The notes under the pieces: generated by a model
What the model was told of the DNA's origin: nothing
The model's database searches: none
The model's input: only the letters and a program-made list of their open reading frames with translations
Program-made: the position numbers and the translations under genes
Assembly (NCBI RefSeq): GCF_006345805.1
Contig: NW_021834887.1
Span: 1 to 47,992 of the forward strand
Source: Octopus sinensis
Lineage: Eukaryota
Direction: 5' to 3'
Length of the DNA: 47,992 nt
Part shown: piece after piece, positions 1 through 47,992 of the stretch
How the letters are laid out: each line of letters starts with the position of its first letter
How positions within the stretch are numbered: the first letter of the stretch is position 1

Positions 1-40
<40 letters not shown>

Positions 41-348
41 ATATATTATATATATGAGGTAAGACATTATTGTTCACTGCTATTTTTTCCTATCTTGTCT
101 GTAATACTAGATTTGTGACTTTTCAGCGGTACAGAAGTATTTTTGACTTCTGTCATTGGCGATATAGGTACTCATGTGGTACCCTTGTGTGTATATGTAC
201 ATATCTAATATTGTAGATATATTTGATTAATTTGCCTGTACGGCTGAGAATTCGCTTACCATTTGTGATGGTATTTTAATAATGCCATCCCGCCATGATA
301 GATCGTTAGCTCCTAAACGCATTTTTTCTCTCCTTTTATTTCTCTGTA

Positions 349-385
349 TCTTTTTGCGAAGAGCGTAGGCTCGAAACGTAAAAGA
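349..385 (+). ncRNA. Degenerate minimal hammerhead-ribozyme-like motif (Penelope-like element terminal type)
   Basis: TCTTT-[TTG-CGA]-A-GAG-cgtagg-CTC-GAAA-CG-TA-AAAGA. Stems I and II and GAAA-CG-UH are present, but the CUGANGA core is mutated. Confidence 0.4.
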
Positions 386-1249
386 CTTTTTTATTTCTAT
401 TCTGAGCGCTATACTAACACATTTGTTTGTTTGTACTCCACCTGCCTTCGTCTTTTGTTTATTTTCGTAAACTTTCCCGTTATATATATATGAATGTGTG
501 TGTATATGTGTGTCCACGTTGTGTGTACGAATCAACATGTATAACACTCACGAACTGAGCATTTTGGTTGTCGTAAATAATACTATTGTTTCTCTCATCT
601 ATATTACGAGAAACTGTGACTGGCGGTCGAAGAATCCCAGCGTCATATTGTATTTTGCGTACGAGTACCTTGATGTAAGATCTTTAAAATAATGGCTTTA
701 TAATAACTTGAAATTGAAATTCCTAATGAATCCTTCACTTCAGAATATTTATTTCCTCCGGAATATTTGTTTTCTTCATGTAAACAACCTCTGTGTGACG
801 TTTATGATATGATTACAACTCCAACTATTGCAATTTGTACAGCTTTATGTTGCTTTAAGTTGATCACATTGTTTTGAAAAAAAAATTTTTTCAAAATAAT
901 CCACAATGGATCCAGCTGAATTTATTGGATTTAGAAGAATTGCACTTTCTGTAATATTTGTCTTTTACGTGCGAACGACCGCTGCCTGACGGTTATGTTA
1001 TGATTAAGACTTCAACAAATAACTCTTGAACTAATAAATGAATAAATAAAATAAATAAAAATTATTTACAGGTGTTTTTTTTGTGTTTTCATATCGTAGG
1101 GGGCATTCATTCTCAGCCGAAGGATGCTGCTTATACATACTAAAACATACATACAGCCACGCATACACCTATATATATGCATATGTGCGTTTGAGTTGTG
1201 TGTGTGTGTATAAATATATGCCTGTCTATCTATCTATCTATCTATCTGC

Positions 1250-1406
1250 CTGTATATATATATATATATATAATTATATATATATATTATATATAATATA
1301 TATATATATAACATATATATATGTATATATATATATATATATACATACATATATATATGCAAGTATATATATACATATATATATATACATACATTATATA
1401 TACTAT

Positions 1407-1442
<36 letters not shown>

Positions 1443-1684
1443 TATATAATATATACAATTATATATACATATATATATATGATTATATATAAGTATATAT
1501 ATATACACATATATATATATATATATCATACATACATATATATATCATATATATATATATTATATATATTATATATATATATACATATATATATATACAT
1601 ATATATATATACATATTTATATATGTATATATATATAAGTATATATATATACACATATATATATATATATATCTATATATATTA

Positions 1685-1729
<45 letters not shown>

Positions 1730-1772
1730 ATGTATATATTATATATTATACTATATATATATATATATATAC
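1250..1772. repeat. Long imperfect (TA)n microsatellite
   Basis: Visible directly. It generates the spurious YIYI ORFs. The counterpart in copy 2 lies at about 3815-4183. Confidence 0.95.
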
Positions 1773-1825
1773 AAGTGAATCGACAGGCGAAAGGGCACTC
1801 AACATTTATTGGGAGTTGCATGTTT

Positions 1826-1971
1826 AGATCAAAACAGTTTGATTCAGCTCTTTGGTATTCTGGGTTTCAAGAGTGCTGCTAGTCTTCGGCCATTGGGCTC
1901 TGATAACCGAAGACTAGCCACACGCTTGAAACTTAGAGTACCAAGAAATCTGAAACAAACTGTTTTGATCT
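1826..1971. mobile_element. Foldback / MITE-like inverted repeat (second copy about 4237-4381)
   Basis: Imperfect arms of about 65 bp (agatcaaaacagtttg...ctagtcttcgg and ccgaagactag...ctgttttgatct) around a 17-nt loop. Confidence 0.65.
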
Positions 1972-1979
1972 CTCTCTCT

Positions 1980-2035
<56 letters not shown>

Positions 2036-2370
2036 GCTTAGGAGCCCTTCTTGTTTGCTTTCATTGTCCTGTTTCTGTTACCAATTTTGACCTCCGCAAA
2101 ATCCCAATTTTATTTAATTTGCTTTACGGGAGTGACTGTTTTATCGAAAGCGTATATGGTTGTTAAATGTTCGAATACGAGACTAGAGAACAGCCAACAA
2201 CTGATGAAGGTTTGTTCGTTATGTTGTTTTTTTTTTTGTTTTCCATTTGTGTCTTTCGTTGTTCGAAAGAATAGTTCATATTCCATGTACTCCTGCTTTA
2301 TTATTTTTTTTGTTGGACACATTTCTTGACGTTCTGTACCCACATATGCATACATATATACACATATATA

Positions 2371-2564
2371 TTGCTTCAACCATTTGACTGCGGCCATGCT
2401 GGAGCACCGCCTTTAGTCGAGCAAATCGACCCCAGGACCTAATCTTTGTAAGCCTGGTACTTATTCTATCGGTCACTTTTGCCGAACCGCTAGTTACGGG
2501 GACCTAAACACACAGCAGCATCAGTTGTCAAGCGATGTTGGTGGGACAAACATAGAAACACAAA
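2371..2564 (-). mobile_element. tRNA-derived SINE, 3' half
   Basis: Reverse complement of the 3' half of the full-length SINE at 8678-9084 (ggcggtgctccagcatggccgcagtcaaatg). Confidence 0.85.
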
Positions 2565-2571
2565 TATATAT

Positions 2572-2618
<47 letters not shown>

Positions 2619-2621
<3 letters not shown>

Positions 2622-3839
2622 GTAAGACATTATTGTTCACTGCTATTTTTTCCTATCTTGTCTGTAATAGATTTGTGACTATTCAGCGGTACAGAAGTAT
2701 TTTTTACTTCTGTCATTGGCGATATAGGTACTCATGTGGTACCCTTGTGTATTGTACATATCTAATATTGTATGTATATATTTGATTTATTTTGCCTGTA
2801 CGGCTGAGAATTCGCTTACCATTTGTGATGGTATTTTAATAATGCACATCCCGCCATGATAGATCGTTAGCTCCTAAACGCATTTTTTCTCTCCTTTTAT
2901 TTCTCTGTATCTTTTTGTCGAAGAGCGTAGGCTCGAAACGTAAAAGACTTTTTCTATTTCTATTCCTGAGCGCTATACTAACACATTTGTTTGTTTGTAC
3001 TCCACCTGCCTTCGTCTTTTGTTTATTTTCGTAAACTTTCCCGTTATATATATATGAATGTGTGTGTATATGTGTGTCCACGTGTGTGTACGAAATCAAC
3101 ATGTATAACACTCACGAACTGAGCAATTTTGGTTGTCGTAAATAATACTATTGTTTCTCTCATCTATATTTACGAGAAACTGTGACTGGCGGTCGAAGAA
3201 TCCCAGCGTCATATTGTATTTTGCGTACGAGTACCTTGATGTAAGATCATTAAAATAATGGCTTTATAATAATTTTGAAATTGTAATTCCTAATGAATCC
3301 TTCAACTTCAGAATATTTATTTCCTCCGGAATATTTGTTTTCTTCATGTAAACAACCTCTGTGTGACGTTTATGATATGATTACAACTCCAACTATTGCA
3401 ATTTGTACAGCTTTATGTTGCTTTAAGTTGATCACATTGTTTTGAAAAAAAAATTTTCAAATATAATCCACAATGGATCCAGCTGAATTTATTGGATTTA
3501 GAAGAATTGCACTTTCTGTAATATTTGTCTTTTACGTGCGAACGACCGCTGCCTGACGGTTATGTTATGATTAAGACTTCAACCAATAACTCTTGAACTA
3601 ATAATGAATAAATAAAATAAATATCAAAATTATTTACAGGTGTTTTTTTTGTGTTTTCATATCGTAGGGGGCATTCATATCTCCCGAAGGATGCTGCTTT
3701 ACATGTAACATACATACAGCCACGCATGCACCTATATATATGCATAGTGCGTTTGAGTTGTGTGTGTGTGTATAAATATATGCCTGTCTATCTATCTATC
3801 TATCTATCTGCTGTATATATATTATATATATATATATTG

Positions 3840-3871
<32 letters not shown>

Positions 3872-4067
3872 ACATATATATATATATTACATATATATAT
3901 ATACATACATATATATATATGCAAGTATTATATTATATATATATATACATACTAATATCTATACATATATATATAATATTTATTATATATATAATATATA
4001 CATATATATCTAATCCATATATTATTACATATATATATATGTATATATATAAGTATATAATATACAC

Positions 4068-4099
<32 letters not shown>

Positions 4100-4112
4100 C
4101 TATAATATATAG

Positions 4113-4144
<32 letters not shown>

Positions 4145-4387
4145 ATGTCTATATATATATATTATATATATATATATATATACAAGTGAATCGACAGGCG
4201 AAAGGGCACTCAACATTTATTGGGAGTTGCATGGTTTATCAAAACAGTTTGATTCAGACTCTTTGGTATTCTGGGTTTCAAGAGTGCTGCTAGTCTTCGG
4301 CCATTGGGCTCTGATAACCGAAGACTAGCCACACGCTTGAAACTTAGAGTACCAAGAAATCTGAAACAAACTGTTTTGATCTCTCTC

Positions 4388-4444
<57 letters not shown>

Positions 4445-4975
4445 GCTTAGGATCCCTTCTTGTTTGCTTTCATTGTCCTGTTTCTGTTACGAATTTTGAC
4501 CCTCCGCAAAATCCCAAATTTTATTTAATTTGCTTTACGGGAGTGACTGTTTTATCGAAAGCGTATATGGTTGTTAAATGCTCGAAATATGAGACTAGAG
4601 AAACAGCCAACAACTGATGAAGGTTTGTTCTTTATGTTGTTTTTTTTTGTTTTGTTTTCCATTTGTGTCTTTCGTTGTTCGAAAGAATAGTTCATATTCC
4701 ATGTACTCCTGCTTCGTATTTTTTTGTTGGACACATTTCTTGACGTTCTGTACCCACATATGCATACTACATATATACACATATATATTGCTTCAACCAT
4801 TTGACTGCGGCCATGCTGGAGCACCGCCTTTAGTCGAGCAAATCGACCTCAGGACCTAATCTTTGTAAGCCTGGTACTTATTCTATCGGTCACTTTTGCC
4901 GAACCGCTAAGTTACGGGGACCTAAACACACCAGCATCAGTTGTCAAGCGATGTTGGTGGGACAAACATAGAAAC

Positions 4976-4980
<5 letters not shown>
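2619..4980. repeat. Tandem duplication, copy 2
   Basis: Collinear with 56-2564. It differs mainly by scattered 1-2 bp indels and microsatellite length. Confidence 0.95.
2910..2947 (+). ncRNA. Degenerate minimal hammerhead-ribozyme-like motif (duplicate copy)
   Basis: TCTTT-TTGTCGA-A-GAG-cgtagg-CTC-GAAA-CG-TA-AAAGA. The core differs from CTGANGA at two positions. Confidence 0.4.
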
Positions 4981-5032
<52 letters not shown>

Positions 5033-5134
5033 CTATGTATATATATACGATGGGCTTCTTTTCAGTTCCGTCTACCAAATCCACTTAAAATGCTTTGGTT
5101 GGCCTGAGGCTATAGTAGAAGACACTTGCCCAAG
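4788..5134 (-). mobile_element. tRNA-derived SINE with internal (TA)n, lacking the tRNA head
   Basis: Matches both halves of the SINE at 8678-9084 in reverse and ends at gacacttgcccaag. Confidence 0.85.
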
Positions 5135-5203
5135 TGTATCTATAAATATATATACATATTACATATATACATATGCACACACATACACACACACACGCAC
5201 ACA

Positions 5204-6491
5204 CGATGTGGTGCTGAAAATTTCTTAGCTTTAAGTTGATCGTGAGAGAGTAGAACTGTTTCCTTTACAAGGTGTGGGTAGGACAGCTATTTAGTGGAAA
5301 ATATACAAAAAATCACGATGGTATACAATACATCCTTCCTTTTTTTTACAAATTTAGCTCATGATGCCAAATCCTACAGACGACGATTTTGGTAAAATTG
5401 AAGCACGAGTGCTCATGAAGTTCCTCTTTTTTCGAAGCAAAAGAGAGGACAGAATCCATGCCAAAATGGACGAAGTCTTCAAGGATGGCTGCCCATCTTA
5501 CTCCACTTTGAAATATAGAAATCAAGGATTCAGACTGGTCATTTCGAGGTCACAGATGAACTGCAGTCAGGACGGCCAACTTCCGCGACCACAGAAGACA
5601 AAGATGACGTTGTGCACGTCATGAATCTCGAGGATCGCCGCATTTCGGCTAAAGATCATCGCATTTCAGCAACTCTTTCACGTGTTGGTCACATCAACCA
5701 TGAAGAGTTGGCCACATCAGCCACAATATTCTGGGCATGAGAAATATTTCCGTAAAATGAGAGCCCAAATGCTTGAACGCAGATCAGAAGCATATCAGAT
5801 TGACGACATCAAATGCAATTTTGGACTGGTTTGAAGAGAGAGAAGTTGATTTTATAGCTCGTTTAACCACCATGGATGAAACTTGGCTTCATAGTTATGA
5901 TTCCCATACCAAGCAGCAATCAATGGAATGGGTCACAGCGGCTCACCGCATCCCAAGAAATTTCGAACCCAGAAGTCAGCTGGAAGGATTCTGACTTCAC
6001 TGTTCTGGGACAAGATGGAGTACTTGTCATAAAACACATGCCAATGGGTCGCACCATCACGCAGAATACTACACGTGTCTGTTGGATGAACTGCTTGAAA
6101 CTTTGAAGCAGAAACGCCATGGGAAGCTGAGACTGTTCTTACAGGAAAAGGCACCAACACCACAGCACATAAACTCTACGGAAAATACGCAATTTTGGCT
6201 TCGAATTCGTAGACCACCCGACTTAATTTCCTGACTGGCCCTTTCCGACTATCACCTCTTTCCACAACTGAAGAGAACGAAATTTCACTGAGATTCGCAA
6301 GTGATCGCTGATACAGGGGCCTGAATGGTGGCCTCTGTAACAGGGCTTAGAAAAACTGACAAGCATAGAAAAACTAAAGGCCCTCTGTAATAAGTTTTTG
6401 AATGTGAGAGGGGAGTATACTAAAATCATAATTAACTGATCCTCCTGTATTTACTTTTACACAAAGCCAGGAAATTTTCAGCATCCTCTCG
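5204..6491 (+). mobile_element. Full-length degenerate mariner (DD34D-type) transposon with transposase pseudogene
   Basis: About 28-bp TIRs (cgatgtggtgctgaaaatttcttagcttt / aaagccaggaaattttcagcatcctctcg) and 1.29 kb length. Fragmented ORFs read KIEARVLMKFLF...PSYSTLKY (HTH), DFIARLTTMDETWLHSYDSHTKQQSMEWV, and a PSDYHLFPQLK-like motif. Multiple stops and frameshifts. Confidence 0.9.
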
Positions 6492-6975
6492 TGTATATAT
6501 GTGTGTGTGTGTATGTGCATATATATATATATATATAATATATACATATATATATACCCACTCACACCATGTATATAAACACGGATAAAGTGGAATTATA
6601 AACAGTTAAAATCGTAATTCACATAGCAACACTCAGAGAACCGCAAAGCGTGTGATAGTGCGAAATATAGATCGTCTGCTGTTAAGTGACAGATACTATC
6701 AAAATAACTTCAACAGAACCAATCAAAGTGTTATTTAATTAATTTATTAGATAAATAGTTAGCTGATTATCCAATTAACTGGGCATGGCAGAAGTGAAAT
6801 TTAATCAGTGCGTATGATTTAATGGGCAACAGAACATTCGAAAAATACAAAAATATTTCATTAAATACACAATTTCACACGTGCTATTTGCAAAACAAGC
6901 AGAGAAACAAACGCAAGCGTACACAGTTAGACAGAAACTACCTAAACACAGCCACACACGTATGTATACATTATA

Positions 6976-7015
<40 letters not shown>

Positions 7016-7056
7016 TGGTGTATGTGTATGTATGTGGTGTGTTGTGTGTGTGTGTA

Positions 7057-7556
7057 TGGCCTGTCAGCCTTGTAATGACATGCATAGATCTGGTCATCAA
7101 TCTAAGTAGAGACTTCAAACCTGAAATATTCAAAGCCACAGTCGAACCAATTCTACTATATGGCTCAGAAACCTGGACGTTATCAAAGAGCTTGAGAGGC
7201 GGTTGGATGGAACCTACACTCGCCTCCTTATGAGAGCTCAAAAATCTCTCGTGGAAGCCGCCATCCAACCAAAATGCAAATATATGGGAAACTACCACCT
7301 TTGTCATCTCTTGAGGAGGGTAGGAGAGTCCATTTGCTGGACATTGTTGTAGAGCTGAAAAAGAAGTAATTTCTACTCTTCTCCTCTGGAAGCCATCTAC
7401 TCGCATACCAGAGGGCGCACACTCTCCTACCCTGATGTAATCTCCAGGGATACAGGCATCCAGCAACAGGACCTCCGTAATGCCATGATGGACCGTGAAG
7501 TCTGGCGTAGCGTGGTAAATTCCATTGTCTCGACCACGGTCGAACAATGATGATGA
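7057..7556 (+). mobile_element. 5'-truncated RTE-type LINE, 3' end
   Basis: Frameshifted reading IFKATVEPILLYGSETWTLS...LDGTYTRLLMRAQ...FAGHCCRAEKEVIS...DREVWRSVVNSIVSTTVEQ*, ending in a (TGA)3 tail. Confidence 0.85.
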
Positions 7557-7668
7557 ATGTGTGTCTACCTCCCTGAATGTATTTGTTCAGATTTTCACTT
7601 TTTGGGAATATTGATAGTTTGTAATTCCTGTACTGGTGAGAACTGGAAAACACATTAATTAAACAAGT

Positions 7669-7703
<35 letters not shown>

Positions 7704-7958
7704 GCGCACACATGTAACAAAAATCAGACCATTATCCATAGACAGATATCTAATATATTCTTTATACTTTTGTTGTACACGTTGTGTATTGTTGTTAAAA
7801 TCTTTTTGTTGTATGACAGTCATTCTAATAGACACATAATGGAAATTAATTTGTATTTTACAGTTGGTATTTTGCAATGTTAATATTTTTTCTTTCTCCT
7901 TTTATGGTTTCGGTACATCATGCATCTGTGTGTGCGTGTGTGTATGTGTGTGTGTGTG

Positions 7959-8000
<42 letters not shown>

Positions 8001-8131
8001 TTGTGTGTGTGTAATATTGGTGATATTCATCTAAGCAAGTAAACAAACCAGTGAGATGTCCTCTGACATGGCCTAAACTGTGGTCGTTAAGAACAAACAA
8101 AAGAATTAAATACATAAAGAACACACACACA

Positions 8132-8170
<39 letters not shown>

Positions 8171-8677
8171 ACGCACGCACGCACACATACGCACACATAC
8201 GCACACATACACACATGAATCAAAACAGTCATACATACTAACAAACATACATTTATAAATAATGAATCGAACGGAATTATTACAATGGAGACTAATCTAC
8301 TGCTTTTGTTACTAAATCGCGTTCCTACTACGAAGTAATTCGCATTTCTTTTCCTATGTTCTTGCTACTCTTGATCTTAGTTCTCGCACACTCACTTACA
8401 CACACACATACACACTCAGGCACACACTTGCACATACATATATACGCGCGTGCGCAATACAATATACCGTTGAATATTTGGGACTCAAAAGAAAACTCCA
8501 TCTGTAAGATTTAAGAAAGAAATAAAATATTCACGCAACATATTTTTTCTATCGACTCCTTTAATGTATGTCTGATCTGCTTAATCTTCGCATTAATGTA
8601 GATAATGCTATACATACATACATACATACATACATACATACATACATACATACATACATACATACATACATACATAC

Positions 8678-9084
8678 GTGGCTGTGTGGTAAGTAGCTTG
8701 TTTACCAACCACATGGTTCTGGGTTCAGTCCCACTGCGTGGCACCTTGGGCAAGTGTCTTCTTCTATAGCCTCGGGCCGACCAAAGCATTGTGAGTGGAT
8801 TTGGTAGACGGAAACTGAAAGAAGCCCGTCGTATATATGTATATATATATATGTGTGTGTGTTTGTGTGTCTGCGTTTGTCCCCCTAGAATTGCTTGACA
8901 ACCGATGCTGGTGTGTTTATGTCCCCGTCACTTAGCGGTTCGGCAAAAGAGACCGATAGAATAAGTACTGGGCTTACAAAAGAATAAGTCCCGGGGTCGA
9001 GTTGCTCGATTAAAGGCGGTGCTCCAGCATGGCCGCAGTCAAATGACTGAAACAAGTAAAAGAGTAAATGAGAGTAAAGAGTAA
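8678..9084 (+). mobile_element. Full-length tRNA-derived SINE (family 1)
   Basis: tRNA-like head (tggctgtgtggtaag...gggttcagtccc), central gcaccttgggcaagtgtcttc domain, internal TA/TG repeat and (agagtaa)n tail. Multiple related copies occur in the window. Confidence 0.9.
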
Positions 9085-9224
9085 TACATACACACACATT
9101 CATACACATACATACATACATACATACATACATACATACATACATACATACATACATACATACATACATACACACACACACAAACACACACACATAATAT
9201 ATATACATGTATATATTCTTTTAT

Positions 9225-9510
9225 TATTTTACTTGTATCAGCCATTAGATTGTGGCCATGCTGGGGCAGCGTCTTGCTGAATTTCAGTCGAACGAATCGA
9301 CCCCAATACACATTCTATTTGTCTATTTTGCTGAACTGCTAAGTTACGGGGACATAAACGCACTAACACATATACACGTTGGGCTTCTTCCTGTTTCTGT
9401 TTACCAAATCCATTGATAAGACTTTGGTTGACCAGAGGATACAAGAGGACATAACTGCGCAAGGTACCGCACAGTGAGACTGAACCTGGAACCATGTGGT
9501 TGGAAGCAAA
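9225..9510 (-). mobile_element. Degenerate SINE family 1 copy
   Basis: Diverged reverse-complement match to 8678-9084. Confidence 0.7.
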
Positions 9511-9869
9511 CTTCATAAGCTTTCAAACGAATATAAAATAATTTTTTGGGAATTAAGATTCCAATGTACATAAGTGTTAAAGATAATTGCAATTAAAGAA
9601 AGGCAACCGCCGACTTTTTCTATCAAAATTAGTCGTCCAACACAATATTTACATGCTATTATTTGTAGCATGTATGTGCTTCGAGATCCTTTTCCCAAAA
9701 CAAAAAGAGGATTATACACACTCACATACATATACACTTTCTCATGCGCGCGCACATGCACACACACACACACACACACCACACACACACACACATATGC
9801 ATGTTCTCTTCTGATTTTAATCATTTACGTTCTTCCTCTGAAGATGGAGCAGGTTTTTAAACATGAGAA

Positions 9870-10690
9870 AAGTCTTGCATATTTTTACTGTTCCACCTGG
9901 AAATTGTATTTGCAATGCACAAGTTTGTTGGTTCCTTTTGCAGAAAACTCTAGCTTATCCAGATTGTCGCTTAGGCATTTACTTACAAAACTAAGTGCAC
10001 CAATTATTATTTGTATAAATGTGAATTTATAATCTGGATATAGAAGCTGGAGGCTTCGAAGCAGTTGCGCAAAGATATCCTCTTTCTCTTTGATATTCAA
10101 ACAGATATTCACAATCAAAAGGACAGCTGAGCGCTCTGACAATGCGTACTTTTTCTTGCCTGTCCCCAACAACGGCATCCAGCCTGTTACGTTTGAACTT
10201 GACAAACGTTTCGATGGGAATATTCCACCAGTATTCCTTGTGTTGACGTTTGTGTATGCATTCGATGACAGGGAGATTATCTATATTTATTCGAGGACAG
10301 TCGGTTTTCCAAATAGCATTGTATATTGTTTTTGCGACAACGCCATGCCACATAACGAGGTACTAACTTGATGACATTTTTGGAAAGCTACTAATCACAT
10401 GAATGATACCTTCCGTAGGATTTATGACACAATCAACATTTTCGGTTGGATCTTGGAGCTCTAAGCACTTCACTATCTCTTCTACCTATTATTGATTTCG
10501 TAGTAATCGTCTGTTCTTGGATTGAAATGCATAGCTTTCCAAGTTTGATGTAATGTAGCGGTTACGAGTCCAAGAGAGGTTGCACTTCATGCAATATTAG
10601 TCTTCTTCAAGTCTTTGGGAAACATACCCATGTATAGTCACTTTTTGGTATGCTGAGAGTTTCACATCCAGCATGGTGTCGGTTCAGTAT
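9870..10690 (-). pseudogene. Old RLE-type non-LTR retrotransposon C-terminal fragment (CCHC knuckle plus restriction-like endonuclease)
   Basis: Frameshifted reading KC*LCHK..IIHVISSFPKMSS..YLVMWHGVVAK...EYWWNIPIET..NRLDAVVGDRQEK..SCPF..KEKEDIFAQL..LYPDYKFTFIQIIIGALSFV. Confidence 0.8.
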
Positions 10691-10749
10691 TCTCTCCTTA
10701 CTTGCATTTACGCACGATCATTAAAGTTAAAATCCCTATCTTCGCTCTA

Positions 10750-10916
10750 GATGTATGTATGCATGTATGTATGTATGTATGTATGTATGTATGTATATAT
10801 GTATGTATGAATGGATGAATGAATGAATGTATGCATTATGTATGTATGTATGTATGTATGTATGTATGTATGTATGTATGTATGAATGGATGAATGAATG
10901 AATGTATGCATGTGTG

Positions 10917-10948
<32 letters not shown>

Positions 10949-11027
10949 AATGGATGAATGAATGAATGAACGTATGCATGTATGTATGTATGTATGTATG
11001 TATGTATGTATGTATGTATGTATGTAT
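10750..11027. repeat. Compound (TATG)n/(TGAA)n microsatellite
   Basis: Visible directly. A similar (TATG)n/(TAGG)n tract lies at about 11775-11952. Confidence 0.95.
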
Positions 11028-12424
11028 CTATGCTGTACGGAGTATGCCATTAAACTGCATCCTGTAGTGAGGTTTCAGTACGGAAGTTCTGGAGTCGTGT
11101 GGGAACGTGGAGTCACCTCCATATATCATTACTCTCGTGTTCATTCTAATTCAAAACAGTAGTACCTGTCAGCGTATGTATGGGTTAGATAGATTTTCCA
11201 CGGGTATAGGAAGCTCCCGTCATTTCTGAAAAAGCTATGCTTCTCCTAGGAGAAGTATACTCTAACATAAGACTCGTAGTCAAAATAGTATGAGTCATCT
11301 TGCAATGCTTGTCATTTGAGTCCACTATGGCGACCAAGAGAGTAAGAAAAGTGTTGTACAAGCTTTTGTCACTTAAATCCGACGACGTATAGACGTCTCA
11401 CTATCATTTCGTTTCTTGACCAGTTTTGTATTTTATGAAATCCTATTGTAGGATGAAAGCAAACCAGAACAATTCTATTAAATGTATGCATGAAGGTTAT
11501 CATTTGACATCATGACGCAATCATCAAGTATATTATTATTCAGTTTTATTTCAAGATTTCTTACCAATAGAGAAAGAGCCGGTTTCTAACCTAAATCCAA
11601 AGCTCCTTCACTGGAATTTCAACAACATCAATAGGGTATTTTTTATGTATATATAGGTGCAGATTTGAGTGTTTTGTTTTATGTATGAATTTCCATGCTT
11701 ATAGTTGCATATCTAGACATGCTTATATATACTTAAATGATAAACTTCTGGAAAGTTTTAAGTACGTATATATCTAGATAGGTAGGTAGGTAGGTAAGTA
11801 TGTATGTATGTATGTATGTATGTATGTATGTATGTATGTATGTATGTATGTATGTATGTATGTATGTATGTAGGTAGGTATGTAGGGAGGTAGTTAGGTA
11901 CGTAGGTAGGTATGTATGTATGTATGTATGTTGGTAGGTAGGTAGGTAGGTATACATACATAAGGACAACACAGACGAAATATCTATCTATCCAGCAGAG
12001 TGATATAAAATATCCATATTTCTAACACTGAAGCAATAAATAGTTTCTTTCTGTCAAGAGATAAGTAAAACATACGCTCAACTATTTTGCTGTCAACTCT
12101 ATAGAATATTTAATTGCAAATTTATCGGTAATCCTTTATAGACAGAAAAATCCAGCAATATAAATACAAAATCATTTAACACATACAAAATTATATAGAA
12201 GCATTTATTTCTTTCAGATTATAAGTTACTAATATTTTCTAATGTAATGCATATCTGTATTCATAAATATACTGAAAATTGAATGTATATCCATATAGAC
12301 ACTTTTTGTTTATTTTTACAAATATTGGTTAATAAGAGAACAACGAACAATGAGAATCTTAGGATAGTATTATAAATATAGAAAATTTCATTGACCCATA
12401 GTTTATGTATTTTGAAACCATGTG

Positions 12425-12825
12425 TAGAGGCGCAGGCATGTTCGTGTGGTAATGAAGCATGCTTTTCAACCATGAAAGTTTCAGGTTCAGTCACACTATG
12501 TGCCACTTTGTGTAAGTGTCTTCTACTATAACTCCGGACTGACCAATGACTCGTGGGTGAACGGAAACTATGCAGAAGCCCATCGTATACATATGTGTGT
12601 ATATATGTGTCTGTCTGTCTTTGTGCTTGTGTGTGCGTTTTCGCCCACTCGTTCACAGCCGGTGCTGGTTTCTTTACGTTCCATAACTTAGCAGCTCGGC
12701 AAAAACGAGCCGCGATAATAAATACAAGACTTTAAAATAAGTAAGTCTTTGAAGCGTTTGTTCGACTAAACCTTTCAGGATGGTGCCCCAGCATGGCCAC
12801 AGTTTAATGACGGAAAGAAGTATAT
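12425..12825 (+). mobile_element. Degenerate SINE family 1 copy
   Basis: Head (aggcgcaggcatgttcgtgtggtaa...ggttcagtcacac) and 3' part (ggtgccccagcatggccacagtttaatgac) match 8678-9084. Confidence 0.75.
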
Positions 12826-12867
12826 GGTAAAAGATAACTACTATGTGTGTGCACGCGCACGTGTGTT

Positions 12868-12938
<71 letters not shown>

Positions 12939-13404
12939 CTGTATATATAAAAGGCAGGATGTGTGTGTGAGTGTGTGTGTGTGTGTGTGTGTGTACATTT
13001 TGCACGTCCACAAATTAGGATGCATGTCGCTCCAACTTTAGGAGGACATTCGTCATGAACCTAGCTGTATTTTCGTCAACTTATTTTTTGTTTACCAGAG
13101 GCACCAGCGAATAGCAGTAAAAATAAATTTTCAATCAAAACTTTTAACAATTTTCAAGTCGGAGAAATCACCGTTGTTTGCAAACAGGAGTTAAGTCCCC
13201 TTCTAGCGACGAGTAAGTTTTTGTTGACTTTTGTTGTTTTTTTTCCATCGAAGAAAAAATTGTTTTGTTGATATACGGGCAACACACACACGCACACACA
13301 CACATACACACACACACACAAACACACACACACGAACATGTATGCATACAAAAAACATGTATGCTATGGGTGTATGTACGTACGTGCGTGTATGTGTGTG
13401 TTGC

Positions 13405-13547
13405 CCATATATATATATAGAAAAACAAATTTCAACGGATTTCGCCCAAATTTAACGTCGATATTACTTAGATTGGTTTGAAATAAAGAACTTGATTAGC
13501 TTAATAATCCTAACTTAATCGCGGGCAAATCCGGATTATACTGCTAG
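13405..13547 (+). mobile_element. Possible non-autonomous Helitron 3' remnant
   Basis: Ends gcgggcaaatccggattatactgCTAG followed by T, resembling the 3' ends at 46500 and 47470. Confidence 0.4.
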
Positions 13548-13883
13548 TATATATATATATATATGCATCAAATGAAATAAAAAACAGAACACAAAGGATG
13601 TCGCGGTACACGTGTTTCAATCTTTATAAAATAACCTATTCTTACATCAATGTGTAATCGACATAACAGATAGTTTAAAGCTCTCTTCAGCCGCATGCAA
13701 TTGCTATACCAAACAATTACATCACATGAAATTATGAAAAATCCGAAAATATACATTTGGTATTATCTATAATGGTGGGTATATTGAGTTTCACTGAGAA
13801 AGTATGTTTGCAAATCTTCATAATCAAATATGTGTGTAGGGTACTTCAAAAATCCGTCCATACTCTATCATCAGTCATTGATA

Positions 13884-16320
13884 TTCCGCCAATCTCCAGC
13901 TATCTCCTGCAATCTCCGGCAATCTCCGGCAATCTCCGGCAATTTCCGGCAATCTCCCGTAATTTTCCACAAAAATGTTTTTTAATTTACCGCAAAAATT
14001 TTTGAAAATTTTCTCTAAAAATTTTTGTAAATTTTCCTCAAAAATTTTTGAAAATTTTCCCTAAAAATGAAACAAATTTTCCTCAAAAATTTTTGAAAAT
14101 TTTCCCCCAAAATTTTTCAAAATTTTTCCCAAAAATTGTTAAAAATTTCCTCAAAAATTTTTGATACCTTTCCCAAAAAATTTTCGCAAGAATTTTTGAG
14201 AATTTTCCTCAAAGATTTTTCAAAATTTTCGCAAAAATTTTTGAAAATTTTCTCTAAAAATTTTTGTAAATTTTCCTCAAAAATTTTTGAAAATTTTCCC
14301 TAAAAATGAAACAAATTTTCCTCAAAAATTTTTGAAAATTTTCCCCCAAAATTTTTTTTAATTTTTCCGAAAAATTTTTCAAAATTTTCCCCAAAAATTT
14401 TTGAAAATTTTTCCCCAAAAAATTTTCGCAAGAATTTTTGAGAATTTTCCTCAAAGATTTTTCAAAATTTTCGCAAAAATTTTTGAAAATTTGCCCCCAA
14501 AATTTTTCTAAATTTTTCCCAATATTTTTTTTAATTTTTCCGAAAAATTTTTCAAAATTTTCCCCAACAATTTTACAAAATTTGCCGCAAAAGTTTTACA
14601 AAATTTTTCAGAATTTTCCCCCAAAAATTTTTGAAAATTCTTTCCTTCATTATTGGGAAGTCTCCAAAAATGCTATACCGCCAATCTCCGGTTATCTCCG
14701 GCTATCTCCGGCAATCTCCGGCTATCTCTGGCAAGCTCAGTATATCTCCGGTAATCTTCGGCAATTACCGCAAAAATTTTTGAAAATTTTCCCTAAAAAC
14801 TTTTCTAAAATTTTCCTCAAAAATTTTTTAAAATTTTCCCTAAAACTGAAACAAATATTCCTCGAAAAATTTTTGAAAATTTTCCCCTGAAATTTTTCAA
14901 AATTTTTTCCAAAAATTGTTAAAAATTTCCTCAAAAATTTTTGATACCTTTCCCAAAAAATTTTCCGCAAGAATTTTTGAGAATTTTCCTCAAAGATTTT
15001 TCAAAATTTTCGCAAAAATTTTTGAAAATTTGCCCCCAAAATTTTTCAAAATTTTTCCCAAAAAATTTTTGAAAATTTTTCCCAAAAATTGTTAAAAATT
15101 TCCTCAAAATTTTCGCAAAAATTTTTCAAAATTTTCCCCAAAAGTTTTTCAAAATTTTCGCAAAAATTTTTCAAAATTTTCCCCAAAAATTTTTGAAAAT
15201 TCTTTCCTTCATTATTGGGAAGTCTCCAAAAATGCTATACCGCCAATCTCCGGTTATCTCCGGCTATCTCCGGCAATCTCCGGCTATCTCTGGCAAGCTC
15301 AGTATATCTCCGGTAATCTTCGGCAATTACCGCAAAAATTTTTTGAAAATTTTCCCTAAAAACTTTTCTAAAATTTTCCTCAAAAATTTTTTAAAATTTT
15401 CCCTAAAACTGAAACAAATATTCCTCGAAAAATTTTTGAAAATTTTCCCCTGAAATTTTTCAAAATTTTTTCCAAAAATTGTTAAAAATTTCCTCAAAAT
15501 TTTCGCAAAAATTTTTCAAAATTTTTCCCCAAAATTTTTTTTAATTTTTCAAAATTTCCCCAAAAATTTTACAAAATTTTTCAGAATTTTCCCACAAAAT
15601 TTTTTTTAATTCCTCCCTTCATTATTGGGAAGTCTCCAAAAATGCTATTCCGCCAATCTTTGGTTATCTCCGGCTATCTCCGGCAATCTCCGGCTATCTC
15701 TGGCAAGCTCAGTATATCTCCGGTAATCTTCGGCAACTACCGCTAAAAATTTTTGAAAATTTTCCCCGAAACGTTTTGAAAATTTTTCCCAAAAACTTTT
15801 CAACATTTTCCCCCAAAAATTTTTCCAAAGAATTTTTCAAAGTTTTCCCCGAAAATTTTTGAAAATATTCCCCAAAAATTTTTTGAAAATTTTCCCCATA
15901 ATTTGTTCAAAATTTTCCGAAATATTTTTGAAATGTTTCCCCAAAAATTTTTGAAAACTTTTCCCTGCATTATTGGGAAATCTCCCAAAATGCTATTCCA
16001 CCAATCTCCGGCAACTTCCGTTGATTTCCGGCAATCTACGGCAATTTCCGGTAAATTCCGGCATATCCGGCAATTTCCGGGAATCTCCGGTAATCTGTTT
16101 TTGAAAAATTTTTTGAAAATTTTTATCCAAAATTTTAGACAATTTACCTCAAAATTATTTGAAAATTTTCCCCAAAATTTTTGGTGAAAGTTTACAAAAT
16201 TTTTGTAAATTTTCACCAAAAATCTTTGAAAATTTTTCCCCAAAGTTTTTGAAAATTTTCCCCCAAAAATTTTTGAAAAATTTTTGCAAAAATTTTTTGA
16301 AAATTTTCTAATATTTTTGC
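13884..16320. repeat. Composite satellite: A4-5T4-5 tract array interleaved with (GCAATCTCCG)n blocks
   Basis: Units such as gaaaattttc and aaaaattttt recur every 10-11 bp. Decamer blocks occur near 13890, 14680, 15240, 15650 and 16000. Higher-order duplications include 14640 vs 15201 and 13992 vs 14231. Confidence 0.9.
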
Positions 16321-16729
16321 TCGTTAAGTTTCACCTGCATCTATTGGATTACATACTTAGTAAACAATAAAATTTAGTAAATCCATTAGCACATTGGTAT
16401 TCAATATCTATGAATTTATTCATCAATACCCACTAAGGACATGTGTCAAGTAATTCAGCTAAAAGCACAAAATAGTGATATGCAAATGTGAAGTGTATAC
16501 CTAATGTTACATACATATAGTTGTTCAATTGTTAGCTATATCACCTGTTTGTGACCTACTATGACAAACAAAGTTTTGCAATCTACTTTTGTGAATATAC
16601 TTAATTTTAAAAAAAAAGAATTACACATACATACTTCTGGTTGTATATCTAAATGCACGAGCGCCAAAAAAGTATAAATAGAAATGAAATAAACGAACAA
16701 AAGCAATGCTCATTAAAAGAATAAACTTA

Positions 16730-17970
16730 ATTTGTTATTCAGTTGTTGCATCTTTTATTGTTACTATTTTTTAATTACAATCAATAAAACATATTTTAAA
16801 TTATCTTTTTAAAATATTATTATTTTTATCGATGATGTTTCTTTTCTTTGTATGTGAACTGTCAACTTTCCTCGAAATCCCTGTACACTGGAAATCAAAG
16901 AAGTCAGTCATAAACTTCCCTCGCATATTCCTCATTCCTCAATCCATTAAGTCCAAGTCTACATAGATTCTTCTTTGTATTTCGCCTTCATGGAGTCGAA
17001 GAGGTACTAGCAATGGAATACTGTCAATTCAAACAATTCTTCATTAAAGAGAAAGGCATTGAGCTTATGGAGAGTTCATTATCAAAGACCTAATCGATAA
17101 AGATGTAGTGAAATGGCTACAACCTAGAATCGAAGCCAACTCGCTGTGTTCCTATCCTCTTTAGTTGCATAGCTTACTGTTTTTACACAGGGCAATGTGT
17201 GACGTATTTCTTTCTATCATCCTGTTCATTATCGTAAGTTCTGTAAACTTCCAGAAACGCTGCAGGCACTTTTCTAAGATGGACTATTTTGTGTAACTTC
17301 AAATCAATTGTTGTTGAGCAGACATATGATCAAAGACACTTCAACTATGACCCTCTTTTTCTACGATTATCTAGGACTACATTATTTCATGTAGTCTCAC
17401 TTATATAAAACGATGGAGTGTGGTTCGAAGAAGATTTGGTTGACATCTGTAGTTGATAAAACCACTACTTAGATGCTTCCTCTTTGTAATATACTAACAT
17501 CATTCCAGCAATAATACACAACGTAAGAGAAACAGTGAAAGTCTGCTTCCGTTGTTGTTAACCTTACTTTTAAACTTTTCTTAGATTACCAAAGCAGTAG
17601 TCTTATACTGTTTCCTTCCCTTAGTTCACGTGATTTACATCATCATCATCATCATCATCTTAATCAACATATTAATCATTGTCGTCGTCGTCGTTGTCGT
17701 CGCTACCATAATCATCGTTACCGCTGTATTTTAATGATTTAGAACCTGCATAGGATTTATTGCAACCTGCTTCGATTCTTCAACTTGCCATCGATCCTAA
17801 ATTTTTATCTATCTTTATCCAAATTCACTAATCTACAAATTATAGTCTACTAATCTAACATACTAAGGAGCTATTCTATTCAGTTAATCAGCTGCACCAA
17901 GTCCGATGTATTGACTAAAACTCGAAGTTCTAACATGGATGAGTTTTGTAATGTTTCTAAATCTAAGTGA
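16730..17970 (-). other. Putative non-coding terminal (3' UTR) exon of the PTH-like neuropeptide gene
   Basis: Acceptor tttttatatttacatatttacag at 17971-17993 pairs with donor ATG|GTGAGG at 18105, giving a 135-bp intron. AATAAA candidates on the minus strand lie at 17756-17761 and 16754-16759. The 3' end is uncertain. Confidence 0.35.
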
Positions 17971-18117
17971 CTGTAAATATGTAAATATAAAAACTGGACA
18001 GCTTTCATTTTAAAACAGTGAAATAAATAAAGAAATTTCAGAGAGCGAGAGTGAGAGAAAGAGAGAGACAGACAGACAGAGAAAGAAAGAAATCAAATGC
18101 CTCACCATTTCTTTAGA

Positions 18118-18223
18118 TTACTCAGTCTTTGCAGGTCTCTCTGCTGCAAATCGGATCAGTCTTTGAGCCAGAGTTGAACGTCTGATGTCGTCACTTGATA
18201 TGTCACTACGTTTTTTCTTGCCG
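18118..18223 (-). CDS. PTH-like neuropeptide precursor, last coding exon: (x)GKKKRSDISSDDIRRSTLAQRLIRFAAERPAKTE*
   Basis: Acceptor gtttctttacacttagttttacttacgattttag|C, phase 2. Open to TAA at 18120-18118, with a donor 12 nt after the stop. Begins with a Gly plus polybasic amidation/cleavage signal. Confidence 0.85.
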
Positions 18224-20899
18224 CTAAAATCGTAAGTAAAACTAAGTGTAAAGAAACCAGTGTAGGGAAAAAATGTCTGGTTACTAAAATTTTATCAAAT
18301 TAAGTGGAAAGATCTCGCCAGTAATTAATTTTAACTTTTCAAATCAAAAGCTGTTGGAAAGATGTGTGTTTGTGAGTTTGTGTGTGAGTGTGTGTGTGTG
18401 TGTACTTACCTCAAAAATATAACAGTGCAGCATCTCTTTTCTTAAATATAATTAATTGTTTAAGCTAAGATTACAAATTTATTACCAATTTATAACTACG
18501 GAACTAAGATTATGTTTATAGCTTACAAACGAAATCGAAACAGTATCATGAATTATGGACATTAATAAGTGATTATTATCTATAAAAAAAAACACTCGAT
18601 ATTGTTCAATTTTATAATCGTTATAGTTCACTGGATCGCCAACGAATGTTGTACTTTCCTGTTATTTGTGAAAGGTCTTTGCCTTAAGTTATAGAAGCCA
18701 ACCTGTAAAAGGGATATTAAGTTGCCCCTTTCCCCAGGAGACTCGAGATAACATCTTGGACAAATGGTAGCAATCTATCTAGGCTACTCATCTAGGTTTA
18801 TGCTGAATTCTAAAGCCAGGCAAAACTGTTGGACAAGTGTTATATATTCCCTTCAACTGTGGATTGAGGATGGTGGCTACTCTCAATATTGGTATTTTAA
18901 TATCAAGACACTAGGTACGACATTAGACCAATTCTCCCTCAATTCTCCTGATGCAATAGAATATCATTGTACTGTGTAAAAATGGAGCACTAATAGATTT
19001 ACTTGTCCTTCGCATCATTCATAGTAAGTCTGCTTACATCAACATATCAAAGCAGTAGCAGCGATCGACGGATGCTCTATTTCCGTTTTTCAAAGGCTTT
19101 TATTAGGCCGATTTGATAACTGTTTAGTTTTAAACGAAATGTAAAAGTATTACATGAAATAGAACCTACATTGCCAGCGCAACTTGCCAATTTTCGACTA
19201 TCTGTAGAATTTGCTATAATTTAAGTTCATTTTCATTTTTGGATGAGGTATTAACTTATGATCATAATTTCTGACTTGAATTCCTGAATCAGACAACATA
19301 TTACGAGTACCTGTTGCGTGCTAGTGCAATCCTCTCTTTTACTCCAGCTGTCACATCCCGGTTATTCCACCAGGTTAAGAATGAGAGGATTCCTCAAAGG
19401 ACTTCCCTGACTGCTCATGACAACCTAGGCACCGAAATCGACGAGCATACGCATGAATTACGTTACCAAGTCTTACTCGCACGTGAATGACGACTGGTTA
19501 CGTGAATGACAACTGCTGCAGCTATTGAACTTAATGTCAACCCTGATCGAATAGATCTTATCCGATGATAAGACGTGCTCCAGCATATGAAATTTTCTAG
19601 ATACAATATGTCTAGGACAGTATTATCTAATATGTTAGAACGCTTTCATTTAAGGGGGATTTGGCTACTATTTCTGATTTTATTTCCTTATTGTAAGGTT
19701 TTTTGAGACAGTGCTTCGCAATTTATTTTCAGAGATCGTTCAAAAATTACAGCTCATGGTGGAGATTTAAGTAGCATATATTATATTTTGTATTTTATAT
19801 ATAACTTGTTGAAATCGCAATATGTCAGGTCAGATGTGCATGAAAAAAATTACATTATTGAAACAATATATTTCTTGTTTCGTGCCATATTGAAAATCAT
19901 GATCAACATTTCATGAAAATTGCTGGCAAGTATTCATTGTTGTTCAATGAGTTACCACAGAGAATAGCGAGAAATTCTATTAAATTGAAGAGATTTCGGC
20001 TACCTTTCAATATTGAGTTAAACTAAATCTACACGAGTATAGCTGAGGGAACTATAACACTCTTATGGGTGATTGAGCTAACATTGACTGTCTCACTAAG
20101 AAAGCAATTGATAGAAAATGATCGGCTGTAATACCAATTATAGAAACAGGGTCCTGCTAACTCGCAAAATATAAAATACGACTATAAAATAATATGATAT
20201 ATAATATGATATATTAGTATATAATCTATATATGTTATATTAACATTATATGCATATATATATATATATGTGTGTGTGTGTCTGTGTGTGTGTATGTATA
20301 TATAATTATATTAATATCTCATATCTAATTTACTATAAAAATTACAATAGAATATAAAATAATTTCTTATATGTGTCTGAGCTTGTTATGCTTATGTTTA
20401 ACGATTTAGAAACTAGTGTTCAAGACTGTTAAATATAAACACGACAGGTACACACACATACACTTATATCTTCGCAATCATTCATAACTTGAGATTATAT
20501 ATTGTATAGCAATAAAAAATAAAATCTATTTTCCTTTAAGCAATTTTCTGTACTTCGAATATTTATTTATAATTCGATTAATTGTTGTACTTCGATCAAT
20601 GTGTTTTTTCTTCTCTCGAGTAACTGTTTTCGATCACGTGTATTTCAATCGTTTCCGGGAAAATTGACAAGCCGTTTATCTCAATGCTGATTTCATACAT
20701 CTTCTCTACTATCCGGATATTAGTTACTCTGTCTTGCAATGTATATTTAGTTAAGATAGAAAACTTTAAAGGGTTTCCCAACAAACCAATCGGATTAAGT
20801 GACATAATTTACTCAGCCACAACTACCACCAATACCACCACCTACACTACCACCACCACCACCACCGACGGCACCTCCACCACAGCTACTACTACTACA

Positions 20900-20942
<43 letters not shown>

Positions 20943-21766
20943 TCCTGTGGCGATTGTACCGATACTGCCAAGAGCTTTTGTATAGAAAGAGATAAGGATA
21001 TAGAAAATAATTCAATATTAATCACGAGATCGACCAAGTGCACAAAGTCATCATGTACGTGTATGTGTGTTTTATGCGCACATGTCTCTGTATGTGTTAT
21101 ATATAAGTGCGAACTTCAATTCAAAGACTGTTGTATGTATGTATTTTTGTAATTATGTATGTATGTATGTATGCATGTATGTATGTATTATATATGTATG
21201 TATGAATGCATGTATGTATGTATGAGCGCTTAACAAACCGTAAAACGGTCAGGCATGACACTTCTCTTTTGTTTCTCTGCGCATCACAGGTAGAGAAAAA
21301 TGTGTCTACATGCTAAATATTTCTCTTAAAGTCAGGTCCTCTAATATTTATATTTATTTCAGTGTTTCTGACTCATACTGTTTTATGCATATAATATCTG
21401 TTAAAGACGACTCGTCAAAAGCACAATTATATAAACTAAGCAATCCACCACAGTTATAGCCTAATTATACCTGCTTTATATAGCAGCTGATATTAGTGAT
21501 TGAAAACGAGTATATATCTTAGCGGAGAGGTCAACAATCCGTGAAATGATCATAAGAAAACTCCACTTAGATTTTCTGTTCATCGAAAGCATGGGACCCG
21601 GTTACATGAAAGGAAGAGCTTGAAATATAAAGAACTAGTTAGAAATGGCAGGGATAGAGGCCTTCTAACTGATGTGGGTTGCCATGGGTTAGCAGCTAGG
21701 TCTATTATGTCCTGCTTAGCTCATTTGCTTTTAGCTAGCTCTTGAGATAGAGTGGTAACTAATTTG

Positions 21767-21810
<44 letters not shown>

Positions 21811-21937
21811 TACAGCACATATGTGTTATTTATCTATCTATCTATCTATCTATATATATATATATATATATATGTTTACCGAATTTGTGTAATGTGTATA
21901 GAATAAATATATCAGTTATATAAACAATTGCATCGTG

Positions 21938-22121
21938 AGATGTTTGTAAGCCATTTAAGAACTCACAAAAACCGTTAGTTTCACTTCAACATTTAAATAC
22001 ACAAAATGTTGTCAATGAACAGGTCGCGGTTTGGAAGCGATGAAAATATTTTGACACAATTTAATTTAAATGTTGAAGTGAAACTGACGTTTTTTTTGGC
22101 CTAAATGGCTGACAGGCATCT
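21938..22121. mobile_element. MITE with about 55-60 bp imperfect TIRs
   Basis: agatgtttgtaagccattta...gtttcacttcaacatttaaat paired with atttaaatgttgaagtgaaac...taaatggctgacaggcatct. Confidence 0.75.
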
Positions 22122-22759
22122 TCCTCATTGCAATTGTTTTTGCTTCAGCACACGATCTTAGATCAATGTTACTTGCAATGCAGGTACATCTCCGTAGTGT
22201 GTGTGTGTGTCCTCTGACGTATTTTGTAATATGCATTCGTGCTTCTGTGAGTGTATGTTTGCATGGGAATTGTTAGATTTCAGAACACGTTTGCGAATGG
22301 TTGTGTATTCTAGTGTGTATGATATATATATATATAATATATTATATATATATATCTATATATATAATATATATATATATATAATATATATAATACATAC
22401 ATACATAATACATACTATATATATATATATCTATATATATATATATATATATATATACATACTACATACATACATACATACATACATACATACAATATAT
22501 ATTCATGCACATATATTATTAAGAGAATATCTTCTATAAAGCATTCGATTGTGAAAGACATTATCCATATAGAAAAAATTAAATATACTATAATATATAT
22601 ATTTTTAATCATAATTAAAGAAACATTAAACTGACTCCGCGCATTTGGGGACTATATCTTTAAATCGATAATGATAAAATCGATCTATTAAAATAAATTC
22701 GATTTAAAATGAATTCGATTTAAAAATTATGCCACTTTCAGTGGCTATATTAACAATAA

Positions 22760-23869
22760 TCTTTAGCCTTGAGAGTTCATGACCACCTTAGCCTTGTGAC
22801 ATGGGGTTGTCCTGCATGAATATGGGTGATCGCTTAGTTTTGAATTTCTCAGCACAGGCAAGACATGATCTTTTACAAGTGTTTTAAACTCCTGCATTTA
22901 CCTTCCATGTAATCGCACCAAAGGGCCCCACACCATCTCCAGATATCATCCCCCAAACCATGACACTTCCTCCACCGAATTTACACTAGTCTTAAGGCAT
23001 TTAGGCGACAATTTTTCACCTACTTTTTGACAAACGTACCTTTTCCCATCTGACCCAAATAACAAATTTAGATTCATCCCGGAAATGCACCCGTTTGCCA
23101 TTTTTCTTGAGACCACAACATATGTTCGGTTGCAAAGGTAAGACGACATTTTTTATTCTTGGAGCTGATTAGTGGCTTCACTGCAGGTGCTCTTGCTTGT
23201 AGGTCATGTTCAACTAAACGACAACACACAGTTTTTTCGAAATAAAGTTTTCTTCAGTACAATGCACATTTCCAGAGAAACAGCAGCAGCAGTTTTAAAT
23301 CTGTCCTTTTTAACCAACTTTACCATAGCACGATCTTCTCTGTTGGTCGTTTTTCATGGCCTACCTGTAGACTTTCTTGCTTCACACGAACCACAATCAT
23401 CGTAGACCTTAAGAATACCGTGAACAACACTTTTTCACTTGTTAACAATTTTGCAATAGACCCAATACTTAAATTATCCTTCTTTCGAAGCTTATAATCT
23501 GCTGACGAATTATAACGGAGTAAGTGGCATTATATTAACAAAGTACACTGCAGATACTCTTACTAATGTTTAGTAAATAAAACCGTCGAGTAAACAATTC
23601 AAAGCATTAGAGTTCACCGGTTAAATATAGTAAAACATGAAGTAAAAGCAAACGTTCTGATCATCTTGGCCGCCGTGGGTTTGGCAGTAAATCACTAAAT
23701 CATCCATACTTTTGTATTATCCTCTCAAATTACAACAAAATCTCAGACAATAACAATTAATATCGTATTTATTGTCTGTGAAAATTATAGAAAATAACCA
23801 GTTCTATTAAAATTATATCTACCTTTTCTGACAAAAACAATGCCGTTCTGAACATTTTGGCCGCAACTG
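22760..23869 (-). mobile_element. Tc1-like transposon, 3'-truncated, transposase pseudogene
   Basis: TA plus CAGTTGCGGCCAAAATG TIR at 23871-23853. Reading STGRP*KTTNREDRAMVKLVKKDRF...KPLISSKNKKCRLTFATEH...NLFGSDGKRYV...GGSVMVWGMISGDGVG...IFMQDN. Confidence 0.85.
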
Positions 23870-24104
23870 TATATACACGTTGAGGCTGTAAGTACGTACG
23901 CATGTTTGTACATATGCATGTGCGTTTTGTAAGTATGAATTTATGCATGTATATATATATGTCTTTACATATGTATGCATCTAAGTATGTCTGTATGAAT
24001 TACGTATGCACGCGTGTATTAATTATACATATATATGTATGTACGTATATATGTATGTATGTATCTATCTATGTATCTTCATGTATGTACACATATGTTG
24101 AAGC

Positions 24105-24871
24105 ACTGTGACGTTAGAGTTGGGTGCGTTAATTGTAAACATCTGCAAGGTGAAATATTGGAAGAGTGGCGAATGTAGCACATAAGGCACTCTTTAGAAC
24201 GTGTGAATATAGCGTAATTAGAGATAAGCTAAATCCGTTTTGACAAGATGTACATAGCATCACGGTAATATATAGAATACATAGCCATGCTATGCTGATA
24301 GGGTGTACGTTTACAGGGTGCTCTAAAAGTAACAAAAAAAGGATAAATCCATGTGTCACATGTGAAGAAACATGCCTTTGTCTTGGTGAACACGATGTAA
24401 TCAAACTTTGACGCAGTGAAACAATAAAAGATATTGAAAAAAAGGGGAAGAGCATGTAAAGAAACAGTACGGCTTGTCGTAGAATGAATAAGATTATTTA
24501 GAACAGAAATGAAATATCAAATTTTCAAAATGCATAGAGTAAAGAATTAAAGAGAATTACATACCATGAAAGGAACATTTGGACATGACGTAATATAAAT
24601 TGACATGATAAAAAAATAAAATATGAGACTTGACGAATGAAAAACATCACTAGACGACGTGGAATAAATAAGATACTTAAAGAAAAGTCACACGTGACGC
24701 ACTGAATACAATCCGGAAAATAACAGAAAAACAAAAATATATGGAACTAATTAACAGTCAGTTCATACTCCGAACAAAACAAGTTTACATCACACAAAGA
24801 AGATCCACGTTGTGGCATAGTGAACAGTTAGGTGTAACGCAGTGAAGCTGCATCATATATACAAATGTATG

Positions 24872-24902
<31 letters not shown>

Positions 24903-25790
24903 ACATGATGTTATGATACAATTTTTTGACGTAACAGAAAAGGACTGTGAAATACTTGGAAACGGCACACGGCGAAACGAAATTGTGACAGCGAGACAGT
25001 ACTTAGAATAAACATATTAACATAACGTCGTAGAAATATATCTACATAGACAACATGAAGTAGGATACAGTATTCTATAGTGTAGAGAAAAATGAAAGGT
25101 ATGATATGACGAAGGATGAATAAGACAGTGTAACTTAGTAACATAAGTGAAATTGTGCAAAAGATCAATGTAATAGAGTGAGGATAAGACGCAACATAGA
25201 TCAGTGTACATTGTAACGTAGAATACAGACGGGGACATCAAACGTGACGTGAGAGAAAAGAATTGATCCAATATCAATGCAACGGAAAATAGGTGATCAT
25301 CATAGCGTGACGAAGGTGCAATGATGAACATGACGGAACGTGGAAGAAACATAATGTACAGCACGGCGGGACGTAATAGAAATAATTTGATGTGCAATAG
25401 AACAGTGATCGGCAGTGAGACGAAGAAAGAACAAATGAACGTAACGCAGAGAATTACCTTCGGCATAATGTAGCAAACAGCGTTTGATGAAAAATATACG
25501 TAATAACAATACAGTATGACGTAAAATATACGAGATGAGGTGACGTAGAATCAGGAACAGCACGTTAATACGTATGAAAAATGATAGAACATAACGTACA
25601 AAAGAACAATCTTGGTGTGACGTAATGATCCACGGTGTTTGACGAAGAATAAAACTGTACCAAACGTATAGTAAAAAACAACACACCCTAACGAATTAAA
25701 CAGTCACACCGTGACGTATAACACACAGCACGGCACAGTGTGACAACAGACGAACACTGTGTGATTTCTTGACGGACAGTACGACTATGA
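24105..25790. repeat. Highly decayed pentanucleotide (ACGTA/ACATA/ACGAA-like) array
   Basis: Recurrent acgta, acgtg, acata, acgga, acgaa and acaga words in register, with strong A bias. It produces hydrophobic junk ORFs on the minus strand. Confidence 0.55.
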
Positions 25791-25828
25791 GTGTAGCGCT
25801 GATGACAGAGAACATTTCGAATACCTAC

Positions 25829-25927
25829 ATTTCAGCAAAGTCAAATTGGCCATGACCAGCCACTTTGCTCATGGCCTTAAGAGCTCTTAATTCGGCTATC
25901 CTCTGGTCGAAGGATGTCCGTTTACCG
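25829..25927 (-). CDS. PTH-like precursor peptide exon 3: (x)GKR-TSFDQRIAELRALKAMSKVAGHGQFDFAE(I)
   Basis: Acceptor aaatttctgattttacttcag|C and donor AAT|GTAGGT; 99 bp, phase 2-2. The DQRxAEL...GxG..D...IG pattern matches what I recall of the iPTH/PXXXamide family. Confidence 0.9.
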
Positions 25928-26006
25928 CTGAAGTAAAATCAGAAATTTCATTTAAGAAAGACTCCAAAGAAATACACACTGACGAACCTCGTAGAAACAG
26001 ACTCAC

Positions 26007-26061
<55 letters not shown>

Positions 26062-26302
26062 AACGCACACGCACACACATACACGCAATCACAGATACAC
26101 ACGCATGTGTATGTACATACATATATACAATATATTTAATATTAAATCTATATAACAATACATATGTAATTTGTATTATTACATATTATATATGTATACA
26201 CACACACACATATGCACACATTTACATCCATACACGCTCACACACAGGAACACGCATATAAATATATACATACACACACAAACACACACACATATATATA
26301 TA

Positions 26303-27142
26303 CAGTGTGCAGTGAATAAATTGTCGTCTAAATTACGAAAAAATGAAAGTAACACTGACATCTCATTTTAATAGATATATTGACCAAAATTACATAGACT
26401 TTCTTGACATACTAAAGAATAGATTATTTAACAAAATCGCCATTAGCTTCAACCATGGCCCCCAGACAACTTCGGAATCTCCTGCAACTCTCCTGGACGA
26501 TCACCTTTTTTAAGTTGGTGAATGCTGCCATGATCCTTCCCTTTAGTTCATCTTTGGTGTTACAAGGAGTTTTGTTGGCCTCTCGGTCAAATGCACCCCA
26601 CACGTAATAATTAAGACGGTTGTAGTCTCGGAAGTTATGTGGCCAGATATTTGGGGTGATGGGGTCGCAGAAATTGTCCTGCCTATATGGTATGGTGTAG
26701 TATCGTGTTGCCAGACATATGGTCTCCTAGATGTCACCCGCTTCACCCAGGGCAGCACTAGCTCCTCCAGGCACTTAATGTAGGCCTTTCGTGTTGAGTC
26801 TGAGGCCCCGTGGGATGATGAATGGAGGCGTAAGCTCGCCGTCACTAGCGATCACTCCAAACACCATGATGTTGACTAGATGTTTGATTTTTATCGCTCT
26901 CAGTACATGTCCTCAGATTGACACACAAACACTCTGAAATGTTCCTATTGGAGCTTCTGGCACGAATGTCAAACAGTACAGCATGTCGTTTCCAAATTTC
27001 AGGGAGAGTGAATTGCGTCATAGTGCTGTTTTTCCCACAGACGGTGCCCAACTGATCCTACTATACTGTGTAGTCGATAAAATTAAAAACGAACTATGCG
27101 AATGCTCGAACTTAAAACTATATAGTGGCGACAATTTACTCA

Positions 27143-27148
<6 letters not shown>
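26303..27148 (-). mobile_element. Internally deleted Tc1/mariner-superfamily (DD37D/maT-like) transposon
   Basis: Imperfect TIRs (ta-cagtgtgcagtgaataaattgtcg / cgacaatttactcatctgtg-ta). Reading NIMVFGVIASDG..PPF..GLRLNTKAYIKCLEELVLPWVKRV..RPYVWQHD; the N-terminal HTH joins directly to the catalytic region. Confidence 0.8.
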
Positions 27149-27213
<65 letters not shown>

Positions 27214-27225
27214 TCACTCACGCGC

Positions 27226-27287
<62 letters not shown>

Positions 27288-28366
27288 CACACACACACAC
27301 ACATGCACAAATACTATCCCCTCACACAAACCAATATACCATATAAATTTATGCTGAAATAATTGAAAGTATGATATTAACATGTTATAAACAATTGCAA
27401 TAAATCAAATCATTATATTTTGACAGGCATATTATACAACAATACAGAAGAATGAATATTTTCAAAAACAATGGTTTTGGTGTCATCATTTTACCACAAT
27501 TTTTATAATCGAATTTGGTTTTCATGTTAATGATTCTTCTTTCACCTAACAGAAGAAAATATAGAGAAGTAGGGCAATAAAACAATATAATATCTGGCTC
27601 ATATTTAAGTACAGTATATTAGTGGTATCTCAGTGTGGATCTTATTGCAGTAGTTCGTTCATTCGTTTGTTTGTTCGACGCAACATCTATATTCTGCTGT
27701 GTGATGTAGAAAACAATACAATGATAGGAATATGATTAGGTTACAGAAATTGAATATACGAGTTAATTAGATGAGATTTAAACAAAGAGAAGAAACAGAA
27801 AGCATTTGGAAATGTCATTTCGGAGTGGCTAGAAGCAGCAATATAGTAAACAGGAACCAGTTCGTATTATATACATCACTATAAGCATGTAAAGCGCTCC
27901 CTGTCCACACAGACAAATAAACAAAAATGACCCAAACATACACTTCAAGTCCATGCATGTAAATGGGTAAGCATATGTATATGTATATACATACACACTC
28001 ACACACACATCCACACATCCACACACACATTCAATATATCGTTGTAGTTGTGATTGTGATAGCCCATACCATAACAGTGTCGGAAGTGCAGAGTGAGAAT
28101 ACAGAAGGACTCTAATGAGATTAACTCAACTTCAGGAGATTTAACAGCACAAAGCAAACGACTTAATAAGGTCTACTTTTTAATGGCTGATATTTTTCAT
28201 GGTAAATCACCTACGCATAAGATAATGTAATTAAATATTTTATAAACAAACTTTGTTTTAACTTTCATTATACATAATACATACATGTATGTATGTATAT
28301 ATGTATGTATGTATGTCTACATACGTATGTATGTATGTATGTCTACATACGTATGTATGTAGACAG

Positions 28367-28848
28367 ACATAGTTGTGGTTTAGCTTCCCCGCCAAAAAGC
28401 ATGCTAAGACTTAGTGGAAACTGATACTGCATATAATATTTGCTGCAGCATATTAAATTTATAAATTCATAAATGAGGGTGAAAAATTAGAAATTAATTT
28501 AATAATACCATCAGTTTAACACCAAGTGGCCTAGCACATAAAATGTTATTTCTTTTGTGGAAACAACTTCGGTGGCTATACCAGAATAAGGAGCTATTTC
28601 TAGCACTAGAGTTAACCACTTAACGTTAACTCTCTTATATTTACGTATAAATTTGTACTGTCTCCCTGGTTTTTTATGTGCTAGGCCACTTGGTGTTAAA
28701 CTGATGGTATTATTAAATTAATATCTAATTTTTCACCCTCATTTATGAATTTATAAATTTAATATGCTGCAGCAAATATTATATGCAGTATCAGTTTCCA
28801 CTAAGTCTTAGCATGCTTTTTGGCGGGGAAGCTAAACCACAACTATGT
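28367..28848. repeat. Long inverted repeat: 177-bp arms (28367-28543 and 28672-28848), 128-bp spacer
   Basis: The arms are reverse complements with one mismatch that I could find (agaaatt vs agatatt). Confidence 0.95.
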
Positions 28849-29037
28849 ATGCAATCGATCAGACCGCACGGGTATTTATCGCCCGTGAGGGTCTGATAAA
28901 TTGAATCGAGGACAAATGCTGCCGATGACTTATAGACAAATATGTGAGTATAATTGCATATTATGTTGATAAAGAAACAATTGTTCAGCATTAATCTATC
29001 TTTTCGTTGTATTTCGCTTTCCTTACGTTGAAGGTAA

Positions 29038-29245
29038 TGTTATTTCTTTTGTGGAAACAATTTCGGTGGCTATACCAGAATAAGGAGCTATTTCTAGCAC
29101 TAGAGTTAACCACTTAACGTTAACTCTCTTATATTTACGTATAAATTTGTACTGTCTCCCTGGTTTTTTTATGTGCTAGGCCACTTGGTGTTAAACTGAT
29201 GGTATTATTAAATTAATATCTAATTTTTCACCCTCATTTATGAAT
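29038..29245. repeat. Direct copy of the spacer plus the first ~75 bp of the right arm (28544-28750)
   Basis: Near-identical at an offset of 494-495 bp; ends in a (TA)n tract. Confidence 0.95.
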
Positions 29246-29673
29246 ATATATATATATATATATATACTACCCTATTTAAGTAGATTACAAAGGACAAGAT
29301 CATGCGTGTACAAGGGAAATATAATAAAAATAAATATAAGGGTGTAAATATGTTTTTAATACCTACAGTAACTGCAACATTATCTATAATTACAGTAATA
29401 ATACTCAGTTAATGATAAATCAGATGCAAAACTAAGCTACACAACTGTGTGTTTGTGTGTTTATGTGTGTGTCCGTGCCCCTGTCTGTCTATAAGTATGT
29501 GCATATGACAGTGTATATATATATATATATATATATAAATATATATATAATTATAACAATAAGGGTTATTTGCAACAAGTTGCTTAACCACATACCGAAA
29601 ATTTTATATATATATATAAAACTATAGACATATATATATATATTTATAGAACTATAGACACACACACACACAC

Positions 29674-29731
<58 letters not shown>

Positions 29732-30702
29732 TATATATATATATATACATACATATGTATGTATATATATGTTATGTGTATAGGTAGATAGATTGGTAAT
29801 TATGAGCTGATAATATTTTCAAATGCACACACACACACACAGATACTCTGCCCACCCTTCTATTCAATGACGTTTTCTGTTACGTTGAAGAACGTGACAT
29901 AGGAAAGGAATGTCGATATAAGTAGAAAAAATATATGAAAATAAGACACAAAGAACACGACAATATTGAGAACAACAAACGAGAAAAGAACTGAAACGGA
30001 AACATAAAAAAAAGAGGGACCCCCAACAGCAACAGAACATTTAAACAGCAACAATAACAAGCAGAAAGAAGAACAAAGATAAGACGGATTGTAAGTAATA
30101 GCAAAATTGAAAATATAAGTGATTGAAATAAGAGTAAAGATATATTGATTACAACAAAAACGATAATGATAAATATAAATAGCAGCTGAACAATAGAAGG
30201 CAGTACAAACTTTAGATATAGCAACATATAGCTACGTACAGATATGCATACACACACTCAAGCATACATACAAATACACGCATACACACACATACAAACA
30301 TATATAAACACATACACACATATCATTTGATGTACACTGTACTACAATATGAGCTAATAGGAGTTTCAGGCTCTGAGCTCATGTTTTGTTCTATTTGAAA
30401 AATATAACAAGCCACGGACTCAGAGCATAAAGGGTAGTTTGGAGACACAAGGTACGTTATAAAAACCTATCTAACAACGTGTCTTCATGTCAAGAAACTA
30501 TAAATAGTTCTTATTTTAATACCATGTATATTAAAAGATATTTATATTTCACACCGGATGGAATATCTGTTGTTTGATTTGTAACAGAACAGTAAACTAT
30601 ATATCCATATTCATATATATATATATATATATATATATTATTATAGATATATATATATATATTATATGCTATATATATATATATATATATCTATAATATA
30701 GA

Positions 30703-30743
<41 letters not shown>

Positions 30744-30749
<6 letters not shown>

Positions 30750-30984
30750 TACACACTATGAGAGAGAATCCACTATATGGAACGCTCTTACGCTAGATAG
30801 ATCCGCAAGGGACTCAACCACTAAGAATTGTTCTCACAAAATAATTCAACACACCAAGTGTTGAATTATTGGTTCGTTGAATTATTTCTTGAGAACAATG
30901 CTTAGTGGTTGAGTCCCTTTGCCGATCTATATCTGCGTAAGAGCTTCCATATAGTGGATTCTCTCTCATTGTTGTGTATTAATA
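30744..30984. mobile_element. Foldback MITE with about 105-bp arms
   Basis: taatacac..tgagagagaatccactatatggaa...ataattcaac paired with gttgaattat...ttccatatagtggattctctctca..gtgtatta, embedded in (TA)n. Confidence 0.8.
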
Positions 30985-31733
30985 CTATTTACTGAATCTC
31001 AGTCTTTATACGCAAGGCGCTGGTTTTTAAATTGATATTATAACTTAATATCCAATTTTTCACCCTTTTTTTGACTATATATATATATATATAATATATA
31101 TATATAATATATATAATATAATATAATAATATATATATATATATATATATTTACATATATATATATATCTATTTAATAAATATATATAATATATTTATAT
31201 CAATATATAAATATATTCATTATATATGCAGCACTATGTATATTGTATATATGCGTGTGTGTGTATGTGTGTGTGAGTGCATGCGTGTGTGTACGTGAGT
31301 GCATGCGTGTATGTGTGTGTGTGTCACACACACTAGGTCACACGAGGCTACACTAGACCACAAGTGTCCACAACCACCAAATATTTTCGTTTCTCTGTCG
31401 CAGTACTCTTTTAGTCAAGTAATCCTTATACCGAGCACCACTTTTCCACGTGTTATGGAATGACAATGAGGGACGCAACACATATCACAATGCCAGGTTT
31501 TACACCGGCAAGCATTTAAAAACTTTTATGGACACATACACATATACACATGGTGTCATACACAGACTAATACATAGAATCATTTTCAAAAGTGTTTTTC
31601 AACCGAATATTATCTATAGCTTTATATGTACTCCGAGATTCCAAAAAGAGTGTTATTCCACGCTCTCTTGAATGTTCATAAAATTCTCATTAAACAACAT
31701 ATACATATACATACATAATACATACGTATAGTA

Positions 31734-31792
<59 letters not shown>

Positions 31793-31887
31793 ATCCAAAC
31801 AAGAAAACACAAAAAAAACACAACAACGCGAGGATGTGGAACAAATATAGTATTATTGGACGCTCAGGAATGAAGGGAAGAAGGGGG

Positions 31888-31922
31888 GTTTAACGTTTCG
31901 AGCGGAGCTCTTCCTCGGAAAC
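31888..31922 (-). ncRNA. Minimal hammerhead-like motif within a short Penelope-like terminal repeat remnant (about 31789-31991)
   Basis: Minus strand GTTT-CCGAGGA-A-GAG-ctccg-CTC-GAAA-CG-TT-AAAC; one core change (U4 to C). Confidence 0.5.
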
Positions 31923-31988
31923 ATAGGAGAAGGAAAGATCCAGAGAAGGGAGACAGAGGAAAAAAAATCGCCAACGGTACACACGAGG

Positions 31989-32059
<71 letters not shown>

Positions 32060-32068
<9 letters not shown>

Positions 32069-32210
32069 TTAGAGACAAAACCACTATTTTGCAAAACAAA
32101 CAATGAAACATTGTAGTGGCGGTTTTTACTTTTCATAAAAATTTTATGTATTGATTAAGTCTTTCCTTGTATGTTTTGCAAAATGGTGGTTTTGTCTCTA
32201 ATTAATATTA
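32060..32210. mobile_element. MITE-like element with 39-bp TIRs
   Basis: taatattaattagagacaaaaccactattttgcaaaaca paired with tgttttgcaaaatggtggttttgtctctaattaatatta (1 mismatch). Confidence 0.75.
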
Positions 32211-32289
32211 TATAATATTTTACTATAAAATTGGATTTAATCCTAAATCTGATTTTTTCCCTGTAAATTTGGATTTATTCCCTAATATT

Positions 32290-32342
<53 letters not shown>

Positions 32343-32560
32343 CAGCACAGTATAGATAGACCAGACTATCAAATGTTGTTGTACACCGTTGATCACAGTG
32401 CGCTTTCTCATTGTGTTAGCTCCCGAATGATGCCACCACAGTGCTTATACGGGAAGACCTATATTACTCTTAAATGGAACCCTGGTTTGTAGCAGGGGCC
32501 TCCATTTTCAGTTGGGTGGATTGTAATACATACCTTCATACATACCTACATACATATATA

Positions 32561-32621
<61 letters not shown>

Positions 32622-32813
32622 TACATAAATACATGCCTATATACATATGTACAAACACGCAAACAACATTTATCAATCAACAAATTGAGAAGGGAGAGCA
32701 ATGTTACTGGAGGGTAGAACATAAAACTTTGCGTCTTTTCTATTCCTGAAAATGGATTTTTCATGGCTTAGCAGGATTTTGGCTTTTACTGTTTTTTTTG
32801 TATTTTACTGTAC

Positions 32814-32933
32814 CTGGCGTTTATATCGACTACCCCACAGGCAACCTCGACACAACCCGGTGGTACAGTGCCAATAAGTGCTAACCATGCTTGGTATTCA
32901 GCTGTTTTAACATCGCCTGTCTGGCGCTTCGAT
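32814..32933 (-). CDS. PTH-like precursor cassette exon 2b: (x)SKR-QTGDVKTAEYQAWLALIGTVPPGCVEVACGVVDINA(S)
   Basis: Acceptor gtgttgttttacctatttacag|A and donor CAG|GTACAG; 120 bp, phase 2-2. Dibasic site, N-terminal Gln and C-x4-C motif; paralogous to exons 2a and 3. Confidence 0.9.
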
Positions 32934-33574
32934 CTGTAAATAGGTAAAACAACACACAAATGGACATCAACAATAATGACAGAACAATTTGACAGGTCGA
33001 TAAGAAACAAACGTTATAAATACGAGAAGGAATGCGAAGGAAAATTGCACATATCAACGTAAAAGGTAATGACAACAAAATAAAATCAATACTGCTTTTT
33101 GTAATAACATAACAATTATAATGTGACCAACTATGTGAAATGTGAGGAACGGGTATCATTGGATAAAGATAACTATAGAAGAGGCAATGGAGTTTTACTG
33201 GAAATGGAGGTGGTTGGTAGGGTAGCACGATATTCCTTTAACAAATGGTCGAAATATTTACTTAAATATTACTATATACACGTGCATATGCGTGTATGTG
33301 TGCGTAAAATGGCCATATATATATACTTGTACATTAATATCTGTGTATATGCATATACTATTTATATGCATTAAATGATCTATGGAAATTGAACTCCGAG
33401 TCTGCTGTAATGTGTATAGCCGTGTTAACTACGACACAAGAGTGATAAATTATTTAGCTACCTAAATCAGAAGTTTAACCAAGCCATATTAGCGGCTTAT
33501 GAAGTGTGAACCTCAGCCCACACAGTATGAAGGTAGAGTACTATGTATAATATACATATATAAGCGTGTGTGTG

Positions 33575-33623
<49 letters not shown>

Positions 33624-33851
33624 AATATTTATGAATGAAATGGTACAAAAATTTGAACTGTAAAAATTGAATCTATCATTGCTACGTTATTAATTATTGG
33701 TATAACACAAAACACGAAAAAAAATATTAACAATGTAATGCATTGACCATTTACTTAAGGATTTGAGGCGGGTAAGTGAGAAAGGGCTTTGGTTTAGGTC
33801 TTGACTAGGTAAAAGGATAGTGTTTGGGGGTTGAACTAGAGCTTACTATAC

Positions 33852-33965
33852 CTCTTTTCAATATCAACTAACCCACACGCTACCTGGGTGCAGGTAATGT
33901 TTCTGGACAATGCCATCAGTGCCCGATACTCAGCCGCTCGCATATCAGCTAGCTGTCGTTTAAAT
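33852..33965 (-). CDS. PTH-like precursor cassette exon 2a: (x)FKR-QLADMRAAEYRALMALSRNITCTQVACGLVDIEK(S/R)
   Basis: Acceptor atttctacaacccctgcttacag|A and donor GAG|GTATAG; 114 bp, phase 2-2. Clear protein similarity to exon 2b (KRQxxD..AEY.A..AL....C..VACG.VDI). Confidence 0.88.
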
Positions 33966-34228
33966 CTGTAAGCAGGGGTTGTAGAAATGCATGCATTACA
34001 TAAGGTGTTCTGTTACATATTCTCTTTATATCATACATAGCTTGAACACTTTTCAAAAATATGATCCATATACCGAAATATATTTTTATGTCAAAATTGA
34101 ATCCATTACTTTTCATACAGTGTCTGACTTAACGAGAATTGTTTATAGTTGCTAAGCCTGGACCACTGCACAAATTAGCTTAACAGTCTGTGGGTTACGT
34201 AACATTTTCTACTTAGCTAATGGATACC

Positions 34229-34459
34229 TATTTTTTTATTACCCACAAGGGGCCAAACACAGAGGGAACAAACAAGGACAGACATAGGTATTAAGTCGAT
34301 TACATCGACCCCAGTGTGTAACTGGTACTTAATTTATCGACTCCGAAAGGATGAAAGGCAAAGTCGACCTCGGCGGAATTTGAACTCACAACGTAACGCA
34401 GACGAAATACCGCCAAGCATTTCGCCCGGCGTGCTAACGTTTCTGTCAGCTCGCCGCCT
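34229..34459 (-). mobile_element. tRNA-derived SINE (family 2)
   Basis: Minus-strand head aggcggcgagctgacagaaacgttagc...gagttcaaattccgcc, followed by the gtcgactttgcctttcatcctttcgg core. Confidence 0.85.
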
Positions 34460-34520
34460 TAGCTAATGGATAACATTTACTTAACTCATCAACCCTGTTC
34501 TCGGTGCTAGTCACTTAAGC

Positions 34521-34557
34521 AGACGCTGACGAGGGCGAGACAGCTTGAAGCTCGTCT
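34521..34557 (+). ncRNA. Degenerate minimal hammerhead-like motif
   Basis: AGACG-CTGACGA-GGGC-gagaca-GCTT-GAA-GCT-CGTCT. Intact CUGACGA and a 5-bp stem I, but the GAAA/NUH segment is one base short. Confidence 0.35.
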
Positions 34558-37500
34558 TCTTGTCTCCTTGTCCGTGTTTGTTCATCGTTTGGTTGCATAC
34601 ACTGAAGGCCTATTCCACAACTGATCCCAACATAATTTCAGCAAAGCACATGACTGGAACACTTAAAAGTATTTTTAAATGTTTTAATTCTATAATTATC
34701 CTTCGTGATACAGACTTCTTTTAAAATATGTTCAAATTTATACAAATCATGAGTCTATAAACAGAGCAATTTGACTGAACATAATCTTTGTTTATTTTTT
34801 GTTTTGTCACATACCTAGTTAGTTTTTCATCTGTCGTTAAAATCCGTATTGATCCATACATACTAATGGTTTAAAAAATTTTTCTCTTGATACCTGAAAT
34901 TGTTTTCGTTATTTAATTTCCAATGATAAGCTCTAATTCTTTCATTACATCTATGTGTATGCATTCAAAGTATCTTGCAATCTATAAGTTTCGTCTCTGA
35001 GTTCTCTTAAGTTCAAATCCGATTGGGATCTACTTTGATTTTGTTCCTGATAAAATAAGTACATGTCAAACATTGCAGTAGATTAAATCAACACTGATAT
35101 CATAAACTGTATGGCTTTAAGTTACAGTTGTTGGTAATTACCATTTACTGCCTCCCTTCTACTTAAGTTCACAACGCAGGCAAAACCCCATATAAATTTA
35201 TGTTCGATTATAAACTCGTATTTTAGGTAAACGATATACATTGTATATAAGGCTTAAACATTTATTTTATCTCTCGGCTTGTAAACATACATTCGCACAT
35301 TCATACATACATGCACATGTGTATATGTACATAAGTTTATATATCTGTATATATGTATGTATGTCTAGTAAGTTTGCTTTCTAATCACACTTCTCCTGTG
35401 CCTCAGATGCATCCAAACCTTTCGAAATTCCATAGACAGAAACTGTGTAGAAGCCGTCGGATGAACTGTATTTTCTAAGGAGGAAACTTAATCCAACGAC
35501 CGACGAATATCACTTGGTTGGCTTTTCACTTTGTTGCATGCATTCGGTCTGCATTCAGTAATGCCTAGCAAAAAAGGCATGACCACTGCTATTTCTCTTA
35601 CATAGACGTAACAAAATGTGAGAGGCTAATATGATACAATTATATGTATAATGTAAATAAGTGAATTATTACAGGTATCTTTAAAGGGCTAATGATTTGG
35701 TTCAGGGCCCGTATAAATAACGAGCTTCCCAGTGTCCCTAACAGCAGAATACCTTCAAAAATTCAGTTAAACAAGCAGTAGTAGGTCGATCTGTAAGGAA
35801 AATACCTCTGTTTCACTTACACTTACTCGACTTCGTGGGATGAGAAGGAGAAAGAGAAAGAGAAAGAGAGAGGAAGGGAGAGAGAGAGACGATGGGAAGA
35901 CAGTGGGCTTCTCTCTACCGTACGTAATATTCGTAAATCTATGATTTACTTTGAGTTGCCTGGAACCTTTACTGAAAGCAAGCACAAAATATTTAAATGA
36001 TGATTCGGGGTCATACTTTTTAACACTGTTAAGCGAATTTGACCTGACCGAGTGCTCTGTCACACTTCAAATTCATGATCAAGAGCCTACTTGCCTGATT
36101 ACAAAAAACAAGTGTAATCAAGTGTGTGTGTGCGCGCGCTTTGTAATTCCAATTCTACATATATACAATTATCAGTACTTTCTTCGTTTTTGAGAATTAT
36201 TCTCCTTTAAGCTTTCTTGCAATTTCCGTTATGCATCATACAATAAAAGCAGTATGTGTTTTAATGCCAGCGCAGAGATAATGCATTGAAACCGTAAAGT
36301 GTCGGCATTCTCAGCCAATTGTAACACATATTATAGCTGACTTATATGTCATCTTCCTATGTGATAAATCAAGTGAGTTATTAGATGTACGCAATTTCTG
36401 GCATTAATCAATAAACAGCTATTTCTATTCCTAAGCATCGAAACATTCTTCAAGAGTCTAAACATGGAGAACGTAAATTCCTCTTCAGGTTATATTTTTT
36501 ATTTAATATATTTTAATACCCAACTTATTACTCTGACTATGTTTGGCTAATTAAAATCATAAAGATCTCAAAAAATTGCATCACTGTGATCGATTTTGTC
36601 TGGATTGTAAGCTACAGATTTCATGCAGTGGCCTTTATGCTTTTAGTCATTCATAGCTGCTTCGTATCTTAGTAAGTAAATTTGAGTTTCCTGTTGCATT
36701 TGTAGCCTTTTATTGTTAGTTAATTATGTTTATCAGCTAATTAAGTACCATTGAAAAAAATCAATACGCAAGTGACAAAGAAAGTAAAATCTTTCCAAAC
36801 ACACATATAGTATATGTACTCTTTTACTTGTTTTAGCCATGAAGTTGCGGTCATGCTGGAGCATCGCATGCATACATACATACGTACACGCACACACACA
36901 CAAACATATATATATATATATATACATTCATACATACATGCTTAGTTTATTGTCATTCACCTGTATTACAAGATCGTAATGTTGCTTTCTGAACATCTTG
37001 CCGTAACTAAAAATCTGTGACATAATATACTTCTCCATTGAATTCCAAGATACATGGAAAGTATCTGGCAGAGATTTTTCTCGTCCGAAAAGAATCAAAA
37101 TATGTTCAGTTGGAGCGGATGCTTGAGTTTGTTCACAAGCTTCGTAGCGCGGTCTTTCCACTTGTCCTTGTTCGCTTGGAATAAAAATTAGCCGTTTCTC
37201 ATCTTGTATGAGGAATACCGAATGTCTTTATGCACTGTGTCGTTTTGCTTGTTTTGCTTTGTTTTCTTTGCTCTCGTCTCTAATTCTCGAGAAGAAAACC
37301 CTATTTTTGCGAGTAGCGCCAAGTGGGAAACACTCAGTCTTATCGGTGAAGGTGCGACACTGAATATTGGTCAATAACTGATGAAGAATTACGGATCTTC
37401 TGTTTGTCTCCCGTTCGTTTTTATATTCAGTATACGCTATGTCGTTTGTTTATTTACCTTACATTTTTTCCTTTCTTATATAGCGTCTTATAAAGCAAGA

Positions 37501-37769
37501 TTTATATATCCTAATTCTCGTTCGGGATGTTTAGCTTAACGGTAAAGCACTTGACACTTGACAGGGATGTGAATTCGAGTCTCATGGCTGGACACCGACA
37601 GATTTTTCTGTATAATGTCGATAGTTTATCCTGTTCATTCTATATTAATAGGATTATCCTGCGTCTGAGAATAAAATTATTTCCTTATCTGTATCTTTCA
37701 AACATCTCAACGCTTCTAAAGCAAACTTTGTTGACATTCAACGTAAGTTGAATTTAATATATACATATT

Positions 37770-38275
37770 TTTTTTTTTTTCAGTCATTTGAAAGCGGCCA
37801 TGCTGAAGCACCGCCTTTAATCGAACAAATCGACCCCAGGACTTATTCTTTGTAAGCCTAGTACTTAATCTAACTGCCTGAACCCGGAACCATGTGGTTG
37901 GTAGACAAGCTACTTACCACACAGCCGCGCTGTATGAGTTTGTATTATATATATAGAGAGAGAGGGATATAGATAGACAGACAGACAGACAGATAAATAT
38001 ATACATACATACATACATACATATACAACATACGTATATATATATACATATACATATATGTGTGTGTCTATGTATGTGTCTTTGTATTTATACTCTACCA
38101 TCGCTTTACAGCCAGTGTTGGTTTGTTTACGCCCCTGTTAATTAATGGTTCAGCCTAAGAGACCGATAGAATAAGTAGCAGACTTTTAAAAAAGATAAGC
38201 ACTTCGGTCGAGTGGTGCGGCTAAACCCTTCAAGGTGGTGCCCCAATATGGCCGCAGTTAAATGACTGAAAAATT
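37770..38275. mobile_element. Two SINE family 1 fragments in opposite orientation (about 37780-37930 minus; about 38100-38275 plus)
   Basis: Matches to the 3' half of 8678-9084. The first fragment is fused to a head fragment. Confidence 0.7.
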
Positions 38276-38828
38276 TAATATCAAGAATGTTCCAACTTAC
38301 TATAAGAAAGATTTTAGTTACTTTGTTCCTGACTTCGTGTTAGCTAATTCACACTGGTTACCGAATACTGGGTCATTGTTTGCTTTCTCTCATATGTTTT
38401 AACGATGCGTTTCTTAATTCCTCAACTAATCTTATGTTCACTTTAATTTGGCTTTGTAAGGCAGGTAAAGAAAAAAAGTAATGTCGGAGCTTTCCCTGTC
38501 TTGATATAAAGGCTATATCGAGCATAAGGATTAGCTGAATAAATAAACACATATATTTGACTGGTACTTTATCAATCAGGTTGGATGAAAAGCAATGATG
38601 AACTCAGTAGGGTTTGAAATCAAAATGTAAAGTATTTTGTTCAAAGTTCAAACGATTCTTGGAATTCACTGCAAGTTTCATCTTATATTATAGATTTTAT
38701 AATTTATTATTTTACATTAAAAATTGTATTAGTATTTAGAGTAATCTCTCGACTATCACAGGTGTTACGTTCTAAAACCCCGGCGATAGGTGAAAATACT
38801 TGAAGTAGAAACAGTACACTACCGTATA

Positions 38829-39191
38829 TTTTTACCTCCGCCTTCGCTAAGGCGGAGTTATTGTTTTCAGTCATGTTAGTTTGTTTGCTTTGTTTGTCTG
38901 TGGACAAGATATCTCAAGAATCGCTGGGTGGATTCGGATGAAAATTTTAGGGATGATTGGCATTGTGACTGGCACGAACTGATTAGATTTTGGGATCGAT
39001 CCGGTACCGGACAAGGATTCTGAATTTTTTTCTGGTCTTTTACTTAATTTATGAGAGCGGTCGTGTTCATTTTTAGTATTCTCGTTTGTGAGAGCAGTCG
39101 AGTTTATTTCACATATTCGCATTTTAAAAATCATCTTTGGCTAATCGTTGAGAGGACGCTGGTGTTGCCTTGGCGGAGGTTTGTGCTCTAG
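38829..39191 (+). mobile_element. Non-autonomous element with subterminal inverted repeats (Helentron/HINE-like architecture)
   Basis: acctccgcc at the 5' end and ggcggaggt at the 3' end; 5' hairpin ctccgcctt-cgct-aaggcggag; gttt/gtct repeat near the 5' end. Confidence 0.55.
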
Positions 39192-39350
39192 TATGTATAT
39201 ATATTTTTTATTACGAATGCAAAACAACACCACTGAGGAATCAACGTAAGATTGAATAATAAACCGCGATAGGTGAATCGCTATATGGTGAGGGATTACT
39301 GTATTTAAATTTCTTTGCTTACAAATATCTTATTTACGAATTATTATTTT

Positions 39351-40646
39351 GTTTTTATCACAGGTTTTGTTGAAGCGCCCCCTGAAGTCTTGCATGCATA
39401 GCGGGCTTGCTACCTACAGCGTACGGGACCATGCTATTCGTTCTTTCCAGGTATCTAATACTTTCCTGATTATTCTGGCCGTGCCAAGCAGGCAAACCTT
39501 TTGTAACAGTTCCACTGGGCACTCTATTCCAATTTCCTTTATATTCCTCTTGATGCCTTCTGATACTGTTCCCAAGGATCCAACAATAATTTGCATTATC
39601 TGCACCTTCTTCCGTTTCCACAGCCGGGTTAAGAGGGTTGTATTTATCTAACTTTTCGCTTTCCTTCTGGACTATTCGGGGAACAAAGGGGCATGCAACT
39701 TCAACTATATAGAATATGTGGTACATGTCGTCCACCACCACTAGGTCCGGTCTGTTCTGCTCTAGCCCCTGATCTGTTGGATTGGGAAATACCAAGGGAT
39801 TTTGCTAGTCTCCAGTTCCACTACTCTGTACAGTTTGTGTCCATATCAAGTCTTGCCTCTCTCTAGCCCCCACTTTTCACACTTTCGCTACCTGATTGTG
39901 TCGTCACCCCTTGTAGTGGTTTTGGAAAGTCTAGGGCATTCGATCGTGATATGGTCAATGGTTTCATCCACTCTATTGCAGATGCAGCACAGCGGTTTGA
40001 CCCTCCAGTTCGTGACCAGATCGTGGTTTTGAGCTACCGCTATAGTACTCTCGGTCTCTTTTTTTAGGGTTCCTTTCATCAGCGAATCCTACCTATTTTT
40101 TCCAGCAACTTCTCTAGTAGCTACATATAATTGATTGTGTAGTCCCCTGCGTAATTCTTCTTCATATCCTTTTTCCCCTTCATCCTTTGTTTTCCATTTT
40201 TACTCTGCTCTCAATAATCCCTCGTTCCAATCTATCACTAAAAAGGTTTCCTCACTTTGGGCTAGGCATCTCATTAAGCTCTCGAGTTCGATACGCACGC
40301 AGTCTTCCATACTCACCGGTCCCCTTCCTCCATTTGCTCTTTTCATGTATAGGCAATCAGTGTCTGCACGTGGATGATGGGCTCCATGCATCGTTAGGAG
40401 CTTTCTTGACTTTCAATCCATCTCCTTTAGCTCCTCTGTCCACTTCGGGATTCCAGCACCATAGCGAACTACTATGACTGTTCGTGAGTTTATTGCCGAA
40501 ATGCTTCTAGCATTCAGCTTTGAAGTCAATATTTTTCTCATTTGCCGCAAGTACTCTCCTTTTGTCTTTTCCTTTATGATGTGGTGTTTGATTCTATCTG
40601 CCTCAAGTATTGCCAGGTTGAATTGCCTTCATTATTTCACCTCGAG
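39351..40646 (-). mobile_element. RLE non-LTR retrotransposon (R4/Dong-like), copy A, 5'-truncated
   Basis: HHPRADTDCLYMKRANGGRG, CCICNRVDETIDHITIECP (CCHC knuckle), NRPDLVVVD..IVEVACPF..QKESEKLDKY (RLE), IIVGSLGTV..LLQKVCLLGTARIIRKVL. Confidence 0.9.
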
Positions 40647-40647
40647 T

Positions 40648-40674
40648 TTATTATTATTATTATTATTATTGTTG

Positions 40675-40737
<63 letters not shown>
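40648..40737. repeat. (TTA)n tract between RLE copies A and B
   Basis: Visible directly. Equivalent tracts lie at 42747-42813, 43272-43357 and 43801-about 43897. Confidence 0.95.
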
Positions 40738-40739
<2 letters not shown>

Positions 40740-42745
40740 TTTGTACAGATTCTAACGCTGGAAATGTACTACCGTGTCAGCTGTTCGCTACCAGTGTACT
40801 AAGGTAATTCCCCTTATTTTTCGAGCACCTTCCGGAGTTTTCGAGCGGTTCCAAGCAGTGCTGTTTTCTGCAAGTGTTCCAACCTTATTGTAGCCCTATC
40901 TGTTCCATGTATTTGATTTTTTTACACACTGTTCCCAGGGCTCCGACAATTATTGGTACCACTACCACCTTTTTCATTAATCACAATTTCTTTACCTCCC
41001 AAGCTAACCTATCATATCTATCGACTTTTCTTTCTTTGGCTAATCGTTGAGAGGACGCTGGTGTTGCCTTGGCCTAGGTTTGTGCTCTAGTATGTATATA
41101 TATTTTTTATTACGAATGCAAAACAACACCACAGAGGAATCGACGTAAGCTTGAATAATAAACCGCGATAGGTGAATCGCGATATGGTGAGGGATTACTG
41201 TATTTAAATTATCGCATACCTTCTTGTCAGCTGGGTATGCTATATCTATGATCCAGCATAGTTTGGTTTCTTTCTCTATTAAGACTATGTCTGACTTCCT
41301 ATTCTCTGTCTTATGGTCACACTGAATCATAAAATCCCACGGGATCTTTGCATTATCATTTTCGATTATGCCTTCGGTGTTGTGGTCGTACCAATTATTT
41401 CTCTGTGAAGTCCATACTTGTTGCAAAGTTTGCAATGGACAAGCCTTGCTATATTGTCGTGGCGTCTCTTATATTCCTTCAGGGTTAGTGGCATACATTG
41501 GCTGGTAATATGCCATACGGTTTCACCGTTTTGTCTACAAATTCTGCATTTATCACTTTCTGATGTGTTGTTTACTCTGTATTTTATGTAGTTTATTCTT
41601 TGTGCTTGCTCTTGGACAGCACAGATTAGAGCCTCCGTTTTAAATCATTATATGTCATCCACAGCCATCATTTTTCTCTGTCTGTCTTATCTTTAACATC
41701 CCTATAAAATTGTCCATGCATTCTTTTCTTTACCAATCTATTTTCAGTTTCAATCGTTTTCAATTGATTGTACAATGCTTTATCTTTGCAATCTTTCATC
41801 CTACACAAGGCTGACCTTCTTACTTCTCATAATAGCGTTTCTGTGGCATTTTTTTACATACCATTCTATGTTGTTTTCTTCTGTTGTAATGCTGTGTTCG
41901 CATCCAATAAGTCCTCTTCCCCCTCTTTTTCTTGGTACATACAGTCTGCCTGTGTCACTTTTTGGGTAGAGTGTCCCATATCTAGTTAGCAACTTCCTTG
42001 TCTTTCTGTCTAAGCTGCTTAGTTCGTCTACTGTCCATGCGATCACCCATGCTCCATATCTAAGGAGTGAAACTGCCCAGGTGTTGACAGCTTCAATCTT
42101 ATTCTGTCCATTTAATTTCAACTTAAGGATCAGTCTCAGTCTGCGCAAGTACTCCACTTGAAACTTTTCTGTAGTTTCTTTCTCCATCAATTCATCCATT
42201 TCCAAAATTCCCAAATACTTATAGCCCGTCTCTTCTATCTGCTCCATAACCTCCCCCGACGGTATCGATAGCCCGTCCATACATTTGATTTTGCCTCTCT
42301 TCAAGACTAACACACCACACTTTCTCAGTCCGAACTCCATTCTGACATCAGCACTGAAAATATACATCGTATCAACGAGGGAATTGACTTGGGTTTCATC
42401 TTTATCATAAAGTTTGAGATCATCTATGAATAACGAATGGTTGCCTTTTTGTTGGCGGCTTTTGAATACATACCCAGCTTTTGCTTTCCTCAGCATCAGT
42501 GTTAGTGGTATCAAGCACAGTACAAAGATCAGTGAGAACGGGCAGCCCTCCTGGAAGATGCCCCTCCTGATTTCTACTGTCCCTAAACTTCTTCCGTATG
42601 CTCTTAGGGCCGTCCTCCAATTCGCCATACTTTTTCCAAGCAATCGCTCAAAATTCCATTATCCAAGTGATCTTATCGTACGCCTTACGATAGTCGGTCC
42701 ATGACATGGCTAAGTTACTTTTCCTCCTCTTGAAGTCTCTAAGTA

Positions 42746-42746
<1 letters not shown>
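40738..42746 (-). mobile_element. RLE non-LTR retrotransposon (R4/Dong-like), copy B, truncated within RT
   Basis: WTDYRKAYD, RRGIFQ, NHSLFIDDLKLY, YKYLGILE, LYVPRKRGGRGLIGCE, a CCHC region, IPWDFMIQCDH..KSDIVLIEK..IIDIAYP, and PIIVGALGTV..LQKTALLGTARKLRKVLEK*. Confidence 0.92.
41033..41210 (+). repeat. 178-bp locally templated insertion copied from 39134-39311
   Basis: Collinear with about 6 substitutions. It interrupts the RLE domain of copy B between ...KKVCD and KE.KVDRY. Confidence 0.9.
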
Positions 42747-42813
<67 letters not shown>

Positions 42814-42814
<1 letters not shown>

Positions 42815-43271
42815 TTTTTTTTTCTTCTTTCAAATTTGCTTCCATTTCTTGCCGAGTGTCTTCCCGACTCCTAGGGCAAAGAAACTCATAGTATACATTG
42901 GTAGGCCATTAAACCAAACTCAATAGTCGTTCATTTTTTGAAATTTTTGTTTTTTAAGTTATATTAAAATACATGAGCAGCAACAGTTCTCACATCGACA
43001 ATGCTCTTCTCAATACGTGTGATGTACCAGTTAAGACAATCTTTTGCACTTCTTGCAGGGATGGTAAGCCAGGGATCATTCTCATATAATTTTCGGTTCC
43101 CTTCTTGATTATTCCTAGTGCTCCTACGATCACTGGTATTGTAACCGCCTTGAGATGCCACATTTTCTCAATTTCAATGAGTAGGTCTTTATATTTTCTG
43201 AGCTTGTCAAACTCTTTCGCTGAGATATTATGATCACAGGGGATGCTCATGTCGATCAATAAGCAAACTTT
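42814..43271 (-). mobile_element. RLE non-LTR retrotransposon (R4/Dong-like), copy C, 3' end only
   Basis: IDMSIPCDHNISAKEFDKLRKYKDLLIEIEKMWHLKAVTIPVIVGALG...QKIVLTGTSHVLRRALSM* plus 3' UTR. Confidence 0.9.
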
Positions 43272-43277
43272 TTATTA

Positions 43278-43308
<31 letters not shown>

Positions 43309-43357
43309 TTTTTTTTTTTTTATAATTATTATTATTATTATCATTATTATTATTATT

Positions 43358-43798
43358 GTTCAGTAGTTTTATTTTTATAGCGTGCTTTCACTTCACTACC
43401 GAGCGCAGCTCTGTGTGCCTTGGGTATGTGCTGTGATTTGTTGTGATGCTCTGATGGTTATTGTATGGAAAGCGTTCTGCGTAGGATGTGTGCAGTGCCT
43501 AGTAGTGCAATTTTCTGTATGTTATATGTGTTTGTAAGTCCTGGTGTTTTTGTTATGTATTTGTCTGAATATTTTTTTATCATGCCTAATGCACCTACTA
43601 TGATAGGAATTGTTTCTGTTTTCAGGTTCCACATTCTAGTTACCTCTATTTCCAGGTCTTTGTATTTTGAGAGTTCCTCCATTTCTTTTAGAGACACGTT
43701 GTCATCTGTCGGTATTGATACATCAATTAGAAAGCATTTTTTTTCTTCATGATCTCTGACAACTATATCTGGTCTGTTGGCCTTAATTTCTCTATCTG

Positions 43799-43800
<2 letters not shown>
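43358..43800 (-). mobile_element. RLE non-LTR retrotransposon (R4/Dong-like), copy D, 3' end only
   Basis: RPDIVVRDHEEKKCFLIDVSIPTDDNVSLKEMEELSKYKDLEIEVTRMWNLKTETIPIIVGALG...QKIALLGTAHILRRTLSIQ* plus 3' UTR. Confidence 0.9.
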
Positions 43801-43852
<52 letters not shown>

Positions 43853-44207
43853 TATTATTATTATTGTTGTTGTTATTATTAGTAGTAGTATTGTTATTTT
43901 ATATTAGTTTTGTCTATATTATATTTTACGAATCTTGGAAACAAGTGGCGCTTAGCGTTTAATAATTATTAACTGCTAAGCACCACTTGATTCCCCGAAT
44001 CCGAATTTTCTCTATATATTGTGCGTAAGAGATGTGATTAATTACAACAAGCTATCGCGTTAATTAAAACAAAGTTAAATGTATCATGTGTGGGAATTTT
44101 AAAATGATCTACACGTTTCTGTATAACAACGACTTGCAATAATTTTTATGAAAGCAATCTTTTAATTATGACGTTATTAAAAATATTTCAATATAAAAAT
44201 TGCTTAC

Positions 44208-44296
44208 TTCAATTCTTCTTCTGGGATATATCGTGCATTTACAAGAGAAACTAGCACCATGCCAACAATGCTAAGTATTAAAATGTGTCGTGTCAT
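44208..44296 (-). CDS. PTH-like precursor first coding exon, signal peptide: MTRHILILSIVGMVLVSLVNA-RYIPEEEL(K)
   Basis: Acceptor cttctctcatttgatttcag directly precedes ATG; donor GAA|GTAAGC; 89 bp, ending phase 2. Basic N-region, hydrophobic core and V-N-A cleavage motif. The phase matches all downstream exons. Confidence 0.85.
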
Positions 44297-45203
44297 CTGA
44301 AATCAAATGAGAGAAGACATAAATGATGTGAAATGGATATGAAATTCCAGCACGCAAAGCGTCAATTATGCGATTATTAACAAACATGAAAAACATTAAA
44401 CCGTTCAAAAAGTAATTTCTTAATATGCACCGTTCTTCTTTCCAAGGATTCTATTAACGTTACTTGTATTTAACCCTGGAAGAAATTCCGGTAAATATTC
44501 TATATATTTCAGCCATCAAAATGAAACCAGCGGATACCTTATCACAATAATCAGTGTTGACATATAGCAAGTAGTAATTACTTAATTATCCTTACATTAG
44601 ATTGGCCCCAGAGAAATGCTTCTGTCAAATGGAATCATAATCTGAAATCACTTGCCTATTCTCAAGAACAATTCCCCAAACGAGTTACTTATTGCCTTTT
44701 CCTGTTGCCTGGATTAACATTTTTGTTTGGATATCAACAGAACATGGGCCCTTTGATTCGGCAAAAGTACTAAAGTCTACTGAGGTCAACAATGTAGAAG
44801 TCGTTATTGTTGTTTAGTCCCAGAAGATCCGTGATTGAACTGGCCTACGATCAAACGCATTCCAGCAGCGATATAGAGTTGCTACATCTAGTAAACCTGT
44901 CGAGCACGTAGACGTTCCGTTTGCTGGCTCAAATTATACATGAGCCGGTGCAATGGAAGAATATTGTTGAACGATGCAAAAGCACTAAAATACTGACGGA
45001 TTTATCTTTGATTTTACACATTCTGGACATTGTCATATGAAACTGGCAGGAGACAGGGTCATCTTAGGCTGAACAAATAAGTGTAACATTCGTTCGAATG
45101 ATTATAACCACGTATCAACGTACACTTGAAGTCACACGTCATGTATCCGTAAATATTTGTATGTGTGCGTGTACAGTGTGTATGTGAGTGTATGTATGTA
45201 TGT

Positions 45204-45572
45204 GGATGGAAGCACTCCGTCGGTTACGACGATGAGGGTTCCGGTTGATCCGAATCAACGGAACAGCCTGCTCGTGAAATTAACGTGTAAGTGGCTGAGC
45301 ACTCCACAGACACGTGTACCCTTAACGTAGCGTGACACAGAGAGTGACAAGGCCGGCCCTTTGAAATACAGGTACAACAGAAACAGGAAGTAAGAGTGAG
45401 AGAAAGTTGTGGTGAAAGAGTACAGCAGGGATCACCACCATCCCCTGCCGGTGCCTCGTGGAGCTTTAGGTGTTTTCGCTCAATAAACACTCACAACGCC
45501 CGGTCTGGGAATCGAAACCGCGATCCTATGACCGCGAGTCCGCTGCCCTAACCACTGGGCCATTGCGCCTCC
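45204..45572 (-). mobile_element. tRNA-derived SINE (family 3)
   Basis: Minus-strand head ggaggcgcaatggcccagtggttagggcagcggactcgcggtcataggatcgcggtttcgattccc with A and B boxes, followed by a non-tRNA body. Confidence 0.8.
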
Positions 45573-46135
45573 ATGTATGCATGTATGTATGTATGTATGT
45601 ATGTATTATGTATGTATGTATTATGTATGTATGTATGTATGTATGTATGTATGTATGTATGTATGTATGTATGTGTCGATCTGTATTCTCATGCATATAG
45701 TTGCATATCTGGACATGCTTATATACATTTAAATGATAAACTTATGGAAAGTTTTATAGATTTTTGCACTTCCAATGATGGATTAGATCTGTAGTCTTTC
45801 TCCTTCCAGGAGGTGCACATTTATGTGTGTATGTGTGGTTATAGTAAAGCGTACCCGTTCCATTCTCTTCATATCTATCCTATTTTCGGAATGAGAGTGA
45901 ATACTCGAAACTTAAATAGTACATTTTCCCATTTCCTGAGCAGCAAGCTATACTAACTTTGTGTCAATTTTTATCTTGTCTCCATGTTGAATTTTTTATA
46001 ACCTTCTATAGGTAGACACACAAACACATACACACAATACACACACATATATATACACTTACACACACCCACACACACACAACACAACACACCACAACAC
46101 ACACACACACATATAATATATATATATAATATATA

Positions 46136-46500
46136 TCTCTATATAAACGGCAGTTTGTCTGTGCGTGTTTCTGTGTGTCTGTTTGCTTGTACCCTCACCC
46201 TGACCACGGCTTTCAACGATTCTGATGAAACTTGACACACACATAGCCCATGTCATAATTCAAAACTAACGACGCGAAAATTTTGAAAATTCCCCCAGTT
46301 CTGAAAAAATCGATAAATTCGACATGGGGTCGAGAATCAGAAACACGAACCACGAACTGTGTAGGGGACGCAACTCCACCTTTTTTAACTATCAAAAAAA
46401 ATTTACCATCATTTTTTGCTGTTTTTTGGCTATAACTCTCTAAAAATGCTTTATAGTTATTTCCCTTACAAACCAGAGCAACGCCGGGCGATACTGCTAG
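46136..46500 (+). mobile_element. Non-autonomous Helitron, copy 1
   Basis: 5' TC after A; 3' gagcaacgccgggcgatactgCTAG before T; no TSD. Confidence 0.75.
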
Positions 46501-46545
46501 TATATACATATATATACTTACACACATCTATATATTCAGAGAGAC

Positions 46546-46579
46546 AAAAAGATAGATAGATAAATAAATAGATAGATAA

Positions 46580-46665
<86 letters not shown>
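46546..46665. repeat. (GATA)n microsatellite
   Basis: Visible directly. Confidence 0.97.
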
Positions 46666-46667
<2 letters not shown>

Positions 46668-47089
46668 CGTCATAAATTTAAGCATTACATATATGTTTTG
46701 AAATTGCTGAAACTTTTATACATAAAACATATACTGGAGACATGTATGCTAGTAGACTAACACGGTGAAATCAAATATACATAACGTATATCTATAATAA
46801 ATAATGTTTGAAGATTCCATTTATTAATGTATAATCAATTATTTTTTCTTTCATTTCGTCTCTAGGTGTTCGAGTGTACAACTTATATTAATAAGAGAAA
46901 GGTATTTATGTTGCATAATTATTCAATAATGAGTATAACCTTTTGGGAACGGCAAACTTCTAAGCATGTGTGTTTATATTTAGAATGAACTGAAATTGTG
47001 CAGTTTAGATTGATAGGAAAGCAGATTATTAAATTGATCAATCCAGTAATCAGCATGTGTGTTTATATGAATAATGTGTATTATATATA

Positions 47090-47470
47090 TCTCTCTTTAT
47101 ATAAACGGCAGTTTGTCTGTGCGTGTTTCTGTGTGTCTGTTTGCTTGTACCCTCACCCTGACCACGGCTTTCAACGATTCTGATGAAACTTGACACACAC
47201 ATAGCCCAATGTCATAATTCAAAACTACGCAGCGAAAATTTTGAAAAGTTCACCCAGTTCTGAAAAAAATCGATAAATTCGACATGGGGTCGAGAATCAG
47301 AAACACAAACCGCAAACTGTCTAGGGAACGCAACTCCACCTTTTTTTACTCTCAAAAAAATTTACCATCATTTTTTTCCATTTTTTTTCTATTTTGTGGC
47401 TATAACTCTCTAAAAATGCTTTATAGTTATTTCCCTTACAAACCTGAGCAACGCCGGGCGATACTGCTAG
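47090..47470 (+). mobile_element. Non-autonomous Helitron, copy 2
   Basis: Collinear with 46136-46500; same TC...CTAG termini at an A/T site; flanks differ. Confidence 0.75.
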
Positions 47471-47499
47471 TATGTATATATATATATATATATATATAT

Positions 47500-47640
47500 A
47501 GGCGCACGCATGGCTGTGTGGTAAGGAGCTTGCTTCCCAACCACATGTACCGCGTTCAGTCCCACTGCGTGACACCTTGGTTCAACTAAAGTCGGTGCTC
47601 CAGCATGCCTGCAATCAAATGACTGAAACAAATACAGGAA
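47500..47640 (+). mobile_element. Internally deleted SINE family 1 copy
   Basis: Head (ggcgcacgcatggctgtgtggtaag...ttcagtcccactgcg) joined directly to the tail (cggtgctccagcatg...aaatgactgaaaca). Confidence 0.75.
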
Positions 47641-47650
47641 ATGCATAAAA

Positions 47651-47694
<44 letters not shown>

Positions 47695-47956
47695 TAATAT
47701 ATATATTCTAATGCTCTTCTGATAAAATATCAATCGATGGAACAATTGGAAAATATGCATTAAAATTAATTGCTATTATTTAACCTCACGGAAAGAAGAG
47801 AATTTTAGATCAACGCTAATAATCGACTCCTAAACTGTAATTATTATATTAAGACCGGAAAACTAAAGGCAAAATAGACTTCGAAGGTATTTATATAATA
47901 TATATATATATATATTATATATATATATATATTATATATATATATATATATATACA

Positions 47957-47992
<36 letters not shown>

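What the first reader, a model, noticed from the sequence alone, without database searches (positions are those of the whole stretch)
18118..44296. Hidden multi-peptide parathyroid-hormone-like (iPTH/PXXXamide family) neuropeptide gene
Five short exons, only one of them partly visible in the ORF track, have canonical splice sites and join in frame. They give a secreted precursor with signal peptide, KR sites and three homologous peptides: pQLADMRAAEYRALMALSRNITCTQVACGLVDIEKS-amide (35 aa), pQTGDVKTAEYQAWLALIGTVPPGCVEVACGVVDINAS-amide (37 aa) and TSFDQRIAELRALKAMSKVAGHGQFDFAEI-amide (30 aa). The third carries the DQRxAEL...GxG.xD..IG motif I recall for insect iPTH and cuttlefish PXXXamide, the ligands of invertebrate PTH-receptor-like class B GPCRs. 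The insect precursors I recall carry one such peptide, so three copies in one gene is notable. Whether this locus is already annotated is unknown to me.
Basis: partly seen in the sequence, partly recalled or inferred. Interest (0 to 1): 0.9.

Follow-up and report, generated by a model that had tools for sequence, protein, structure and literature searches.

The report
Duplicate octopus PTH-like neuropeptide gene
The window holds a real five-exon octopus gene for parathyroid-hormone-like (QSamide/PXXXamide, "iPTH") neuropeptides, but the family and its three alternative peptide exons were already published for octopus in 2020, so what is new is only that this is a second, faster-changing copy that databases still call "uncharacterized".

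Summary
Profiles built only from non-octopus sequences pick out exactly these three peptide exons among 2052 open segments: Cys-loop "QSamide-type" E2b 7e-21 and E2a 3e-15; PXXXamide/iPTH-type E3 3e-10, and 3e-6 with an arthropod-only profile.

The family call is right, but the gene is neither hidden nor new in kind. The window is an unplaced Octopus sinensis scaffold carrying RefSeq LOC118761766 (XP_036355813.1, exons 1+2a+4, "uncharacterized"). Xie et al. 2020 (S1 Table) already list three O. bimaculoides transcripts with these same three cassettes, one per transcript, and likewise for Sepia, Lottia, Crassostrea, annelids and a termite. An oyster study describes the same alternative splicing with mass-spectrometry support.

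New here: this is a second paralogue of chromosomal LOC115211866, with an orthologue in O. vulgaris. It shows gene conversion, 10 amino-acid-changing versus 1 silent difference between species, and a Gly that would allow two amidated peptides from tandem-cassette transcripts. Receptor pairing and splice usage remain inferred.

The parts
44208..44296 (-). Coding exon 1. ATG at 44296; encodes MTRHILILSIVGMVLVSLVNA|RYIPEEEL, i.e. the signal peptide plus a short spacer. It ends with 2 nt (AA) of a split codon. An acceptor (tttcag) lies directly before the ATG, so at least one non-coding exon should lie upstream.
   Evidence: Hydrophobic core with mean Kyte-Doolittle 3.03, V at -3 and A at -1. 98.9% identical in O. 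vulgaris and in the C5 paralogue.
33852..33965 (-). Cassette exon 2a. Encodes (K)FKR + QLADMRAAEYRALMALSRNITCTQVACGLVDIEK, with the final S completed by the next exon. This is a Cys-loop 'QSamide-type' peptide (C-x4-C) and is the only cassette in the RefSeq model.
   Evidence: Non-octopus Cys-loop profile E=2.7e-15; PXXXamide profile 2.1e-7. 100% identical to the C5 paralogue. Present in P0003 = XP_036355813.1.
32814..32933 (-). Cassette exon 2b. Encodes (K/R)SKR + QTGDVKTAEYQAWLALIGTVPPGCVEVACGVVDINA(S), a second Cys-loop peptide. It is the orthologue of Sepia 'gene 1 transcript 2' and O. bimaculoides 'transcript 2'. Not in any annotated product of this locus.
   Evidence: Cys-loop profile E=7e-21. 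Comparison with S1 Table of Xie et al.. The haplotig C8327 carries the C5-type allele of just this exon.
25829..25927 (-). Cassette exon 3. Encodes (S/N)GKR + TSFDQRIAELRALKAMSKVAGHGQFDFAE(I), the iPTH/PXXXamide-type peptide. Not in any annotated product of this locus. It starts with C|GGT AAA CGG, so a preceding cassette would end in ...S-G-K-R.
   Evidence: Lophotrochozoan PXXXamide profile E=3.1e-10; arthropod iPTH profile 3e-6. 98% identical to O. vulgaris and 84.8% to the C5 paralogue.
18118..18223 (-). Last coding exon (CDS part). Its first base completes S or I, then GKKKR gives the shared amidation and cleavage signal. The conserved C-terminal peptide SDISSDDIRRSTLAQRLIRFAAERPAKTE and the stop TAA (18120-18118) follow. 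AATAAA/ATTAAA motifs at about 17761 and 17735 are candidate poly(A) signals.
   Evidence: 100% identical in C8327 and C11597, 99% in O. vulgaris, 96% in C5. The C-terminal region aligns across molluscs and is the best-predicted helix in the AlphaFold model.

Best explanation
The window is an unplaced 47,992-bp scaffold of the Octopus sinensis assembly. On its minus strand it carries a complete QSamide/PXXXamide (invertebrate 'iPTH') neuropeptide-precursor gene, RefSeq LOC118761766. The gene is modular. Exon 1 gives the signal peptide. Exons 2a, 2b and 3 are self-contained cassettes, each starting with its own basic cleavage site (FKR, SKR, GKR) and encoding one peptide. Exon 4 supplies, for whichever cassette precedes it, the last residue plus Gly-Lys-Lys-Lys-Arg (amidation and cleavage), followed by a conserved C-terminal helix. 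All cassettes share one phase and have lengths divisible by three, so the gene can make several precursors by alternative cassette use. These are most likely mainly one cassette per mRNA, with some tandem forms. Expected products are two disulphide-looped peptides with an N-terminal pyroglutamate and a C-terminal Ser-amide, and one linear 30-residue Ile-amide peptide of the iPTH/PXXXamide type. They presumably act on 'Cluster B' (PTH/glucagon/secretin-like) class-B GPCRs. This locus is not the gene already published for O. bimaculoides. It is a second paralogue of it; the other O. sinensis copy is LOC115211866 on chromosome contig C5. The duplication is older than the O. sinensis / O. vulgaris split, and its 5' half has been partly homogenised by gene conversion. 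SHOWN: exons, phases, conserved splice sites, family homology, paralogy, gene conversion. INFERRED: signal-peptide cleavage, pGlu, disulphide, amidation, which cassette combinations are spliced, and the receptor.
For: Gene model. Identity of the window and its annotation: P0003 lies on a 47,992-bp contig and is XP_036355813.1, LOC118761766; the window is G000:C11358. Family: independent profiles hit only the three cassettes. An alignment search returns 67 relatives in molluscs, annelids and a nemertean with invariant DQRIAEL..AL..HGQ..IG. Published precedent: S1 Table of Xie et al. 2020 lists O. bimaculoides transcripts 1/2/3 as E1+E2a+E4, E1+E2b+E4 and E1+E3+E4, and the same design in Sepia, Lottia, Crassostrea, Phoronis, Lingula, annelids and Zootermopsis. 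The oyster QSamide3/PXXXamide gene shows complex differential splicing, with peptides seen by MS. A 1041-nt RNA-assembly contig encodes the Sepia-type E1+E3+E4 precursor uninterrupted. Paralogy: the same five exons lie at C5:126,794,702-126,823,420. O. vulgaris has a complete window-type copy at OX597818.1 about 125.67-125.70 Mb, plus a C5-type model P0005 on the same chromosome. Substitution-only intron divergence is 0.8-1.3% between window and O. vulgaris, 0.4% between window and C8327, and between window and C5 it is 1.4% in the 5' half and 8.0% in the 3' half. Three distinct versions (C5, window, C8327) in one assembly need at least two loci. Gene conversion: C8327 is window-like at 534 of 559 informative sites, with a C5-like tract only over E2b. 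Receptor side: beetle iPTH activates iPTHR1/2 with EC50 of 63 and 413 nM. Cluster B receptors are reported in molluscs, with O. bimaculoides among the genomes searched. The genome here encodes several secretin-type receptor exons. Weak structural support: helices are predicted over the N-terminal halves of both cassettes and over the C-terminal peptide, at mean pLDDT 57.
Against: No RNA or peptide data for this locus could be examined. The only annotated product uses one of the three cassettes. The conserved Ser of the family's 'SD' motif is Phe here (TSFDQR), in both O. sinensis haplotypes. The Pro that gave PXXXamide its name is absent (…FDFAEI-amide). Between O. sinensis and O. vulgaris the CDS differs by 10 non-synonymous and 1 synonymous change, so there is no sign of purifying selection. 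The haplotig C8327 has a 1-bp deletion in E3. No lophotrochozoan receptor has been deorphanised with these peptides. My attempt to identify a PTHR-type receptor in this genome was inconclusive.
Confidence: 0.82

Rival explanations
1. Tandem-cassette mRNAs (E1+E2a+E3+E4, 135 aa; E1+E2b+E3+E4, 137 aa; or all five exons, 175 aa) yield two or three bioactive peptides from one precursor.
For: All combinations are in frame. RefSeq models of the sister locus and of other octopods are tandem: P0001 (O. sinensis, E2a+E3), P0002 (O. bimaculoides, E2b+E3), P0028 (Argonauta, E2b+E3). An oyster transcript with two cassettes was marked 'found'. In this paralogue and its O. vulgaris orthologue, E3 begins with Gly-Lys-Arg, so an upstream cassette would still end in S-G-K-R and be amidated. 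The C5 copy (SVKR), Argonauta (NRTKR), chiton, Capitella and oysters lack that Gly.
Against: The RefSeq product of this very locus has one cassette (P0003). Xie et al. list one cassette per octopus and Sepia transcript. A Sepia-type RNA contig has E3 only. None of the tandem isoforms of this locus is on record. E2a followed by E2b would destroy the amidation site of peptide 1 (…DIEK-RSKR).
Confidence: 0.3
2. The window copy is a redundant duplicate drifting towards loss. It is structurally intact but no longer under selection, so its E2b and E3 peptides are not made or not needed.
For: 10 non-synonymous versus 1 synonymous difference from the O. vulgaris orthologue (pN 0.025, pS 0.008). Cassette exons diverge at least as fast as introns: 2.7% versus 0.8-1.3%. 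The family's conserved Ser is replaced (SFDQR). There is a frameshift allele of E3 on C8327. RefSeq skips E3 and E2b.
Against: After a duplication about ten times older than the species split (8.0% versus 0.8% intron divergence), both species keep an open frame, all ten splice sites, every basic site, both Cys pairs and all amidation glycines. The single-base deletion could be a long-read assembly error. The numbers are small.
Confidence: 0.2
3. The scaffold is only an alternative haplotype (haplotig) of LOC115211866, not a separate gene.
For: It is an unplaced scaffold, collinear with C5:126.768-126.827 Mb over essentially its whole length at 92-97% BLAST identity. E2a is 100% identical.
Against: Intron divergence of 8% in the 3' half is about 20 times the divergence between the true haplotigs (0.4%). 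The assembly holds three distinct versions (C5, window, C8327). O. vulgaris carries both types on one chromosome, and its window-type copy is 0.8-1.3% from this window.
Confidence: 0.06
4. The precursor belongs to the corticotropin-releasing-factor / DH44 family, as an automatic UniRef name suggests for a 64-aa O. bimaculoides E1+E4 product and for the Capitella homologue.
For: UniRef names of P0053 and P0047. The shared C-terminal region is a predicted amphipathic helix.
Against: Pfam gives no CRF hit, and no hit at all, for six family members at E<=10. There is also none for the 175-aa product at E<=0.1. The C-terminal peptide lacks an amidation signal. The peptide cassettes match iPTH/PXXXamide profiles strongly.
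Confidence: 0.03

Closest known systems
Octopus bimaculoides iPTH/PXXXamide gene (LOC106873782), transcripts 1-3 in S1 Table of Xie et al. 2020, PLoS Genet (PMC7224569), and its O. sinensis orthologue LOC115211866
   Same: Same five-exon layout, same signal peptide, and the same three cassettes (QLADMRAAEY…, QTGD[IV]KTAEY…, TS[SF]DQRIAEL…) with the same shared GKKKR + C-terminal exon.
   Different: It is a different locus, a paralogue. E3 is 84.8% identical at DNA level, with 9 of 33 residues different. E3 starts GKR instead of VKR. E4 has 3 residue changes. Intron divergence in the 3' half is 8%. No paper found names this second copy.
Sepia officinalis PXXXamide precursor (Zatylny-Gaudin et al. 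2016; 'gene 1' transcripts 1 and 2 in Xie et al. S1 Table)
   Same: Founding member of the family. Signal peptide MTRN…, E3-type cassette TSSDQRIAELQALIALSNTIGHGQVNPEEI-amide, E2b-type cassette QTGDLKAAAYQAWLALGRTLPPDCPEVACGVVDVEAS-amide, and a common GKKKR tail. An RNA contig confirms the single-cassette form.
   Different: Only two cassettes are listed for Sepia, with no E2a type. Sepia keeps the Pro at -4; the octopus peptides do not.
Crassostrea gigas QSamide3/PXXXamide gene (Realis-Doyelle et al. 2021, PMC8398477)
   Same: One gene with a Cys-loop QSamide cassette and PXXXamide cassettes, used by alternative splicing, including a tandem form in which the first peptide loses its amidation. 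Peptides were detected by MS.
   Different: The oyster has one Cys-loop and two PXXXamide cassettes, whereas the octopus has two Cys-loop and one PXXXamide. Oyster tandem junctions lack the Gly seen here.
Tribolium castaneum iPTH and its receptors iPTHR1/2 (Xie et al. 2020)
   Same: Same peptide family by profile (arthropod-only profile against E3, E=3e-6). Same precursor logic: signal peptide, dibasic site, peptide, G + basic residues, C-terminal extension.
   Different: Insect genes mostly encode one peptide. The receptor pairing (EC50 63 and 413 nM) has been shown only there.
Vertebrate parathyroid hormone / PTHrP / TIP39
   Same: Only the receptor clade: iPTHRs and mollusc Cluster B receptors are homologues of the PTH/glucagon/secretin receptors. 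Ligands are presumably helical.
   Different: No detectable sequence similarity. Xie et al. report under 12% identity, and Pfam finds no family in these precursors. 'PTH-like' is a receptor-based name, not a demonstrated ligand homology.

Membership tests
iPTH / PXXXamide peptide family (Zatylny-Gaudin 2016; Xie 2020) | Precursor with an N-terminal signal peptide and a basic cleavage site directly before the peptide | tested here: met
   MTRHILILSIVGMVLVSLVNA|R…; hydrophobic core with KD mean 3.03, V at -3 and A at -1. GKR precedes TSFDQR…. No dedicated signal-peptide predictor was available.
iPTH / PXXXamide peptide family (Zatylny-Gaudin 2016; Xie 2020) | Conserved N-terminal core S-D-Q-R-[ILMV]-A-E-[LI]-x-[AT]-L | tested here: met
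   E3 has F-D-Q-R-I-A-E-L-R-A-L. Profile of non-octopus lophotrochozoan peptides E=3.1e-10; arthropod-only profile E=3e-6; both are the top hit among 2052 segments. Deviation: the 'highly conserved' Ser is Phe in O. sinensis but Ser in O. vulgaris.
iPTH / PXXXamide peptide family (Zatylny-Gaudin 2016; Xie 2020) | [quoted passage not shown] | tested here: met
   …FDFAE-I-G-K-K-K-R is formed across the E3/E4 junction (AT|C GGC AAG AAA AAA CGT).
iPTH / PXXXamide peptide family (Zatylny-Gaudin 2016; Xie 2020) | Pro at position -4 from the amidated C-terminus (the PXXXamide signature) | tested here: not met
   The peptide ends D-F-A-E-I-amide; the C5 copy ends D-V-D-A-I and Argonauta D-F-D-D-I. Xie et al. 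state that this Pro is only 'mildly conserved', so this is a naming feature rather than a family-defining one.
iPTH / PXXXamide peptide family (Zatylny-Gaudin 2016; Xie 2020) | Peptide activates a PTHR-type (Cluster B) class-B GPCR | not testable with these tools
   Shown only for Tribolium and stated as unproven in Lophotrochozoa. Secretin-type receptor exons exist in this genome, but a single exon could not separate PTH-type from calcitonin- or secretin-type.
iPTH / PXXXamide peptide family (Zatylny-Gaudin 2016; Xie 2020) | Mature amidated peptide present in nervous tissue (mass spectrometry) | not testable with these tools
   Reported for Sepia and oyster in the literature. No data for this locus.
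QSamide / QSGamide-type Cys-loop peptides (Conzelmann 2013; Realis-Doyelle 2021; Thiel 2021) | KR-Q N-terminus, helix-like x-D-x-[KR]-x-x-E-[YL] core, C-x4-C-G-[LV]-[VI]-D loop, C-terminal Ser-Gly + basic residues | tested here: met
   E2a is FKR-QLADMRAAEY…CTQVACGLVDIEK-S-G. E2b is SKR-QTGDVKTAEY…CVEVACGVVDINA-S-G. Non-octopus profile gives E=2.7e-15 and 7e-21, with no other segment below E=1.5.
QSamide / QSGamide-type Cys-loop peptides (Conzelmann 2013; Realis-Doyelle 2021; Thiel 2021) | Encoded as an alternative cassette in the same gene as a PXXXamide cassette, sharing signal peptide and C-terminal exon | tested here: inconclusive
   The genomic arrangement and equal phases are met. Actual alternative use at this locus is supported only by one RefSeq model (E1+E2a+E4) and by analogy to published transcripts. 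No reads could be examined.
Vertebrate parathyroid hormone family | Sequence similarity to PTH/PTHrP/TIP39 (a Pfam family would be expected to match) | tested here: not met
   No Pfam family matches any of six precursors at E<=10, nor the 175-aa product at E<=0.1. Xie et al. report under 12% identity.
CRF / DH44 / urocortin family | Match to the CRF domain; C-terminally amidated peptide of about 40 residues | tested here: not met
   No Pfam CRF hit for P0053, P0047, P0003, P0001, P0012 or P0021. The labelled region (E4) ends …AKTE-stop with no Gly.

The most novel reading that the evidence does not exclude
In the Octopus vulgaris/sinensis lineage the ancestral QSamide/PXXXamide (iPTH) gene exists as two full paralogues, and the copy in this window has taken on a new role. 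Its mature-peptide cassettes change faster than its introns, and all cassette changes alter amino acids. Its PXXXamide cassette has diverged most in the C-terminal, presumably receptor-selecting half. A Gly gained at the start of that cassette lets tandem-cassette mRNAs release two fully amidated ligands at once. It would then be a lineage-specific diversification of class-B GPCR ligands matching the mollusc expansion of Cluster B receptors, or possibly a recruitment to a non-neural secretory tissue.
Probability: 0.2. Interest if true: 0.4.

Novelty: new member of a known kind. Interest (0 to 1): 0.2.

Why it matters
The practical value is mostly in annotation. Across molluscs, public databases label this family "uncharacterized", or occasionally mislabel it as CRF-domain. 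At this locus two of the three peptide exons, including the iPTH-type one, are in no annotated product. Octopus therefore has at least two genes and up to six distinct predicted ligands of this family. That matters to anyone trying to deorphanise the expanded Cluster-B (PTH/glucagon/secretin-like) receptors of cephalopods, where no ligand-receptor pair has yet been shown. The paralogue pair also gives a small, clean example of exon-scale gene conversion and of unequal divergence of alternative cassettes within one neuropeptide gene. It does not change what is known about the family's architecture, which was published in 2020-2021.

Tried and rejected
1. Fourth hidden cassette: three family profiles against all 2052 stop-to-stop segments of at least 15 aa found nothing beyond E2a, E2b and E3.
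2. Pfam on the 175-aa product and six relatives: no family. The CRF label was not reproduced.
3. RNA evidence for octopus splice forms: exact look-ups of seven further window and C5 isoforms were not on record. Two homology searches returned no octopus RNA-assembly ORFs. The partial Logan hits were genomic exon read-throughs from other species.
4. Positive selection: cassettes versus the nearest 11 kb of introns gave p=0.002. With all introns it fell to p=0.05, and to p=0.23 without E2a, which may be converted. I do not claim it.
5. Receptor: the top Pfam 7tm_2 hits in the genome were an intronless cluster on C10 and an adhesion-type exon family. Three secretin-type TM3 exons matched calcitonin, secretin and PTH receptors almost equally, so orthology is unresolved.
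6. Amphipathic-helix test by hydrophobic moment was marginal: 0.03-0.09 of shuffles reached the observed value. AlphaFold gave low confidence, mean pLDDT 57.
7. A bacterial promoter/terminator scan upstream of E1 is not applicable to a eukaryote and gave no more hits than chance.
8. Rfam and tRNA scans of the window found nothing.
9. The position of the C5-type gene in O. vulgaris could not be obtained because the gene model spans 103 kb and no DNA was returned.

Full report
OBSERVATION. Reading the flanks gives five coding exons with canonical borders:
- E1, 44296-44208: the ATG comes directly after an acceptor tttcag; the donor is gtaagc.
- E2a, 33965-33852.
- E2b, 32933-32814.
- E3, 25927-25829.
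- E4, 18223-18118: ends in TAA.

E1 ends two bases into a codon and every later exon starts with one base. The three middle exons are 114, 120 and 99 nt long. Every combination is therefore in frame.

IS IT MORE THAN CHANCE? I built profiles from published peptides of other phyla and classes, leaving out every octopus sequence. I searched them against all 2052 stop-to-stop segments of at least 15 codons in the six frames of the window.
- The Cys-loop profile hits E2b (7e-21) and E2a (2.7e-15) and nothing else below E=1.5.
- The PXXXamide profile hits E3 (3.1e-10), and also E2a (2.1e-7) and E2b (1.8e-3), which shows that the three cassettes are homologous to each other.
- A profile made only of arthropod iPTH peptides, the clade in which the receptor was deorphanised, again ranks E3 first (3e-6) and E2a second (3.7e-3).
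- There is no fourth cassette.
- All ten splice sites are conserved in the paralogue and in O. vulgaris.

WHAT THE WINDOW IS. The best protein hits show that the window is a 47,992-bp unplaced scaffold of Octopus sinensis, contig C11358 of a 2.72-Gb assembly. It already carries a RefSeq gene, LOC118761766 / XP_036355813.1, named "uncharacterized protein". That 102-aa product is E1+E2a+E4. So the gene is not hidden, but E2b and E3 (the iPTH-type cassette) are in no annotated product of this locus. None of the other possible isoforms is on record.

WHAT IS ALREADY KNOWN. PXXXamide was described in Sepia officinalis in 2016. Xie et al. 2020 showed that its insect orthologue activates the beetle PTH-receptor orthologues (EC50 63 and 413 nM) and renamed it iPTH.

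Their S1 Table lists "Octopus bimaculoides transcript 1, 2, 3". These are E1+E2a+E4, E1+E2b+E4 and E1+E3+E4, with the same three peptides as here, one cassette per transcript. The table shows the same design for:
- Sepia (two transcripts);
- Lottia (three);
- Crassostrea (four, some marked "transcript found", one with two cassettes in tandem);
- Phoronis, Lingula, Pomatoceros and Capitella;
- a termite.

Realis-Doyelle et al. [quoted passage not shown] Thiel et al. 2021 equate iPTH/PXXXamide with the older QSGamide family. They stress that the receptor pairing is still unproven in Lophotrochozoa.

The feature it found notable, several homologous peptides in one gene, is the published norm for lophotrochozoans. 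Peptides 1 and 2 belong to the Cys-loop QSamide-type branch and peptide 3 to the PXXXamide/iPTH branch.

My alignment search finds 67 relatives in bivalves, gastropods, a chiton, Argonauta, Capitella and a nemertean. Nearly all are named "uncharacterized". Many gene models string two or three cassettes in tandem.

HOW THE GENE WORKS (sequence-based, processing inferred). E1 encodes a typical signal peptide. Each cassette brings its own upstream basic site: K-FKR, K-SKR and N/S-GKR. E4 completes the last residue of whichever cassette precedes it (AG|C = Ser, AT|C = Ile). It then supplies Gly-Lys-Lys-Lys-Arg, the amidation and cleavage signal, followed by a 29-residue C-terminal peptide that is conserved across molluscs.

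This is the layout expected if cassettes are used as alternatives, and several lines fit that:
- the RefSeq model of this locus (one cassette);
- the published octopus and Sepia transcripts;
- a 1041-nt RNA-assembly contig that encodes the Sepia-type E1+E3+E4 precursor without interruption.

Tandem use is not excluded. RefSeq models of the sister locus (P0001), of O. bimaculoides (P0002) and of Argonauta (P0028) join a Cys-loop cassette to E3.

One detail is specific to this paralogue and its O. vulgaris orthologue. E3 begins C|GGT AAA CGG, so an upstream cassette would end in …S-G-K-R and stay amidated. The C5 copy has S-V-K-R, and Argonauta, chiton, Capitella and oysters also lack the Gly.

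AlphaFold on the tandem-type family gives a low-confidence model (mean pLDDT 57). It predicts helices over the conserved N-terminal halves of both peptides and, with the best confidence, over the C-terminal peptide. That is only weak support for the helical-ligand picture.

A SECOND PARALOGUE. The same five exons occur on chromosome contig C5 at 126,794,702-126,823,420 (LOC115211866). Two more scaffolds, C8327 and C11597, match the window at 98-99% over 16-30 kb.

Substitution-only intron divergence:
- window vs C8327: 0.40%, i.e. allelic;
- window vs the O. vulgaris locus L011 (OX597818.1, about 125.67-125.70 Mb, which holds all five exons): 0.8-1.3%;
- window vs C5: 1.4% upstream of E2b but 8.0% downstream.

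The collinear similarity to C5 extends to at least window position 5150. Three distinct versions in one assembly, and both types on one O. vulgaris chromosome (P0004 window-type, P0005 C5-type), argue for two loci rather than a haplotig.

The duplication is roughly ten times older than the O. sinensis / O. vulgaris split. The window-type E3 shares states with Argonauta (K-V-A-G-H-G-x-F-D-F). The C5-type E3 shares its derived states with O. bimaculoides. This suggests the duplication also predates the O. bimaculoides split, which is an inference from few sites.

The nearly identical 5' halves point to gene conversion: E2a is 100% identical between the paralogues, and O. sinensis-specific Asn is present in both. 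A direct trace is seen in C8327. It is window-like at 534 of 559 informative sites and C5-like only in a short tract exactly over E2b.

CONSTRAINT. Between the window and its O. vulgaris orthologue the 528-nt CDS differs at 11 sites, 10 of them non-synonymous (pN 0.025, pS 0.008). Nine of the 11 lie in the three cassettes.
- Against the neighbouring 11 kb of introns the cassettes are significantly faster (2.7% vs 0.81%, p=0.002).
- Against all introns the excess is marginal (1.34%, p=0.05), and it is lost if E2a, which may be converted, is left out (p=0.23).
- Between the paralogues, E3 has pN 0.165 against 8% intron divergence (p about 0.01).

I therefore claim only that purifying selection is not detectable. 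Diversifying selection and relaxed constraint both remain possible.

Against decay: the frame, all splice sites, basic sites, Cys pairs and amidation glycines are intact in both species.

For decay: the family's conserved Ser is Phe in O. sinensis (TSFDQR), and C8327 carries a 1-bp deletion in E3, which may be an assembly error.

RECEPTOR STEP. This is inferred. Cardoso et al. 2020 report expanded "Cluster B" receptors (homologues of PTH/glucagon/secretin receptors; the beetle iPTHR2 was one of their queries) in molluscs, and searched the O. bimaculoides genome.

In this genome, Pfam 7tm_2 finds 98 matches. The strongest are a cluster of intronless ORFs on C10 and an adhesion-type exon family. 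Several short exons have the secretin-type TM3 signature. Three of them match solved calcitonin, secretin, PTH2 and PTH1 receptors within about 50-fold in E-value. So class-B1 hormone receptors are present, but PTHR-type orthology was not resolved.

RIVAL FAMILY LABEL. UniRef calls a 64-aa O. bimaculoides E1+E4 product and the Capitella homologue "Corticotropin-releasing factor domain-containing". Pfam finds no CRF domain, and no domain at all, in six family members at E<=10. Vertebrate PTH similarity is likewise absent. "PTH-like" refers to the receptor, not to the ligand sequence.

VERDICT. The family call is correct. The gene is annotated but unnamed and incompletely modelled. Its architecture was published in 2020-2021, including for an octopus.

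What is new is modest:
- a second, complete paralogue shared by O. sinensis and O. vulgaris;
- exon-scale gene conversion between the copies;
- fast, almost exclusively amino-acid-changing divergence of its peptides;
- a Gly that would make tandem-cassette products doubly amidated.

No paper in the searchable library mentions these loci. Interest is low (0.2), and the novelty class is a new member of a known kind.

Noticed in passing
window 13961-16307: A 2.3-kb block of degenerate tandem repeats with a 23-bp unit (AAAATTTTCCCCAAAAATTTTTG; also scored as 45/46/68-bp periods). It lies about 2 kb downstream of the gene's stop codon. Its copies also explain many of the long spurious ORFs there.
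   Followed up: partly
window 41801-42658 (-), also 43458-43898, 41040-41468, 39358-39804 (-): Intron 1 contains open frames that look like remnants of a retroelement. The 285-aa frame has a weak, sub-threshold match to reverse transcriptase RVT_1 (E=0.004, 17 bits against a cut-off of 29.6). The others have no Pfam match. Intron 1 is about 2.7 kb longer here than in O. vulgaris.
   Followed up: partly
G000:C8327:18128-18225 (L018), equivalent to window 25927-25829: The near-identical scaffold C8327 has a 1-bp deletion in exon E3 (TTAAGAGCT becomes TTAGAGCT). It frameshifts the iPTH-type cassette into a stop. This is either a null allele or a long-read assembly error.
   Followed up: partly
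window 32941-32821 versus C8327 and C5: C8327 is window-like at 534 of 559 sites that distinguish the window from C5, but it carries the C5 version at 7 consecutive sites exactly over exon E2b. This looks like a short gene-conversion tract between the paralogues, giving two alleles of peptide 2 at this locus.
   Followed up: yes
window 33900-33892 (E2a, codons N-I-T): In O. sinensis both paralogues have Asn in …SRNITC…, which creates an N-x-T glycosylation sequon inside peptide 1. O. vulgaris and O. bimaculoides have Lys there.
   Followed up: no
window 18118-18205 (E4) and homologues: The C-terminal peptide after GKKKR (SDISSDDIRRSTLAQRLIRFAAERPAKTE) is shared by all isoforms. It is alignable across molluscs (…R..L…L….AAE…) and is the most confidently predicted helix (pLDDT about 71). 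An E1+E4-only O. bimaculoides product (P0053) exists in UniRef under a CRF-domain name that Pfam does not reproduce. Its role (sorting signal, or a further peptide) is unknown.
   Followed up: partly
window 44297-44308: The start codon is directly preceded by a conserved splice acceptor: tttcag|ATG here and in O. vulgaris, ttttag|ATG on C5. The gene should therefore have at least one upstream non-coding exon, which I did not locate. It may lie beyond the scaffold end.
   Followed up: no
window 5150-6900: This stretch contains an interspersed repeat with at least 40 copies at 69-76% identity on many chromosomes. The paralogous copy at C5:126,768,632-126,770,436 is 94% identical.
   Followed up: no
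G000:C10:79.83-80.58 Mb (L024-L051): A dense cluster of more than 30 intronless ORFs of about 550-730 aa, each with a full-length 7tm_2 (family-B GPCR) domain. Elsewhere there is a dispersed family of adhesion-type GPCR exons (CSCWL…FNTLQGxFIF). Both were seen while looking for the receptor.
   Followed up: no
L011 (O. vulgaris OX597818.1:125,667,544-125,697,974): The O. vulgaris annotation mis-models both paralogues. P0004 joins E2a+E2b+E3 to non-homologous first and last exons and lacks the signal peptide and E4. P0005 spans 103 kb and has a 69-residue spurious N-terminus before E1+E2b+E4. All five proper exons of the window-type copy are intact in L011.
   Followed up: partly
Xie et al. 2020 S1 Table (literature): The O. 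bimaculoides sequences printed there lack single residues relative to the RefSeq protein: MTRHILISIVG versus MTRHILILSIVG, and RIAEKALL versus RIAELKALL. These look like transcription slips and could defeat exact-match searches.
   Followed up: no

What the first reader, a model, noticed from the sequence alone, without database searches (positions are those of the whole stretch)
18223..33965. Split-signal design: every peptide's amidation and cleavage signal is donated by the next exon
All introns are phase 2 and all peptide exons are multiples of 3 (114, 120, 99 bp). Each intron falls in the codon of the last peptide residue, and exons 3 and 4 both open with C-GGN-AAR (x-G-K-R/K). Any peptide exon spliced to exon 3 or exon 4 is therefore amidated, and all 8 inclusion patterns stay in frame. 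Splicing alone could set both peptide repertoire and amidation state. The architecture also records origin by tandem exon duplication.
Basis: partly seen in the sequence, partly recalled or inferred. Interest (0 to 1): 0.8.

Follow-up and report, generated by a model that had tools for sequence, protein, structure and literature searches.

The report
Octopus QSamide/iPTH neuropeptide gene exons
This is an octopus copy of a known neuropeptide gene (QSamide/PXXXamide, the invertebrate "parathyroid-hormone-like" peptide); each peptide exon stops just before the glycine-plus-basic processing signal carried by the next exon, an arrangement that is ancient and whose alternative splicing is already described in oyster.

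Summary
On the minus strand lie five coding exons: 44296-44208, 33965-33852 (2a, 114 bp), 32933-32814 (2b, 120 bp), 25927-25829 (3, 99 bp) and 18223-18118 (4). All introns are phase 2. Exons 3 and 4 open C-GGN-AAR. All 8 inclusion patterns stay in frame. One correction: 2a joined to 2b gives Arg-Ser-Lys-Arg with no Gly, so that product is not amidated.

The window is an Octopus sinensis scaffold (RefSeq LOC118761766, modelled as 1-2a-4). The gene belongs to the QSamide/PXXXamide (iPTH) family. Exon 3 encodes the iPTH-type peptide. Exons 2a and 2b encode Cys-loop QSamide-type peptides.

The design is not new. The same phase-2 intron before a Gly-basic exon occurs in a gastropod, a bivalve, an annelid and a wasp. 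In oyster, differential splicing of this gene is published, giving amidated and non-amidated "-like" peptides.

What is specific here is a GTT-to-GGT change that gives exon 3 its Gly. It occurs only in this fast-evolving paralogue and its O. vulgaris orthologue. It makes amidation less dependent on splicing, not more.

Octopus isoforms are known only from gene models, not transcripts. Verdict: new member of a known kind, moderate interest.

The parts
44208..44296 (-). First coding exon (89 nt): start codon, signal peptide MTRHILILSIVGMVLVSLVNA, then RYIPEEEL and 2 nt (AA) of a split codon. Donor is gtaagc.
   Evidence: It is identical in protein to exon 1 of P0002, P0003 and P0004. The ATG follows an acceptor site, so a 5' non-coding exon is expected upstream.
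33852..33965 (-). Exon 2a (114 nt, phase 2-2): F-K-R cleavage site plus a diverged QSamide-type Cys-loop peptide, QLADMRAAEYRALMALSRNITCTQVACGLVDIEK, then AG.
   Evidence: It is used in RefSeq models P0004 (this locus) and P0003. It is 100% identical to the paralogue L001. It was not found in the Argonauta locus.
32814..32933 (-). Exon 2b (120 nt, phase 2-2): S-K-R cleavage site plus the canonical QSamide-type Cys-loop peptide, QTGDVKTAEYQAWLALIGTVPPGCVEVACGVVDINA, then AG.
   Evidence: It is about 70% identical to gastropod QS-type peptides. It is used in models P0002, P0005 and P0006.
25829..25927 (-). Exon 3 (99 nt, phase 2-2): opens C-GGT-AAA-CGG (x-G-K-R), then the iPTH/PXXXamide-type peptide TSFDQRIAELRALKAMSKVAGHGQFDFAE, then AT.
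   Evidence: hhalign of tick iPTH against the family profile aligns to this segment (probability 92.7%, E 4e-7). The Gly codon is GTT (Val) in L001 and L002.
18118..18223 (-). Exon 4, coding part (106 nt): opens C-GGC-AAG-AAA-AAA-CGT (x-G-K-K-K-R), the shared amidation and cleavage signal. It then encodes the conserved C-terminal peptide SDISSDDIRRSTLAQRLIRFAAERPAKTE and the stop codon.
   Evidence: An N-GGN-basic opening of the last exon is also seen in Pomacea and Argonauta and in Capitella, Mizuhopecten and Microplitis.
32934..33851 (-). Intron between 2a and 2b (918 nt).
   Evidence: It is long enough that steric exclusion of the two exons is not forced.
18224..25828 (-). Intron between exon 3 and exon 4. 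It contains a Tc1/mariner transposase remnant.
   Evidence: Pfam HTH_Tnp_Tc3_2 at 23077-23229(-), E 2e-9.

Best explanation
The window holds a paralogue of the Octopus sinensis QSamide/PXXXamide gene, the invertebrate PTH-like (iPTH) gene. It is a secreted neuropeptide precursor.

Its parts are a signal-peptide exon, three symmetric phase-2 cassette exons, and a last exon. Each cassette exon is a module of a basic cleavage site followed by one peptide. Exons 2a and 2b encode QSamide-type peptides with a C-x4-C loop. Exon 3 encodes the iPTH-type peptide. The last exon begins Gly-Lys-Lys-Lys-Arg.

Each cassette exon ends two bases into the codon of its peptide's last residue. The downstream exon therefore supplies three things: the third base of that codon, the Gly (or its absence), and the basic residues. 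From established knowledge, prohormone convertases cut at the basic site, carboxypeptidase E trims the basic residues, and PAM converts a C-terminal Gly into an amide.

This arrangement is ancestral to protostome iPTH genes. Exon duplication within it produced in-frame cassette exons that are alternatively included, as shown in oyster and annotated in gastropods.

In most lophotrochozoans only the last exon carries Gly. There, a QS peptide is amidated only when its exon is joined directly to the last exon. In this octopus paralogue a GTT-to-GGT change gave exon 3 a Gly as well. QS peptides joined to exon 3 are therefore also predicted to be amidated.

Shown here: the anatomy, its conservation, family membership by sequence, and the variety of gene models. 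Inferred: actual splicing in octopus, peptide processing, and receptor (PTHR-type class B GPCR).
For: - Exon and intron anatomy, and all 8 in-frame products.
- Identity of the locus: P0004 (RefSeq LOC118761766, O. sinensis, on a 47,992-bp contig) equals my predicted 1-2a-4 product.
- Family: a profile search found 85 relatives in molluscs, an annelid and insects. The motif SDQRLAEL led to the tick iPTH preprint. hhalign of tick iPTH against the octopus/Pomacea profile gave probability 92.7%, E 4e-7.
- Naming: PXXXamide equals iPTH (PMC7224569). iPTH/PXXXamide equals QSGamide (PMC8557429).
- Prior art: alternative splicing of the oyster QSamide3/PXXXamide gene, with peptides detected by mass spectrometry (PMC8398477).
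- Conserved intron position: the phase-2 intron lies in the last-residue codon and is followed by N-GGN-basic in Pomacea and Argonauta and in Capitella, Mizuhopecten and Microplitis.
- Exon 3 opens with Val in L001 and L002, Thr in Argonauta and Val in Pomacea. No Gly is seen at internal junctions of other lophotrochozoan precursors.
- Different exon sets appear in models of the same or orthologous genes.
- The coding sequence has no indel, although 4-5 would be expected at the intronic indel rate (P about 0.01-0.02).
Against: - No octopus cDNA or RNA-seq could be examined. The isoform evidence in Octopus is gene models only, and the O. vulgaris models are clearly imperfect: P0001 lacks a signal peptide, and P0006 spans 102 kb.
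- The window copy evolves fast. Between O. sinensis and O. vulgaris there are 10 nonsynonymous changes and 1 synonymous change. Constraint on it may therefore be relaxed.
- The Pro at position -4 that gave PXXXamide its name is absent here (FAEI).
- Pfam has no model for the family, so membership rests on profile and pairwise similarity.
- No lophotrochozoan receptor pairing has been shown (PMC8557429).
Confidence: 0.8

Rival explanations
1. Exons 2a and 2b are mutually exclusive alternatives. Exon 3 is a simple skip-or-include cassette. Only about 4-6 of the 8 patterns are then used, and the 2a-2b junction, the only non-amidating one, never occurs in vivo.
For: No RefSeq model contains both 2a and 2b: P0002, P0003, P0004 and P0005. 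Both exons end in AG, so both give a C-terminal Ser-amide with exon 3 or 4. Their donors, gtatag and gtacag, lack the consensus G at position +5, which is typical of regulated exons.
Against: The 918-nt intron imposes no steric exclusion. Joint inclusion stays in frame and creates a valid KR-S-KR site. The O. vulgaris model P0001 joins 2a-2b-3, though that model is poor. Other molluscs encode two QS-type peptides in one precursor: P0009, P0013 and P0015.
Confidence: 0.4
2. The window copy is a young duplicate under relaxed constraint, poorly expressed or on the way to loss. On this view the Gly at the start of exon 3 is a neutral substitution with no functional meaning.
For: pN/pS is at or above 1 for the window copy against both its orthologue and its paralogue, and all 9 changes in the peptide exons between O. 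sinensis and O. vulgaris are nonsynonymous. The RefSeq model of this locus skips exons 2b and 3. The copy sits on an unplaced scaffold.
Against: All five exons are open and all splice sites intact in both O. sinensis and O. vulgaris. There is no indel in 528 nt of coding sequence, where 4-5 are expected at the intronic rate. Exon 3 differs from the paralogue at 15% of sites, against 2.4% mismatches in surrounding non-coding DNA. That is faster than neutral and points to selection or an older origin, not decay. The Gly is shared by two species.
Confidence: 0.2
3. There is one constitutive transcript (1-2a-2b-3-4). The variety of database models is then annotation noise.
For: Ab initio and homology-based models often drop short exons. 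No octopus transcript was inspected here.
Against: Oyster transcripts and peptides show real alternative splicing in the homologous gene (PMC8398477). Pomacea and Gigantopelta have RefSeq isoforms X1 and X2. A transcript-sized Logan contig (988 nt) encodes a 1-3-4-type precursor, P0008. No database model shows the full five-exon form with a signal peptide.
Confidence: 0.08

Closest known systems
Crassostrea gigas QSamide3/PXXXamide gene (Realis-Doyelle et al. 2021, PMC8398477)
   Same: It is the same family. One gene carries QSamide-type and PXXXamide-type peptide exons. Differential splicing gives QSamide-only, PXXXamide-only and mixed transcripts. Amidated forms and non-amidated '-like' forms depend on what follows. 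Peptides were detected by mass spectrometry.
   Different: The text of that paper does not mention intron phase or the split Gly-basic signal. The octopus gene has two QS exons and one iPTH exon. Oyster has several PXXXamide exons. The window copy has a Gly at an internal exon start, which the lophotrochozoan precursors I inspected lack.
Arthropod iPTH (Tribolium, Xie et al. 2020, PMC7224569; Ixodes ricinus, bioRxiv 10.64898/2026.06.22.733765)
   Same: The exon-3 peptide shares the S-D-Q-R-(I/L)-A-E-L N-terminus, the (A/V)-x-G-x-(I/V/F)-D core and a C-terminal Ile-amide signal. The wasp gene has the same AT|gt ... ag|C-GGC junction. These peptides are ligands of PTHR-type class B GPCRs.
   Different: The Tribolium, tick and wasp precursors inspected or described carry a single peptide. 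They have no Cys-loop QS-type exon and no reported alternative splicing. The Schistocerca precursor P0076 carries two iPTH-type peptides. Receptor pairing is untested in molluscs.
ITP/ITP-L and CHH/CHH-L alternative splicing (PMC11035804, PMC13267572, PMC7560641)
   Same: The choice of downstream exon decides whether the hormone ends in an amidation signal.
   Different: It is an unrelated family of six-cysteine hormones. There, alternative exons replace the C-terminal part of one peptide. They do not add or remove whole peptide modules.
Vertebrate multi-peptide genes with one peptide per exon (proglucagon, VIP/PHM, calcitonin/CGRP); recalled from general knowledge, not tested here
   Same: Peptide-per-exon modules arose by exon duplication. 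The ligands act on class B GPCRs. In calcitonin/CGRP, splicing selects the peptide.
   Different: I have no evidence that their amidation signals are split across an intron in this way. There is no sequence relationship.

Membership tests
iPTH / PXXXamide neuropeptide precursors | Signal peptide, then a basic site, then a mature peptide with a conserved N-terminal S-D (SDQR[IL]AEL) motif | tested here: met
   Exon 1 has an N-terminal hydrophobic signal-like segment. Exon 3 encodes KR-TSFDQRIAEL.... The motif is described in PMC7224569 and is present in tick iPTH.
iPTH / PXXXamide neuropeptide precursors | [quoted passage not shown] | tested here: met
   ...FDFAE-I-GKKKR is formed across the exon 3/exon 4 junction.
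iPTH / PXXXamide neuropeptide precursors | Pro at position -4 from the amidated C-terminus (the name-giving PXXXamide) | tested here: not met
   The window has F-A-E-I, the paralogue V-D-A-I and Argonauta F-D-D-I. Pomacea keeps P-L-R-I. Xie et al. call this residue only 'mildly conserved', so it is not a strict criterion.
iPTH / PXXXamide neuropeptide precursors | Significant sequence or profile similarity to functionally characterised iPTH | tested here: met
   hhalign of tick iPTH against profile A2: probability 92.7%, E 4.2e-7. BLASTP of the exon-3 peptide against tick iPTH: E 3e-5. The octopus/Pomacea profile retrieves insect proteins (Schistocerca, Microplitis) at E about 1e-4 to 9e-4.
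iPTH / PXXXamide neuropeptide precursors | The peptide activates a PTHR-type class B GPCR | not testable with these tools
   This is shown only for Tribolium and Ixodes. It is stated to be unproven in Lophotrochozoa (PMC8557429).
QSamide / QSGamide peptides (Lophotrochozoa) | A roughly 35-aa peptide after a basic site, ending in Ser-amide and related to PXXXamide, encoded in a precursor of the same organisation | tested here: met
   2a or 2b joined to exon 3 or 4 ends ...EKS-GK / ...NAS-GK. These peptides are 50-70% identical to mollusc precursors ending ...(Q)S-GKKKR, for example P0019, P0022 and P0035. I could not compare them with the original Platynereis QSamide sequence.
Alternatively spliced QSamide/PXXXamide gene (oyster type) | Several transcripts from one gene that include different peptide exons | tested here: inconclusive
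   Gene models of the two octopus paralogues and their orthologues use 1-2a-4, 1-2a-3-4, 1-2b-3-4, 1-2b-4 and 1-4.
CRF/DH44 family (suggested by UniProt names of P0017 and Capitella ELT91968) | Match to the CRF domain model | tested here: not met
   No Pfam CRF hit for the whole precursors or the exon-4 peptide, even at E up to 1-10.

The most novel reading that the evidence does not exclude
After duplication of the octopus QSamide/iPTH gene, one copy (this window and its O. vulgaris orthologue) was rewired at the processing level. Exon 3 first changed its opening base from A to C, turning the junction residue from Arg into Ser. That change is shared with the sister copy. A later GTT-to-GGT change, found only in this copy, created Ser-Gly-Lys-Arg. 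As a result a single transcript can now yield both an amidated QS peptide and an amidated, strongly diverged iPTH peptide. Exon 3 differs from the paralogue at 15% of sites, against 2.4% in flanking non-coding DNA.

More generally, the split junction codon may act as a conserved, splicing-coded processing switch in this family. AG|A gives Arg and a furin-type site. AG|C or AG|T gives Ser followed by Gly and an amide.
Probability: 0.3. Interest if true: 0.5.

Novelty: new member of a known kind. Interest (0 to 1): 0.35.

Why it matters
The finding gives a simple genomic explanation for why the same gene yields "QSamide" in some transcripts and a non-amidated "QS-like" peptide in others. The amidation glycine lies in the downstream exon, and the last residue is a split codon.

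This arrangement dates back to the common ancestor of molluscs, annelids and arthropods. It also assigns two unnamed octopus loci ("uncharacterized protein") to the iPTH/PTHR signalling system, which has not been studied in cephalopods.

It does not reveal a new kind of mechanism. Splicing-dependent peptide sets in this family, and splicing-dependent amidation elsewhere (ITP/ITP-L), are already documented.

Tried and rejected
- Pfam scan of the assembled precursor and two orthologues: no meaningful hit.
- Full-text search for the octopus peptide strings: nothing. Only the arthropod-like motif SDQRL led to the family.
- CRF/DH44 membership, hinted at by UniProt names: rejected, no CRF domain found.
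- Calcitonin/DH31, PDF and ELH were considered from memory because of the Cys loop, helix and amide. I dropped them once the iPTH link was found. They were not formally tested.
- Search for exon 2a in the Argonauta locus: not found.
- DNA-level similarity between the 2a and 2b units or their flanks: none beyond the splice sites, so this duplication is old.
- Haplotig explanation for the window: considered unlikely. O. vulgaris has a window-type locus (L003) and a sister-type protein (P0006) on one chromosome sequence. I could not fetch the second O. vulgaris locus.
- AlphaFold model of the precursor: mean pLDDT 49.5, too low to use. It only hints at helices in each peptide and a hairpin at the Cys loop.
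- Flanking-intron conservation as a signature of alternative exons: at or only slightly above background, so not informative.
- Cardoso et al. 2024, cited by the tick preprint, is not in the library.

Full report
**1. Observation**

The gene lies on the minus strand. A scan for AG...GT-bounded open exons of 114, 120 and 99 nt found exactly one convincing candidate of each length. Reading the boundaries gave the following:

- Exon 2a, 33965-33852: ttacag|A TTT AAA CGA ... AAG AG|gtatag.
- Exon 2b, 32933-32814: ttacag|A TCG AAG CGC ... GCC AG|gtacag.
- Exon 3, 25927-25829: cttcag|C GGT AAA CGG ... GAA AT|gtaggt.
- Exon 4, from 18223: ttttag|C GGC AAG AAA AAA CGT ...; stop codon at 18120-18118.

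A signal-peptide exon lies at 44296-44208. It encodes MTRHILILSIVGMVLVSLVNARYIPEEEL and ends AA|gtaagc. All four introns are phase 2, and each internal exon is a multiple of three. All eight inclusion patterns translate to a single open frame.

Junction codons are as follows. 2a or 2b joined to 3 or 4 gives AGC (Ser), followed by Gly and basic residues. Exon 3 joined to 4 gives ATC (Ile), followed by Gly-Lys-Lys-Lys-Arg. Exon 2a joined to 2b gives AGA (Arg), followed by Ser-Lys-Arg with no Gly.

**2. What the locus is**

The assembled precursor matches eight database proteins. One of them, P0004, is RefSeq LOC118761766 of Octopus sinensis. It sits on a contig of 47,992 bp, the length of this window, and equals my 1-2a-4 product.

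A second O. sinensis gene, LOC115211866 (P0003), lies on a chromosome and is modelled as 1-2a-3-4. O. bimaculoides LOC106873782 (P0002) is modelled as 1-2b-3-4. I fetched both loci (L001, L002). Each contains all five exons with the same lengths, phases and order. The differing models therefore reflect exon choice, not exon content.

The window is collinear with L001. In non-coding sequence it shows 2.4% mismatches plus many indels. It is closer to an O. vulgaris locus, L003 (1.7% mismatches), which has the same exon-3 Gly. O. vulgaris also has a sister-type protein, P0006, on the same chromosome sequence. I therefore read the window as a paralogue ("copy W") of the chromosomal gene ("copy C").

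**3. Family**

Pfam finds nothing. A profile of four orthologues, searched against 1.84 billion representatives, found 85 relatives. Source names place them in gastropods, bivalves, the annelid Capitella and insects such as Schistocerca and Microplitis.

The shared motif SDQRLAEL occurs in a 2026 preprint on tick iPTH (SGISDQRLAELETLAGLKSLRHRLKGISFPVAYGLVDPNKI-amide). That peptide activates two PTHR-type receptors. hhalign places tick iPTH on the exon-3 segment of the profile (probability 92.7%, E 4e-7).

Xie et al. 2020 showed that iPTH is the peptide first described as PXXXamide in the cuttlefish Sepia officinalis. Thiel et al. 2021 equate iPTH/PXXXamide with the lophotrochozoan QSGamides.

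Exon 3 therefore encodes the octopus iPTH-type peptide. Exons 2a and 2b encode the related QSamide-type peptides. These have a C-x4-C loop and end in Ser-amide when followed by Gly. Exon 2b is the canonical form, about 70% identical to gastropod peptides. Exon 2a is a diverged copy.

**4. How old and how general the split signal is**

I read exon boundaries in other species:

- Pomacea and Argonauta.
- Capitella, Mizuhopecten and the wasp Microplitis.

In every case the intron after a peptide exon is phase 2 and sits inside the codon of the last residue. QS-type exons end AG|gt. iPTH-type exons end AT|gt, or GC|gt and GT|gt in Capitella and scallop. In every case the last exon opens N-GGN followed by basic codons. 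The wasp junction, AT|gtaagt ... cag|C GGC CGC, is almost the same as the octopus one.

The split signal is thus the ancestral architecture of protostome iPTH genes, not a design of this gene. Each cassette exon is a module of a basic site plus a peptide. The basic site that opens a module also closes the preceding peptide.

**5. Splicing**

Realis-Doyelle et al. 2021 describe the oyster QSamide3/PXXXamide gene. [quoted passage not shown] It yields transcripts for QSamide3 alone, PYKIamide alone, PYKI-like plus PALIamide, or QS3-like plus PIKIamide. The peptides were detected by mass spectrometry. The "-like" names correspond to peptides that are followed by another peptide exon rather than by the Gly-bearing last exon. 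The text of that paper does not mention intron phase or the split signal.

RefSeq lists Pomacea isoforms X1 (1-2-3-4) and X2 (1-3-4), and an isoform X2 in Gigantopelta.

For Octopus I have only gene models: 1-2a-4, 1-2a-3-4, 1-2b-3-4, 1-2b-4 and 1-4. Exon choice in octopus is thus likely but not shown. Use of all eight patterns is untested. No RefSeq model joins 2a to 2b, so mutual exclusion of 2a and 2b is a live alternative.

**6. What is specific to this window**

In copy C (O. sinensis and O. bimaculoides) exon 3 opens C-GTT-AAA-CGG (Val-Lys-Arg). Argonauta has A-ACT-AAA-AGG, and Pomacea has A-GTC-CGT-AGA. The other lophotrochozoan precursors I inspected also lack Gly at internal junctions. 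Copy W, in both O. sinensis and O. vulgaris, has GGT. The Gly is therefore derived.

In copy C and in other molluscs, a QS peptide is amidated only if exon 3 is skipped. In copy W it is amidated either way. Only the 2a-2b junction changes the outcome.

Copy W also evolves fast. Between O. sinensis and O. vulgaris there are 10 nonsynonymous changes and 1 synonymous change. Exon 3 differs from copy C at 15 of 99 sites, against 2.4% in non-coding DNA. Even so, the coding sequence has no indel where 4-5 would be expected. I read this as divergence under selection rather than decay, with moderate confidence.

**7. Mechanism**

Shown: the anatomy, its conservation, and the family assignment.

Inferred from established processing rules: signal-peptide removal, convertase cleavage at KR/KKKR, trimming by carboxypeptidase, amidation of Gly-extended ends by PAM, a probable N-terminal pyroglutamate on the QS peptides (they start with Gln), and a disulfide in the C-x4-C loop.

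Inferred from arthropod work: signalling through PTHR-type class B GPCRs.

The structure model was too poor to add anything.

**8. Verdict**

The gene is a new, unnamed member of a known family. Splicing-dependent peptide output in this family is already published. The derived Gly in exon 3 and the explicit split-codon logic are modest additions.

Noticed in passing
window 44296-44320 (minus strand); also L001, L002 and L005 at position 10001: The start codon directly follows a splice acceptor (tgatttcag|ATG) in all octopod loci. A non-coding 5' exon should therefore lie upstream, possibly within 44297-47992.
   Followed up: partly
window 23077-23229 (-) and 42300-42628 (-): There are transposon remnants inside the introns. 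One is a Tc1/mariner transposase HTH domain (Pfam PF01498, E 2e-9). The other is a weak reverse-transcriptase match (PF00078, E 0.013).
   Followed up: partly
window 33596-42810 versus L001 10391-19613; exon 3 at 25829-25927: Divergence between the two O. sinensis paralogues is patchy. A 9-kb block that includes exon 2a is 98.6% identical, yet exon 3 differs at 15 of 99 bases. Exon 3 of the window copy shares KVAGHG.FDF with Argonauta. The sister copy and O. bimaculoides share RVVGHGQ(L/I)DV. This suggests an older duplication followed by gene conversion.
   Followed up: partly
window 34814-34861 (-) and 24229-24393 (-): The O. vulgaris model P0001 uses equivalents of these two ORFs as first and last exon (MYGSIRILTTDEKLTR... 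and ...APCKRTPYQHSMAMY...). The resulting product has no signal peptide and no terminal amidation signal. It is probably an annotation artefact, but it could be an alternative terminal exon.
   Followed up: no
P0017 (O. bimaculoides, exon 1 + exon 4 only) and Capitella ELT91968.1: UniProt names both 'Corticotropin-releasing factor domain-containing protein'. Pfam finds no CRF domain in the exon-4 peptide or in the precursors. The exon-4 peptide (…RRS.LAQ.LI.FAAER…) is nevertheless conserved across molluscs and may be a product in its own right.
   Followed up: partly
L001 versus L002, all coding exons: Synonymous divergence between O. sinensis and O. bimaculoides in the sister copy (pS 0.024) is well below the non-coding mismatch rate (7%). 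This hints at constraint on the exon sequence itself, for example splicing enhancers. The counts are small.
   Followed up: no

What the first reader, a model, noticed from the sequence alone, without database searches (positions are those of the whole stretch)
32814..33965. Probable mutually exclusive cassette exons encoding two disulfide-ring PTH-like peptides
Exons 2a and 2b are duplicates with matching ends. Both begin A-(F/S)KR-Q and both end in AG, which becomes Ser-Gly-Lys-Arg only when spliced to exon 3 or 4. Splicing 2a to 2b instead gives DIEK-R-SKR and destroys 2a's amidation. The simplest reading is either/or use, a calcitonin/CGRP-like ligand switch in a PTH-type gene. The 918-bp spacer is too long for steric exclusion, so a regulated mechanism would be needed.
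Basis: partly seen in the sequence, partly recalled or inferred. Interest (0 to 1): 0.9.

Follow-up and report, generated by a model that had tools for sequence, protein, structure and literature searches.

The report
Octopus QSamide/iPTH neuropeptide alternative exons
The two look-alike exons are real alternative exons of an octopus neuropeptide gene of the QSamide/PXXXamide ("insect PTH") family. This either/or exon layout is already published for the sister gene in Octopus bimaculoides and for other molluscs, so the finding is correct but not new.

Summary
On the minus strand, exon 2a (33965-33852, 114 nt) and exon 2b (32933-32814, 120 nt) are paralogous, frame-preserving AG/GT cassette exons. 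Each encodes KR-Gln...Cys-x4-Cys-Gly-(L/V)-Val-Asp...; the final AG becomes Ser only when joined to the C of exon 3 or exon 4, which also supply Gly plus basic residues.

The window is a 47,992-bp unplaced Octopus sinensis scaffold carrying LOC118761766 (RefSeq model: exons 1-2a-4). The gene belongs to the QSamide/PXXXamide (= iPTH) precursor family. Exons 2a and 2b are QSamide-type; exon 3 (25927-25829) is the PXXXamide/iPTH-type third alternative.

Xie et al. 2020 (S1 Table) list O. bimaculoides transcripts 1-2a-4, 1-2b-4 and 1-3-4. The same layout is listed for Sepia, Lottia, oyster, annelids and a termite. Oyster isoforms were confirmed by transcripts and mass spectrometry.

Strict exclusivity at this locus is inferred, not shown. 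I found no docking/selector pairing.

New details:
- The window is a diverging paralogue (A) of the chromosomal gene (B).
- Its exon 3 begins with a derived Gly.
- Its coding differences are almost all nonsynonymous.
- A second haplotype carries a B-type gene-conversion tract over exon 2b.

The parts
44208..44296 (-). Coding exon 1: ATG plus signal peptide MTRHILILSIVGMVLVSLVNA and RYIPEEEL. It ends in AA (phase 2); the donor is AA|GTAAGC. An acceptor-like tttcag lies directly before the ATG, which suggests an upstream non-coding exon.
33852..33965 (-). Cassette exon 2a (114 nt, phase 2-2). It encodes FKR | QLADMRAAEYRALMALSRNITCTQVACGLVDIEK(S), a QSamide-type peptide with a Cys-x4-Cys ring. 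The donor AG|GTATAG is weak.
32934..33851 (-). 918-nt intron between 2a and 2b. It contains a (CA)22 microsatellite (window 33579-33622) found only in A-type loci.
32814..32933 (-). Cassette exon 2b (120 nt, phase 2-2). It encodes SKR | QTGDVKTAEYQAWLALIGTVPPGCVEVACGVVDINA(S), a QSamide-type peptide. The donor AG|GTACAG is weak and is conserved in Argonauta.
25829..25927 (-). Cassette exon 3 (99 nt, phase 2-2). It encodes GKR | TSFDQRIAELRALKAMSKVAGHGQFDFAE(I), the PXXXamide/iPTH-type peptide. It starts C-GGT (Gly) here but C-GTT (Val) in the B gene. The donor is AT|GTAGGT.
18118..18223 (-). Common last coding exon 4. It encodes GKKKR | SDISSDDIRRSTLAQRLIRFAAERPAKTE and the TAA stop. It supplies the Gly plus basic amidation/cleavage signal to whichever cassette precedes it.
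41801..42658 (-). Reverse-transcriptase-like open frame (retroelement fragment) inside intron 1. It is not part of the gene product.

Best explanation
The interval holds two of three alternative, frame-neutral cassette exons of an Octopus sinensis neuropeptide precursor gene (LOC118761766). The gene is a paralogue of LOC115211866 (O. sinensis) and LOC106873782 (O. bimaculoides) and belongs to the QSamide/PXXXamide (= 'insect PTH', iPTH) family.

Gene layout:
- Exon 1 supplies the signal peptide.
- One cassette is then chosen: 2a or 2b (QSamide-type) or 3 (PXXXamide/iPTH-type).
- Common exon 4 follows. Its first base completes the last codon (Ser or Ile), and it provides Gly-Lys-Lys-Lys-Arg.

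Inferred processing, from textbook prohormone chemistry:
- signal peptidase cleavage;
- prohormone-convertase cleavage at KR/KKKR;
- carboxypeptidase trimming;
- amidation of the residue before the Gly, by the peptide-amidating enzyme (PAM);
- cyclisation of N-terminal Gln to pyroglutamate;
- a Cys-x4-Cys disulfide.

This would give either pQLADMRAAEYRALMALSRNITCTQVACGLVDIEKS-NH2 or pQTGDVKTAEYQAWLALIGTVPPGCVEVACGVVDINAS-NH2.

By family analogy, the peptides are predicted to act on a PTH-receptor-type family B receptor.

Shown here: the exon anatomy, the junction logic, family membership, and conservation across loci. Inferred: one-at-a-time use in this gene, peptide maturation, and the receptor.
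For: - Exon anatomy and junction codons.
- The window is the O. sinensis scaffold carrying XP_036355813.1, whose model is 1-2a-4.
- Other RefSeq models are 1-2a-3-4, 1-2b-3-4 (twice) and 1-2b-4. None joins 2a to 2b.
- Xie et al. 2020 S1 Table lists O. bimaculoides transcripts 1-2a-4, 1-2b-4 and 1-3-4. It lists analogous alternative transcripts in Sepia, Lottia, Crassostrea, Lingula, Phoronis, annelids and Zootermopsis.
- The oyster QSamide3/PXXXamide gene shows differential splicing with peptides detected by mass spectrometry.
- The alignment of 2a and 2b with published QSamide peptides shows the N-terminal Q, the conserved D, the C-x4-C-G-(L/V)-(V/I)-D ring and the terminal Ser.
- The exons, their boundaries and their weak donors are conserved in five Octopus loci. 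2b, 3 and 4 are also conserved in Argonauta.
- The B gene is under strong purifying selection: exons differ by 1.7% and introns by 6-14% between species.
Against: - No RNA-seq, cDNA or peptide data for this locus could be examined.
- The O. bimaculoides 'transcripts' in the S1 Table are not flagged 'transcript found', so they may be partly conceptual.
- Every exon combination stays in frame, so nothing structural forbids co-inclusion.
- RefSeq models and an oyster transcript show two cassettes together.
- One ab initio O. vulgaris model (P0003) joins 2a, 2b and 3.
- The A copy shows no purifying selection: 10 nonsynonymous against 1 synonymous difference versus O. vulgaris A, Ser->Phe in the conserved SD motif, and Leu->Pro in exon 4. 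It may therefore be losing function.
- No receptor is proven for QS-type peptides in any lophotrochozoan.
Confidence: 0.85

Rival explanations
1. The cassettes are combinatorial rather than mutually exclusive. A QS exon (2a or 2b) is often co-included with exon 3. In this A paralogue that would yield two fully amidated peptides, because exon 3 starts with Gly-Lys-Arg.
For: - RefSeq models 1-2a-3-4 (O. sinensis B) and 1-2b-3-4 (O. bimaculoides, Argonauta).
- Oyster transcript 4 and Pomatoceros transcript 2 carry two cassettes.
- Exon 3 begins C-GGT in A-type loci but C-GTT, ACT or SYKR elsewhere, so the Gly is a derived feature of this copy.
Against: - In the B genes, co-inclusion gives S-V-KR, which destroys QS amidation and argues against it being the main product there.
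- Gnomon models may chain exons without full-length support.
- The window's own model skips exon 3.
Confidence: 0.3
2. Both 2a and 2b are constitutively included, so one precursor carries both peptides and 2a ends without an amide.
For: - All exons are multiples of three, so read-through is in frame.
- The O. vulgaris ab initio protein P0003 contains 2a-2b-3.
Against: - P0003 lacks exon 1 and the signal peptide and runs into a non-homologous 3' end, so it looks like an ab initio artefact.
- No RefSeq model joins 2a to 2b.
- Published orthologue transcripts are separate.
- The conserved AG|C split codon, with Gly supplied only by exon 3 or 4, makes a 2a-2b junction lose the family's invariant C-terminal amide.
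Confidence: 0.04
3. The window copy is a decaying duplicate. It is poorly expressed or not expressed, and its exon architecture is merely inherited from the functional chromosomal gene.
For: - pN/pS is 3.1 versus O. vulgaris A and 1.2 versus B. Exons diverge as fast as or faster than introns: 2.1% against 1.25%, p=0.11.
- Ser->Phe in the highly conserved SD motif, and Leu->Pro in exon 4.
- The second haplotype, C8327, has a 1-nt deletion in exon 3.
- All A-type contigs are unplaced.
Against: - All open frames, AG/GT sites, cysteines, dibasic sites and Gly are intact in the window and in O. vulgaris A after speciation.
- RefSeq calls a gene here.
- The deletion in C8327 may be a long-read assembly error.
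Confidence: 0.25

Closest known systems
QSamide/PXXXamide (iPTH) precursor gene of Octopus bimaculoides (LOC106873782) and O. sinensis chromosome gene LOC115211866
   Same: - Identical five-exon layout, exon sizes, phases and splice sites.
- Exon 2a is 97-100% identical in DNA.
- The same three alternative cassettes are listed as transcripts 1-3 in Xie et al. 2020 S1 Table.
   Different: - The window is a separate paralogue (A). Downstream of 2b it is 8-10% diverged from the B gene.
- It has five amino-acid changes in 2b.
- Exon 3 starts with Gly instead of Val and has many further changes.
- It shows no sign of purifying selection.
Crassostrea gigas QSamide3/PXXXamide gene (Realis-Doyelle et al. 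2021, PMC8398477)
   Same: - One gene with alternative cassette exons encoding either a Cys-ring QSamide or PXXXamide peptides, all joined to a common 3' exon that supplies G-R-R-K-R.
- Isoforms were verified by transcripts and mass spectrometry.
   Different: - Oyster has one QS and two PXXX cassettes, whereas octopus has two QS and one PXXX.
- A two-cassette transcript is documented in oyster.
Tribolium iPTH and its receptors iPTHR1 and iPTHR2 (Xie et al. 2020)
   Same: - Orthologous precursor family.
- Exon 3 of the window matches the iPTH-type motif (x-S-D-Q-R-I/L-A-E-L...G-basic).
   Different: - The beetle gene has a single peptide with no Cys-ring alternative.
- Receptor activation was shown only for the beetle peptide.
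- There is no sequence similarity to vertebrate PTH (<12% identity).
Calcitonin/CGRP (CALCA) switch and the Lymnaea FMRFamide gene (from my own knowledge)
   Same: One gene gives different peptide ligands in different cells through alternative exon choice.
   Different: - CALCA uses alternative 3' terminal exons with polyadenylation choice, and the calcitonin ring is N-terminal.
- Here the exons are internal, frame-neutral and paralogous, and the ring is C-terminal.
Docking-site/selector mutually exclusive splicing (Dscam, 14-3-3 xi type; from my own knowledge)
   Same: Tandemly duplicated alternative exons whose intervening intron is too long for steric exclusion.
   Different: No conserved intronic element and no above-background complementarity was found.

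Membership tests
QSamide/PXXXamide (iPTH) neuropeptide precursor family | Signal peptide followed by a dibasic site immediately before the peptide | tested here: met
   The sequence reads MTRHILILSIVGMVLVSLVNA...EELK-(F/S)KR|Q. Exon 1 is identical in amino-acid sequence (29/29) to that of the published O. bimaculoides precursor locus. No signal-peptide predictor was run.
QSamide/PXXXamide (iPTH) neuropeptide precursor family | QS-type peptide: N-terminal Gln, Asp at position 4, C-x4-C-G-(L/V)-(V/I)-D ring, C-terminal Ser followed by Gly and basic residues | tested here: met
   Both 2a and 2b align column for column with published Sepia, Lottia, Crassostrea, Platynereis, Capitella and Lingula QS peptides. 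Ser-Gly-basic is created at the splice junction.
QSamide/PXXXamide (iPTH) neuropeptide precursor family | PXXX/iPTH-type peptide with the conserved S-D-Q-R-(I/L)-A-E-(L/I) start and a C-terminal Gly-basic amidation signal | tested here: inconclusive
   Exon 3 gives TSFDQRIAELRAL...FAEI-GKKKR. The motif and the amidation signal are present. However, the 'highly conserved' Ser of SD is Phe in both O. sinensis A haplotypes (it is Ser in O. vulgaris A and in all B genes), and the Pro at position -4 is absent in Octopus.
QSamide/PXXXamide (iPTH) neuropeptide precursor family | Common 3' exon beginning G-(K/R)n that is shared by all alternative cassettes | tested here: met
   Exon 4 is at 18223-18118 and encodes GKKKRSDISS... 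It has the same position and phase in all six loci.
QSamide/PXXXamide (iPTH) neuropeptide precursor family | Alternative (one-at-a-time) use of the cassettes in mRNA | not testable with these tools
   No read or cDNA data were available. The support is indirect: published orthologue transcripts and RefSeq models.
QSamide/PXXXamide (iPTH) neuropeptide precursor family | Ligand of a PTH-receptor-type family B GPCR | not testable with these tools
   This has been shown only for Tribolium iPTH. It is explicitly unproven in Lophotrochozoa.
Vertebrate PTH/PTHrP/TIP39 | Sequence homology to the PTH family | tested here: not met
   There was no Pfam hit to a PTH family at E<=10 for three isoforms and no PDB sequence hit. 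Xie et al. report <12% identity.
Mutually exclusive exons enforced by a known mechanism (steric hindrance, U2/U12 incompatibility, frame/NMD, docking-selector RNA pairing) | One of the following: an intron too short to splice; mixed U2 and U12 splice sites; a frameshift on double inclusion; or conserved competing RNA pairings | tested here: not met
   - The intron is 918 nt.
- All sites are GT-AG U2-type.
- All cassettes are multiples of three.
- No conserved intronic blocks are shared between Octopus and Argonauta.
- No complementary runs exceed the dinucleotide-shuffle null, apart from microsatellites that are not conserved between the paralogues.
- Short or imperfect pairings could have been missed.

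The most novel reading that the evidence does not exclude
The A paralogue in the window may be neofunctionalising rather than redundant or decaying. Three observations allow this reading.

- Its peptide-coding exons accumulate almost only amino-acid-changing substitutions.
- Exon 2b is polymorphic through an exon-sized gene-conversion tract from the B gene.
- The derived Val->Gly codon at the start of exon 3 would turn the ancestral either/or cassettes into a combinatorial system. Co-inclusion of a QS exon with exon 3 would then release two amidated ligands from one precursor.

How a single cassette is selected across 0.9-7 kb introns, without detectable RNA pairing, would also be a new mechanism.
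Probability: 0.15. Interest if true: 0.5.

Novelty: new member of a known kind. Interest (0 to 1): 0.25.

Why it matters
The finding shows that a tool-free reader correctly deduced an alternative-splicing ligand switch from junction-codon logic alone.

Biologically, it documents that octopuses of the O. vulgaris/sinensis group carry a second, fast-diverging copy of the QSamide/iPTH gene. That gene is unstudied in cephalopods: its receptor, its expression pattern and its exon-choice mechanism are all unknown.

If the QS-type and PXXX-type peptides act on different PTH-type receptors, the gene would be a compact model for how exon duplication plus alternative splicing diversifies family B receptor ligands. 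The core phenomenon, however, is already in the literature, so the gain is incremental.

Tried and rejected
- **Pfam and PDB.** Pfam scans of three conceptual isoforms and a PDB sequence search gave nothing relevant.
- **Exon 2a in Argonauta.** I searched with tblastn, a motif regex over six frames and a global alignment of the upstream region. None found it. The apparent colinear similarity upstream is a tRNA-like SINE that recurs elsewhere.
- **Possible fourth cassette at window 28006-28071(-).** This was a weak tblastn hit. It is TG-rich low-complexity sequence and was rejected.
- **Docking/selector search.**
  - A first duplex-energy scan timed out.
  - A pairing-run scan of the 300-nt flanks of each cassette against the whole 26-kb pre-mRNA found nothing above dinucleotide-shuffled controls except microsatellites.
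  - The (CA)22 downstream of 2a, which could pair with (UG)n in the 2b-3 intron, is absent from the B gene and from O. bimaculoides. It is not a conserved mechanism.
- **Phylogeny of QS peptides, to date the 2a/2b split.** The tree was unresolved with only 37 columns.
- **Literature searches.** Searches for LOC identifiers, QSamide/QSGamide and cephalopod PTH found no later functional work.
- **Technical failures.** One search failed on a file path. One search was swamped by microsatellite hits and was redone with filtering.

Full report
**Observation**

The gene lies on the minus strand. Reading 34100-32700 in reverse complement shows two exons with canonical boundaries.

| Exon | Window coordinates | Length | Acceptor | Donor |
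|---|---|---|---|---|
| 2a | 33965-33852 | 114 nt | ttacag\|A | AG\|gtatag |
| 2b | 32933-32814 | 120 nt | tttacag\|A | AG\|gtacag |

The two exons are separated by a 918-nt intron. Their translations are:
- 2a: FKRQLADMRAAEYRALMALSRNITCTQVACGLVDIEK
- 2b: SKRQTGDVKTAEYQAWLALIGTVPPGCVEVACGVVDINA

A tblastn of each peptide against the whole window finds the other at 50% identity over 36 residues, with E about 5e-8. The first 20 residues encoded by a third exon (KRTSFDQRIAELRALKAMSK) also resemble the start of 2a.

**Full coding structure**

| Exon | Window coordinates | Content |
|---|---|---|
| 1 | 44296-44208 | ATG, signal peptide; ends in AA |
| 2a | 33965-33852 | QSamide-type peptide |
| 2b | 32933-32814 | QSamide-type peptide |
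| 3 | 25927-25829 | 99 nt; PXXXamide/iPTH-type peptide |
| 4 | 18223-18118 | GKKKR, spacer peptide, TAA stop |

Every boundary is AG/GT. All three internal exons are multiples of three and are in phase 2-2.

- Exon 1's AA plus the first A of either exon gives Lys, followed by (F/S)KR-Q.
- The final AG of 2a or 2b becomes Ser only with the C that opens exon 3 (C GGT AAA CGG) or exon 4 (C GGC AAG AAA AAA CGT). This gives Ser-Gly-Lys-Arg or Ser-Gly-Lys-Lys-Lys-Arg.
- Joining 2a to 2b gives DIEK-R-SKR, with no Gly.

**Identity**

A protein search with the conceptual product returned six cephalopod proteins. One of them sits on a contig of exactly 47,992 bp: XP_036355813.1, 'uncharacterized protein LOC118761766 [Octopus sinensis]'. 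Its sequence is exons 1-2a-4 of this window.

| Gene model | Exons used |
|---|---|
| O. sinensis LOC118761766 (the window) | 1-2a-4 |
| O. sinensis LOC115211866 (chromosome) | 1-2a-3-4 |
| O. bimaculoides LOC106873782 | 1-2b-3-4 |
| Argonauta hians | 1-2b-3-4 |
| O. vulgaris model P0008 | 1-2b-4 |
| O. vulgaris ab initio model P0003 | 2a-2b-3 |

P0003 lacks exon 1 and ends in non-homologous sequence. Pfam and PDB give nothing.

The literature gives the family.
- Xie et al. 2020 (PMC7224569) showed that the peptide first called PXXXamide in Sepia is the ligand of the insect PTH-receptor orthologues, and renamed it iPTH.
- Their S1 Table lists three O. bimaculoides transcripts: transcript 1 (1-2a-4), transcript 2 (1-2b-4) and transcript 3 (1-3-4).
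- The same table lists two Sepia transcripts, three Lottia gene-2 transcripts and four Crassostrea gene-1 transcripts. It also lists alternative Cys-ring and non-ring transcripts in Lingula, Phoronis, Pomatoceros, Capitella and the termite Zootermopsis.
- Realis-Doyelle et al. 2021 (PMC8398477) recognised the Cys-ring forms as QSamides. [quoted passage not shown]
- Thiel et al. 2021 (PMC8557429) confirmed QSGamide/iPTH precursor orthology. They stressed that receptor pairing is unproven in Lophotrochozoa.

Aligning 2a and 2b with the published QS peptides shows the family hallmarks column for column: the N-terminal Gln, Asp at position 4, C-x4-C-G-(L/V)-(V/I)-D, and the terminal Ser.

So 2a and 2b are QSamide-type cassettes, and exon 3 is the PXXXamide/iPTH-type cassette. 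The switch is three-way, and it is already described for the orthologue.

**How it most likely works**

Shown here:
- the anatomy and the split-codon design;
- that the Gly plus basic signal is supplied only by exon 3 or exon 4;
- that none of the four RefSeq models joins 2a to 2b.

Inferred from standard prohormone processing:
- convertase cleavage at KR and KKKR;
- carboxypeptidase trimming;
- amidation of the residue before the Gly, by the peptide-amidating enzyme (PAM);
- pyroglutamate formation and a Cys-x4-Cys disulfide.

The result would be one 35- or 37-residue pGlu...Ser-NH2 peptide per transcript.

Inferred by family analogy only: action on a PTH-receptor-type family B GPCR.

**Mechanism of exon choice**

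The known classes of enforced exclusivity do not apply.
- The intron is 918 nt, so steric exclusion is ruled out.
- All sites are U2-type GT-AG.
- Every exon combination stays in frame, so there is no frameshift or NMD filter.

The donors of 2a (AG|GTATAG) and 2b (AG|GTACAG) depart from the consensus at positions +4 to +6. The 2b donor is conserved in Argonauta. This is typical of regulated cassettes.

I looked for docking/selector pairing and found none.
- Between Octopus and Argonauta only the exons plus about 25 nt of flank are conserved. No deep-intronic block survives.
- A scan of the 300-nt flanks of each cassette against the 26-kb pre-mRNA found no complementary run above dinucleotide-shuffled controls, except microsatellites.
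- The (CA)22 repeat 230 nt downstream of 2a, which could pair with (UG)n in the 2b-3 intron, is present only in A-type loci.

The mechanism therefore remains unknown. Strict exclusivity is also not demonstrated: RefSeq models join a QS exon to exon 3, and oyster has a two-cassette transcript.

**The window is a paralogue**

The O. sinensis assembly holds three copies of the 2a-2b region:

| Copy | Location | Identity to window (2a-2b region) |
|---|---|---|
| B gene | chromosome C5, 126.79-126.82 Mb | 91% |
| A, window | unplaced scaffold C11358 | 100% |
| A, second haplotype | unplaced contig C8327 | 99% |

An isolated exon 4 also lies on C11597. O. vulgaris has a complete A-type gene and a B-type model on one chromosome. 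Three distinct sequences in one assembly, together with both types in O. vulgaris, argue for two loci: B, and A with two haplotypes.

The A and B copies form a mosaic. Intron 1 through 2a is about 99% identical, whereas sequence downstream of 2b is 8-10% diverged.

C8327 matches the B gene and O. bimaculoides at every one of about a dozen sites where it differs from the window between 33545 and 32821. It is identical to the window downstream of that. It therefore carries a B-derived conversion tract covering exon 2b. It also has a 1-nt deletion in exon 3.

**Selection**

| Comparison | Exon divergence | Intron divergence | Nonsynonymous : synonymous | pN/pS |
|---|---|---|---|---|
| B gene, O. 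sinensis vs O. bimaculoides | 1.7% | 6-14% (best-aligned introns) | 6 : 3 | 0.63 |
| A copy, window vs O. vulgaris A | 2.1% | 1.25% (p = 0.11) | 10 : 1 | 3.1 |
| A vs B within O. sinensis | 5.3% | 5.0% | 22 : 6 | 1.2 |

- The B gene is strongly constrained.
- The A copy shows no sign of constraint.
- The window peptide from exon 3 has Phe in place of the family's conserved Ser of the SD motif, and exon 4 has Leu->Pro.
- Against decay, all frames, splice sites, cysteines and processing sites are intact in both species.

**A derived feature of the A copy**

Exon 3 opens with C-GGT (Gly) in A-type loci. It opens with C-GTT (Val) in B genes, ACT (Thr) in Argonauta and SYKR in Sepia. Only in the A copy, therefore, would a QS exon spliced to exon 3 keep its amidation signal.

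**Age of the 2a/2b pair**

Argonauta has only the 2b-like exon, and only a 2b-like form is listed for Sepia. Exon 2a is about equally distant (49-54% identity) from octopus 2b and from the Lottia and oyster QS peptides. The tree is unresolved.

**Verdict**

The phenomenon is known for the orthologue and across protostomes.

The window adds a new, diverging paralogue with a few interesting but untested twists. No step needed to be referred.

Noticed in passing
window 25927-25925 (first full codon of exon 3), compared with L011-L013 (C5), L018, L019 and L020: Exon 3 starts C-GGT-AAA-CGG (Gly-Lys-Arg) in the window, in C8327 and in O. vulgaris A. It starts C-GTT (Val) in the chromosomal B gene and in O. 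bimaculoides, ACT (Thr) in Argonauta, and SYKR in Sepia. Only the A paralogue would keep QS-peptide amidation when a QS exon is spliced to exon 3.
   Followed up: partly
window 33545-32821 versus G000:C8327 (L015): The second A-type contig, C8327, is about 99.8% identical to the window downstream of exon 2b. Across about 725 nt covering exon 2b it carries B-gene and O. bimaculoides alleles at every site where it differs from the window. This looks like an exon-sized gene-conversion tract that makes the 2b peptide polymorphic (five amino-acid differences).
   Followed up: yes
window exons compared with L020 (O. vulgaris A) and C5: Coding differences in the A copy are almost all nonsynonymous: 10 nonsynonymous against 1 synonymous versus O. 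vulgaris A. Exons diverge at least as fast as introns. By contrast, the B gene's exons are about 5-fold (4-8-fold by intron) more conserved than its best-aligned introns.
   Followed up: yes
window 25912-25910 (exon 3) and 18134-18132 (exon 4): The family's highly conserved Ser of the 'SD' motif is Phe (TSFDQRI) in both O. sinensis A haplotypes but Ser in O. vulgaris A. Exon 4 has Leu->Pro (AERPAKTE). C8327 also has a 1-nt deletion in exon 3, which is either a frameshift or an assembly error.
   Followed up: partly
window 44207-33966 (intron 1) compared with C5: The A and B copies are about 99% identical from intron 1 through exon 2a (exon 2a is 100% identical) but 8-10% diverged downstream of 2b. 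In intron 1 the window is closer to the O. sinensis B gene (0.86%) than to the O. vulgaris A gene (2.0%). This suggests ongoing concerted evolution of the 5' half.
   Followed up: partly
window 33579-33622; also 27210-27303 and 29658-29714: A (CA)22 repeat in the pre-mRNA lies 230 nt downstream of exon 2a, and (UG)n tracts lie in the 2b-3 intron. They could pair and loop out exon 2b. The CA tract is present only in A-type loci, so it is not a conserved mechanism.
   Followed up: yes
window 41801-42658 (-); also 39358-39804, 41040-41468 and 43458-43898 (-): There are retroelement remnants in intron 1. One is a 285-aa open frame with a weak reverse-transcriptase match (RVT_1, E = 0.004). Three other open frames share an ...RPD(I/L)VV...(I/V)D(V/I)(A/S)xP... 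motif. tRNA-like SINE copies are also present (e.g. gene-sense 13600-13770, which is window 34223-34393).
   Followed up: partly
window 44297-44305: An acceptor-like tttgatttcag sits immediately before the ATG and is conserved in all Octopus loci and in Argonauta. This implies an unannotated upstream 5'-UTR exon, so 'exon 1' is probably the second exon.
   Followed up: no
L019 (Argonauta hians): The Argonauta locus has exons 1, 2b, 3 and 4 but no 2a. Its 2b would end in Asn-amide rather than Ser-amide, because the split codon is AA|T (AAT, Asn) rather than AG|C.
   Followed up: partly
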